Shown here in pieces: positions 1 through 64,000 of a stretch of 64,000 nt of DNA. How positions within the stretch are numbered: the stretch's first letter is position 1; each line of letters begins with the position of its first letter. The position numbers and the translations under genes are program-made. The stretch is taken from NCBI GenBank assembly GCA_020891255.1, contig BQFW01000013.1, forward strand, positions 2,480,001 to 2,544,000, written 5' to 3'. The DNA comes from Entomortierella parvispora E1425 (Eukaryota; Fungi; Mortierellomycota). The notes beneath the pieces are model-generated. The model ran no database searches. It was not told the DNA's origin and worked only from the letters and a program-made list of their open reading frames with translations.

Positions 1-2628
1 GGATCCACTATTCAAAACGACTGGCGGCTGCGATTTTTAGAGAACTGGGCGGAGTCAACTCTATCGAATATGTCTCGACGGCAGATTTCAAAACCTCGGG
101 TTGGATGGAAGAGTTCTTTTCAATGGATGCTGTCGTCAAACTTCGTCGAGAGTCTGGCCCTCTGGTACGCTCTGGCAGTCAATACAGGTTCGCTCATCGG
201 TCCATCCTCGAGTATTTCTTTTCCTGTCTGGTGTTTGAGCCCAGGAATAATTCAATCGGTCTCAACTATGCAGGAGAGGATCAGGGCAATCTCGATCTGG
301 CAAATTTTCTTGATCCGACCGTCAACCCCTCTTTGATTGCCAACCATCCCTTTGGACTGGTGGACCTTGTCTCGGAGCCGTCGATCCTTCATTTTCTCGT
401 AGAGCGTGTTCGGCAGAGCACACCCTTCAAAGAGCAGCTGGATCGGATCATTCGCCTTTCCAAAATTGAGCCCGCTGTTGGTCGAGCATCGGCCAATGCC
501 ATAACGATTTTGGTCAAAGCAGGGGTCCTCTTTAATGGTGTTGATATTCAAGGGATTCGGATCCCAGGGGCTGACCTCTCTGAGGGACAGTTTGATTCTG
601 CTCAGATCCAAGGCGCAGACTTGACAGGTGTCCGACTCAAAAGGACGTGGATGCGACAGGCTGATCTCAGTGGGGCGACGATGACTGCGGTTTGGGGAAA
701 AGACATATGTGAAGATTCCCGATCTTTGCTGTATAGCGACCTCATTAGATGGAAGGATACTTGCTGCAGGAAGCTATAAAGGACACGTTCAAGTGCATGA
801 CATTTTCAACCATCGCCCTCTTGTCACTTTCGAAGGACATTCTGGTCACGTCGGAAGTGTGGCCATTTCCAATGACAGTTTGGCTATTGTATCAGGCGGT
901 GAGGATCGGACTGTACGCACCTGGCACTTGGAGGGTGACAATGCCCGCGTGTTCCAGGGACATGAGGGCACTGTCTGCAGTGTTGCTTTTGCACCTCACT
1001 GTGGGCACGTTGTATCTGCAAGTAATGACAGCACTGCCAGGGTCTGGGACATTGAAACTGGATCATGTGTGCACATCCTGAAGATCCTTTTGTCTTTTCA
1101 GCCTGTCGTGGCTTGGTCTCCTTGTGGACGTCAGATCGTGACTGGAACTACGACCTTGATGCTGTGGAATGCTGAAACCGGAGAGCTCGAACGGATCCTG
1201 GCTGGGGAGGGGGCACACTGCGTCGCTTATTCACGCAAAGGCAAACTTCTTGCAGGATCTAGCTCGAAACTCACGATCTGGAACCTTGCATCCGACAATG
1301 GAGACAACAAACCAGTTATCATGAAAGGAACCAGCAGCTTTCAAAGCGCAGTCTTTTCTCAAGATGAGCAGACCATAGCGGTAGCATGCTCTGGCGACTC
1401 TTTGCAGCTCTGAGACGGATCGTCAGGAACGCACCTCGCCACCCTCAATGGTCACTCTAGCGCTGTTTTTGGACTGGCATTTTTAAAGAAGCAGGAACTT
1501 TTGTCCGCCAGTCAGGACGGCACCATTCGATTTTGGCAGCTGGATGATGAATTGGACTTGGAGGAAAGCTCTTTTCATGCGGCAAGTCAAGATTGGAAAA
1601 GTCATAGAGCTCAGATCAATAGTCTGGTGTATGGTCGAGACAGCAGCTATATTCTCTCTGCTGGAAATGATGACTGGTTCCTTAAGTGGAACACCAAGAC
1701 AGGAAGCTGTAACCGATTCTTGAAGGTCGGCTTTGGAGCGACAATGGTCATTTCACCAAGTTGCCGACAACTGGTGGTGACAGAGAGCTGGGGTGATCTC
1801 AAAGTGTATCAGCTCGGCGGCATAGACAAGCCCAAAGTTGACGATCGTCTTTGCTGCGGAGCTTCACAGGCAACGTTCTCTTCCTGTGGCGAATGGATGG
1901 CTACCTCGAAGGAGAGCAATGATATCGTCAGTCTGTGGAATGTACGGTCAGGAAAAGAGGAAAGACTGCTGGAAGGGAAAGCTGGCCCTTTTATGAAATT
2001 GGCATTCTCACCCGACAGTCGTCAGCTCATCTCGTTATGCCTGGATCAAACAATTCAACTCTGGGACATTGAAAGAGCCTCGTGCACAGAAGAGCTCGAC
2101 TTTATTGGATACTATGCTTCGTTTTCACCTTGTGGGCGTATGATTGCCATTTTGACCGAGGATTCTGTCCGTCTCTGGGATCTTCAGGAGAAGAGGGATC
2201 TGGTGTCTTTGGAGGGACTTGGGGAATCAGCCCATTGTATTGAGTGGTCGCCCTGTGGTGGATGGATCGCAGCGGGCTGTGAAGATGGCACGGTGCATCT
2301 CTGGAGACTTTTCAAGGAGGGATCAGAGCTCAAGACTGCCAATGTGATTGTGATCCAGGACTTTTTGGGACCGGTTCGATGTCTGATCTGGAGTCCATTG
2401 GGACCTTTGGAGTTTGCGACTGGTTGTGACGATGGCTCTCTCTGTCTCTGGAGGATTGTTCAATTCTACGAGGGTGGATATCGTGCTCAGTTGGTCTGGG
2501 GCTCTTTGGCCGGTCGATTAACAGCTACTGGAGCTCGGGTAGACTCTATAAACGGTTTGACAAACACTCAGAAAGATCTTCTGATACAGAGAGGCGCCAT
2601 TTACAAAGTGACAGAATGGGGTTCATAG
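1..2628 (+). pseudogene. C-terminal part of a Mortierellaceae-type (NACHT)-pentapeptide-WD40 protein, 5'-partial and disrupted
   Basis: Frame open from the window start through QYRFAHRSILEY and pentapeptide repeats (ADLSEGQFDSAQIQGADLTGVRLKRTWMRQADLSGATM). It continues as WD40 repeats (GHSGHVGSVAISND...VRTW; GHEGTVCSVAF...ARVWD). A frameshift lies near 685-695. An in-frame TGA at 1411-1413 replaces the Trp of a WD 'LQLWD', and the frame continues unbroken to 1501-2628. The NACHT domain is inferred to lie left of the window. Confidence 0.85.
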
Positions 2629-3574
2629 CCTCTATGTAGATCATTTCAGTTGTCCCAATAAAAAGTAGTCGTGAGTCGTGTAGACACGCATGCCTTGACC
2701 ACCTTAGATCTGTCTCTGAAGTTCAATCAGCCCAAGCATCATATGAACTTTTTGGAAAGAATATTGAGTAGACAATCTTATAAAAGGGCGACTTTCTTTG
2801 GAGTCGTCTACAAGCTGCTTTATTGATGATATAGTCCTGCAGACAGAGATGCGGGGCCACTGGAAAATCGTTGACCAAGGACCACACTCTTAGTCTATGA
2901 TACTTTAATCACTTGCGACCTTCTCGCGCCGTTTGATGTCCTCCAGCTTGGAATCCGGCGGATCTTTAGGAGTTTGCGGTCAATTGAGTTGATGGTCCCG
3001 TGTGTGTTTGGATTATTGCTGGACATTCGGGTTCATTTGGTAGAGGGCTCTTAAGTTGCTCGACCGCCATTTTTTGGGTGTTGGGCATGCAAAGAGGCGC
3101 TATTGAAAGCTCCTCCGATCTGGACATGGACCCCTCACAAATCATCAACGTCTCGAGAACGACGACAAAGAAAAGCGAGAGACAACACCTACCCTCATAG
3201 GATCTCTTTTTGGCGTGAGATGACAGATTTCGGATTCAAGTCTTCCTTGGCTTTGTCGCGCCAACCCAGAGAGGATGGCTGGTCAGTCTGGCAGATAACT
3301 ATTGGAAAAGAGCTGGCCAAAAAAAAAAAAAAAAAGGTTGGTGGCCAGATTAACAGTGCTGCGGTTAGAATCGGAAACAGAACAAGGGCCTGTCTCTAGG
3401 TGGGGATTGGACGCGGTGGCAGAGGTGAAGAAGGTCAAGGCGAACAACGTAACTATGGTTGCAAACAGGTTTCAAGGAATAGGAATGAAACCAGTGCGAA
3501 GAAATGAGAAAAAGTTGAGATTTGCACGAGGAAAGGACATGCACGGGCCAGGGCTTGGTGGGCCTGGTGGGCAG

Positions 3575-4320
3575 TTTGGTCACGTGCACGCTGGCGTAGC
3601 GCAATGTCCTCCCATTGACCCAAGGCCATTCAACTCTTCCATCCTTTTCTTTCTCCAACACACCGTCCTTGATCACACAAAGGCCCTCTCTTTCGAGGTT
3701 GCGTTGGGAAATCAGCTCCGACAGAATCTCATTCATAGCGTCTGAAAGACGATGCAAGGTAAAGTGTGCGCCATTTCTTTCATCAACGTCATTGGAGAAA
3801 GAACTTGTTCACATGCTGCACTTCAGTTGTTTCGACATCATCTCGGCAACTGGCTCCACTCCTTTCTGCTTTATTCTGACATCCTTTGTGACGGACCTGT
3901 CTCTAATATCCTTCTTTCTTATATATCTAGCTCTTGAAATCCGGCCCATCTCTTTGTGATGGAGAGTTGCAAGAGATTTTGACTGAGAGCGATCTCGGAA
4001 GAAGGACTCTTCACTGTCTCCAAAACAATTGCAATGGTGGCAAAACATATGGGGTAGCTGAAGGCCACAATCCTCCTGCCCTCAGTAGTCGAATTAATCG
4101 ACGCTTCGAAAAGGCACAATCTTCTGTCGACAAAAAGGTGAACGGGACCACTGATGTCATTGCTATAGACGCTGCCGATGTATTGGACGACAATTACACA
4201 AGCGGAGTACGGCTGTGCTTGGAGTTGAAAAGGAAGGTTTCCGAAGGACATACCGCACAGGCCATTCTTCAACTTCTGGCAGCGGGCCAAAATCCAATTA
4301 CAACCCTATTGTTGTCCTAA
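3575..4320 (+). pseudogene. Degenerate gene remnant, copy A of a local duplication
   Basis: Shares TTTGGTCACGTGC, a GCAAGGTAAAGT donor-like site and a 63-nt block (3824-3886) with 5563-5837 (58/63 identical). Contains in-frame stops. Product not recognised. Confidence 0.4.
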
Positions 4321-4834
4321 CGGATCTAAACAACTCTTAACAATTTTTTTTGGTTGCAACCCCATGAAGTTGTAAGTTGCACACTTGGCCTACAATCCGT
4401 GGCTGCGTTATTACAATCAGTCGCGCGGACACCATGGCCAACGACAATTTCACCCGAGACGCCAAGGGCCAGGTGCTCCTTCCAGGAAGCTGTAGCCTGC
4501 CTCCTTTCTTCGAGGGCAAGAGAATCACTTTCTTGATTCTTTGAGTTGATTGGCCCTTCTTTCGTTTTTGTGTAACTTATTTCTCACTGGAAAGCAAAAA
4601 AAAAGCAGAAGAAAGGAGGGCGGCTAATTACTCCAAAACTTTGTATCTGATCTGAAAACACGGGAGCTCAGAAGTTAGTAAATATATGCTAAGTCTTCGC
4701 TTTCAACGACATTTTTGATATAGATTTGCGAAGGTTTTGCTGCGAGAAGAGTGAAGTTGCAGAAACGGGGAACAACCGAAAATGACTGTAAAGGGGGGTG
4801 TATGACGGACGATCGATTCCGGGATATTTTTTTT

Positions 4835-5385
4835 TTAGTTTTTCCAGATACTTGGCCGCGATCTCAATGAGGGTGAATACCTGGTATCCGGGGATGTTAG
4901 GTTTATCGTGATAATTGTCTTTTCCCGTGAATGCAGCGCATAGGGATAGTCCGGGTTGAGGAGCGTATTGAATGGCTGCACATAGTGAGCTTCATCCGTG
5001 CCGTCCTTGATCAACAGGTATCCTTCAGCAGTCCAGCTGGACTCCGATGGACTAGACAAAAATGCGTTCCTGGGTCGGTCATTATGACTCTTGGCTCACC
5101 GGTATCACCGAAGGAGGTTCCATTTCTCTCCTACGAGTACACTCAAACGAACGGCACCAGATTCTACATCTGAAAAAAGAAGTAAATGTTTAGTGGCCAA
5201 ATCAACGAAACTGCGGTCCAGCTCGAGAACAGAACAAGGTGTAGAGTGGACTTGTCTTTGCTAATTGCAAGTGTCGTCAAGACCTCTCCAGGTGGTGTAT
5301 CAGACGCTGTTACAGAGGTGAAGACATTCAAGACGAACAAAGTATAATAAACTAGAGCTACAAACAGCTTGTCCGAGTCTTTCAT
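4835..5385 (-). pseudogene. Possible small secreted-protein gene remnant
   Basis: Signal-peptide-like start (MKDSDKLFVALVYYTLFVLNVFTSVTA) and an intron-like segment ending TTTTTTCAG; downstream frames are broken by stops and frameshifts. Confidence 0.25.
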
Positions 5386-5562
5386 TTAAAAGGAATGAGG
5401 ATTGAAACGAGTGCGAAAATGCGAGAAGAAAAAAAAGAGATGCGGAGGAGATGAGATGAGATGAGGAGAGGGGGGGCATGACCTGAGAAAAGCTTGAACG
5501 GAGGAATAGAATCTAGAAGAAAGAAACGTGGTGGCATGTGAATGCCATGCACGAGCCAGTGG

Positions 5563-5837
5563 TTTGGTCACGTGCGCGCTGGCGCCTGCGCAAGGTTCAT
5601 TCATCTCTTCATCCTTTTCTTTCTCCATGTCTGAGTATGACACTGTTTTGCACCATCCTTGGTTACACAAGGGTCCTCTCTGTCGGTTCTCCGTTGAAGA
5701 ACTCAGTTTGAAAGAGTCTCATCCATACCGTACTCCTGACGGCGCAAGGTAAAGTCTGCGCCATTTCTGCTATTCAGTTGTTTGGACATCATCTCGGCAA
5801 CCGACTCCACTTTTTTCTGCTTTATTCTGACATCCTT
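5563..5837 (+). pseudogene. Degenerate gene remnant, copy B of a local duplication
   Basis: Paralogous to 3575-3886; 5775-5837 matches 3824-3886 at 58/63 nt. Confidence 0.4.
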
Positions 5838-6264
5838 CACTACTGCCGTGATAGACGCAGCCCTGAGGAGATGAGTAATGGCTAGAAAAAGACGGTATCC
5901 AACTTCAGAAAGAAAGTGTCGAAACATGGCTAAGACTCTCTCGAAATTGAGGTCAGATGTATCAAAGCTCAAACCGGGAATCAAGGATAGAACGATGGAT
6001 TAAGCTATGGTATGAGTAGCAGTCAACTTGAAGAGCTGGATATCAAGGTGCTGGAAATGGCCGACGCGGTCCCGTCAGTGGCATTGTGGGACACAGTGGC
6101 GCGGCTTCTGGTGCATGTGCTGGACGCGAATTGGGTGTCTTAGCTGAAAAGGACCCATTGTTCCAGCCCATGTAAAGCGATCCGGCACTTTTCAGGACGC
6201 GAGAGACTGGAGCAGTGACCTTTCATGAAATTCACCTCTAGATCAAGTTTATTGCACAAACTAC

Positions 6265-7939
6265 TTATACTTGTAACGACAGCTGGACTGCAGCTGGCGC
6301 CGTGCCTGGTGTCGCTTCCTCCATGGCCCTTGGATGAAAGGCACCAACCGTCAGGGAGCTGTCCGTCATTGCTTTTGGCATGAAACCATATGCAGTCTCA
6401 CCCATTTGAGCCATATCTGTACCCATCTCCTCCTCATTCTCATCCAGTCGCAGACGCAGGCCCGGGATACGATTCATGATACTCAGAATTACGTAGGTGC
6501 CACAGAAACTCCACGCGGTCACAGAGCCAATCGCGGCCATCTGGATCAAGATGCGGTGATAGTCGCCGTCGAGAAAGCCGCCGAGAGGGACATCAGTGGC
6601 GCCTACAGGGTATGAAAGACCGATGATGGACTGCTGAGCAAAAATACCTGTCAACAGCAATCCCACAAGGCCTCCGACGTAGTGGACCGCAAACACATCT
6701 AAAGCATCATCGAAATGATACTTGGACTTCCAGGCTACGCATATGTTGCAGATAACCGAACCTAACACCCCAAAGACCAAGGATGATGCTCCAGAGACGT
6801 AACCAGAGCCAGGAGTGATTGTAGCTAACCCGGCCACGGCACCGGTGCAATAACCGATCAAGGAAAGCTTTTTTTCATGACGATAATCAAGTAGCACCCA
6901 CACAAGTCCTCCAACGCTGCCGGCCAAATGGGTATTGATCAATGCTTGGACTGCACGCGCGTTAGCAGCCAGAGCCGAGCCAGCGTTGAATCCGAACCAT
7001 CCGAACCACAGCAGACCGGTTCCAATGTAAACAAAGGAAACATTATGGGGTTGGGATGTTTTGCCGTAGTCCTTGCGCTTGCCCAGCACGAGAGCGTAGG
7101 CCACAGCGGCAGATCCCGAGGAGATGTGGACGGGAGTACCTCCTGCGTAGTCCATGATGCCACGAACGGACAGCCATCCGTTGGGGGACCAGATCCAATA
7201 AGTCGTGATGTTATAGATGAGAGTGGACCAGATGAACAGAAAGAGGATAGAAGGGCCCATCTTCATACGCTCTGCTGAAGCACCAAAGGCGAGAGCAGGG
7301 GTGATGCAGGCAAACATGAGCTGGAAGATGAAGAATGTCGAGGAGGGGATATTGGGCGCGTTTGGGTGGGTATTCCAGCCAACGTTCTTGCCCACGAAAT
7401 GGGCCAAGTTGCCAACGAATGGCCCGCCAGTCTCGGAGAACGTGAGAGAATAGCCCCAGAAAAACCACTGAGAGAAGATTGCATAGAAGGTCCGCATTAG
7501 AAGCGAGAACACGGCAAACCATTCCGCAGCAGATTCTGCTAACTGTAACCAGCTCAACTCTCACCTGAATAGACACGACGGATACGGCGATCATGGTCAA
7601 GAACATGAGCGACAATGCATTTTTGGCACGGGCAAGTCCACTATAGAAAAGACCCAGTCCCGGGCACTATACACAGAGGGCAGTAGAGATGTTACTTGTC
7701 TCGTCATAAAGTACAATGGGTGATGGGGAATGTGGAACATGAGGCATCGAAATACATGTATGCAGCACTGCAATGCTTACCATTAAAAAAACGAGAGCCG
7801 TCGCCATCTACATTCAAGAGACATAGACTCAGATTAGTCCATGTACACAACCAGAGGCAAAAAGTAGACAATGCATCCTCTTATTTACCAGAATCCAGGC
7901 AATGGAGCCTGAATCGTAGTTGGGAGTTGAAGTGTCCAT
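6265..7939 (-). CDS. MEP/AMT: Ammonium transporter (Amt/MEP family), spliced
   Basis: Spliced N-terminus MDTSTPNYDSGSIAWIL|MATALVFLM|CPGLGLFYSGLARAKNALS. Family motifs FQLMFACITPAL.FGA.AER, DYAGGTPVH, LLWFGWFGFNAGS and DDALDVFAVH. Confidence 0.97.
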
Positions 7940-10900
7940 GGTGCTTGGAGATGAACTGTGAACGAGCGACTACGCAAGGAAGGGGGAAGGCTGGTAGAAA
8001 TAAAGTGGAACGGGAAGAAGGTGCGGGTGGGCAGTTGAGGGTATTTAAGTAAGGAGCGTTCGGAGCTGGAGGAAGCAGGTTCAGTCAGAAGTTGTCCTTT
8101 GAGCAGACCAGTCAACGGACGATATCGGTTGCTGAAAAGTGGATGAATGGGAGGCACCCAACAAATGAAATTCCCTCTGTCGTCTTTCAGGCACCGAAAG
8201 AAACCCCTCTCACAACACAACACAATCCAGACCCTATGGACGAGGGGAATACAGTCGTTTTCAGACAACATTGCCCTTGTCATCAGTTCAATTTGGACAG
8301 CCAGGTTTTCTCTGTTACACCATTTAGTGGCCAAAATGATCTTTAGAAAAAGGGCAACTGTTTCGAGAATGACTGTATCAACTTCACATCCCCAACCCGT
8401 CAACACTCTTATCCCTTGTGTGGAGAGATCCATGGAGTCCGTCCGCACGTATCAGAAAAAGGGACAACACCGTTACTGATCACGACGGAAGATTTTTAAA
8501 ATGTCCCCACACAAACAAAGGGAACAAAAACAATTGGATTTTGAGGCCTAGACCAAACAGCTGACCGCCCTTTCCCATTGGCAGCTGCGCTGTCAGGGGC
8601 TTTCATATTATGATGGTCCCTGCCCAATCCAGCAACCGTAATACCGGTTGGTTGCCCCTTGTATATATACTTGACGTCTCGTACCGGTACATAGTTTAGG
8701 ACGACACAAACTGAAGTCTTCTTGTCTGAATGAATTGGTCGGTGTAAAGAAAGAAAAAAAAGGGTGGGAGAAGTGGCAAACAGAAAGGCTGAGTGGAGAG
8801 CACAACCCCGCAAAAGCTAACTCGAAGTAAAGTACCGGTACAAACATGTACATCCCGCCGTAGAAGAGTCCATGAACGTAAAAGATCGGGCACTGAACGA
8901 GTGGGGTGAACCCAGCGAGTGTCGACCAGTGGCACGACAGCTTTTTGACAGGAATCGTGCCCACGTGGTACAAATCCCATTGGACCCTGGTGGCTTAGCA
9001 GCCCACGGACCTGATCTGATCTGTGACTGTCACTTAGAAATCGCACAGCCACTAAAACCAAGTGGTAACTGGAAACGAGGATAACTGCCTCAGTGCGCTC
9101 TCTGTCTGCATTTGGTTGCACTTTCTTGTTCTCGCCAATCATCGAGAATCGCAGCGAGCTCTTCGAATTCCACAGCCACCTCACTCCATGTTGACATGTT
9201 GATGTATCGGGTTCCCCTTTGTCAACATCATTAAGGTCCTTCTTCGCAGAATGATAGTGCTTGATGACCTCGCGTCTAGAACCTCGAGCGTTTCGAGCGT
9301 TTCGAGCGTTTCCAATGCTGATCCTAGAGACCTTTATGAAGAGGGCAGCATGCTGAACCCGCTGGATACAAAATTATATATAGAGTTTTCGATCAGCCAC
9401 TATTTTTTCAGATTCTCTACAACTTGTAGTGGTAAACACGGAAGGGATGGTGTAAGAAATAAGCAGAATGTGAAGGGAGTGAATAAAGGACAGCGGAAAG
9501 GTAGAGAGAAGGGAAGAAAGGAAGCAAATTCGGTGTCTATAAGTTGGGCAGGGTCATCATCCTCCTCTTCCCAAAGATTTTTTTTTTTATTTTTTCCCAC
9601 TTCCGCTTGTCCTTCCCTTGTGAACAATTTTCGATCCAGCAAAACAGACTTGTGCGACGCACTGCTGGCTTGGGCTTTGCCTTTGATTTGATTTTTGTCA
9701 TTTGTTTTACCTTTCGCTTTGCCTCACCTTGCTTCGTTATCAGCCCAACGTGGCTCTCATATAGCGAGGCGGAAAACCACATATCCCCTGATCTGGAGCC
9801 ATGGAGGTCCATTTTGAAGACCTCAATTGGCGATGTCCATTGTGGCCCAAACTGGAGGGAAACTAGAGCGCTTTGAACGTGCTTATTTTCGCGTCGTCAA
9901 AAAGTGTCCTCCTCCGAGTTGTCATTCCCTTCCTCCCTCTTTCATACGTCCTCCTTCACTTGTGAACAAATTTGTGCTATCTTATCATCCCTCTTCACCG
10001 CAGTGATGTCCTGGTAGTCCTGACAATGTGACAATTGCCAATGACTGCAAATATTTGTGCCTTTCGATTGTTTTTGCTCTGAGAATATTATTAAAAGTGT
10101 CATCGGATGTTAGAAAAGACCTGACAGCACCGACTGCACCACCCAATAAAAAAAAAAAAAAAAAGACTGTACGCCACCAAGTGTACATGACTCTGGTACG
10201 ACGCTACCAAGTTTGCACTATACGACAGTCTGCTGGGGTGAATTGCATGGTTACGGTATCGCGAGAAGCGTCGAGACTGGACTTGTTGGAGTTGAGAGGG
10301 AATGGAAGGCTAGTAAAAGGTTGGGCTCAAGAAAACGAAAATGACTCGCTCAGCGAGATCATTTTTGAGCAAGTCAGCAAAGGTCGGCGAGCACGCCTCA
10401 CTTTTTGGTTCATGACCCTCTACTCTCTTTCTCCACCACTAGCACGGCATGTCCAACTACTAGATTCGAGTCTTTCAAGTCTACATTATTCTCATTGCCA
10501 TTGCCCCAATTCTGAACCGAGGTGAAAGGAAAACGATGGTCGTTGCAGTGAGGGCCGCTCTCACGGCTGCGTCTTCGGAAATTAGGAGGGCGGGGGTGGA
10601 AGTCCTGCCTGGGCAAGTTGAAGCTGATCGAACTGTCACTGTGGATGGTGGACATGTTGCAGAAGTAGCCCAGGGGGATCCTCTTTGCCAAAGTTTTAAC
10701 GGGAACACAAGCAGATCAATTGGCTGAACACACTGGGTGAAAATGAAAAAAAAAAAAAAAAAAAAAAAGATTGATCAATTGATCAGTGTACAGCCTGACG
10801 ATGTTGTGAAGAAGGGTGGGCATCCTACTCATCACCTTGCAAACCTCTCTATTCGTCTGTTTACTAGCGTTTGCTAATAGTTCTCATGGTATTAAATACC

Positions 10901-11381
10901 TTCCTTTTCGTCATAGTTTTTACTCTGAGCAAATCAGAAACTTCTGTTCTCCTCAGGTGAAATGGGTGAAAGATGGAGGTGGAAGTGTTGGAGCGTGAGG
11001 GAGGAAAAGCCACTCTCACCGACAAATCTGCTGTAGTGCCCCCCTCCACCATCCTGTGTCTTTTCTCAGTCTCATTGCCAACTTTCATCACTGTACTTCT
11101 TTTTCTGTCAACATCAAATGGAGACACCAGGGAGATGAGCAATAAATGATTGTTACTATCCTCTATACAATTGACTATGGATGATTCTGGATGAAAGGAT
11201 GAATGAGAAAGGGTGGAAGGTTATAGTTTAAAGACCTTCGAGTATCGATCTATCAGATCTTGAAGGCAAAGAGTGAAATCCAGCGAGTTTCCCTCAATCA
11301 ACAGTTTACGTGATGAAATCGGAGCCCTCGAATAGGAACGGGCCTCTCTATGGAAAGAGGCTCATTGTCCATCCGCGTTCT

Positions 11382-12689
11382 TTAAACCTTGACATCATCG
11401 CGCTCACGGACCGCTTCGTTAAAGAAGCGCTTGAGCTTGCTGACAACGTTTTCGGGGGAGGGCCATTCGTACTCGGTTTTGGCGGTGAATTCTCTTGGGC
11501 CGGCCTCGACAAAGCCTGCCTTGGCAAACTCCATGGCTCGGCCTTTGTGGATGGCCAAGAACCCTTTCGTGTAAGAGTCCACCATATCGTTGAACGCCAA
11601 GGCCACAGGGTGGTCTGGGTTCTGTTTGGCACATTCTTCGGCAAAGATTCGCAACTGTGGACCGTTGGCGACGCTGAGAATGAAGATCTGGTGGTTGTAC
11701 TGAGTCTGCTGGAAAGCTTTGATGGATGTCTTGCCCAACTCTGTGGCAAAAGTCTTTCGGCCGAGGAAGGCATCGACCAGGTGAATACATGGGGCCTGGG
11801 GTCCAGAAAGTCCGAGGTGGCCGCCGTAGCCGGAGGTGTACTTCACAATGTCACGGTGCCAGACAACAGGATCAACTGTCTTCCGTGAGAGAAGCGCAAA
11901 GCCCTTGCACAGACGCTTGAATGTCTCCTTGGCTCTTGCGATTTCACGCAAAATCACTTCGACCAATTCGTCCTGCTCCGTGCTTGACGATGATGCCTGA
12001 TGAGAGTGGATCGCGCGTTGAGTGTTGGCAACAATGTCGGCCAAGTCGCTGACGCGGTACTCCATCATGGTGGGTGTATTGTGGAAACGGTTCTCGGCTT
12101 GGCCACGGATGCGGGAAGGTTCAAGGTCGTCCTTCTCCACCTCCTCGTAGGTAGGCGAGCTGTTGACAGGGCAGATCAGCTTGAGGTCGTCAAACGTGCA
12201 GTTGAGTAGGTCAGCGTCCTCGTTCACCAAGAAGGATGCTGTGAGACTCATGTCTGCGAGCGCACAGTAGGTTGGGCAGTGGCAGTAGACGGCGAAGCGG
12301 TCCATCGCGCCCTGAATATGATCAGGCAAAGGTTCTGGCTCTGGCATTTCTTGTGCGATGACACGGTCAAAATCGATGCAAGCCTGTGCGATGCAGAAGA
12401 CGATACTCTTTGTCTTCATAAAGGCATAGGGTTCATCGCGGCACTCTTCGTAAATGGCATCAACGTCCAATGGCTCCAGGTCTTGAACAAACTGCTCGCC
12501 GAGTTGTTTGTTGATGAAGCGATCAGGCAGTTCCTTCCAAAGGCTAAGCCACGCATCTGGCAGGACGACGCGAGCTTCGCCCATGGCCTTGGGGTCAAAC
12601 ATGAATCCGAATTCACGGGAGACGGGGCCGAGGCGTGGATCCATGCCCTGCTCCAGCCATTCCCAGGAAGTTTTTTGTGTGTCGGTCAT
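11382..12689 (-). CDS. Intronless heme enzyme of the indoleamine 2,3-dioxygenase / PrnB-like superfamily
   Basis: 435-aa ORF. IDO-like elements: VSREFGFM..P...LPDAW, LP..I...M, KYTSGY, GLSGPQAPCIHLVDAFLG (cf. IDO GGSA.QSS..Q.LD.LLG), and C-terminal AFN..V....F...H (proximal heme His). Recognised by eye. Confidence 0.7.
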   Translation of the reverse strand: MTDTQKTSWEWLEQGMDPRLGPVSREFGFMFDPKAMGEARVVLPDAWLSLWKELPDRFINKQLGEQFVQDLEPLDVDAIYEECRDEPYAFMKTKSIVFCIAQACIDFDRVIAQEMPEPEPLPDHIQGAMDRFAVYCHCPTYCALADMSLTASFLVNEDADLLNCTFDDLKLICPVNSSPTYEEVEKDDLEPSRIRGQAENRFHNTPTMMEYRVSDLADIVANTQRAIHSHQASSSSTEQDELVEVILREIARAKETFKRLCKGFALLSRKTVDPVVWHRDIVKYTSGYGGHLGLSGPQAPCIHLVDAFLGRKTFATELGKTSIKAFQQTQYNHQIFILSVANGPQLRIFAEECAKQNPDHPVALAFNDMVDSYTKGFLAIHKGRAMEFAKAGFVEAGPREFTAKTEYEWPSPENVVSKLKRFFNEAVRERDDVKV

Positions 12690-14752
12690 TGTAGTTTAGA
12701 TCCTAATGGGGAATGAAGAAAGAAGATGAGGAACAATGCATTGGCACAGCAAGGGGGCATACATGTACTTTTTTTTTTTTTTTTTTTTTTTTTGTCGGAC
12801 GTCGGATGTCGAAATAAAAACGTTACTTGCGGGCGAATGGTGCTCAATAGTGCAGCTCGGTAAATGGGATGGTTCTGATGAGCGGAAAGAGAGCACTGCT
12901 GTCTTTTATAGATTGGTGGAAGAGACCCAGTACAAGAACTTGCCGAGGCGAATACTGCGGCTACTGTAGACTACATACATCAATAATATAAGAGGCAGAA
13001 ATGAGAGCTTGGGTGGGCGGGGGTAAGAGACTGCGGTGTCCTGCGGGCGAAGAATGGCAGCGAAGATATCCCAACGTGTTGTCCATCGGTAAAGGTGATA
13101 CAGCATGCACGGGGATTTACAAGGCTGAGGAGGCCGAGAAGATAGAGCACGCGAGAAAAAAAAGCCCTCAAGAATAACAGGGTCACCCGCTTGTCCTCGA
13201 CACAGGAGTCCCCTGGTCGCGTTTTGCAATACCTACAGCCCATCACGAGGCTCATCAGCTGCAGGTACTGTACCGGTACTGGACATGTACAGTACACCGA
13301 TGTACATGTACGTCGTGGATGCGGTCAACTTTGAAGATATTCCGTGAGAGTTGAGATATGGACTCGCTATCCTTGTTCAACCTTCAACACATTATGGTCC
13401 AACTGGGTATGACTCTGATTGCTAGCGCTTTTTCCTACTAGTTGCATACATGAGTTTTCACCAGTGACAAGATCCCAGTAGTTTCTCCGTCGAGACCCAG
13501 GACTGAGCTCCATAACGCCACCACGAAAGATGATACACCCATAGAGAAGGGTGAGGGTTGTTGACTGCTGGAACGGGCAACACTCAACGCTGCATTTCTC
13601 CACTCAGGCCTTCAAACTCGATACTTTGTTTAGAAAGGTCGCTCGCAGAAATAAACCCCCCCAGCCCTCGCTCGTTCGATGGTTTAGTCGGCTTTCAAGA
13701 TAAGAGCCCTGTGCAGACTTTTGGCTTTCGGAAATTCGGACATCCGACATGCGTTCCCTCAAAGTTTTCATTCGTCCGTTGATGTAAACTTACTGTACTC
13801 TTCCTTTCCTTTGCGCACCCTTGTTCTCATACTCACTCAATACCATTGACCAAGTCCGTCTCGCAATTATTTCATGAGCATGTCCGAAAAGAACAACGCC
13901 CGCGGAGTTTTACTCGATTTTTTCAGACCCCTCCTTTTGCGATAGCATTGCTTGAAGGCAAACGAGGTACACGAACAGTTCGACCTTTGCTCTATTGGTG
14001 CGATCGGAGGGTGGATGGAATGATTTTTTTTTAAAAAAAAATCATTGAACCGCTTGTTCAAAAATATGCAGGTCAAGAGATTTTCAAGGCTCAACTTCTT
14101 CCTCGGGGGAATCAGAGGCACGAGGGGCCAGGTGGGAAGGGAGGAGGGTATGACAAAGATTCTCACCTCTACGCCACGTTGGGAACCAGGCATGAATTGG
14201 CGCCCGTACTGTTCCTGATCAGGAAGTTACGTGAGCTCTCACTGCAGAAGAAATCCATTTCCAAGCAATGGCAAGGTCGCACGTGTGCTGGATGAACTGG
14301 TAGAATGACTCTGGTCCATGCAGGGTCGATTGAGTAGAAAATACAGGGATCGTCTTGGTACGAGTGGAGATGAATAACGAGGCATTTAAGGAGTTTCACC
14401 CCAACTTGCCATTTTTAGGTCAGCAAAGAGGTTGTTCCTTCTACAAGAGACCCTTTCTGGCATACAGTTCTTTGACAGACAAGCGTTATGAAAAGCGGAA
14501 ATATGGCGTAGAACAAGAGTCGTCCATTAAAGTCCAGCTGATCCAAGCGTTGTCACCCATTCAAACCAAAATGGAATCAATACAAAGCAGAGCGGCGGAT
14601 AGAATCCCGGTCTACTTTAGGGCTTAGACAAAAACCAACCATCCTCGCAAACCTTTTCTCTCAATTGGATGGGTAACTGTTCCATGGTCGATCGAAAAAT
14701 TGTCGCTTTCACTGTATTTTAATGCCGTCCTTGGATAAACAACTCTAGTACT

Positions 14753-17260
14753 TTACAATCCCAAGTTCTTCCGGCTCAATTGAGCCATTTTGATTCCCTC
14801 CATCCGGCGTCGCTTGCCCTCTAGGTACAGCATGGACTCTGCGTACGTCCGTGGCATGATCTTAGGCGTCGCTCCATATCCCTCCTTGGGGTCCATGAAC
14901 GTGAACCAGAACGTATTGGTGGTCTCTCGAGTGCCCGCCTGGATATCCAACACATCGGCCTTGACCATCACTTCGAACGAATGGCTGTCCCCGCCCTCTG
15001 CAAATACAATTTGAGAATCCAAGGCCAAGAATGTGCCAATGGGGACCGGCTTTCTGAAAGAGATGTCGTCCAGGGACAGAAACAAGGGTCGAGACTTGAT
15101 AAACACGGATGCATTGCAGAACGCAAGCTCGTAAGCTAACCGCATCAGATACCCTCCAAAAATCTATAATGAACGAAGCGATAGAAGCAACTAATCATCA
15201 GAAACGAGATCGGCCACGAAAGACAATGGAAAGAGAACCTATCGCAGGGCTCGCCGTGTCATTTTTTCCGATCAGAAACGCACCTTGTCATGAATGTTGC
15301 GATCTTGAGGCTGCATGATTTGAATGGCTGCCATCTTAGTGTCTTCCATCCACTCGACATCATCAGGGGTCTTGACCTTCAGATGGGGGTCGTCGTACTT
15401 GGAGTACTCAAGATACAGGTCGTGAATCAGAAGACGCTCCTCCTGAGTTGGGGGTCGCTTGGTAAGGGCAGAATCTGCTGCGAGTCTCTTCCTGGCCTTG
15501 TGCTCTAAACAACCGAAGGAAGGAACAAAGAACTTGTAAACAATCAAAACGAGACTTGAAAGGTTACTATACTGGGGCTACTCTCTCTTTCTGCTGTTGA
15601 CAATACCTTCGCCCATCTGGAACAGCTTCTTTTCCGTGTCGTTCTGCAAGAGCAAGGGGTTCACTTGTGCGGCCTTGCCTGTGAGGGCATCACGAGCGAC
15701 CATGGTAAAGCGGGCCACCAAGATGGTATCTCCATGCTTTGATGGGCCCTCTGCCGACATCTCTTCCATCTTCATGAATACTATTCAAGACCATTAACAA
15801 AGAAGGGTTAAAACTGAGATCACATCACCCATATCATACCAGTCATTATTTATCCTGCGTTTACCTTCCATGGAACTGTAGCCCACGTAAGTAACATGGC
15901 CTGAGAGTCTCAAGTCAGATACACCAAAGGGCTTCAAAAAGTCGATCCTGTCGACCGAGGCGGTAACAATGGTCAGAGGCGAACTGTTTGCCCGACCATC
16001 GTCTGCATGCTTATAAGAGATTGCACCTGCCAAAGCATCCAGGTCCTCCATGATTTTACCATGTCTATGAAAGAAGTCACAAAGTCAGGATACAGAAGCC
16101 ACAGATAAAAAAAAAAAAAAAAAAAAGAGAGAGGTGTTCCTCCTAATGATGACTCTGGTAACATACCTGACAGTGCCTCCAAAGTTGATGTATTCCTCCA
16201 GGAGGGCCTTGTCCTTTGCAAAAGGCAAGATGACGTCTGTGTAAGAATCCTGCATCTTTTTCAAGACGAGTTCCCGTTTCTGGTACGTCTTTTTTTTTAT
16301 GGTCGCACCATTCTCATCCGAGTGAGTGGAGGTTGGCGATCCATGTTGACTGGCCAGTTTGTCGATCCAAGATGTGATGGGTCGCACTGTAAAGACCTTT
16401 GTCCTGGGTGAAGAAGCAGTAAGGACGGCTGCAGTGGAACCAGGGTTTATGATCGGGGCTTCTAAAGCACAAGACGAGCACACAAAATGACGATAACAGG
16501 TCAGTGGAGAGCAACGGTCGCTCCCCCTTCGCGATAAGGGGGGTTACCGGGTAATAATGACACGTTTTTTCTTGCTCAAGTGGCTGGGTTATCCTGAGGT
16601 CCGCCTATCCTGCAGACATCCTGCCTGATATGGACATGCGAGCAGGGTCCCTCTAGAGCTGTTCAAGCCCAACGCCGACTAGTTCAAAGTCCGCTCTTTG
16701 GTGGGCCGCACTTATTTCTTATTGTCCTGTTCATTCTAGGCATAATCTGATAAGAAGCCACGTATCCAGTCTTGGTCTGATCTGGCGTCTTCATCTCAGC
16801 CCAGTCGAACTAAACATGGTCCGCGAGACCCATGTACTCATACTCTGACACACTCGCATCCGTTAATCGGGAGTAATCGTGTTGGGAGGAGGTTAGAGCA
16901 AGACCTCTACTCGTCAAAAAGCGGTGTGAGCATACCTTCTGTTGTGATCACCGTTGACTTGGCTCCTGCAGACTGCCCGAGCTTATCCAACAGTTCGCTC
17001 CCCTTCTTGTCCGCCTGCAGCGCCTTGGACATGGCCAGTTTGTCTTCTGTGATCTGATCGCGCAGATGTCTGTTGGCGCCTGAGAAGTAGAGGGGCTTCT
17101 TTGTGTTGAGGAAACGCCTGGTGGTTCCTGCAGATCCTGATGCAGGGCAGGGGAGGGATGGGAGAAGTTGCAGTGGGGACTTGTGGGACAAGAAGCTACG
17201 GCCAGGAACAGACCGCGAGAGGAAAGTGGCTGAACGACCACAGGAAGAAAGGTGCTGCAT
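14753..17260 (-). CDS. Double hot-dog-fold acyl-CoA thioesterase (ACOT9-like, probably mitochondrial), multi-exon
   Basis: Exons encode LEEYINFGG, MEDLDALAGAISYKH, IVTASVDRIDF, HVTYVGYSSME, PQDRNIHDK|IFGGYLMRLAYELAF and DDISFRKPVPIG. Ser/Arg-rich presequence-like N-terminus from the ATG at 17260. Confidence 0.92.
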
Positions 17261-18059
17261 GGTCAATGACGAAAAAATTAACGTTTGTGGAGGGAAAAGA
17301 ACAGGAAATGTCTTTCTCTCTTTTAGAAATGAACAATGAGCACGCAGGAAATGAAGAGGGGAAATCACTCTTGAATGGACCAATGGACTACTGAAGGAAT
17401 GAAGGAGGTGAATGAAGGGCAAGAAGCAATGAGGAAAGAAGAGCAAAGAGGGTGCGCGCGCATAACAGATAAAAGCAGGGAACAAAAAAAATGTCTCTGA
17501 CGGGCAATCAACGTGGTGGATTGATCGAAGAGGTCACAGCGGGCACCTCCGATCCCAATTCGTTGGGTTGCTTGTGTGGCGTACAAGCCCCATCTGTCAG
17601 GATGCAGCTCAAAGTCCCTTTAACCCTTGCATGTCTCTTTCACCTATTCTCTTTGTTGAACACCACCCACCCTTGACGGAACAGCGGTGTAATGAAGCCT
17701 CACAATAGAGCCGGAACTCTGTTTCCACTGAAGAGAGAAGGGTCATGGGCAGGTCGCAGAGGAACAGAGAAGCCTATGTTTGACCCAATCGCAGGCCCAC
17801 AGAAGAGTATTGTCCCACGGTGAGCCGTGGTGCAGGGAGCAGAGAGCACCAGGGTACAGATCTGAGGGATGCATCTGCAGGGTCGTGAGGTGTCGGAATC
17901 ATCTTGCACTGTTTTTTCCGATCTGTTGGGTGCGGCGAGTTTGGTGCCCGCGACCAATGAAGAGACCGTCAAATGGGGTTTCGTTCATGGGTGACCGTAG
18001 TTGCAATACGTCTACAAAGATCGAGTAGAGAGCGAACAGCAAATCGATATTTTATTGCA

Positions 18060-19654
18060 CTAAGTGCCTGCCGCCGCCGTTGTTCCTTTGATTGACTGCA
18101 ACAGTCGATGAATCACCGTCGTCGTTGCCGTCGTAGCTCGCACTCGACTCCTTGACACGGCTGCCAAAAAGACAATCAGCGCTACCAACATCATCAACTG
18201 ATTGGTTCCAATTCCATAGCGTGATATCCTCTCCAAGAGTTCCGTGTATCGCTGAGCAAACACTCGTAGCTGTCCTTGCACTGTTGACGTGATGGTGGCC
18301 ACCCTTGACCTCGAAGCAATGGCTGATGGTCTATGCAAGGCTGTGTCTGTGGATGTTTTCGTGGATCGCTTTGCTGGAGCAGCAGTTATCTGACTCCCAG
18401 AGAGGAGGGTTGCTGTTGCTACGTTGGAATGGGGTACATCCATTGAGTGGAGGACTTTGTGAGGGAATGGCAAGGCCAGACTGGAGAGTGTTGGTGAGGA
18501 CACCAGAGTAGAGTTGGCGGAAGAAGAGGATGTTGGGGAGTGGTCATCTAGATCAGCTGTCCTTGTTACTGCATCCGGCGGCCTCTTCGGTGCAGTCATT
18601 GGCCGTAGTGACTTTCGATATAGTTTTTCTAGAGTCCTTGTATATACCTATGCATCCCGTGAAAGATTGATATTCTGTCAGACGTGTGGGTTCAACAGCG
18701 CATCAGATGATGAAAAAGAAAGAAAGACTGACCTTCTTGGTGGACGGGGATAGGATACTATTAACGTCCACAAAGTCGCGGGCAGAGTCCCAGTCGCGCA
18801 GCTTGGCCAAGATGTGTACCACATAGAGCTCTGTAAGTCGTTCATAGTTGATCATGACTGTATCCTTTGTCCTGGTGCTGTTTGTGTCGACTTGAGCTCC
18901 AGCTGCGGCCTCCAGATGGATCAGCATGTCTTCAGGAATGGACGCCAGATATGCCTCCGTGATTTGGCGAGCCAGCATAAATAACCGGTGGTGGATGCAA
19001 AGTAGTGCACTGGGAAAAGAAAAGGCTGGAAAGTTAGCAATCACATGGTGTGGAAAAAGAGAGAAAGCATTGGACTCCCATGTTGTGCATTGCATTGCCG
19101 TTCAACCCTGCAACAGTGATGAACTTGAAAAAAAGACAAACAGACACTCACACGGACACCATGATTTTGCCGTCTACATTGCCCTCCACTCCACCATAGT
19201 CGTCCATCAATCGGCTCCAGAGGTCTCTCACCAAAAGCTCCGGGCTCTCTTTGGTTGCAGCATCCCTTGAGTTTGCTAGGTGCTTCCTGACCCTCCAAGA
19301 GAACCCTCCACGGTGGTTGTTGTGGTCGTTATCATAGACACCATCGTGCTCGCTGATGCTGTCTTTGGTTCCAACACGGTCAGCAAGGATAGCGCCAAAG
19401 ATGGCGGCGTTCAAGACCCAGAGTTTTTGCTTGAGGACGAAGAAAGGTTGGCGAGTGTGGGGATCCTGAGCATGGTCTAGTCCGTAGAGTTGATTTGTCT
19501 GTGAGAGCAGGCTGAGTGCTTCGAGTGAGGTTGCATAGGCAGCGGCCAACTGTCGCAGAAGGAAGGACGAAGTGGCAGCGCGGTAGAGGGCCAGGATCCG
19601 TGCGAGAGCGTTGGCGGGGCCATTGGGCGCAGTGGCAAGTGAAGCCGTGTCCAT
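18060..19654 (-). CDS. PEX26: Peroxin 26-like tail-anchored protein
   Basis: LYRAATSSFLLRQL, KLWVLNAAIFGAIL, YGGVEGNVDG, YERLTELYVVHILAKLRDWDSARDFV resemble filamentous-fungal Pex26. Single C-terminal hydrophobic segment (LMMLVALIVFLAAV) followed by basic residues. Spliced. Confidence 0.7.
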
Positions 19655-19979
19655 GGTTGAGTAGTCTGTCTCTGTGTGGCTCTGTCCGCGTGTCTGTGGC
19701 AAGTAAGGAGAACAACAAGGAAAGGCGGCAATCACGAAAGAAAAGAGAAAAAAAAAAAAAAAAAAGTCAAGCCCCATGTCACCATGAACCCATGAACTGG
19801 GCCAAGCTCATCCATCAAAGCACATTTGTGACGTGCAATGTGAGTCCAGTTGACCAGCGAGCAGCGAGTGACACGTTGGTAGGGGCACATGCATCCTTTT
19901 CTTTTCTCTTCCTTCCTTTTCATCTCGCTTCATCTGCATCCTCTTCCTCGCCTCATCTCTTTTTAAATCACACCCAGAG

Positions 19980-22974
19980 ATGAACAACTACCCTAACGAC
20001 CGTGGGTACAACACCACGCCCATCCAAGGAGGACATACCCCGCCACCTCACATGCCCCCTCGTATTGGCGCCGGCAATGGTGGCCCTGCCAATGGCTACC
20101 AGCCCCAATCTTCCTACTCTCCTGCACAAGGCAACCCCTCCGCTTACGGTCAGCCTGCTCCTCGCATGCCTCCCCAGCAGCCACGGCAGCCTGCATTCCA
20201 GCCCCAGCCTTCTCGCAAGATGCGTGCCACAAGGACCTCATCCGAGCACTATGCGGTCACCAACTATGTCGTCGCTAATCCCCAGGACTTTTCGCCGCAG
20301 ACTCATTACATCATGGTCGACCACCAGTTTGTCTTCTCTATCAAGTAGGTGCTCAAGTGAAAGAAGAATCATGTGTGATATGGTGGCGGTGTTTGGTACT
20401 GATCTGTTTTCCTTATTGCATGAAAGGTTCGAGGAGAACTTTGCAGCAGGCTATCTCGGGTTCAGTCAGTTGCAGCGCAAGTGGCTGAATGCAGGCCTGA
20501 ATCAGGAGATTGACGTCCAGCCTTGGGATCCCAGCATGGACGGCCCCGACGTGTTTCTCACCACCATGGAAGTTGAGGTAATAGACTCTCGCAATGCTAT
20601 TTCCTTAATTTTCATCCCAGCTGAGCACGATCTAAGCTGACCACAAACCTTTTCCTTTTTCCCTCGTTTTGATCACAGGTTGGCTTCTTCAACAAGGGCG
20701 CAGATATTCGTGGCGATTTTGATGCCAAGGAAATGGCTCGCCATTTTATTTCAGTGAGTTGAAACGAGAGACGTAGAAACGAACTCACCAGACATAATGA
20801 AACCGATCTGGATGATTAAATGTTGTATGCTCATTTTTCTTCCTTCCAGGTCTTCAACAACCAAGTTCTTTCGATCGATCAGGCGCTGGTGCTCGAATTT
20901 CAGGAATTTCGTCTGATGATGTTGCCCAAGAATGCCGAGCTCGTCAATGTGGATGCTCTCCAGAATGGAATGCGCGGCCCCGATGGTCATGAAATTGGCA
21001 CGTCTTTTTATTTTTTCACGGAGGTGGCCTTCTACATGACAATGGAGCTGAGACTGAGGAACTAATACTATTCATATTTTCGATTTGTAGCTGGCCGACC
21101 TGGTTTCCGTGGAATTTTGACACAGCAAACTCAGATTCAGTTTGTCAGGGCACAGGACTCTAACATTAAACTCCGTGGTGCTGCTAGAAAGTATGGACTT
21201 GACATGCATCTGGAGCATTTCACATGTAGAGCCACAATAGCCTTGTTAACCCAATGAGCACCCCTTTGTTCATGATAGCAAACCCGCCGTCACCTTGATT
21301 CAGCCCGACTTCAAGTTTGAGGATATGGGTATTGGTGGTCTTGATGCTGAATTCAGTGGCATGTTCCGTCGTGCGTTCGCTTCTCGTATCTTTCCTCCAT
21401 CGTTGGTAGAAAAGATGGGAATTCAGCACGTCAAGGGTATTCTTCTCTATGGACCTCCAGGAACAGGAAAGACCTTGATGGCTCGTGAGATCGGAAAGAT
21501 GTTGAACGGACGGGAGCCAAAGATCGTGAACGGTCCCGAGGTTCTGAGCAAGTTTGTGGGACAGTCCGAGGAGAATATCAGAAAGCTGTTTATTGATGCC
21601 GAGAACGAATACAAGGACAAGGGCGAGGATTCGAGTCTGCACATCATCATTTTCGACGAGTTGGATGCCATCTGCAAGCAGCGTGGATCCAAGAACGACG
21701 GTACTGGGGTTGGTGATTCAGTCGTGAACCAGCTTTTGGCCAAGATGGACGGTGTGGAGCAACTCAACAATATCTTGATCATTGGTATGACCAACAGAAA
21801 GGATATGATCGATGAAGCTTTGTTGCGTCCCGGTCGTATGGAAGTGCACATGGAAATTGGCTTGCCTGACGAACATGGTCGTCTCCAGATTTTGAAGATC
21901 CACACAGCCAAGGTGTGATGCAGAGTGAATTGTGCTTACAAGTATTGGCATCGATTGAGAGTCTTTACTAACTACAACTTGCACTTTTTGCACCTCTAGA
22001 TTATTGAGAACAATCTCATGGATACCGATGTGGATCTTGTGGAGCTTGCAGCATTGACAAAGAACTTTACAGGAGCTGAAATCAACGGTCTGGTCAAGTC
22101 AGCGACTTCATTCGCGTTCAACCGTCATGTCAAGGTTGGCACTTTGGCAGGAACGACTGGCGATCTGGAGAACATGCGGGTACAGCGTGCGGATTTCATG
22201 GGAGCCTTGGAGGAAGTTCACGCTGCCTTTGGATCGTCTGAGGAGGAACTTGAGTCTTGTATCACAAACGGCATCATTCATTTCTCGACCCAGATCGACA
22301 GGATCTTGAAGGAAGGACAGCTGAGAGTGGAACAGGTCATGAAGAGTGAAAGGACACCATTGGTCAGCTTATTGTTGCACGGAGCTGCTGGAGCAGGAAA
22401 GACAGCCCTGGCAGCCAGTATGGCGATGAGCTCCGAGTTCCCATTCATCAAACTGATCTCACCCGAGACCATGATTGGTATGAACGAGCTCCAAAAGGTC
22501 AATGCCATCCACAGAGTCTTCCAGGATTCATACAAGTCGCCATTGAGTGTGATCGTGATAGATGATATCGAACGTCTGCTGGACTACACTCCTATTGGAT
22601 CTCGATTCTCAAACACAGTTCTTCAAGGTTTGGCTGTTATGTTGAAGAAGCAGCCTCCAAAGGGACGTCGTCTTCTGGTCTTGACCACGACCACGCGTCG
22701 ACATGTGCTGGAGAAGATGGATCTCATGGATTCGTTTTCGGGCGAGCTGTACGTCGAGAATGTTCGGTCATTGGAGGAAGTCAACGTGGTGCTAAAGAGC
22801 CTTCAGCTGTTCAAGACTGACGAGGAGAGGCGATCTGCCATCTCCACGTTGAACAAGTCTGGTTTGGACGGCAAATTGTCTATGGGTGTCAAGAAGTTGT
22901 TGATGACGATCGAGAAGGCCAGGCAGGACTCGGATCCCGTTGGACGGTTCATCAGCGACATGAGCTCATCTTAA
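19980..22974 (+). CDS. SEC18: Vesicle-fusing AAA+ ATPase NSF/Sec18, multi-exon
   Basis: D1 Walker [14 protein letters not shown], Walker [38 protein letters not shown]; D2 [12 protein letters not shown]; [10 protein letters not shown]...FRRAFASR. Confidence 0.98.
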
Positions 22975-24006
22975 GAACGCCCTGTCGTTTGTTGGTCGAA
23001 GTATAGGGGCTGCTATTTAGAACCTATTTAGGATGTGCGGTCCGACTCAACTTTTCAAACTATCATAAACTGTCTGACGGACCAATATCGATTGGCTGAT
23101 CGAAGCCGCCTAGAAAAACTGTTGGTTTTGTTTACCTATAGTTCCCGCCAAAGGCCGCAACGATGGTACAATAAGCACTGTGTTTGAGAGATTGACACTT
23201 CTACCTCCCCTTCACATTTAGTTTCATTTTTTGACTTCAACATCTTCCCTCCACTCCATTTTTCCTTCCCTTCATCATACGCCATTATCGCAAATATCAC
23301 AAATTCACGGTACTTCCTTTTTTTATTTTTTTGGCTTCGAACGATTTTCCTTGTAGAAAGCATGCGACATTCGCAACTGAAAACACTACGAGCCTGCTCA
23401 TGTACTTCTCAAGTGCTGAAACCCGATCCATATCACCAGGCACTGGTATGGCTCTACAACCAAACTAGGTGCCTTGATCCTTCGGACTCATGAAGCAACA
23501 CAGGGCCCGGCATTTGAGACTTTTGGAGGGGTCAAGGCCGACGAATTAATCGGGATCAAAGTCCTTGACATTGCTGACTGCGAGAAATGCATGTAGATCA
23601 AAATGATACGGCGACCCCATGACGCGCGCTACTCGTAGACGCCAGGATGCGCATTGCAAGCACAGAAATTACTGTTTTGTTCTTGTCCATTCGATCTTGG
23701 CTTGACCAACCAAGATCTGTAGAAAGTAAAAGAAAGAAAAAAAAGAAAAAGAAAAAGCCTTGAACTTTGTGACCAACACTCTGATTACTGCGGTAACAGG
23801 CGCCAGCTGAAGGACGTTTATGATTGTGCCATGCAAACAAAAATAAACCACCACCGCGTGGGCTCGGCTCTTGGCAAGCAATTGGACGCCACAATTTCAC
23901 ACGCCTCAAAAAAAAACCATAAAGAGAAAACATCTTTCCATCTTTTTGCTTTTTCATCCTCTCAACAGCCTTCACCTTACCCTGCACCACCACCCTCGTC
24001 GTCACC

Positions 24007-27000
24007 ATGTCCCCTGAACGAGTCGTGCTCCCAACGAATGTCAGCCCTGTGCATTATGACCTCAAGTTGACTCCCAACCTGGAGACCTTTGTCTTGAAAG
24101 GCGAGGCTGCCATCACGTAAATGCAACGCGGACGCAGTTCAAGGTTCCCAACATTCAAAAGTCATTCCTCAAACGAACATTATATTGAACAAAAACTATA
24201 GTGTCGCTATTCATGAACCCACTTGTACCATTCAAGTGAACGCCAAGGCACTTGTTGTCGACAGAGCTTCAGTTATCATTGGAAATGAAATGTAAGATGG
24301 TCACTTGGACGACATGTCAAAAATCAACTCCACTGGCATGCTAACTCCGAGAAAAAAAAAACAAAATGTCCCCCTCTGGCAATAGCTACAAGGCAACAAG
24401 TATTGAAAGCACTGCCTCGGAGGTCATCACTGTTACCTTTGCTCAAGAACTTCCAAAGGGTGCTGCTCTTCTTGACCTGGAGTTTACAGGAGAATTGAAT
24501 GATCAGATGACCGGCTTTTACAGATCCGAGTACAAAGACAAGGACGGTAAGGTCAAATACATGGCAGTGACGCAATTTGAATCAACCATGGCCCGACAGG
24601 CCTTTCCATGTTGGGACGAGCCCTCTTGCAAGGCCACGTTCTCGGCCGCCCTTGTCGTTCCGAAAGAGCTGACTGCACTGTCCAATACACCCGTCAAGGA
24701 GATCACTGACGTAGGGTCGGATGTCAAGACGGTTCACTTTGAAAAGACGCCCATCATGTCTACCTACGTAAGTGTCTGTATAGTGGAGACAGATCGCTTG
24801 AATGCTCTGAAGCAGAAGATCGAAATTCACCAGAAAATATACAACTTTTTTTATTTTTTTATTTTTTTTACTCTTTGTAGCTTGTTGCCTTTGCTGTTGG
24901 TGATTTCGAATATATCGAGACCACGACAACCAAGCTTGAGACTCCAGTTGTGTGCAGAGTATACACCTTGCCAGGATTGGCGGAGCAGGGTCGCTTTACA
25001 CTCGAGATCACACCCAAGATCCTGGAGTACTTTGCAGAGATATTCGGAATTGCGTACCCTCTGGCCAAGCTTGACCAAATTGCGGTGCCTGATTTCGAGT
25101 CTGGTGGAATGGAGAACTGGGGTCTTATCGTCTACCGCACTACTGCTCTCCTTTATGATCCAAAAACTTCGGCTGCTTCTGACAAAGAGCAAGTGGCTTA
25201 CGTGGTGGCGCACGAGATTGCTCATCAGTGGTTTGGTAACTTGGTCACCATGGAGTGGTGGGATCATTTGTGGCTCAATGAGGGCTTTGCTACCTGGGTC
25301 GGCACCTTGGCAGTGGATCATCTCTTCCCTACTTGGGACACCTGGTCTGAATTTGCCATAGGTGAATGTCAGATAGGAATGTCCTTGGACTCGCTTCGCA
25401 GTTCTCACCCGATCGAAGTGCAAGTAACCGATCCTGAAGACATCGACCAGATCTTTGATGACATCTCATATTCCAAGGGTGCCTCTGTCATCCGCATGTT
25501 GTCCACTTGGTTGACAATCGACGTTTTCTTGGCTGGTATCCGCCGTTACCTCCTGAAGCACCAGTACAAGAACGCTACCACGAATGACCTTTGGGACGCC
25601 CTTTCCGAAGAGTCCAAGATAGACGTTGGCGAGTTCATGAACACCTGGACACGTGTCATTGGAATTCCAATTTTGAATGTGGAAGAGGTGGATGGACTGG
25701 TCAAAGTAGAGCAGCATCGGTTCCTGTCCACAAACGATGCCACAGAGGACGAAGATCAAACCATTTGGTGGATCCCTATGGGCATCCACCCACGACCAGC
25801 CTCCATCAAGGATGCCAATCAAACGTTGAAGACTCGTAGTTTGACGTTTGAGGTCCCCCAGATCAAGGATGATGAGTCCTCGTTCTTCTTGGTCAACAAG
25901 GACTTTTCGGGGGTTTTCCATACCAATTACTCGGCCGAGTCGATCCATAAGATTGGTCGGGCCATCTTGGCGGGGCATCCAGATTTGACAGTGTCTGACC
26001 GTGCGGGTCTTTTGGCAGATCAGTCCAGTTTGGCAAAATCTGGACATGGCACTGTCACCCGTTTCCTGGATTTGGTTCAATACTACAAGAACGAAAAGGC
26101 TTTTATGTATGTCTTGATCATTTTCAATGGCGCAAGACTAAGACGCTAGATGCTTCGTTGTGATGTCCACTTTTTTTTTCTCATCTTTTTCTTGTCCTGT
26201 TTGGTAGTGTTTGGAACTTATTGCTTGAAAAGTTGGACAATATCACGCAGCTGTTTAGTACCAATGGGCGCACATTCGAAGGCATCAAGCACTTCCAACG
26301 TGAGCTGGTTGACAAGTTGGTACACGAACTGGGATGGGAGTTTCCCGAAAACGAGGATTTCCTCACAACGCGTCTCCGAGGGGCTATCCTCGCCACCGCC
26401 GGAAAATCGGGTCACGAGGCAACCGTGAAGGAGGGCCTGAGACGATTTGAGCTCTTCATGCAAGAAGGAGCGGATCAGGATGCTGTTTTGAACCCTTCTA
26501 CCCGCCGAACTGCTTTTGAAATCGCATTGACCCATGGCGGAGTGAAAAAGTTTGAGCAGGTCCTGAACTACTACCGAACCACGCCCAAGCAGGACCAGCA
26601 ATCAATGGCATTGGTAGCTCTTGGCGCTGCTGTGCATGGCCAAGAGATGATTCAACGTGTCTTGGAGTTGGTGTTGTCAAGTGAGGTGCGGTCCCAGGAT
26701 GTATCATACGTTATCTCTGGCCTGGCTATGAACTTTGAGGCCCGTCACGCAGCCTGGAACTGGATCAAGGCCAACTGGACAACACTGTATGAGCGGTTCA
26801 AGGGAAGCGTGGATATGCTTGGCTTCTTGGTCAAGATCCCAGTCAGATGTATGGCCGATGAGGCCATCATCCAGGACCTGACGGACTTCTTTGCAGATAA
26901 GGATGTCAAGGAGTTTGACCGTGATTTGGAGCAGTCTAAGGAGGCTGTTGGCGTCCGTTCCAAGTGGGTCTCGCGCGATGGCCCGGCCTTAGAGGCGTGG

Positions 27001-27021
27001 TTGGTAGAGAACGGCCACTAA
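24007..27021 (+). CDS. M1-family (puromycin-sensitive / Ape2-like) zinc aminopeptidase, multi-exon
   Basis: LPTNVSPVHYDL start, VTQFESTMARQAFPCWDEP, GGMENWG (GAMEN variant), HEIAHQWFGNLVT..WW..LWLNEG (HEXXH-18-E), ERAP1-like C-terminus. Confidence 0.96.
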
Positions 27022-27714
27022 TATAGATGCGTTGTGTGCAGCCCCGCTCATCATGAGCAAACAAATAAACTGAAATGACACAGTCGACTATCGACCGCAA
27101 GACAGCATGCCTCAAATGCCATCTTTTGCTACGGTTCATGAATTTGGCTAAACAAGGGTCGCGAACTGACCAGCTTTGCACATCCTCAAATGAATCTAGG
27201 CAGTCAAAAGAGTTGAGCAAGGCCCCATGGTGTAAGATCTCCATGGCTTGTTATTAACCTCCAATATCGCCTAGTTCATTGTTCAATCCTTCGCTGTTGT
27301 GGACAGTGGTTTGAGCGTCAATCCAACAGGCAAAATACATATGACGGCCTAGCAGTTGTCAGAGCTCACTATAATCGTTGCCTGTTGCTGCAGCTATTAC
27401 ACTCAGAATTAGGAACCATGCAAGCATATGTATTTGACCGCAAATGCATACATGGGCATGAAAATATCATACCATGGAGAGCCATACGAAAACGTCCACT
27501 TACAAGTACAGGACGACAAGAATAATTGTGATCCTTCGCCAGTTCAACCGCTTCCATAGTCTTTAGAGCCTACCCTTCCTCCCGCAGTTCTCCTTTAGTT
27601 CACAGGCAAAGAGCAGAAAGATCGGAACAAAGTCGAATAGCAAGAGCGAGAGAACAAAAGCAGGAGCTTCGGAATCGAATGATATCCAAGATCGTGACTG
27701 CAGCAATATCGCTT

Positions 27715-27843
27715 CCGCAGAATTGAAAGGAGGACAATTCACGCCATAATGACGTCACTGGACGAAATTATGGCATAAACTGTGCCCCAATCAGCAATGT
27801 GGTGTGTGGGTCCAAACACACAAATAAACTATGGAGGCCCAGT
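27715..27843 (-). ncRNA. Candidate Fanzor omegaRNA scaffold, copy 1
   Basis: 129 nt between stop codon and element end. Hairpins: GAATTG/CAATTC (27720-27740), GCCATAAT/ATTATGGC with inner CGTC/GACG (27743-27774), TGTGTG/CACACA (27803-27822). Expression not shown. Confidence 0.45.
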
Positions 27844-30800
27844 CTACTGAAGCTCCCTCGCCATTTTGGATGCTTCCTGGCTCAGGTTGAGGGAGGATGC
27901 TCGCTTTCTTGATCTGGAGGGGCCGTCAGACGGGCCGATACTACTCATTTCCGATGAGCTGTGGGTGTCCACCGCGTCTGTCACTTCTCCAGTAGCAGCT
28001 TGCCTCTTCGATGCGCGAGACTTGCTGCGGGAACTTGCACTTGTAGCTGCACTGGCTTCACTCTCGGTCGTAGAAGCACTGTGACTGACAGCCCCGGACG
28101 GTCCTTTGCCATGATTTTTGACGGTAGAAGACGCCCGTGCCTTCGTACTGCTGCCGGTCTTTGTCGCTTTGGACCTGCCTCCTCTTACGCTGGTGCTGGC
28201 CGTAATATGACTGTCCCCTGTGTTTTCATCTGATTCGGATATCCAGGGGTATCTGCCATCTTCTGTCACTGGCTGTAGGTGGAGGGGTCTTTCTTCCTTC
28301 TCAAGACGCTCCCGCACAATCATTGCCATATTCTCTGCCGCCATAATGTCCCGGTGGTGAAAATGCTTGCAATGCGTGCAATAGAGCTGCCGGATGGTTA
28401 CTCGAGCAATGAAGTTGTGACAATTGGGGCACTTTTGCGAAGTATAATACTCGTTGATGCCTACCACCAAGTAACCAAGGGAGCGTGCCTAATTGAAAAA
28501 AAACAAAGTAAGTTATCACTTGTCAAGACTGTGCTACTTGCTCCAGAGAAGGCTGGTCATGGTGAATTGTTTTTGACTTACCAGGGGGATGAAATAATCA
28601 AGAAATGACGAGTGCAGAGATGACAGTCGACTGGAGCTCTTGAATTGCCCCAAGCCGACTCCGATTATAACATGGTTGTCTGGGTCGCGATATCGTCCGG
28701 TAGTCCCTCCCACTATTCGTAGCAACCTCTCGGCGATTGCCTGATACTCGGCATGTTTGGCTCGTTTCATGTCCCAGGTATGCCTTTTAAACCGCCTATT
28801 TCGGCCATTATAAAAGGTGCTCAGGCGTTCTTCGACCTCCTCTATTTTTTTGACATACTCTTCCACGCTTGATTGTGAGCCTCGAAGAGGAGGGAGGTTC
28901 GATTCGATGTCCGATATAGATGACGGTTCAGCCTCCGTGACAACGCCTTTCTCTGTGTTTAGCCATCTTCGGTATCGAAATACAGGTTGCATTACCGCCT
29001 TTTGGTTAACAGCAAGATTGAGGTGAACGGGGCCGTCTTGCTCTGCATCTGTTGGTCTTGTCAGATCCACCGATATGTCCATTGTTGTAGAGAGAGCTCC
29101 GTTCCTGCCAGGTAGATATGCGTACGCCCCAACTACGAACGCTTGGCCGGCATCTAGAGTCAAGATTTTGATATCCGTTGGACGCGCACCGGGCCAAAGC
29201 TTCTCGAAATCCATGTCGTCCTTGACAACATTTCTGATCTCTTGCAAATAGGAGTCGGTTCCCCCAACTGTGGATGATATTCTCGGTGGAAGACGATCGG
29301 GGGGAAGCCGCCGGTATCGGACGCACTGAAGCTCTCGAAGCTTATAGGCAAGCAAGTATACTCTGAACCCATCTGTAAGGATGGAGCCCCTAGATACATA
29401 GCCCTTGACTGTATAGTCCTTTGGGTCGAATGTTGGATCATCTAGCATGCGAAGGTGCCTCCTGAGAGCTTTGAGTGACATGAGCTTGATTGCTGCACGA
29501 TGTCCTGCCTTGCCTTTCTTGCGACTTGTGAGATCTGAGGGGTCGATATCGGTAAGGTAACGTTTTAAGAGATAACCGGGCTCCTTGGTCCCGACCCATT
29601 CTTGCACATCCTGAATAGTCGGAGCCACCCCTTCATTAGATGCTAGCTCCGTCAACGATGTTTTGAGATCGCCTCCTCTTTTCATGAAAAATCCCGCCAG
29701 CTCTCGCTCAGTAAACCCAACAAATGGCTGCTCTACTGATGTCATGGGAGCGATTCTCCGGGGCTGTTGGATCAACTTGTTGAGCGAAACGTAGTTTTCA
29801 ACTGCGGAGACGTCATCTCGAATGAGTATCTGTGTGTTTGCATCCAAAATCCCGAGATCCTTAGCCTTCTTGAGCTAGAATAAATAGATCGGAAACGTGG
29901 TTATAGTTAGCATTATGGATATCAAGGTATTCTCAGATATTCTTCACATCTTACCTTATTGTGAATTATGCATGTCCCATGCTTATACATCTTTTCAAGC
30001 TCAGCCTTCAGCTGCGTGGCCATTGAGCGCAAAAGATCCGTGGGAGTAAAGGGCATGTTTGACTCGTTGATATCAACGGACGGCGAGACGTAGATTCCAA
30101 GTTCCGTGAGACGATCGATAAATGCATTGACCTTGTCCCCCATGGAAGAGGGTCTCGGTCGTTTTCCAGAGTACACTACTCGTAGAAAGCTCCAGATAAA
30201 TGGTGCCTGGACCTTGTCATCCTTCTTTTTTTTTGTTGTGCTGGTGCTTGGTGGTTGCAGGTCACTATCGTCGCTCTCTACTTCAGGTTCTCCATCGTCG
30301 GGATCAAGTTCAGCGTCCACAAGACCGTTGATCTGATTGTCGTCTTCCTCATCCGCAGCAATGTCGTCAGTATCCTTCACGTCCTCCATACTAACAGGTT
30401 GACAGAGGTGGCGCAGGATTTCCTTGTCTACAGAGCTGATGTGGTCGATTCCAATTTTGTCCAGTTTTTCGATATAGCAGCCAATCAGCCTCTGAGCTTC
30501 ACGCTTCACTCGAGCTGCCTCGCTTGTCGCTCCCTGAATGACCTCCATAACTTCCTGCTGCAGGTCCAGCTGGTTAGGAAGCGCAAGTCTGATATTTGCC
30601 TTCAGAGTACCAATGCTCAGTGAACTTGTTGGGTGGTGATAGGCCAAATGTCGAGTTATCGCCAGCTTGTCCGTTGCAGCCGTAGATTTTGACAAGGTCT
30701 TCAAAGTGGGTGGATCCTTTGGAGCGGATTTCTCCTTTTTGCGTTTAGTCTCAGGCTCCTTGTATGGTTTGTATGCAAGCTGCTTCATCATTGGGGGTCG

Positions 30801-32282
30801 TGGATGCTCCTGAGTCCCTTTCCTTGACTTGAACGAGTATCTTGGCTGATGGCGAGGGGTTCGTGTTCTTTGAAGTGCTGGGTGTAGTGCCTCTCCTGTC
30901 TGGTTACCGTGTGACGACGGGCGTCGTAAAGGCGAGGCAACATTAGAGCCGGGAGAGATGGACGAGTCTTGAGGCTGCTCAACCGGAGGCGGCATGGTGA
31001 TACGTGTGATACGTGCCCGTGTCAGGCGACTGTGCTGTATTGCAGGTGACTCTACCGTCTTGTAGCGGTTGCTGGTTGACGATGATCGCAACCGAATGAT
31101 ATCCATGGAGTTGCTATAGTTATCAAAACAGTATGATGAATACAAAAATTAGCTCATTTCCTTTCATATCTTGAATCCTGAGCTGTTAAATAGGCTTTAC
31201 CTGCTGTTGAAAGTCATTTGGAGACTTCTGTTTTGTTGATATCGTTTACAGAGGTCCATAAATCTTTGGCGAAGAGCGTTAAAGGAAGAGTAGGCAGAAC
31301 CTGATATCTGACAAGTGCTTGGCGTTTGCAACTGGTCCGCAAAGACTCGAAGAGCGAGTTCAAATGTCTTGTCGCAGGTGTTTTTGGATTGGACACCCTC
31401 GTGCTCCAGATATTCCGACACAATCGACCTAGGATCTAAAGACGACAGTTATTGTTTAACGTGTGAACGGGATGGCAAATCAAGACATTACAGTCGTCTC
31501 ATTTGTTTCATACCTTCGCCCTTGCTGTTCATGATGACAGAAAGGCTGGTGACTGGACCAAGCGAAAAGATGTTCCTGCCGTAGTCATTTGACACCACAC
31601 AAGCAAGAGCCGTGAGCTGAGCTGATGACAATCCAAGAGTCTGGCAAACATCTGCGCGACTGTAGGCCAGATGAAGTCCGCGAGAGATGGGTCGCCAGAG
31701 CGTGTAGATAGTGCCATATGCAAGCATATCACTATCAGCCGATATGACAATGTCTTCTGGCCGGCAGTCCACCGCGATGGCAACATCAGCCTCTGTCTCA
31801 CATATCCGAACAGTCCATCCAGCCTTGATCAGGTAATTGATGAAATCCTGGCGAACTGAGGATGGCCAATAGAAAAGTGATGCAAGGCTCTTCTTCACAT
31901 CGACGAAATGTCGCTTCCTAGCCTTTTGGTTGTTGGTGACTCGTTGCTCGAGTGCGTCAAGGTTCTTGTAGCATTTTTCCGCGGATTTGTCACTGTTGGC
32001 CTTTCGTTTTTTTGCTGTCTCTTCTTTCTCCACCGCTGCGCCACCATCAATGTAAAGAATGAGTCTATCCTTCCCGCCATAACGCAAAAAGTTTGCTTCA
32101 AGGACCTGGTGCGCTTCTTCGGGTGCCTTAAAAGAGTATGCGTTGCGGATGATAGAGTAAAACGACAGCACATCAAGACGTTTTGTACGATCGGTCATAG
32201 TTGACTTCACGTTGGAGGGATAAATCACAGAAGGTTCATAGCCTTTTTTGCGCAAAAAGGGGAACCAATCTTGTAATCCCAT
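27844..32282 (-). CDS. FEN1/XPG-family PIN nuclease fused to Fanzor (TnpB-like RuvC + Zn ribbon), copy 1, ~1366 aa
   Basis: Exons 32282-31514, 31435-31201, 31113-29955, 29874-28582, 28488-27844 (4101 nt, in frame, all GT-AG). PIN motifs: MGLQDW, RLDVLS, YIDG, EAD, SADSD, SNDY. Fanzor motifs: GSILTDG, ILTLDAG, IGVGLGQF, NEYYTSQKCPNC...CTHC...HRDIMAAENM. Confidence 0.9.
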
Positions 32283-32512
32283 TAGAGGCACGATTTGGAG
32301 GATGAGTAAAAGAGCAGATGATAAAAGGTGATGAAAAAGCGGAAAGCGATGTAGATGTGTAATGGTGCGAAGGGCTGACGCTGGTAATGGGGGGAGCGTG
32401 GTGGGCTACATAGGAAGATAGGAAGAAGGAGCGCGTATAGCGCGCTTGGATGGGCCAACTGTAGCCTCAATCCCAGCCAATGAGAGAATTAGGGCGTGGA
32501 TTGTCCTGGAGC

Positions 32513-32521
32513 CCAATTCTG
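32513..32521 (+). repeat. Left 9-bp target-site duplication CCAATTCTG of the MULE
   Basis: Identical to 40266-40274 and abuts the TIR. Confidence 0.88.
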
Positions 32522-32647
32522 GGAAGTGGCACAATTGAATCTATTTGACACGTCACCGAAGATGACGCATCGCACAGACCCCGCCACTTCCCAAACTCAG
32601 CCCGATGTATTTGCTGATACACAAAATGGACTGACTAAAATAAGTAT
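32522..32647 (-). ncRNA. Candidate Fanzor omegaRNA scaffold, copy 2
   Basis: 126 nt between stop codon and MULE terminus. An 11-bp perfect inverted repeat TGGGAAGTGGC/GCCACTTCCCA (32520-32530 / 32583-32593) encloses a CGTCA/TGACG hairpin. Expression not shown. Confidence 0.5.
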
Positions 32648-35600
32648 CTACTCCTCTGCTTCTCGCTTGACTTGATCGGGGTCATTCTCCATTTGTCGTT
32701 TGACTTGATCCTGTCCTCCCTCTGACCAATTGAGTGGCGCCTTTCGTTTGACTCCGCGAGCCGTGGATTTGACACTTAGTGTGGCTTCGGGGGAAGAAGG
32801 TACCCTCTGTGCGCTGAGCACCGTAGCACGTCTGCCCCCACGACCATCCTCCCACGGATATTTCCCTTCTGCATCCACAGGTTGAAGGTAACGAGGCCGT
32901 TGCTGTTTGGTAATATGCCCCTGAACAACATTCGCTATGTTGTGCCCACCCATCACATCTCTGTGAAAGTAGGTCTTACAGTAGGAACAGTACAGCCGTC
33001 GAATGTTCACTTGGCCGACGAAGTTTTCACAGCCCGGACACTTTTTGGAGGTGTAATACTCGTTAACACCAACCACTATGTATCCAAGCGACCGTGCCTA
33101 GAAAGCAATTGATGTTAAACTTGATATAATGATATGAAAAATAAAAAAAAATAAAAAAGGACCAGAGCACTATACCTTTTGGACAAAGTATGACTGAAAG
33201 GTCCCATGGAGGGAGGACAATCTCATTGTCGAGGAGAAGTCACCAAGACCAATACCAATGACAACCTTGTTTTCGGGATCTCTTTTTGATCCCAATGACC
33301 CTCCAACAAGACTCAAAAGTTGGTTTGCGATAAGCCTATATTCTTCCACCTTGGCTTTCTGGGCGTTCCATCTGTGTTTTTTCAGAACGACATTGTCATA
33401 AAACTGTTCGAGCGGGGCACCCTTTTCTTTCAAATGCTGGACGTAATCCTTGATAGATGCCTCTGGACCACGAACAGGTGGTAGACTCGATTCCAAGTCG
33501 GCAACCGACAGTGTTCCTCCCAAAGTTTTTTTTTTTCCTATGCTCTAGCCAGCTTCTGTGTCTAAAGACAGGTTGGTATACGGCCTTTTGCTTTACGGAC
33601 AGGTTGAAAAAACGCTGCTTCGCAGGAATGGCAGTTGCTCCACCTTGTGAAGGTAAGATAGCACTAGCCCCAACCACGAAGGCCTGTCCTAAGTCGATTC
33701 CCAATATTTTGATCTTCTCAGGATCGACGCCATCGCCCCAGAGTCGGTGGACATCTTCCTTGGATTTGACGACATTCCTGATCTCCGTCAGATAGTAATC
33801 CAACCCACCCAAAGTAGAGGCAATGCGGTCAGGTAGCTTCTCTGGAGCAAGACGGCGGTACTTCACACAATTCAGCTCGTTGAGTTTGAACCCAAGTACT
33901 TGAAGACGGAATCCATCTGTCCTAATCGACCCTCGTAGGAGATATCCGTTGGCGGCATAGGTCTTGGGATCGAAGGTCGCTTGAGATATGTTGCTCAGAT
34001 GAGTCATAACTTCTGGAAGTGACATGGTCCTTGCTGACCTTGAGAAGCTCCTCTTCTTTTTTCTCTCTTCCGCGCTGTATCCCCCGATGTCGGACAAGAG
34101 GCTGTTGATGAGTAGGCCAGGCTTGGAATATCCTAGCCACATCGCAACAACATCTTGGGTGATTTTCTCGAATCGATGGACGTTAACCGTATGGAAGGCG
34201 AATTTCTGCAACTGTTCTTTCAAGGCCTGGTCCTGCCAGAAGAGCTTTATCAAGTCAAGCTCTGAGATGTTAACAAACGTGCTGTCCATAGGTGATATCG
34301 GGGTAACACATCGTTTGGACCCTGTGATTCGGTTTAGGATGATGAAGTTCTCCACTGGAGATAGCTTCAAATCGATATTGTCCACCGTGTTCGGAGGCAG
34401 TATACCCTTCTTCTTAAGAGCACGAATCTGAATAGGAGCACGCGAGGAGGTCATTAATACTTGAGAGAAAGAAATATTAACCCGAAATCGGCAGCAGGCG
34501 CAGACTATTATTGTTACCTTTTTGCAAAGATCAAGAGAGCCATGTTTGTAGTGCTTCATATACTCAATAGTAAGATTCAGCGCAGTTGATTGAAGAACAG
34601 AAGAAGAAGGATATGGCCCTGCCGCTATCGATATGAGGACGAGGAGACCAAACGATAACATGTTAGATAGAGAATAGAGACGCTCAGGCACATGCAGACA
34701 AACCATTTAGTCATAGTAAGCACTTGATGACATCAAATTTACCATTGCCATTCTGCGGAGGCAAGAAGTCCTTTGCTTTGATCAGGAATTCGCGAACCGC
34801 ACACACTGAATCCGAGTCCCCCTTTTCTTTCTTCACCTTTGCCTTGTCAGCGTTCGATGCGGTGTTTTTTTGCTCAACCGAGGGTATTTGGTCGCTGGAA
34901 GACGTTTGGTCGGTGTAAGACAATTGATCGGTGGAAGACGATTGATCGGTCGAATGAGGCTTGTATTTGGCCTTAAATGCAGCCAATCTTGCTGTCTGTG
35001 ACATTTTCGGAGGTTCCGAGTTGTAAATGCTCGACAGAAGTGACAAGAAAAAACTGGAGAGACTTGTTCTTCTTAAACATCTCGTCATCTGCCTCGACGC
35101 TGGTCGTATTGAGCTCATTGCGTTCTCCTGGATCCTCGTTGTCTTCCAAAGCAGATCCCTCAGCAGGAAGCTTGTCTCCGGCAACGAAGGGCTTGCACAA
35201 CATGCCAAGGATAAGCTTGTCATTCTTGTCAAGATTATCCATAGACAGGGTCTCCAAGTATTGCCCTATTGCTAGCTGGCATGCCCTCTTCGTCGCTGTC
35301 GCCAATCGTGCAACATTTGACAAGCAGGTCTTAATTCGAGGCAAATGTGACGCAGGAAGCAACGTCCTTTGTAGAGCTCGAGTGACATTCGCGTTTAGAG
35401 TGCCTACATCCATGACTCGAAGGGGATGTTGCCGCTGGAGCTCCTTGACAAGCCGCATCTTATCCATTGTCCGGAAATTAGGCGGATCTTTTGTCACACT
35501 CTCGCTTGATTTCGTTGTGGTGGGAAGCACAGGTCGAGGGGGAGGTTCTGTCCACGGCTTTAAAGTGTACTGCTTCAGAACATCTGGGGGGTCGTGCTCA

Positions 35601-36990
35601 ATGATGCGGGACCTCGTTTTGATGGCGTACCGCTGGCGATATTTGTATTTCCTGCCAGACGCGTGAGGAGATGGCGAAATTGCAGGTTGACTGTCGACAG
35701 TGTTGTACCGATTAAACTTATACTCAATATCGCCAGTATGGGCGACGGGCAGGTTGGAAGAGGACCTAGAAGACGATAATGATACCTTGTTAGTGACTGG
35801 AGAACACAGTCTTGCTTTCAAGTGCTGAAGTGCTGAGTGAAATGAAGAAAGTCCATACCCTTCACTCCTAACAGTCTTGAGTTGGCTCTGCAAACTTCTC
35901 AGCCTCGCAGTTATTTCTGTCAGAGACGGGGAAGAACGCGGCTGATTCATCGTATCCTCATAACAGGCTTGGGGCAGCAGAGTTTGATCCCAAAAGGTAA
36001 ATTCTTGTCGGGCAAATACCTTCAGGGCCGAGTCGAAATATGAATTGCCAGGATCCTTAATGATCACCTCCGGATGGGTCAAATAGGCACGAATCAATTC
36101 GTTGACATCTAATGGGGGGTCTTCACAAAATAGGGCTGTTAGTTGGTACTAAGGCATCCATCATGGCAATGCATTGGTGGGAGGGACCAAAAGTACATAG
36201 AACAGATGTTACCTTTGTCACGCAATGATTGGAGGACCTCATAGTTGGTGACTATGCCCATTTGCTTCAAATTGCAGGAGTAGTCGTTCCGACAAACAAC
36301 ACCAAGAGCTGTGAGACCCGCCCTGGTTAGCTGCAAATGTATTAACAGCTTCGGGACGTCGTACTCAAGGTATCCTCCCCTGGCAAGTGGCCTCCAAATT
36401 GTAGTGATCGAAGAAAGATGGACGAGACTATCACTGTCACCAGAGACAACAATATCCTCAGTGCGGCAATTGAGTGCAATCTGGATGTCAGCCTCTGATG
36501 GACATTGAATGACACTCCAGCCCTTTGCTATTAAGAATTGAGCAAGCGACTCGCCAAGGTCGGCAGAGAGATAAAATGCTGCGTTAAGCCCTTTGTTGAG
36601 TTTCCTGAATTGCTGTTTCTTGAGCTTCTTTTTCTGCCGAAACATATCCTCCATCTCATGCAACAGCGAGTCCGCTTTCGTCAGGGATGTTGAGCAACGA
36701 GCCTCACGCAAGGCTCTTGTTGCGCGTTTCTCCTCTGGGGATGGTCCGTCCATATAGAGAAGAGTCGTTGCTGGAGGAAATTTAAGAGACCGGAGCTTCA
36801 TCTCGAAGATAGAATTGGCCATCACTGGGTCGTGTTTGAGGAATGTGCGGCGAATGAGAGGGTACATTGAGCCCAAAATATCGACATGAAAGGTTGTATT
36901 CGGGGGCCGAGAATGCTGGGGGCAGTTGGAAAGAACGTCGGGGAAGTATCCCTTCTTCTTGACGAACGGCCATAAGAAAGGGACGCCCAT
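32648..36990 (-). CDS. PIN-Fanzor fusion, copy 2, ~1314 aa after correcting two +1 homopolymer frameshifts
   Basis: Exons 36990-36213, 36108-34743, 34618-34518, 34427-33176, 33097-32648; the second intron (34619-34742) is the least certain. PIN motifs: MGVPFLW, HVDILG, YMDG, EAD, SGDSD, RNDY. Fanzor motifs: GSIRTDG, ILGIDLG, IGIGLGDF, NEYYTSKKCPGC...CSYC...HRDVMGGHNI. Extra bases in runs at 35048-35053 and 33526-33536. Confidence 0.85.
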
Positions 36991-37344
36991 AGCAAAAGGC
37001 CCGGCGGAAGATAAAGGGCAACCAGGGATTGAGCGAGGAAGTAAAGGTGTATAAAAAAATATGTGGGTGGTTGGGAGGGTGGGTGGAAGAGGGGAGGTCA
37101 GAAGGAGCGACAGAGCAGAAGGAAGTTGGGAAGAAAGGCGTGTCTTTTAAGAATCCTGGTGAAGGAAGGATGGGAGTGGGAATTTTTTGCCACCACTTTT
37201 GTTCCCAGTTCAAATTCAAGCCACTTGGTTGCACAAAATAGTTTGTGTTCCTGTTTTCATTTTTTTCCCGCCTTCCCGCCGCCGCGCTTCCCGCCACCGC
37301 GCTTCCCGCGTTTGTCCTCTTGCCTCCTGCTCCATGCATGCCCC

Positions 37345-40094
37345 ATGGCCAGCCTTCGAGTGAAGGACATCCTCCTGCAGCCCGAGGACTTTGATCCCCG
37401 CGAGATATACACGCCCAACAACATTTCTCAGGAGCACGAGATCTGGAGGGCATCACTCTCCATCGAGGAATTCAAAACGTTTTGGCATCGAGAGCGGACA
37501 GCAATTCAATTGAACATCGTGTTGAAGGAGGATGCAATCACCATCTCTTGAAAGGTGACCCAAACGCCTTACTTCCAACCTACCGCCCTGCACCTCCCTT
37601 TGGTAGCGCTCCAGGGGGACAAAAGAGGTTCGATTGGAGTTTCCGCTTCACATGCAGAAGGTACAGGCAGATCAATGATAATTTGACCATCAAACGCGCA
37701 TCCGTTGGACAGAGATGTCCTGTTTCTATCCGGATGAAAAAGCCTGTAGGGAGAGAGCTTGTGGTTGTAGAGTATCAATGGAGACACAATCATGACGACT
37801 CCGCGGAAGCACGAGCCAGAATTCCATTGAGCTGAAACGAATTGATGTGGACCAAGTCCCAGGCAAAGAACAACCAGAGGTGGACTTCAATTAAAGATCT
37901 TCTCCGTCCAGTTAACCAGGCAGCGATGTCCTTGGTAAGCAAGGTCCCAGACTTTGAACGTTAATCAGTGAAGAGGTATTTCCAACTGATGTACTCATAT
38001 TTCCGTTGCTGTGATTTAGCTCGCGAGCACGACACCAGGAAGCCCGTTGAGCCCTGCTGCATACATGAAATACAAGCATGTAAAATCTGCCATCTACCGC
38101 TCAAAGACGTCTTTGTCCCGTAAAAGTAACCCCACCCTGAGTATCAAACTTTGGATGAATGATATTCAAGCACATGGTGGCAAGAGTACGTTCGTCCCGA
38201 AAGTATCAGGGATCGACAATAATTACTTCTTTGCCTGGTCTACCAAATTTCAGCTGGAGGTAGGCATTGCTTTTTGATGTCTGTGTTTCCCATACCATAC
38301 TCCCACTTACAAACACTATCCATGTTACTTCGTTGACCAGATTATGGCTAGGAACACGGGGATCGTGTGCATGGACTCTACTCACAAGACAGTTAAATCA
38401 CTGTTACCTGATCCTAAGGATAAAAAAACGTGCCCTTCCGCGTACCTTTTCACCCTCCTTGTCCGAGATCGTCAGGCAAACTGTGGAGTGCCCGTGGCTT
38501 TTATGGTCTGCAATTCAGAATCCATGTAAGTTTCAGAGTATACCACAACTGATCCATTGCATTCTGAGGATGCAACAATGAACTAAATGGCCTTTTTTTT
38601 TTTTTTTTTAGAAATACTCTGAGACTCTGGCTAAAATGGGTTTCCGATCACTGTGGTATCAATGCAACCAAATTCATGGTGGATTGCTCCCAGGCGGAGT
38701 CAGAAGCGATATATCAGGCCTTCATGACCTCGGTAGATATTTACTATTGTACATTCCATGTTGCTCAAGCGTGGGAGAGGAAATCCAAGGAACTGTACGG
38801 AGTAAGTGTGTAAGAAAAGTGCGTTGCCGCCCGGGTAACAGATTTTGTGATGAAGCAATTAATTCTCATGTTGCAACAGGTCAAAGTCTGTAATGATTTA
38901 CGTGGGCCACTGAAACGGATCCGAACCGCCGAAACTGAGGAGGAGCTTGCTAGAAGATGGGACAGCTTCACAGAAACATACAAAAAATACGACAAGATGA
39001 TCAGTTACTTGAGAGCATGGATGACACCTGAGAAAAAAGTGAAGTGGGTGCTGTACATAAGAAAAGTAAAGTAGGCCATGGTTTGCAGAAGGACTGAAAG
39101 TCGAGTCAAGTTTGTATGACCTTTACTCTCTAACCATTTCAGCACTTCTTTCAAATTAAACTAGGACTATCAACATACAAATACTAACAACCTTGTGGAG
39201 TCCTGGCACAAGACATTGAAGAGACGGCATTTGCAAAAGAGGCGTAATTTACGTGCCGATGACTTGGTGTTTATATTGCAAGGAAAAGTGGATATCGATT
39301 TTCAGGACACTTTGTTCAAAATCTCCCGAAATCTTGTTGAGAGACCACTGTCGACGTATGACAAAGAAAGAAAGAGTAAAGCGATGGGTCTGGAGCATAC
39401 CACTGCGATTCAGATGGTTAGATTACAGCTCCCTGCCATCAAGGTACCTCCACTTGCTGTTGCAAGTTTTTCTTTTGCTCCGCTCATCACGGTCACTTGC
39501 TTAACAGCTTCATATTATCACCCTACACTTCCTTAGTTTGATGTTCAATCCTTTCGATCTGCAGCTACATGGTATTCAATCCGTGTAGATAGAGACTTCA
39601 ATCTCATCCTTGCATGCACATGCTCTGATTACCGCCAACATCTGTTGCCATGTAAGCACATGTACCTTGTGGAAAGATTTCACGAAAGCATGAAGATATC
39701 ATACACAGGAGAGCCAGCTGACGACCCCGAGGATGTGCTTGTTGATGAGCTTGCTATTGGGGAATCCCTGGAGCAAGCCAACCAAGACCTAGACATCTTT
39801 GGTCCCGATCTGGAAGCAGGGATTGGTCCCTTGCTCCGGCTTCAACTTGACCAACAGCGGGCCAAGGAGCAAGAAGCTCGTAGGGCTGCCAGAGAACAGG
39901 CCGTCCTTGCTGAATTTGAACACAATGAGGCGGAACTGAAAGATATGGCGAATCAAATTGTTGCGACTGTGGAGGCGAGAAAGGGGCGAAAATGTACCTT
40001 GGAGTATCTCAAAAGTACTGTGGCGGCTTTAAGAAACACTGTGTTGGAGATCAAGGGTCTTAACTCAGGGAACACCGGGCGGACTTGTCAGTAG
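37345..40094 (+). pseudogene. Mutator-family DDE transposase with SWIM zinc finger, disrupted
   Basis: N-terminal C..C..HNH DNA-binding motif (FTC...RCPV...WRHNHD), VCMDSTHK, FMVDCSQAE, CTFHVAQAW (CxxH), TNNLVESWHKTLK, SWIM CTCSDY....PCKH. Introns present. Frameshifts near 37.5 kb and 38.7 kb, and an in-frame TGA at 37833-37835. Confidence 0.9.
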
Positions 40095-40265
40095 TGGATG
40101 GATCAAATAAAGGGACTTAAAGTCAACGGCGCGTCGATTGACCAGTTGTCGATTGACCATTGTCCATTGTCCATTGTTCGATTGACGATGGCGGGCCTTG
40201 TCGGACTTCGAAGGGGTCAAGCAAGAAGTCACGTTCCGAGCCATAGAAGCAATTGTGCCATTTCC

Positions 40266-40274
40266 CCAATTCTG
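40266..40274 (+). repeat. Right 9-bp target-site duplication CCAATTCTG of the MULE
   Basis: Identical to 32513-32521. Confidence 0.88.
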
Positions 40275-40462
40275 CGGTGACGTAATTCTAGCGCTAAATG
40301 CGCTGCAAATCCCTGATTTCTCGATTGCTTTCGTACATCTTCACACAAGGAGACATAACTTCCTCCGCTCTTCCACCTACACCTCTTATCAAGATCAACA
40401 CGTCGATATTAGAAAAGGTAACCACTTTATAGCGGTAAAGAAATGTGCTGCCCCTGTTTATA

Positions 40463-41824
40463 TTTTCATTGGGGCGTGAGGCAGCCCAACAAAATCACGG
40501 TCAAAGAATGTACTGTCGAGCTCATGCTCGTTGCAGTTACCAGAACGCTAGATTAGCTGTTTCTGTCTTGACTAAGGAGTTCCGGATGATGTCTGGCGCC
40601 AAAGGTATAGTATCTTCTTCCGAAAGCCGCTGCCCGGGATTAGGAAGTCGAGTCCTTTTTTCTTTTGCATGACTGATTTCAATCTTTCCAATGGGGCGTG
40701 CGGCAGCCCAAAATCACGGTCAAAGAACATACTGTCGAGCTCATGCTCGTTGCAGTTACAGAACGCTAGATTAGCTGTTTCTGTCTTGACTAAGGAGTTC
40801 CGGATGATGTCTGGCGCCAAAGGTATAGTATCTTCTTCCGAAAGCCGCTGCCCGGGATTAGGAGGTCGAGTCCTTTTTTCTTTTGCATGACTGATTTCAA
40901 TCTTTCCAATGGGGCGTGCGGCAGCCCAAAATCACGGTCAAAGAACATACTGTCGAGCTCATGCTCGTTGCAGTTACCAGAACGCTAGATTAGCTGTTTC
41001 TGTCTTGACTAAGGAGTTCCGGATGATGTCTGGCGCCAAAGGTATAGTATCTTCTTCCGAAAGCCGCTGCCCGGGATTAGGAAGTCGAGTCCTTTTTTCT
41101 TTTGCATGACTGATTTCAATCTTTCCAATGGGGCGTGCGGCAGCCCAAAATCACGGTCAAAGAACATACTGTCGAGCTCATGCTCGTTGCAGTTACAGAA
41201 CGCTAGATTAGCTGTTTCTGTCTTGACTAAGGAGTTCCGGATGATGTCTGGCGCCAAAGGTGTAGTATCTTCTTCCGAAAGCCGTTGCCTGGGATTAGGA
41301 AGTCGAGTCCTTTTTCTTTTGCATGACTGATTTCAATCTTTCCAATGGGGCGTGCGGCAGCCCAAAATCACGGTCAAAGAACATACTGTCGAGCTCATGC
41401 TCGTTGCAGTTACTGGAACGCTAGATTAGCTGTTTCTGTCTTGACTAAGGAGTTCCGGATGATGTCTGGCGCCAAAGGTGTAGTATCTTCTTCCGAAAGC
41501 CGTTGCCTGGGATTAGGAAGTCGAGTCCTTTTTCTTTTGCATGACTGATTTCAATCTTTCCAATGGGGCGTGCGGCAGCCCAAAATCACGGTCAAAGAAC
41601 ATACTGTCGAGCTCATGCTCGTTGCAGTTACTGGAACGCTAGATTAGCTGTTTCTGCCTTGACTAAGGAGTTCCGGATGATATCTGGTGCCAAAGGTGTA
41701 GTATCTTCTTCCGAAAGCCGTTGCCTGGGATTAGGAAGTCGAGTCCTTTTTCTTTTGCATGACTGATTTCAATCTTTCCAATGGGGTGTGCGGCAGCCCA
41801 AAATCACGGTCAAAGAATGTACTG
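40463..41824 (+). repeat. Tandem array of ~6.2 units of 217-219 bp
   Basis: ATGACTGATTTCAATC recurs at 40669, 40887, 41106, 41323, 41541 and 41759. Units are near-identical with no unique spacers. Confidence 0.97.
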
Positions 41825-42482
41825 AAAGTGACTACAGGGCCTCCTTCTTCAGCCAACGGATGGAACAAGTCCCCGTTCTCCCCGTCTGCATTTGATGACC
41901 AGGCATCAATCTTACTTACGGAAGAAGTCGTTCTTGCCAAAAGGAAGGAGCCAGCTCGAGTCGTCCTTGAAGGTATCCTCAACCGACCGCCTACAAAGAC
42001 AATTCAAGCATACAAAACCTACTTCAATCTGTGGAAGGTATGTATCCCTATAGATCCAAATCCATACTGGTTCCCGTAGTGCATCTTTATAGGTATCTTG
42101 GCACTAAACTATTCTTGCATGACGGTTTTGTAGACCTTTTTGCGATATGAACTATGATGGCGACAGCACTGTTTCACCCACCAGGATGCCCGAGTTCTTT
42201 GAGAAGGTCGCTTTTGAGAGGACGGTCCAGAAAGTCGTGGACCCTAATGCTGAGTACAGCGGACAGATTGGGATTGCTGCACCAGGAGAAGGACTACGGA
42301 AAGGGCATAAAGCAGCTCGAAACAAAGAACTGGACACAAGAGCGTCCACCACGACGTCTTCACCAATGGCTACTTCAGCTGATGTACCAGCTCAGTCAGG
42401 GCCAATACCGCTCGATGCCAGTAACACACCAATTGATATGGCCATGATTGCACAACTCTTCAAGACTTTCAGGACATGTTGA
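41759..42482 (+). pseudogene. Fragment resembling the N-terminal core-binding domain of Crypton/Ndc10-like tyrosine-recombinase transposases
   Basis: ILNRPPTKTIQAYKTYFNLWK|(T)FCDMNYDGDSTVSPTRMPEFFEKVAFER resembles the RP.NT..AY...W..FC....DG..VT..K...F pattern. GT-AG intron ~42038-42133 with a +1 T frameshift at the acceptor. No catalytic domain seen. Confidence 0.5.
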
Positions 42483-42930
42483 AGGAAGATTGCAACTCTT
42501 GCTCAATTGCAGCATACTACAAGCTATTGCCCAAAAAGGCTTCCAAAAGGTTTGGAAGTTCAGAAGAAAAAAGACCAAGGAAAAGGAAAGGTGAAAGCAT
42601 TTTTTTTTTCCTTTTAATAAAACACACATGCGATGCGCAACCACGCACCCTCACTCATGCACACTCTCACGCACTCAAACATAAACATATGACCGAGAAA
42701 CAGTAAGTATGAGGAAAGGGAAGATAGAGGGAGTGAGTGTTAGGAAAGGGAAGAGAAAGGGAGAGAGGGAGAGAGAGGGAGGAAGGGAGGAGGGAAGAAC
42801 AGTTGTTGATCAAAAGACGATGCCACTCTCGAACCGCTAAAGAGAAGATTCAACAACAACTCCCAAGACGCGTTGTGGTCGAGAGCGCTATCCTCATCTC
42901 ATAATGGACAAAAAGAGGGTGAGAACAAAA

Positions 42931-42966
42931 TTGGTTTTGACGTCCATTGGTTTTGACGTCCATTGG
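42931..42966. promoter_or_regulatory. Twice-repeated 16-mer containing CRE-like TGACGTC and CCAAT boxes
   Basis: TTGGTTTTGACGTCCA x2 followed by TTGG. Regulatory role is inferred only. Confidence 0.3.
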
Positions 42967-43529
42967 CAATGGCCCTCATCATGTTGCACACGCCCACATA
43001 TTTAGGTCGTTATTTTAATTTTGTGGAGTTCATTATGCATGGGGTTGTCCTGGGTCTGCCAGACTCAGGCCTCACACTAGGCTTGCTGCTCCTTCAGTAA
43101 CGTAACTGCTTGTGATAGACTCCAGCTCCTATTTGACAAATGCCTCATTATACTGCACCGTCCCCCGTCTGCATCATTGCGAAAAACCGCGTCGTCCTTT
43201 CCGTCGTGGTGGAATAGTTTATACAAAGATGGATAGGTGTGTGAACATGCGAACCGCATCGATTCTTGAGTTGGAACTACAAATACGAGTACTGTGGAAT
43301 CGTATTCCCACACCTTGCCCACCGCCAACAAGCACACTCGAAATTCCTTCTCACATAGAGCCTGTTTTCACGCTGTACCAGACACAGACATTTATCCCTT
43401 AGTCTGTAAAATATGGCAAATTTGCCCGTTAAAATTTATTTTATCTGGGTTTTAATATTATTCTAGAAAAATCACTAAGCCACCCCTGCTGTGCACCCCC
43501 TGCTTGTGCCTGTTGTTGAGATACGAGCT

Positions 43530-46500
43530 GCATATGACCCCCTTCTCTGTGCAGTAGACAAACTGCAAGCAGGATATACAATGACACCACAACCAACGGA
43601 ATCAGAACCGGACTTGTCGCCTCCAATGGTATCAGGGCTCGCATTCGTGGATGACACGCACTGGATCTCAGACAACAAAGACAACATGCAGAGGATCCTA
43701 GACAGATCCATGTCATTTTTCTCACTGCACGACATCCAAGTCAACGCGACAAAGACAGTCGTGATGGCGCTCAACAACACAGAAGTAGAAACACCAACAT
43801 TACAGTTCGGACAGCCACCTGAGAGTATCAAACCAATTCACAAAAGCGTCGCAATAAGGATCCTGGGAGCCTGGGTCGCCGCAGACGGCAACAGTAAAAA
43901 GACGAAAGAACTTGTCATGGAGGAAATCAACACCGTCGATGCCATCCTGAATAGGAAAGCTGTCACCGACCGCCAGGCCTTGTATATCGTGAACAACGTA
44001 CTTCTCCCGAGGATGAGCTACCGCCTATCACTTACAGTATTGTCGCCATCGGAAGCAAAACGACTTACAGGAAAATATACGGAGGCCGTAAGGAAAAAGG
44101 CAGGCCTTGCGAAGGGCACGCCGTACGCTCTCCTCCATCACCGCCGGTTCTATGGAGTACGACGACTGGTGGACACACAGGCAGAGGAGCACATTGGCCC
44201 ACTACACTCGCGTCTTAACGATCGAGGCCTAATTGGTCAACTCACCAGATCAAGGTCGCGAGCGCTACAAAGACAATTAGGCATCGCGCAACACCCAGTG
44301 GAGAGACCAGATATAGGAGCGACAGGAGACAAACACAATATTATAGGACGAATATGTGGACTCATGAACCAGAGACACCTAAGCTTCTACCCCACTACGC
44401 AAACGAACAACAGGCGACAGCCAATAACAACTCTATTCACAGTACAGGAGTTCGCTAAGGCTCGAAAGCAACTGAAAAAAGCAGGCCTCCTCTATCTGGA
44501 CCAGGTGTTAACGGATGACAGGAACGCCATCCTCACATGGGCAGAAGTCAGACAGCAGCATTCAATTCGAACTCGAACACCTCAAACATGGTATGAGCAC
44601 ATCACCGCCAAACTGACAACAGCAGGCCTCATAGCGACCCACAACATTAATATAGACTTGGAAAGAGAAAGACTGCAGATGCAGCACAGAGCAAAAGATC
44701 CCACAAAAAACACAGCCAACGGGACAGATTTGGCACGAACAAGAGAGGACATGATAAGAAGATTGGAAAAAGAAAACACAGCGGAATCACTTTGGTACGT
44801 AGACTATCTTCACGAAGCCGATGAATCCGAACCCACTTGGGATTCGGAGGAGGATGTTTATTCCTTTGGGGAGGTTTTTTCTTCTATATCTCAACGCAAT
44901 GTAGTGGGCCTTGACGGACAGCTGTCTCCTGAGCAACGCTCGGTCGACGACGCTTCCCAACCGAACTGCAGCAATTTAGACTCGCGACTGCTCTCAACAG
45001 AGTGTCTGGGACAAACACAACAGGCCAAGGATGGCAACGTTGCAACCGACCCTCAGTCGCCAGGTGAGTATGAAGGTGACAGTGACAGTGACAGTGACCA
45101 CACAACAAGATCGCAAAAAGAACAAAAAAAGAGAGAAAAGGGCAAAGAAAAAAAGAACAACGGTCCAAAAGAAACAAAAAAAGAAAAAAAAGAGCCCAGC
45201 GACAATATCAGATGCTCACCATAAATGAGCAAGGGGGTGCCTCGAGCACAACAAACCCCTACACCACTTTTTTCTACTCTTCTTCTTCTTCCTCCACTTC
45301 TTCATCCTGCTCCACTCCTTCTCCTTCCCCCCCTTCTTCATCACCCTTACTTTCACCGCACGAACACTTTCCCCCCTTACCTTTCACACACGACCAGCAT
45401 TCTTCCTCAACACCCCCATCCTTAATAGATAGCCGTTCCAGTTCCCCCATTTCATTCTCGTTTTCGTCAGATCAAGACCCTGAGTCGGCACAGGACCAGG
45501 ACTCCGAGCCAGAGCCAGACGGAGCACAGTCACCACAGCAGCCTGAACGAGCACCAGCCCCTAACCGAGACCATGCTTCCTATCTGTTCGGAGCTACAAC
45601 CCCAGGAGAACGCAGAAAGGCTACTACGGCCTTCCTCCGACAACAGAGAGCACCAGAACGCGCCCTTGTCCAAGCAACCATCCCCACAGCAGGCAGTGAA
45701 AGAGTGGCAATAGGATCCTTACTGGTAGACCAAGCAACAGCCAACGCGATCACTGAGGCTCAGATCCGCCCACCCGCACCCGCACCAAGACATATATACT
45801 CGGATGGATCACTCATCCGAGCAGGCACTGTGTATAGCAGTATGGCGTTTGGAGTTGCCACAGTTGCCCCAGACACGCCCCTTCGAATAAGTGGACGTCT
45901 TCAAGGCTTCTCATCCTCAACAGCGGCGGAACTCATGGGGCTACATGCAGTCATAGTCGCGGCACCAGCAGCAGAACATATTATTCTCCACTTGGACAAC
46001 CTCTCCGTCGTCAACAACTTCAACAAATTGGTCAAACACAGAGATAGGGCAACTACCAGAGAGAAGATGAGATGCAACCATGCAATCCAATGGGCTGTCA
46101 TTGCCCAGGCATGCAACATACGACAGGGCGCGGTTGAGGTCTGCTGGGTAAAGGGACATAGTGGCGACCCAGGAAACGAGGAGGCAGATAGGACTGCTGT
46201 TAATGCGCAAACATCAGACTCAATGCCGTGGACAATCAATCAGTCACACCAACAGGACTTTCAGTTTGGGGCACAATTCTTACAGACAAATATTGACACA
46301 GACGTCCGCCGCCTAGTTCGCCATCAATCGTGCATCAGGGATCATTGTTCATGGATGGCACTGAAGCAAACCAAAAAAATGAACCTGGACAGCAGCGACA
46401 TACACTGGCAGTCGACCCTCGACATTGTACACAACAATAACAACACAGGATCCTTTTATACCTCACAAAGAGATTCGTCGCTACGCAGTCATCGCGTCAA

Positions 46501-47519
46501 GAAGCTGTGCGGAGTGCTCCCAACCCAAGATCTCCAACACACCCGTCGCCCAGACATCTACCTCAACGCTCTTTGCCCTTGTTGCGAGGACCAGGACGAG
46601 AGCAATGAACACTTGTGGAACTGCGATGCACACATTGCAGCAGAACGAAAGGTCTGGACCAAGACAATAGAGGCCATTGCAGAATGGGCACATCTGGAAG
46701 AGGCACGCTTACGGAGAACATGGGCAAAAGAGCGAGATCGTCACATACAGAACCATCTACCTTTCACTAAGGCAGCCCCCAAAATATCAGTACCAAGCGA
46801 CCGCGCCGTCTGGACCACATTACAACACAGAAGGGGAACAGTGGAGCGTGCTCCATGGGATGTCCGGAAAGCAGCTCAGACGGTGGCGGAGAGGGCACTC
46901 CAGCAATGGAAGGTGGCTGACCTGTACAGCGGGATCTCACCTCATAGCCTTACCCAAGTGTGGAGCAAGCTCTTTAAGACCAACATCACCACGGCCCAAA
47001 ACCTCGTCCACCGTTTCTGCCGCGCTCTCGAGGAAGGGATTCGAGAGGCAGTCTGGCTGGACCGTTGCAATAGACAGATTGCAATGGAAAAAGAACAAGC
47101 AATCACCAAGAAGATGAAGAGAACACTGCCACCGAGACAACAAGGACCGCAAGTCAACCCATGGCGATCCTGGGTCGGAGCACCACCCGCGGAGGATGAG
47201 TGCGAATGCGGACAATTACTAGACAACCACACGAACAACACTTGCCCCGGTTTTACGGGCGAAGCCATCGAAGCGGATATAATTCTGCTGGACACATATC
47301 TAGGTCGGCGACGACCAGCAGTGATGGAAAGGATGGGAAGTTGTAAATTTTTATTGTCGTGAGGCGACCTAGACCTCGGGTTCTTCTCTTTTTAAAAAGA
47401 GGAGAGCGACGCAACGGTCGCGTACGGCTCTGGATGCAGAAGCATGCGATTGAAAAAAAAAAACAGTGGCTTATGTCACATTTCTATAGGCCCCTTGTCA
47501 ATAAAAAAAAAAAAAAAAA
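43530..47519 (+). mobile_element. 5'-truncated non-LTR retrotransposon (RT C-terminal part - RNase H - Zn knuckle)
   Basis: 18-bp TSD GTTGTTGAGATACGAGCT at 43512-43529 and 47520-47537; AATAAA plus A17 tail at 47500-47519. RT motifs YDPLLC and AFVDDTHW. RNase H motifs IYSDGS, AAELMG, LDNLS, WVKGHSGDPGNEEADR. Knuckle CPCC....ESNEHLWNC. One frameshift in the A-rich linker near 45.12-45.21 kb. Confidence 0.95.
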
Positions 47520-47537
47520 GTTGTTGAGATACGAGCT

Positions 47538-48708
47538 CAGACTGACGAAACCTTTCAAGAATAAGACGAGGAGCAAGAGGCGCCTGATGAACTAGAGCAA
47601 GATGAACAAGAGGGAGATCAGGTGCAGGAGGGAGATCAAGAGGAAGAGCCTCTACAGCGAAGGAGAGGGAGAAAGAAGACGAAGCCCAACATCAAATTGC
47701 CTGATCCTCCAGAGTTCGAGCCTCTGGTCCAGAACATCCGGCGTGGATATGTCAGTCTGGATCCTGTTTTCCAGGGCATCGTACCACCACCCATCACTCT
47801 CTTTCGATTTTTCTTCACAGACCTCATGCTCGATACAATCGTTAGGAACACCAATCTTTACGCCGAAAACAAAAGAGCTGAAGCGGGTGCAACTGGTCGT
47901 GCTTGGAAATCAATGACCAGAAACGAACTTGTTACCTGGATCACCATCACCATTTACATTGGACTTCACAAAATGTCGTCGTTAGTACAACTCTGGAACA
48001 CAGAGCGAGTGGCACCGACACACTACATATCAAGGTACATGAATAAAGTTCGATATGAGCAGATCAAGCGTTATTTCCATGTGTGCGCCCCAGATGCCGT
48101 TATTGATGAGTACTGTGATAAAGTCGAGCCACTACTGTCACATACCCGAGATACCTCAAAGCGACTCTACACGCCAGCATCGAATGTCTCCATCGATGAG
48201 ATGATGATCCGGTTTTCGGGACGAACTGCTCACACCGTTCGTATGAAAAACAACCCGATTACGGAAGGCTTCAAGATATTCTCTCTCTGCGATGCTGGAT
48301 ACACCTACACTTTCATTCCATCATCTAGGGTTCAGTCAGTCCGAGTTGAAAAAATACCCGGCCTCACTCAAACAGGGAACATTGTCAACCATCTTGTCCA
48401 ACAGCTACCGAAGAGTCCACATTACCGCGTTTTTATGGACAACTACTTCACCAGTGTCAAACTTTTCCAACACTTTCGAAACCTCAGCATCGGCGCCTGC
48501 GAAACAAGAAGGCAGGGTGGAGTCCCCAAGGAGTTATATGTCGACAAGAATGCAAAGCTCGATTGGGATACTAGGTCTGGTGTTGTTGTCGGCGACGTAC
48601 TGGTGGTCTTTTGGATGGATAACGGTCTGTTCTCTCTGCAAAGTTCCTCTTTGCACAAAGAACGATCGAAACTGTTTTGAGGAGTGCCATACGCGTCTCG
48701 AGTTTTAG
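47538..48708 (+). pseudogene. piggyBac transposase, inactivated
   Basis: LFRFFFTD, IYIGLH, RYEQIKRYFH, VSIDEMMIRFSGR, FMDNYFTS. After WMDNG (~48625) the sequence jumps to the C-terminal Cys-rich domain (CSLCKVPLC....NCFEECH) in another frame, so the third catalytic Asp region is deleted. An N-terminal in-frame TAA is also present. Confidence 0.9.
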
Positions 48709-49180
48709 AATAAACCATCGTGAAAAGATATCGTCCCTTGGTCTTCTCCCGACCATGTGATCGTAGAGCATGAAAGGAGATAGCGTCGAGTGTGTTTCCT
48801 ACTGAGCTGGATGTGTTATGGGTTGTGTTTTCAGAGGAAGGGCCGCTGGGTTCCATCAGTTGAACCACGCGCAAGGAACTGATAAAAAGAGGATAGACTA
48901 TGGGAAAAGCAGCACTTTGGCCATTCGTACGCCTTCACTTTCCATTCTTTGGATCCTCCTCTCAAATCATCAACAGCTCCAGCTCCTCCAACCCACATTC
49001 ACACACACACACACACCATTAGTCTTCATTCTCCTTGTTTACTGCACCGTCATTCACCCTTTCGTGGACAAAGCCTGTATGCTTTTCGTTGCATTTCGCT
49101 ACCATCTGGACCCCGCCAGAGCTAGACAAGCAAAAAGTAATGACACTAACTTTCTTCTAAACACAACAACATAGATTACC

Positions 49181-52100
49181 ATGGGAATCCAGGGCCTTGC
49201 AGCTAGGATCAAATCGACCGATGGAGTTGAGGAGGACCTTCGAGGATTCACCTGTCATGTGGACTGCGCCTCCATGTTTTTCGGAATAATTCACAGTCAT
49301 GGTTTCCACCTGGATGTGGCGTTCGCAGCCAAAAATGCTCGGCGACAGGTAGCTTCGCCCGATGTCCCAACGAGCGCGTCTACACCACCGTCAACAACCA
49401 TTCCGAAGCGACCAGGAACAGATGAGGCCAGTCTGCATCGAAAACGCGCCCGGGTAGATCCTTCAAGCCAAAGCACCCCTTATGGCATTGTAGCAGCGAT
49501 GCAGGATATGCTGGCAGAACGACCATCCCAAATTCGTTTCGATCAAGACGGGTCACTGGAAGCACACGATGCTGAGGAAAGGAGCGTTGTACGTATATCT
49601 GTATATCTACTCTACATTTAAAGAGAGTCTGATCATTACAACAAGAGTCATGCCTTTTCGATTAGAATACTTACCGTCTCAATCGCGCTGCTTCTTAGGA
49701 TTATCGATCCTTGGGGAAGACAATCGATCGAATCCTTGTGTCCTACTTGAGCAAGGATCATACAACACTTCATTTCGACGGTTCCCGGTCCCTGGAGAAG
49801 GAACTTGCTCACAGAAAGCGCGACCAAACCTTGGAGACGCGAGTCGGCAAGCTAGAGAAAGACTATGACGGGGGCAGGATCAGGAATACTACCCAACTAT
49901 ACAAGAGGGTGAAGGCTTCGTACCGAGTTCCCGCGAGCGCAATCAGGGATATCATCACACAACTTCATGAAAGCGGATGGAAAATATGCCAGTGTACCCA
50001 CCAGAGTGACACATGCATTGCAAACCGCGTGACGAATGCCCGTTCAACAGATAATGTCAGGATCATTACCAAAGATTCAGACTTTATGGCATACGAGTCG
50101 GTGACTACAGTCACAATGCCCGTTGGTCGGCCCTTGACTTGGACCACTTTCAGTAAGCAGGCACTTTTGGACGAACTCGAGCTCCAAACTCCGGCGCATC
50201 TCGTACTCGTTTCTGTCTTGACGACCAATGACTATACCGCAGGCATGCCACTCTACCAACTGGCATCGAACATGGCCAAGGTTAGACAGCTTGTGACGGG
50301 GAGCTCTAACGTTGCCAGCAAAGATGACCAGGCAAAATGGATTTACCAGCAAATCGAAGAGTATGTCCATGCCATACATCAGACTGCGGAGGAGTCAAAG
50401 GCTGCAGCCATCGCGAGTTGCGAGAAACGTCTGAGGAGGATCGCCGACCCTTCCTCAGTAAAGGCCCACCAGAAGGATCTTCGACGAATAGCCACTGCCA
50501 ACAAGCAGCTGAGCGTGTTAGCCAACAGCTATGACAATGCAGTGAAGGCATTTGTTCATTGTGAGGAGACAGCTCTAAATGCAGATGGAAACAGTCCAAC
50601 GCTGGACATTCACCGGCGACTTTTGTCTATAGTTAACAAAGTGGAACTCAAGAAAGCGAAGCGCAGTTGGGACCGTTTTGCCCTAGGCCCTGCAAAACCA
50701 CCACATACGGAGCCGCCATTGGCACCACCAGCACCAATAGCCGAATCGGACCACATAGCACCCTCCACAGATGCGGCAGACTCTTCGACCTCCGTCCAGC
50801 CTGTCCCTGACCCGAGCCGTGCACAGAAAAGGGAGCAGAAGCGACAAAGGAAGAAGGCCAAGAGGAAGCAGGAAAGAAGAAAGAAGAAGTGGGAGAAATC
50901 AAGGTTCGTATCCTTTTGGGAACTAAAAGACAAAGTTGCATCAACTCCAACGTTCTCACATATCGTTCATGTACCTCTTTAGATTTCGATCCCGGACCGA
51001 CCTGAACGATCGATATCTTCCCCAAACAGTTGCGCTGGAGACTGCAAGTCCCATAGACGATGTTAAGCTTGCACACTTGACGCCTTCGACGCCCAAAAAA
51101 CCAAAACCGCGTAAACCAACTACAAAGTCCGATCGGCCACTAATTTCCCCAGTGAAAAAGACACGCAAGAAGGAGCTTCCTATTCCCACATCACCGACAG
51201 CGGGTCCCAAGGCTCTTAAAAAATCCTTCAAATCTGCTTTTGCAACCGTTACTCTGACCATGGGTTCTCTGCGAGGATGTCTCCTGCGTGCCACAGATCT
51301 CTCCAAAGAAGAGAGCACGCTGGTAGTCCAGCGTCTGGATGAAGCTGTCTCCGTCACCAACAGTGCCAAGCATTACGTATTGAAGATGATGGAGATGAGG
51401 ATTTTGCGGCACTTGATCGACAGCACTGGGGACGAGTTTCTGGAAAATGTCCTGGACTCAAAGTCAGACTGGCTAGAAAGATTCGTGCAGAATCTTTTAT
51501 CGTTTGTCTTGCGAGGCTCCTCTGACACGAAAGGTGGACGCCGTACTGTTAAGGACCAATCCAAGGATGCCGTGGTGGAAGCACAAAGTACCTTTGACGA
51601 ATTCAAGGCGTTCCACCCGGAGTTCGAGGCATTAAACCCGTCCAACCTCCCCCTGAGCAATGTCATTGCTGAACTGACACCAAAAATCTGTCTAGCAATC
51701 AAGCAGCATTATCGCAAATTGCCGACCACTCTCTGCAACAAGGTACTGAACGAAGTGGTTTTTGAAATTGGATCACTGCATTCTAAAAAAATTGATTCTA
51801 ATCGAAGAATACCTTTGCGTGCTGCAGTTGACAAAGTTATCTTTAGACTGCACCGAGCTTATGGGGGTAGTGGATGACGAGAAGACATCAGATGCTGCCA
51901 TCAACGACGCCATCAACGAAGCCGAACTGTCTGCAGATGACGAAGACTCAGACGACGACCCAAGGAAAGCATCGCAAAAGATGACGTTTAAGAAGGGTCA
52001 CTTGAGACTTTGCTGGCGTTATTTGCTGCAGATACCGACAGCCGTAAAACAGCCAAAGTTTTGTGTCCAGGCAGGGATGACAGACTCTTTCATTGACCTG

Positions 52101-53625
52101 AATGAAGAGGCTCTGGTGGCATTACTATGGGGCGTATCAGCCGGAGGAGTGGGCGACATCTTGATGACCACCGTCTGCAATCGGCAACGTGCCACTCACC
52201 TCCGGAAAAACTCCTACGGAAATGTCATTAAACAGTTGTTTGTCGGAGACCGGTCCAGTATCAAGGCAGCCAAGAAAAGACAGACACCGTACGGGAAGAA
52301 AATAACCTCAATGGACGAGCGGAGCAACACCTTGCCGGACGTGTACGGCCAACTGGTGCTAGAGCAATACAACAAGAGGCGTATTAATCACTACCGGAGA
52401 CTGCACAACAACTCCCTCACAGCCCAGCAACCATTGTCCTCCTCCTCGGCACCATCGACAATGGATCCTGAACCACCTCGACTTCCCATGCCGCCCCAGG
52501 TTTCCGGACAAAACCGATATGCCCTGAACAACATAATCCGAACAGATGGGCATGAGCTACAAATCCTTGGGTATGATCTTTTCAAGCCACGGAAATCGAC
52601 AAGATACAAAGAGTTCATGAGGAGGATCGAGACTTTGTATCCCGACAAGGACAGTTTGGTTGCTGAATTCGGTCAAGATCTTGAATCAGTTGTTGTTATC
52701 GGAATAGATCCAGGAGAGGTGGTCAGTGGCGCCTTTTGTGTGACCTTGCCGGGAGAAAGGGTTGTCAACCTGACAGTGAAAAGGTCATCGCTTTATCAGC
52801 CGACGCTTGCATTCCGAGAATGGGCGGAGCATTGCAAACGGGCCCAACCAACAGCAGGATCAAACGACAGCATAGGCCCTTCCTTGTGGGCTTGTACTCA
52901 GCAGGGTCAGGACCAAGACAACCCAACTTTGTTGCCGTCGCTGCACGACCTGCAAAACGCCCTACATCCGCTCAACTACCACGACATTACAGCCATTGAA
53001 AACAGACACCGGCAGTACTTCCAACTTGAACCTTTGATACACGGGTTTTATTCATCAGCAACCTGGAAGAAAGCGGCTCACGACCACAAAAAATCCAAAC
53101 TTGCAGAAATGGACCTTGCGGTCAACGGTGTTTTTAAGTTGGTGGAATTGGCATGCGAAGGAGTTCCTGTTGAAGCAAGGAGGGTTATATTTGTGCTCGG
53201 GAATGGCAAATTTAAAACAGGCATCAACCTGACGTCCGTGCACACCACTTTCCTGAGGCGTCTTTTCGGAAAGGTAAAAACACACACGATCTTGGTAGTG
53301 TCCGCGCTCTCTCTCTTGTGGGCATGCAGATTGATTATATCTTTTCCCTCGCTTATGATAGATACAAACAATGGGATACAAGGCCGTCATTGGCGATGAA
53401 TACCTCTCATCGACAGTGTGTCCCACGTGCATAGGAAAGAACGTCGCGACACGCCTTGCAAAACCCTCTATGAGGACGTGTGCGTGCACGCAGTGTGGTC
53501 GATGGATCCACAGAGACTGCGTGGGAGCGCACAACATTGCGATAATCGGAGAGCGGTATGTCCAGCAGCAAGACCGACCGCGCCAGCTCGCGCGACCCCC
53601 ACCTTCTTCCCTCCAACCTCTATAA
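49181..53625 (+). CDS. PIN-Fanzor fusion, copy 3, ~1360 aa
   Basis: Exons 49181-49588, 49699-50903, 50983-51742, 51828-53273, 53362-53625 (4083 nt, in frame, all GT-AG). PIN motifs: MGIQGL, HVDCAS, HFDG, QSD, TKDSD, TNDY. Fanzor motifs: NIIRTDG, VIGIDPG, VLGNGKF, DEYLSSTVCPTC...CTQC...HRDCVGAHNI. Confidence 0.9.
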
Positions 53626-53755
53626 TTTGAAGTTATAGTTATTTTTATCTCGTCTGGCTACGGACAAAGAGATAAACTCAGTCTCTCCGCCAACAGGTCT
53701 TTATCCAAACACTACTATCTGCCTTCCTGTGCCATCTGTCTTCCTGTGTCATTTC
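53620..53755 (+). ncRNA. Candidate omegaRNA scaffold / element right end, copy 3
   Basis: Hairpins CTATAA/TTATAG (53620-53638) and TTTATCTC/GAGATAAA (53644-53676). Tandem TTCCTGTGYCATYT motifs (53724-53737, 53741-53754). TGTGTCATTTC resembles the MULE end TGTGCCATTTCC and ends ~130 nt after the stop. Confidence 0.35.
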
Positions 53756-53762
53756 TACTCCC

Positions 53763-55694
53763 ATGCGTACCTTGATCAAGCTAGAGCAAGCTGATGTTGT
53801 CGACCAGGGCTTCTGTATCGACTTAATCAAGTTTGACAGCGCTCAGCCATCATCTTCCCCTGAACAGCGCAGACTACAGGGAGCCAGAGATGACAGCGAG
53901 GATTACCAACGCGGTGGATATGCCAACCTCGCGAACCTTCCTCTTGGGCCAGAGTTCACCTTCAGGGCACCGACATCGGGGACCAACCCAAATGGCATGC
54001 TAGAAGGCTGCAATGGCAATTGCTCCACCCACTGGAACCTGGGGTTCGACCATGGACTGGCTGCTCTTGCTGCTGTCAAGATCGATAGTGGACCAGCGAG
54101 TTGCGCGATGCCTTTGACTGTTACTGGGAGGTTTGAAGATAAGATCAGCAACGAACTTCTTCGCGTGTGCAATGGTCGCTGTGTGAACGCTATTTACAAC
54201 ACCACCGTCGCCTTGTCTAAGCGCACAGAGCCGCCGGGTGTTCGGACCCTCGTCGGGTTATTGTCAAACTGGGGCTCCTGGGTCTCATGCTCGATGTATG
54301 ACGCACTGTCACAGTGGATTGTTGGCAAGGGTGAGGGATTCGCATGGGCCGACACGCTTCACACCAGCAAAATTCATTTTGTTGAAGCTCAGGTCCGCCA
54401 CATAGGCCGTCCGCACGATCCCAGGCTGCTGGCCAAGAGATCTGGTTGGGATGATGAGGGATCTCCTGCATGGGTTGAGGCATGCAAGCGGTATGGTCTG
54501 CGTGGCGCCCTTATGCGCCAGACTGTCGCCGTGAATTTGGTGTACAGCGTGGCCATTCATGGGAATAGCCCAATGGCTCGATCCTCTGTGGTTCTTGATA
54601 CTCTCGGTTTTTATGCCGACTACAACTTATATTCCGGCAATTCGCCTTGTAACGGGCATCGTGACTTTACTAAAAACTACTGCAGCAATGCTATCCTTGG
54701 ATCCCTCGCGCCTCAGGCCAGCACTGAGCAGCAGTGCATCGGAAGCTATGCGATGGCGTGTCAATTTTCCTTTGGGTATATCCAAGTCAGACAACGCCTT
54801 GAGCACGACCTTGGAAAAACCCACATGGTGCACCGTGGTGGGGCTGTCTGGGAAGACAAGGAACTATGGTCATCATATATGTTGGTAGACACCGGTACTC
54901 TCCAGGGAGCTGCGATGGGTGGAGGTTGCGGGGAAGACTTGATCCACCGCATGATGTGCCGTGTCCTCAATGATGTCGTCGACTTGGGCTACGACTGGAA
55001 CTCAGGCGACTTGTCAAACTCCATCCTGACCCTTAGCAAGGGGAGAACTGACCGCGATTCACTCGCGAGTGCCTACATGAAGATTGCTGCCGTGATCAAT
55101 TATGCCTCTGTCAAGAATCCAGACAGCTCCGGGTCCATCCTCATGCCGCATGCGCATGCATGGCAGATGAGTGATTCCCGCCACCCTGTCATTGCGTGCT
55201 CGCTGGTGTCTGACGACCCTGGTCTAGGTCCGATCAATGTCTCTGCAACGTGGCACCATGTTGGTATCCTCGGTTTGGAGCCAACAAAGATTGTGGACCA
55301 CAACATGCAAGGAGGTGAGCTGCACGGCAAGCATGTCAACCTGACCAAGCGGACTTGGGACATGTTGGCCAAGGACTCTACAGGTGTTGCCACTAAGCTC
55401 TTATACTATGGGCACGTTTGGCTGCTAGAGCAGCGTGCTATTTGCCGAGTGCCAACCGCCGATGAAATCGCCGAGGTGGAGGACAGTGTGAGGGTGGCAT
55501 TGATAACGGTGATGATGGAGTTTGAACGCGCAGATGCTGTTGAGGCAGTGTGGTGTTGGACGATTGAGTCATGGTGCGCTTCAGATATGATGTGGCATGC
55601 AATGATCGGTTCTACCGCTCACGTTTCGACAAAAAAGGTCGGATCCGACAGGGTGGACGACGAGAGTGTATTTCAGAGCTGGACTGAAGCTTGA
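53763..55694 (+). CDS. Intronless orphan protein, 643 aa; possibly of RNA-virus (capsid-like) origin
   Basis: Uninterrupted 1,932-nt ORF, rich in Gly/Cys/Trp/His, not low-complexity, with no cellular domain I recognise. Confidence refers to coding status; viral origin is only a hypothesis. Confidence 0.7.
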   Translation: MRTLIKLEQADVVDQGFCIDLIKFDSAQPSSSPEQRRLQGARDDSEDYQRGGYANLANLPLGPEFTFRAPTSGTNPNGMLEGCNGNCSTHWNLGFDHGLAALAAVKIDSGPASCAMPLTVTGRFEDKISNELLRVCNGRCVNAIYNTTVALSKRTEPPGVRTLVGLLSNWGSWVSCSMYDALSQWIVGKGEGFAWADTLHTSKIHFVEAQVRHIGRPHDPRLLAKRSGWDDEGSPAWVEACKRYGLRGALMRQTVAVNLVYSVAIHGNSPMARSSVVLDTLGFYADYNLYSGNSPCNGHRDFTKNYCSNAILGSLAPQASTEQQCIGSYAMACQFSFGYIQVRQRLEHDLGKTHMVHRGGAVWEDKELWSSYMLVDTGTLQGAAMGGGCGEDLIHRMMCRVLNDVVDLGYDWNSGDLSNSILTLSKGRTDRDSLASAYMKIAAVINYASVKNPDSSGSILMPHAHAWQMSDSRHPVIACSLVSDDPGLGPINVSATWHHVGILGLEPTKIVDHNMQGGELHGKHVNLTKRTWDMLAKDSTGVATKLLYYGHVWLLEQRAICRVPTADEIAEVEDSVRVALITVMMEFERADAVEAVWCWTIESWCASDMMWHAMIGSTAHVSTKKVGSDRVDDESVFQSWTEA

Positions 55695-55891
55695 GACAAT
55701 ATAAATCATCGACTATTTACTCATTCATCGCGCTTATCAATTATTTCCTTCAAAGCTCGCAATGTGCACGCTCGACGTTCTTTTTCTGAAGTATTATTTA
55801 GTTGTGAGAATAGTGTTTTTATTATCGAAGGCCCTCCACCATGTCACCACGTAGTCTCCTCATCCTTTGTCGAGTTGTGGCCCCTCGTACT

Positions 55892-57003
55892 TCACCCAAC
55901 CCAAGCCTCAATCTTCTGCGTCAATCGTCCCAGTCCGTCAAAATCGTAGCCCAATTCCCGAGCCCAAACAGCCACCTCGGATCCTTTCCGGTCATTCTGC
56001 TTTGCGACCATTACAAAGACCATGATAGCAGCCACCTGTCCAATATCGGAGTGGATTAAAATCGGTCCTGGCAAGGTCTCAACCAGCTGTAAAATCTCGT
56101 CAAAGTCTACCAATGTGATCTCGTCTGCCGACTGTGTTCGTCACACGGGAGACAAGGGGGAAAAATGAAGAAAAATGAAAAAAAAACAACAAGCAGGCCC
56201 AAGAGTCCAAGAAACCCGACCCAATATTACAGTCGACGATTTCCGTGTCCAGTTTTCAACAGAGATCAGGTCCAGATCCAGACAGAACAGAGACATATAT
56301 AAGAAATAAAGAGAAAAGAGGGTGTGTTTAGATGGCATCTGTTCTTTTTTGATTTTGGGATCCAAAAGAAAACAAAACAACAAGAACAGCAAATAAGGAC
56401 CTTGATTGGATACGAGACAAAGTCGATTCCGGCTTCCTTCCAGAGCCCTGCTTCGTTGGTGAGGTATTCTCCCGGATTTTGTTTGGATTCCATCCCAATG
56501 ACACTTCTGAAGCCGACCTTGACCAATCCTTGAGAGATTTGGATTTCAGAAGGTGAGGGAGAGAAGGCGAGGTGGTCGGTGATCTTTGAATAAGAAGCAT
56601 TCCAGTTCTGGGCAAAGGATCGGACTGTGGACGCGACCCAACTCAAAAGTTGATCATCGCTCTCCTCGTGTGTTGGCTGTCTAGGCAACTGGACAGCCGT
56701 GATGGCGGTTTGAAAGACGTGACCCCTGAAGACGGCAAAGGTTGGTGTGGCGTTGACATTGTATTTCTTGACCGTTTGCTGTTTGCAGAAGCAAGGAGAG
56801 ATGTCGGTTAGTTGACATGAGAGCAAACACGGTCAAGGACAGAGGGTGAGGAATGTGAAACAAAGACACGATCGATGCAGGCAAAGCAACAAAAAAAAAA
56901 AAAGAAAAAAAAAAGCACGCGATTTGGGCGGTGTGGTGGCGCTTTTTCAACTTTGATTTTCTGACAAATCAACCTTCTCTCCCGCCCCCTCGTTTTTTTT
57001 TTC

Positions 57004-57035
<32 letters not shown>

Positions 57036-57419
57036 GGTTTTCTGGCTGTCTGTTCTTACCAGCAACTCGTCCACATCCACATGGACAAATGTGGCGATCT
57101 TAGATAGATCTTCGGCCAGTTTTTCAATGGAGTTTGCTATTAGCAGAACGGGTGAGGGAAGGTGGAGAAAGAGAAGAAGGATACAGTCAGCTCGGGGCTA
57201 GCACGAAAACAGCTAGAGTACAACCCAACCCTCAAACAACGCCCAAACACGCGATCGTTCTATTTTCTTTCGCCCTCTTCCCCCCATCATACAAAGGCGC
57301 TTGCAGTTCTTGCACCAGGCTGTGGTGAACACAAGGACCAGGAGGCTGTTGCGGTTTGCGACTAGGATCCTGTTCAGTTCCAAGTCGGTGTTTGGAGAGA
57401 GAATGTAGGGTGATGCCAT
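55892..57419 (-). CDS. Thioredoxin domain fused to a DUF442/Blh-like phosphatase/sulfurtransferase-fold domain, spliced
   Basis: Spliced product: VLVFTTAWCKNCKRL|SNSIEKLA...FVHVDVDELL|QTVKKYNVNATPTFAVFR (thioredoxin fold). Then LAFSPSPS...GFRSVI...EAGIDFVSYPI...LPGPILIHSDIGQVA...WARELGYDF (DUF442-like). Confidence 0.75.
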
Positions 57420-58504
57420 GGGTGAGTAACTGTGGAGTGAGGAATCAATGGGCCGAGGAGATTCACGAATGGGGCAGATGAGTGACATGATGGAGGTTGA
57501 GCAATCAGAGTTTTGTTCGAATGGTATATAAAAAGAAAAAGAAAGTGAAGAATGAGAGATGCAACTTCAAGTAGATCTGTTTGGAGGTGTCGCAATGAGG
57601 AGAGTCGAGGTTGAGAGGAGAAGAGTCAAGGACGGTAGGAAAGGAAATAGTCAAGGATAGAAGGAAAGAATAAGAGAAGAAACAAGAAGAGGGAAGAAGA
57701 AGAGAAGAGGTCAATCCAAGAAACTCGCCCAACAGAACTTGACAAGAGCAGCCAACAGACCCGCCAACAGACCCGCAGACAACACAGAGCAGCGCGCGAA
57801 ACACTCTTCTTACATGGTTGCCGAAATGATGAAGGGGAGACCTGTTTCTTGTTTCCTCGACCAACACACAATGCGCGCCCATTTTGCTGCTTCTCTGGTC
57901 TAGCAAGCGCGGATCTTTTTGAAGCATTGTGCCACCGGACTGAATTGATTACAAATTTGCCCATTCTCTCGACTCCGTCGTGTGGCCTCACAGACGCGGG
58001 CGACAGTCGGGAAAATGGACTACGAGAACCAAAGCTTTCGACCAACCTCGTGCCTGCTAAGTGCGCGTCGGGCTTATTTTATTGTTCCCAGGTCTGAAAG
58101 AGAAAAAAAATAATAAGACTTCTGGCTTGCAGTACCCCACGCGCTTTGTCAGAGAGTGGTGAAAATCATCAGTCCTATCTGCACCATTCCAAGGCAGTGA
58201 CTCTCTTGCTGACTGACCTCAATGAGAACAAAATGAAATAGGATGCTGACAAAACACACGGCCTTTGCCAAGGCGTTGGCCTTGTCGCTGGTTGACTCGG
58301 GCAGCGTAGTGTAACACTGCTATCGACTCATCGTGCATGGCCTCTTGAGGGGAGTGACTAATCGCAGACAACGACGCGAATTGCCACCAAAAGAGTAACC
58401 ATCGCGTGCCCATCACGTGGTGCACTGCCACTCCTTCTTCGTGGTCCACTAGACGCGAACCTCTTTCTCGGGTATGGTTTCTTCACCTCATTCGTTCGAT
58501 TCCG

Positions 58505-59051
58505 ATGGCATTCATTCACATTGGTAACACAGCTCTGTTTCACATTCTCTGGCCCACTTCCGTACTTCTGTTGGCTGGCGTCGGCAACAGCCACTAAGTG
58601 TTGCTTTTTATTGCTTTACTTGATAGTCTTGCTCAAGTTCAATCCCACTGTTTCCGAGGATGAAGCTGAAGAGATCCTCCGCAAGCTGGCCCACATCAAG
58701 GAGACTCTGCCTGGGGTGATTGAGTCGGTTCAATTGGGTATCAACTTCAACCAGCGTGCAAAGGGGTTTACTCATGGTAATTGAAGAGAGGCACTGGTTG
58801 AAACTTGGTTCTATCCATACTCGCAAGTTTGTAGTTGACTCAGCTTCATCTCCTCACGGACCTGAATATTGTGTTGGTCTATCGTCTTTTCTATAGGGTT
58901 CACTATGCAGTTCAAGGACAGGGAGGCCCTGGGTAGATACCTCAAGGCGCCGGAGCATGTCAACATAGCCGATCGGTTTGTGTACCCGAACACGGAGGAT
59001 CTACTCGCCTTTGACTATGAGACGGCCCCGTTTTCCTCGCCCACGCTGTAA
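58505..59051 (+). CDS. Stress-responsive A/B barrel (Dabb) protein, 3 exons
   Basis: MAFIHI|VLLKFNP...LPGVIESVQLGIN...KGFTHG|FTMQFKDREALGRYLKAPEH...EDLLAFDY. Confidence 0.9.
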
Positions 59052-59357
59052 GGCGGATGAGATAGGGAGTGACCTAGCGAACAAAGGGCAAAGAAGCGAG
59101 GAAAGAAGGAAAGAAAAGAATGGCAGGAAGGGAGGCGAACAGTGACCCAAAATAGAGCATGAAGACACCAAGCGCGTCACAAAAATCGAATGAAGCGGTG
59201 TTGGTCAAAACAAAGTGTGAGAAAGCAACGCGTTTCTCGGTGGTGTCGGTCGTGGACATGCAATCATTCTTCTCTTGTCTTTTCTTCTCTTTGTCATCAT
59301 TCAGCCTCGCCTTACCCCTCACTCCTTCCCTCTTCTCTCTTCCTCCCCTCTTCTCTA

Positions 59358-62300
59358 ATGTCGAACCAGCCAATCTCGACGGCTGACGCCCTCGATGAGA
59401 TTGAGCGTCTCGAGCAGAGCATCACTCGCACCCTGCAAGAGATTGGTAATGAACTGAACAGGACGAGAAGAACGCGTCCATCACAGGATAGCTCGATCTT
59501 GCTGGTTGCCTGCATCACTCTTGCATCTACATGCAGTCATGCACGCCCAATCAATCACAACCGCTGGAAACACGTATGGCTAACAAGGGCATATTCATCT
59601 GTCTTGTAGATCAAAGCTTCTCTGATTGTCAAAGCATCGTCTCGTCCAAGATCTTGCCACAAATCGACCGCTACTCGGAATCATCAATGGATGTTTGGAA
59701 ACATGCCCATCTTTGGCTCAACTTTTTCGAGGCTGCGCTGGCGCCGCCCTCGGCCCCTACTGCTGCAGATGGCGGCGGACGTCATTTCCAAGCAGCGAAA
59801 GATGCAAGCGTAAAAAGCAAGGAACGCCTGCAACAGATGCAGCAACGTCGCGAGGAGCAGGAGCAGCAGGAGCAGCGCAGCGGATTCAACTCGGCTATCG
59901 AGGAATCACAGATGCATGGGACTAATCAGTCGCCTCATCGCCGACAGCAGCACCGACTCAGTTACATGTCGTTGGATGAACTGTCTGAAGACAATTCGAC
60001 CAATCGGCAGCGAATCGGCTCTGTCAATCTGGAATCACCTCGGTTTTCGAGCCACTTTCTCGACAGCTCGCCTCTAGCCTCCCTTCCGTCGACTCCTTTG
60101 AGAAATCAAGGAAGGATGTCCGGAACCGCTCACTCGCCTCTGGCTGCAGCTGGTCGTTCAAACGCACCCTCAACTCCCCAACGAGCACACAACCCCTTCG
60201 ACTCGAGCTCTCCCATTAATGCGCGCGGATCCACCACACCCAGGATCACCCTAAAGGATAGGCCGATGGCTTTTCCAACCTATACCCGAGTGGCTTCATC
60301 CTCAAACACTGGCGCCGGACAGCCTGCACCAATGGCTTCAACACCGAGAAAGAACTCGACGTCTGGACACGCTGAGCACGGATACAGCCCCATGAGAGGA
60401 ACCCTGGACGGAGGATTCTTGGAGTTGGACGTGAACGAAGACCACCAGGATGTCATCACGCCACCGTCTACGCTGCACTTCTCAATTCCAGAGTCCAAAA
60501 TCCCCGGCACTCCGAGATCCGTTTTGGCAAAGAGTCTGGTGGATAAGATCAATCTCAGGGATGGCCACGTTATCCCTCAACCAATCTTTGTAGGCGATGA
60601 TGAAGACGAGGATGTTGTAGAGGACGAAAGGGCATCAAATCGCGCATCCATTGGAGGCTCTAAGAAACGAAGCCGAGATGGGGATCTTTTGGAAGACCAC
60701 TATGATCACGGCCAAGATGGAGATGTATTTAAGGATTCAACCATGGGAAAGTCACCAAGGAGAACGAACAATTCGGCGCGATGGGCGTCACTTACAACGG
60801 AACAACGGAACACGGAAAGACTTTTGAAAAGTCCTCGAAAGATATCAAGCGTCCAAGATTTTTTCAATCCCACAGCGTCGTCGTCACAAGAGCCTGAATC
60901 GCAACATCGGAGCCCCAGTCCAAGTCTACAGATCATGTCGCAGATCATGTCCCAGTCTGCAGAAGACCCTGAACCTTTGGCTGATGAAGAAGACTCTCTT
61001 TTGGCTCGACTCAAGACTCCTCCAGGTTTCAGGGCTATCAAAGACCGCTACTCAATTCTCCCAACTTCTCACCAATCGACGCGGACAACAGCAGCTCCTT
61101 TGAAACCAACTCTGGCCCCTACATCATCCACGGCCACGACCACCTCTGGTATCAGCAGCTCATCAACTGCAACCAGTACTGCTGCTATTTCTAGAACAAC
61201 ATCGAGTATGCATGCACCACCAGTTCCGGTAGCGATAACAAAGGCGGCTTCTAGCACCGGACCCGTGGTTACTCCGGTTCCGATCAACAATAACCTTGGA
61301 ACTGCTTCCTCTGGCACAGGCAGTGCCTCCAGCATTGGATCTATTTTTCGAGATTCTTTCAGCTCGGGACTTGCAGCATCCTCAGCGGCAAGACGGCAAA
61401 CGATGGCGACAGCTGGCGCAGGAAGTGGAAGCAGCAGCGTCGTAGGGTCCAGTAAAGGTCCTTTTAACAATCGAACCAGCATCGGCTCAGGATTTAAACT
61501 ACCTTCATCACAGCATCGCCAATCTTTTGGGCCAACAACACCAAGTCTTGGCAACTTACGCCCAGCAACACTCTCGGCATCTGGAGCGAGCTCAACGGCG
61601 GCAGCAGTGGATGCTGTAGGGTTGGCAAAGACGCTGACCAAGCCAGCCTCTGTCCCTCCTGCTAACTCTCGATTAAGTCTCATTGGCTCGAGTTCGGCCA
61701 TGATGACACCGGTGAACTCGCGTCTGAGTCTTGGGGGCAACCACAGCACTGCAGCTCTTCGGAAGCCATTGTACCCAACATCACCCTCTCCGGCTAGTCG
61801 CGCTGCCGCTACGGCGGTGGTAGCAACTGCAGCCTCCAGTTCCAGTGCTGCAGGTGAGGGTCCGAGCAGTAGCAGAGCACCGCGCGAATCTGCTCCAAGT
61901 GCGGCGATCGATACAACTCCTGTGACTGGCGCTGCAGCCAATGTTGTGCATACCACCATGAACATGTCAAGATTATCCAGTGGTGCACGCCGGCAATCCG
62001 CTTCTCGAGCAGAGTCCATGTTTTCACCCTCGCGAGGAGGCTTCACTACCCCAACATTTTCGGACCGAACACCACCACCAGCTCCTCGGCTTGGATACCA
62101 CAGTGATACTCTCATGACCCAAAGTTCGTTGGGACTTAACCACGACGGCCTCTATGGCCACAGGAGCCAAACAGGCGGCAGCAATGATGACAGGACAGGG
62201 ATGACAGGATTATCAACGAGTCCAGGAGGTAGACAGGGCAGCGCACGGACGGAAACATCTGATGGCGGGTCGTTGCCTTTTACTGCGTCGACCATGACCT

Positions 62301-62701
62301 CTACCACAACCACCACGACATCCACACGTGCCACAGCTGCTGTCGTTACTGCGTCGAGGAGAACCACCTACCCAAAGACATCGGGTCTTGGTAGCACCAC
62401 GCTGAGAAGTTTCCAGGACCGGGTCCGAGCCAGCGAGATCGAGGAAAACACATCGTTTGGAGATGAGGGTGATCATCTTGAGAATCATTTGGACGACGAC
62501 GAAGATGTAACACAGAATATGATGCGGTCGCCTTGTCCTCCCGGCAGGACGTTACCGTTCATGGGTTCGAAAACCGACCTAAAGAGTGTGGCGGCTGCTA
62601 CAGCGGCTGCCTCATCTGCCAATGGCAGTAGCAGTAGCAGTGGTGGTGGCGGATCCTTGGGATCGCTGTTTGGTAGTGTACAGCGACCACCCTTTCTTTG
62701 A
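59358..62701 (+). CDS. ASK1: DASH/Dam1 kinetochore complex subunit Ask1 with a long disordered tail
   Basis: DEIERLEQSITRTLQEI|DQSFSDCQSIVSSKILPQIDRYSESSMDVWKHAHLWLNFFEAA matches the Ask1 N-terminal domain; followed by ~1,000 aa of S/T/P-rich sequence. Confidence 0.88.
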
Positions 62702-63202
62702 ATAATAAACCGCTTTTGTCGATAGTATCATAGGGCTTTGTGTTTGCAATGAGGACTTGATCATTGCTCTCCCCCTCCTGGGCTTACTTCAACTGCGTTC
62801 ATTCCGATCACTCACAACGGTCGGGATCGGGCTGCGACTCGGGATCTTTCAAAATCAGCGTCCTGGATTGTTTCCTTAAAAGATCTCGCTGACAAGGAGA
62901 GATGCCATCTTATTTTGGGGGTACCATATTGAAAAGCGGAGTCTTTTGAGCTGTTGTAGATAGCCCTAGGCTCCTATCGTCCTCTCATCCCTCATTAAAC
63001 ATTTGCGTGACACAATCAATTCTTTCGGTCGGATTGGCAGTCCTGAACTTTGGATTAGCAAAAAAAAAAAAAAAAAAAAATGGAGGAAGAAGTGTATAGA
63101 AAGAGGCCGTAAATATCGACCAACCCAAACCTCAAGAAACTGTCAATGCCTCGGTGTTATTTATTCAATGTAGACTATTTAACGCAAATATTTCAAAGGC
63201 CC

Positions 63203-64000
63203 CTATTCTTTTTCCGCACTATATATCTGTTTTAGGGCTATCATCTTTCTTAAAAAGTCATGGATGCTTTCATTCCTAACGTTTGACTCGGCGACAAGCG
63301 GGGCGAAATCATCAATGGCGCCAAGTTGTCGAAGGAGGCCCTGCTCCTCCCCGAGTCCTGTCGCTCCAGATACATTTGCGTCAGAGAGACACAACCGCTT
63401 TGGCATGCATCCCCAGACCAAACGGAAACGAACGCTATCTTCACCCTCCTCAATGACCCTCCAGACGCACACAGATTTGTCGAGACTGCCTGTGACAAAC
63501 TCGAGACTGCCCTCTTGTGGATTACAGGCAATATTGCACGTCTCCAGTCCGGGTACTTGAAGAATAGCCTTGAATGTCGCCACCACTTCCTTATTCTCAT
63601 GGACTGTAACCCTCCACAGGCGGATTGCGAGGTCAATACTTTTGATGACAAGCCAGCCACTAGATGACCACGCCATTGCGACAGCAAACAGTTCTCCTCC
63701 ATGTTTTAAACTGGTTCTCGTGACGGTCTTGAACTCCTCCGCTTGCACATCCCAAATCCTGAGTGTTTCTCCCATATGATCACAAATGATGATCATCCGA
63801 CCGCAGGGCGAGTAGCAAAATTTCACCCAAGTGGGAATATCAAATTCCGTGCGTCTGGCGCTGACCATGCTCCAGAGATATGTTTTGCAGTCCCGGCAGC
63901 TGCTCGCAAGTTGACTACCGTCTGGTGAAAAATTGAGACTCAATATTTCATCTGGGTGTCCTTTCCAGGTTTCCACTAGCCTGCAAGACTGCACATCCCA
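63203..64000 (-). CDS. C-terminal WD40 region of a second Mortierellaceae-type (NACHT)-WD40 protein, 5'-partial
   Basis: Frame open to the window edge. GHPDEILSLNFSPDG. C-terminal LEFVTG..D.SVCVW...LVWG...RL...A.V....GL...Q.LL.Q.GA signature shared with the gene at 1-2628. Confidence 0.88.
   Translation of the reverse strand, partial: WDVQSCRLVETWKGHPDEILSLNFSPDGSQLASSCRDCKTYLWSMVSARRTEFDIPTWVKFCYSPCGRMIIICDHMGETLRIWDVQAEEFKTVTRTSLKHGGELFAVAMAWSSSGWLVIKSIDLAIRLWRVTVHENKEVVATFKAILQVPGLETCNIACNPQEGSLEFVTGSLDKSVCVWRVIEEGEDSVRFRLVWGCMPKRLCLSDANVSGATGLGEEQGLLRQLGAIDDFAPLVAESNVRNESIHDFLRKMIALKQIYSAEKE

Follow-up and report, generated by a model that had tools for sequence, protein, structure and literature searches.

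Three divergent, transposon-borne fungal genes that probably fuse a FEN1/EXO1-type flap nuclease to a Fanzor

Results

A family of Rad2/XPG-Fanzor fusion genes

The window, a 64,000-nucleotide stretch of Entomortierella parvispora E1425 contig BQFW01000013.1, carries between positions 27844 and 53625 three divergent, transposon-borne genes, each of which combines a FEN1/EXO1-type flap nuclease with a complete Fanzor in about 1,350 residues. The layout consists of an N-terminal Rad2/XPG nuclease (~310 aa), a basic disordered linker (~100-140 aa) resembling a nuclear-localisation region, and a C-terminal Fanzor1-type module (~700 aa), and it is kept by the three paralogs at 22-45% identity. We are confident that the fusion protein is real and that its halves come from the Rad2/XPG and Fanzor families; matches by Pfam, PDB profile and fold rule out a chance resemblance. 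It is also likely, with somewhat less assurance, that every copy is one gene of a Mortierellomycotina-type fungus, interrupted by introns, which lies in a TIR DNA transposon and encodes this three-part protein, with the single transcript and the mechanism of RNA-guided cutting both inferred.

A PIN-Fanzor fusion had been proposed for this region in a first-pass annotation, and the proposal was borne out by splice models, a family profile, predicted folds, Pfam and colinear NCBI gene models. The three copies lie at the coordinates given there, and two details had to be corrected, namely the frame of copy 2 and the EAD motif of copy 3. The annotation was aware of no described fusion of this kind, and our literature search likewise turned up no paper on the architecture, though it is present in sequence databases. 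The fusion appears to be new to the literature, while Fanzors and Rad2/XPG nucleases are separately known.

Gene structure of the three copies

Copy 1 provides the clearest gene model:

27844..32282, minus strand: copy 1, intact fusion gene; 5 exons, 4,101 nt, 1,366 aa, no internal stop; colinear over residues 1-1311 with the deposited Actinomortierella protein P0030 (1,310 aa)
32282-31514, 31435-31201, 31113-29955, 29874-28582 and 28488-27844, minus strand: copy 1 exons
31514..32282, minus strand: exon 1, Rad2/XPG-type nuclease domain; begins MGLQDW; first Asp, DG, EAD, DSD, NDY
29955..31435, minus strand: exons 2-3; by translation, these span the last part of the XPG domain, a disordered linker rich in Ser, Pro and Arg, and the beginning of the Fanzor module
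28582..29874, minus strand: exon 4, with the WED/REC region and the Asp of RuvC-I (TLDAGQAFVVGA); matched at E<=1e-3 by 632 cluster representatives
27844..28488, minus strand: exon 5, relocated Glu (INEYYTS), CxxC..CxxC zinc ribbon, RuvC-III HRD and disordered tail

Removal of four introns of 78, 87, 80 and 93 nt, all GT..AG, reproduced exactly the 4101-nt frame previously claimed for this copy. The linker contains a KRKKEK stretch at aa 458. When the window was compared with an independent DNA run, X1, a partial list of differences in copy 1 comprised 14 synonymous and 18 non-synonymous changes, a ratio that indicates, on these sequence differences, mild constraint only, with the excess mostly in the disordered tail.

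Copy 3 is the most divergent member and lies on the opposite strand:

49181..53625, plus strand: copy 3 fusion gene; shares 22-32% identity with copy 1; frame open once 4 GT-AG introns are removed
49181-49588/49600, 49699-50888, 50983-51742/51754, 51828-53273 and 53362-53625, plus strand: copy 3 exons

All four combinations of its alternative donors leave an open frame of 4,068-4,092 nt; the length reported earlier was 4083 nt.

The frame of copy 2 is broken as assembled:

32648..36990, minus strand: copy 2 fusion gene; 34-45% identical to copy 1 (tblastn frames)

The break is a frameshift within an A11 run (33526-33536); the earlier description had counted copy 2 as a single frame after correction. 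In the X1 contig this run is one A shorter and the frame is restored. For the linker (~35100-34620) to be read through, one must assume either an atypical intron of 320-416 nt with a weak donor, or a second 1-nt change, in a T6 run (35048-35053), together with a 118-nt intron. With the A11 run corrected and the splice pattern of the linker unsettled, the open frame is 3,756-4,068 nt, depending on the choice made there, and the corrected length of 3945 nt given previously could not be reproduced exactly.

An N-terminal nuclease of the Rad2/XPG family

The N-terminal half had been described as a FEN1/XPG-type 5' nuclease, and profile and fold comparisons support this assignment. Exon 1 of copy 1 alone matches Rad2 at E 9e-5 (phmmer) and reaches only sub-threshold Pfam scores for XPG_I and Pox_G5 (E 2e-4 to 3e-4; Pox_G5 E 1.6e-4), whereas relatives P0023 and P0012 exceed the XPG Pfam thresholds. 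When the N-termini of 13 family members are combined in a profile, its best match is Rad2 (E 2e-12 over positions 1-248), followed by archaeal FEN1 (4e-11), EXO1 (3e-9) and GEN1 (0.009). Folds were predicted for the relative P0042 (39-43% identical) and not for the window's own spliced proteins. Residues 2-312 of this model match EXO1 with Z 22.4 (278 aa aligned), FEN1 with Z 21.6 and GEN1 with Z 16.8, and long helices (90-122 and 129-141) are predicted between the N and I regions.

The seven metal-binding acids of the family (FEN1 D34, D86, E158, E160, D179, D181 and D233) are present in copies 1 and 2 and in nearly all relatives, and the XPG acids are conserved family-wide among the aligned relatives. 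Of the motifs that had been listed for every copy, the first Asp, DG, DSD and NDY stand in all three; EAD holds for copies 1 and 2 only, since copy 3 reads QSD, with Q at the E158-equivalent position, and so lacks one of the seven acids. An EK..T...R pattern after the DG motif is conserved, although no closed arch is shown by it.

Two other origins or functions for this domain were considered. A GEN1/Yen1-type junction resolvase is the least favoured option, as no other family member matches more weakly than GEN1, and Pfam did not find a chromodomain, a GEN1/Yen1 feature. Recent capture of a host FEN1 or EXO1 gene was rejected, since identity to any solved member is only 15-20%.

A complete Fanzor1-type module at the C-terminus

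In exon 5 of copy 1, the zinc-ribbon domain Cas12f1-like_TNB (PF07282) exceeds its Pfam cutoff (E 1.3e-11, 44.9 bits vs 26.3). A single-sequence phmmer search of exon 4 against PDB sequences returned nothing meaningful, so assignment of the RuvC domain required profile and fold evidence. By profile, the module matches the mimivirus L79 Fanzor, with which it has the NEY motif in common. An AlphaFold model of P0042 residues 430-1140 (pLDDT 84.5, pTM 0.82) matches PpFz with Z 13.8 and SpuFz with Z 13.4 at nearly full coverage (SpuFz residues 18-633), and a Foldseek comparison with SpuFz gives E 3e-8. The best 50 fold matches are all Fanzor, Cas12, TnpB or RuvC structures, with ISFba1 TnpB and Cas12f at Z 10-12.

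The earlier claim that all three RuvC acids occur in every copy holds: each copy has the RuvC-I Asp (LDAG/IDLG/IDPG), the relocated Glu of NEY/DEY, two CxxC pairs and the RuvC-III Asp of HRD, and copy 3 reads IDPG, DEY, CPTC, CTQC and HRD. In the aligned relatives the catalytic columns are conserved in 61/62 cases for the RuvC-I Asp, 18/24 for the Glu and 25/29 for the RuvC-III Asp. As judged from the model, the C-terminal part is a complete Fanzor1-type module with WED, REC, RuvC with relocated Glu, and zinc-ribbon TNB, which agrees with the Fanzor identity first assigned to it.

Deposited relatives with the same architecture

Independently annotated Mortierellomycotina relatives occur in Mortierella, Actinomortierella, Linnemannia, Dissophora and Entomortierella, where at least a dozen fusion models have been deposited. 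In the representative search, all 12 relatives of >=960 aa align to both the N-terminal region of copy 1 and its Fanzor part, and XPG_I and Cas12f1-like_TNB co-occur within the same deposited proteins. Two intron positions, one after the XPG domain and one before ARSLGY, are common to copy 1 and the Actinomortierella gene. With NCBI models from other genera colinear along their full length with copy 1 (residues 1-1311) and intron positions shared, the predicted fusion is, on sequence comparison, not an artefact of the earlier splicing.

The equivalent of the copy 1 linker is disordered in a homolog model (pLDDT <50 at residues 348-427), and in the strain represented by run X1 the linker carries a 42-nt in-frame skip that preserves the frame. 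Two word-indexed protein searches yielded just 2 and 4 proteins, numbers that do not suffice for a taxonomic census. A search for RNA runs with the whole of copy 1 as query listed none; a search with exon 4 over runs of any kind returned mostly DNA runs, and a few of unknown kind with almost none of the exon. No splice joints appeared in the four runs aligned to the locus, and one of these, X9, contributed nothing beyond short pieces of high depth, 90-95% identical and of no clear meaning.

Transposon context and candidate guide RNAs

Copies 1 and 2 are placed within mobile elements by terminal repeats, and in both a structured stretch runs from the stop codon to the element end:

32521..40266, unstranded: TIR element with copy 2; TIRs 32521-32544 and 40243-40266, with CAATTCT flanking both sides
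37400-40100, plus strand: probable Mutator-like/SWIM transposase pieces, head-to-head with copy 2
27715..27843, minus strand: 129 nt of structured sequence between the stop codon of copy 1 and the end of its element; RNA fold z -5.35; candidate omega-RNA scaffold
32521..32647, minus strand: 127 nt of structured sequence between the stop codon of copy 2 and the end of its element; RNA fold z -6.22

The TIRs of the copy 2 element form a 24-nt inverted repeat (88% complementary) and its flanking CAATTCT is duplicated. The adjacent transposase is probably Mutator-like, with a sub-threshold Pfam match to SWIM (E 0.002) and weak SWIM/MULE leads in the atlas. Copy 1 lies between ~30-nt terminal repeats, one of which is interrupted by the Mutator-like element of copy 2. 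No terminal inverted repeat or element ends were found around copy 3. The neighbourhood also holds a retroelement and a piggyBac-type gene.

An equivalent 3' stretch at the Actinomortierella locus has a fold z of -4.19 and an architecture common to copies 1 and 2. In a consensus of the three stretches, 11/35 pairs are compensatory, although this rests on three sequences only. Rfam contains no family matching the region.

Discussion

Proposed mechanism and rival explanations

The Fanzor half is eukaryotic TnpB-like and probably RNA-guided, its use of a guide RNA being inferred. It would take up RNA made from the structured ~130 nt that separate the stop codon from the transposon end, and would cut DNA that matches the flank, as other Fanzors and TnpB have been shown to do. 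That cut site would also be the place of action of the tethered half, the flap/5'-exonuclease, which may trim a displaced or 5'-overhanging strand or begin 5'-to-3' resection, and the break would be repaired from a copy still holding the element instead of being simply rejoined. A tentative hypothesis, which we hold to be less likely than not, is a natural 'cut-and-chew' homing enzyme: resection or trimming of the 5' strands immediately after an RNA-guided cut would block simple end-joining, so that the transposon has to be copied into the break by homology-directed repair. We hold with the same reserve that the N-terminal half, whose activity is itself inferred, has a role in resection or flap processing.

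Even with the fusion real, its XPG-type domain could serve a different step, either releasing the guide RNA from the mRNA or 3'UTR, or nicking the displaced strand of the R-loop at the single/double-strand junction so that two sites share break-making. The candidate scaffold does sit in the gene's own 3' end and needs release from a longer RNA, and bubble-cutting Rad2/XPG members rank first in sequence profiles. The Rad2/XPG active site requires a free N-terminus, as established from FEN1 structures, and the N-terminal placement of the domain leaves it free. However, the predicted fold is nearest to EXO1 and FEN1, with a compact helical region (90-141) between the N and I parts, an arrangement that threads free 5' ends and not bubbles. 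Division of the cut between two sites is further opposed by reports that the RuvC sites of TnpB and Fanzor make double-strand breaks unaided (PMC10432273, PMC10530073). We consider such an RNA-processing or nicking role unlikely, if still worth keeping in mind.

Doubts about the gene itself carry less weight. That the window holds decaying relics of an old transposon family, with no active protein and motifs that are mere remnants, could be argued from the frameshift of copy 2 in the assembly, the loss of an active-site Glu in copy 3, the Mutator-like element inserted within a terminal repeat of copy 1's element, and the surrounding transposon graveyard of retroelement and piggyBac-type gene. 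Yet copies 1 and 3 remain open over >4 kb at 22-32% identity, which is unexpected without selection, the copy 2 frameshift is missing from the independent DNA run, and catalytic residues are conserved family-wide, which together make decay improbable. We give slightly less credence still, very little in all, to the possibility that neighbouring XPG-like and Fanzor genes have been joined only by gene-model inference and yield two proteins, from distinct transcripts or from alternatively processed ones. No transcript evidence was obtained, and a single transcript spanning both nuclease halves is thus inferred; the halves also resemble stand-alone ESM Atlas proteins of ~300 aa and 620-670 aa, with a disordered linker between them. 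Against this, the ~1.4 kb linker of copy 1 is open in frame with both halves, with phase-compatible canonical introns and no stop, and the same openness is found in copy 3 and in the deposited models of all five genera. The strain-specific linker indel keeps the frame, and the Fanzor module begins directly after the linker, which leaves no space for a promoter.

Comparison with known nucleases

Like the fusion, the Fanzor1 proteins SpuFz1 (Spizellomyces punctatus, PDB 8GKH) and PpFz (Parasitella parasitica, PDB 9CF1) are eukaryotic, intron-containing and transposon-borne; they share the WED-REC-RuvC-TNB fold, the catalytic Glu moved to NEY/DEY ahead of the zinc ribbon, and a structured stretch reaching the transposon end, which in the fusion is a candidate guide RNA only. 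The NLS regions of Fanzors are disordered basic stretches N-terminal of the core (PMC10530073), which is also where the disordered basic region of the fusion lies. What sets the fusion apart is roughly double the length, an entire N-terminal nuclease domain of the Rad2/XPG family and a sequence identity to solved Fanzors of only 11-14%. No Rad2/XPG-type domain is mentioned for Fanzors in PMC10432273, PMC10530073 or PMC10711439.

With FEN1 and EXO1, the N-terminal half shares the MG..G start, the seven acidic residues (all seven in copies 1 and 2), the Lys/Arg pair after the DG motif, the helix-two-turn-helix with NDY, compact N-I spacing and the fold (Z 21-22 over 270-278 aa). Besides its low identity to these enzymes, it is transposon-encoded and lacks their C-terminal partner-binding tails, running into the Fanzor instead. 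By language-model features (0.92-0.94) and by shape (TM 0.76 by the hit), the nearest proteins are compact giant-virus and poxvirus nucleases of FEN1-like type (Pox_G5; ESM Atlas XPG clusters of ~230-300 aa), which have a similar minimal size but are stand-alone proteins. Kinship to them is a lead only, resting on approximate searches and not on a phylogeny.

Bacterial TnpB of IS200/IS605 and IS607 has the same RuvC-TNB core and a 3'-end guide RNA reaching the element end, the guide being only a candidate in the fusion. The fusion is set apart by its eukaryotic host, introns, TIR transposon, bigger REC region and extra nuclease domain. The editing literature has man-made proteins in which Cas9 or Cas12a is fused to a 5' exonuclease; there too a single polypeptide holds an RNA-guided nuclease together with a 5'-3' exonuclease or flap nuclease, whereas the fusion described here would be natural and evolutionarily maintained.

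Significance and annotation

Fanzors and TnpBs have been described as single-nuclease RNA-guided enzymes, and the fusion represents a natural two-nuclease design. In eukaryotes, the question is how Fanzor cuts yield transposon retention while end-joining competes with recombination. That a conserved family carries a flap/5'-exonuclease welded to a Fanzor suggests an evolutionary coupling, within a single protein, of cutting and the processing of ends. If true, this would be a built-in answer to repair-pathway choice, which genome engineers have sought through artificial nuclease-exonuclease fusions, and the ~300-aa FEN-like domain, the linker and the Fanzor1 core are compact natural parts of genome-editing interest.

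Present annotation scatters these genes across unrelated labels: relatives are deposited as "Rad2 nuclease", "putative transposase", "Cas12f1-like TNB domain-containing protein" or "hypothetical protein". In at least one deposited model, P0030, the segment with the catalytic Glu has been spliced out.

Gene structure of the three copies

The window region holds three long genes, each split by introns:

32282-31514, 31435-31201, 31113-29955, 29874-28582 and 28488-27844, minus strand: copy 1, open pieces (exons)
36990-32651, minus strand: copy 2, found by tblastn of the copy 1 protein against the window (34-45% identity)
49181-53622, plus strand: copy 3, found by the same search (22-32% identity)

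The first-pass annotation had proposed that each gene is joined into a single frame, of 4101, 3945 (after correction) and 4083 nt, respectively. Splicing of copy 1 across its four introns (78, 87, 80 and 93 nt, all GT..AG) gives exactly the proposed 4,101 nt, a single frame encoding 1,366 aa without an internal stop. Copy 3 is likewise open across four GT..AG introns whichever plausible donors are chosen, and this choice sets its length at 4,068-4,092 nt, a range that includes the proposed value.

In the assembly, the frame of copy 2 is broken by a shift within an A11 run (33526-33536). A 6.6-kb contig from the independent DNA run X1 differs from this stretch by one mismatch and by one A fewer in the A11 run, giving the reading HRKKKTLGGTLSVADLESSLPP, in agreement with relatives. 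Since the shorter run restores the reading, the frame break reflects either an error in the assembly or polymorphism between strains. Even so, the copy 2 linker (~35100-34620) stays open only if one assumes an intron of 320-416 nt with a weak donor, or else a 118-nt intron combined with a further 1-nt change, located in a T6 run (35048-35053). With the X1 version of the A run, complete frames of 3,756-4,068 nt were obtained, and the proposed 3945 nt was not reproduced. In the copy 1 linker, a contig of X1 skips 42 nt (14 codons, in frame) at window positions 30912-30955, within a disordered stretch.

The N-terminal flap-nuclease domain

Exon 1 of copy 1 alone falls under Pfam thresholds (XPG_I, E 3e-4; Pox_G5, E 1.6e-4) and matches yeast Rad2 at E 9e-5. 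A profile built from 13 family N-termini matches Rad2 along the entire domain (E 2e-12) and also matches archaeal FEN1 (4e-11), human XPG (1e-10), human FEN1 (~2e-9) and EXO1 (3e-9), with GEN1 reaching only E 0.009. For the relative P0042, an AlphaFold model has pLDDT >90 across residues 2-312, and this segment superposes on EXO1 (Z 22.4 over 278 aa), FEN1 (21.6), XPG (17-21) and GEN1 (16.8). The N and I parts are closely spaced, like those of FEN1 and EXO1, and two long helices occupy residues 90-141 of the model.

The DG, EAD, DSD and NDY motifs claimed at first pass are all kept across the aligned relatives, as are the MG..G start, the first Asp and a Lys and Arg that follow DG. The claim fails for EAD in copy 3, which reads QSD and has therefore lost one metal-binding Glu. 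Identity to any solved Rad2/XPG member is only 15-20%; judged from sequence comparison, the domain is thus an old, separate branch. The same low identity rules out that it was copied recently from a host repair gene. The ESM Atlas clusters closest to the P0042 XPG half are mostly labelled Nucleocytoviricota and are compact XPG proteins of ~300 aa.

The C-terminal Fanzor module

The last exon matches Pfam Cas12f1-like_TNB over threshold in copy 1 (E 1.3e-11) and copy 2 (E 2.5e-9). A profile of the C-terminal halves matches the mimivirus L79 TnpB-like protein (a Fanzor), LaTranC, CasPhi and TnpBs, and the NEY-zinc ribbon-HRD segment is what these matches rest on. Residues 430-1140 of P0042, as modelled (pLDDT 84.5, pTM 0.82), align with the Parasitella Fanzor (Z 13.8 over 441 aa) and the Spizellomyces Fanzor (Z 13.4, 414 aa, 3.7 Å); model residues 21-695 pair with residues 18-633 of the latter chain, essentially the whole enzyme. 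All of the best 50 structural matches are Fanzor, Cas12, TnpB or RuvC, and a Foldseek search with the full-length P0042 model returned EXO1/FEN1 together with SpuFz, PpFz and GtFz.

All three window copies have the RuvC-I Asp, the NEY/DEY Glu and the HRD Asp, which are conserved in 61/62, 18/24 and 25/29 aligned relatives, respectively. At the canonical RuvC-II strand there is no acid (IGVGLG), which fits the relocated Glu described for Fanzors (PMC10530073). These results uphold the first-pass assignments of a RuvC/TnpB-type C-terminal half, here by the modelled fold of a relative, of three RuvC acids in every copy and of a relocated Glu. The linker joining the halves is disordered and Ser/Pro/Arg-rich, contains KRKKEK, and is similar to the disordered NLS region that Fanzors are reported to have at the N-terminus (PMC10530073). 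The nearest ESM Atlas clusters to the P0042 Fanzor half are mostly Nucleocytoviricota (DUF8286+TNB 'transposase', 620-670 aa), and neither half of P0042 gave a cluster there that combines the two domains. The Nucleocytoviricota labels are a lead on origin only.

Evidence for a single fused protein

The two halves could instead be made as separate proteins. No RNA runs are listed for the locus and no splice joints were seen in the runs compared, so the case for fusion rests on comparative evidence. A search with exon 4 against 1.84 billion representatives gave 632 matches at E<=1e-3, and all 12 matches of at least 960 aa align to both the XPG and the Fanzor regions of copy 1. For P0030, an Actinomortierella relative of 1,310 aa, the alignment spans copy 1 residues 1-1311, and several long relatives have XPG_I and TNB Pfam matches within the same protein. 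Introns after the XPG domain and before ARSLGY lie at identical positions in the Actinomortierella locus and copy 1, and copies 2 and 3 share the ARSLGY intron. In the AlphaFold DB, a 1,083-aa protein aligns across the whole P0042 model and an 855-aa protein (A0A507C583) aligns to its residues 81-1153; the latter raises the possibility that the fusion extends to chytrids. The 42-nt skip, as a strain difference that stays in frame, also supports the fusion frame. Thus, even without transcripts, the comparative case for a real fusion is strong, although it is a prediction from sequence.

Decay of the window copies is a further alternative, on which the copy 2 frame break and the copy 3 QSD bear on one side, and the open frames and retained RuvC acids on the other. 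Between the window and X1, the differences listed in copy 1 include at least 14 synonymous and at least 18 non-synonymous changes, with the non-synonymous excess in the disordered tail. Since 19 differences lie outside those listed, the counts are weak as evidence of constraint.

In the Actinomortierella ambigua locus (L001 7582-7715; KAF9977791.1), the deposited model drops ARSLGYIILGVNEFYTSQK, the catalytic-Glu segment, via a wrong acceptor. The genomic DNA encodes ARSLGYIILGVNEFYTSQK directly after a GTAAGT...TGTAG intron.

The long relatives are NCBI-annotated proteins of Mortierella, Actinomortierella, Linnemannia, Dissophora and Entomortierella, with names including "Rad2 nuclease", "putative transposase", "Cas12f1-like TNB domain-containing protein" and "hypothetical protein". 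The sequences are public but mis-named. The first-pass annotation knew of no described PIN-Fanzor fusion, and the full-text literature searched likewise yielded none, with no paper combining Fanzor with XPG or with Mortierella. An XPG-type domain of this kind is mentioned neither in the principal Fanzor papers nor in the one that classifies TnpB and Cas12; genome-editing papers in which Fanzor and FEN1 both occur, and a Cas12a R-loop paper in which TnpB and XPG both occur, appear unrelated from their titles and abstracts. The XPG-Fanzor architecture appears undescribed in the literature searched. The match for Fanzor with 'PIN domain' is a deep-sea metagenome catalogue preprint, whose contents were not assessed. 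A supplementary table of the Nature Fanzor paper lists at least one Mortierella Fanzor, of another type.

Proposed function and candidate guide RNA

In Fanzors and TnpBs, RNA from the 3' end of the element guides the RuvC nuclease to flank-matching DNA (PMC10432273, PMC10530073). By inference, the RuvC half of the fusion family would be guided in the same way, and the tethered FEN1/EXO1-like domain would process the cut product, by removing a 5' flap or overhang or by starting 5'-3' resection. Repair would then be templated by a homologous copy carrying the element. FEN1 structures indicate that the active site of the Rad2/XPG family needs a free N-terminus; by analogy, the extreme N-terminal placement of the XPG domain would fit this need. 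Alternatively, the XPG domain could release the guide RNA or cut the displaced R-loop strand.

An RNA-guided RuvC half is expected to have its guide at the element's 3' end. The stretch from stop codon to element end is 129 nt in copy 1 and 127 nt in copy 2 and folds much more stably than shuffled sequences (z -5.35 and -6.22), and the Actinomortierella homolog has the same layout (z -4.19). Compensatory changes occur in 11 of the 35 pairs of a consensus built from these three sequences. This fits, but does not prove, an omega-RNA scaffold reaching the transposon end.

Transposon context

The copy 2 element (7.7 kb) ends in terminal inverted repeats of 24 nt (32521-32544 and 40243-40266), and CAATTCT is duplicated at its flanks. 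Copy 2 lies head-to-head with pieces of a transposase, probably Mutator-like and SWIM-containing; the 4.8-kb copy 1 element holds copy 1 alone. The copy 2 element is inserted in the right terminal repeat of the copy 1 element, and joining 32493-32520 to 40267-40277 restores the mirror image of 27715-27745. With the insertion taken out, a ~30-nt repeat re-forms (GGCGTGRATTGTCC...CAATTCTGCGG). The DNA flanking the copy 2 element end is therefore the terminal repeat of its sibling, and it occupies the position from which a Fanzor guide would be taken.

A search around copy 3 found no terminal repeats. Its neighbours are:

43491-47362, plus strand: retroelement with two long ORFs, between copies 2 and 3 (reverse-transcriptase remnant; RNase H, E 4.8e-13)
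47622-48680, plus strand: piggyBac-type transposase ORF, ending 500 nt upstream of copy 3 (Pfam DDE_Tnp_1_7, E 1.5e-45)
53763-55694, plus strand: 643-aa ORF directly after copy 3, without a Pfam match at E 0.01

Several contigs (3-13 kb) of sequencing runs X12 and X8 match only ~40 nt of the copy 1 terminal repeat (window 32474-32513 and 27723-27758) and then continue into unrelated sequence. This suggests that repeats of this family occur at many sites, or in other elements, among related strains. Beyond the right-hand end of the copy 1 element (40267-40285) the sequence reads TGACGTAAT, and another element copy in X1, with a loose end at 32514, continues TGACGTCATAAT past its end; these may represent a preferred insertion or target motif.
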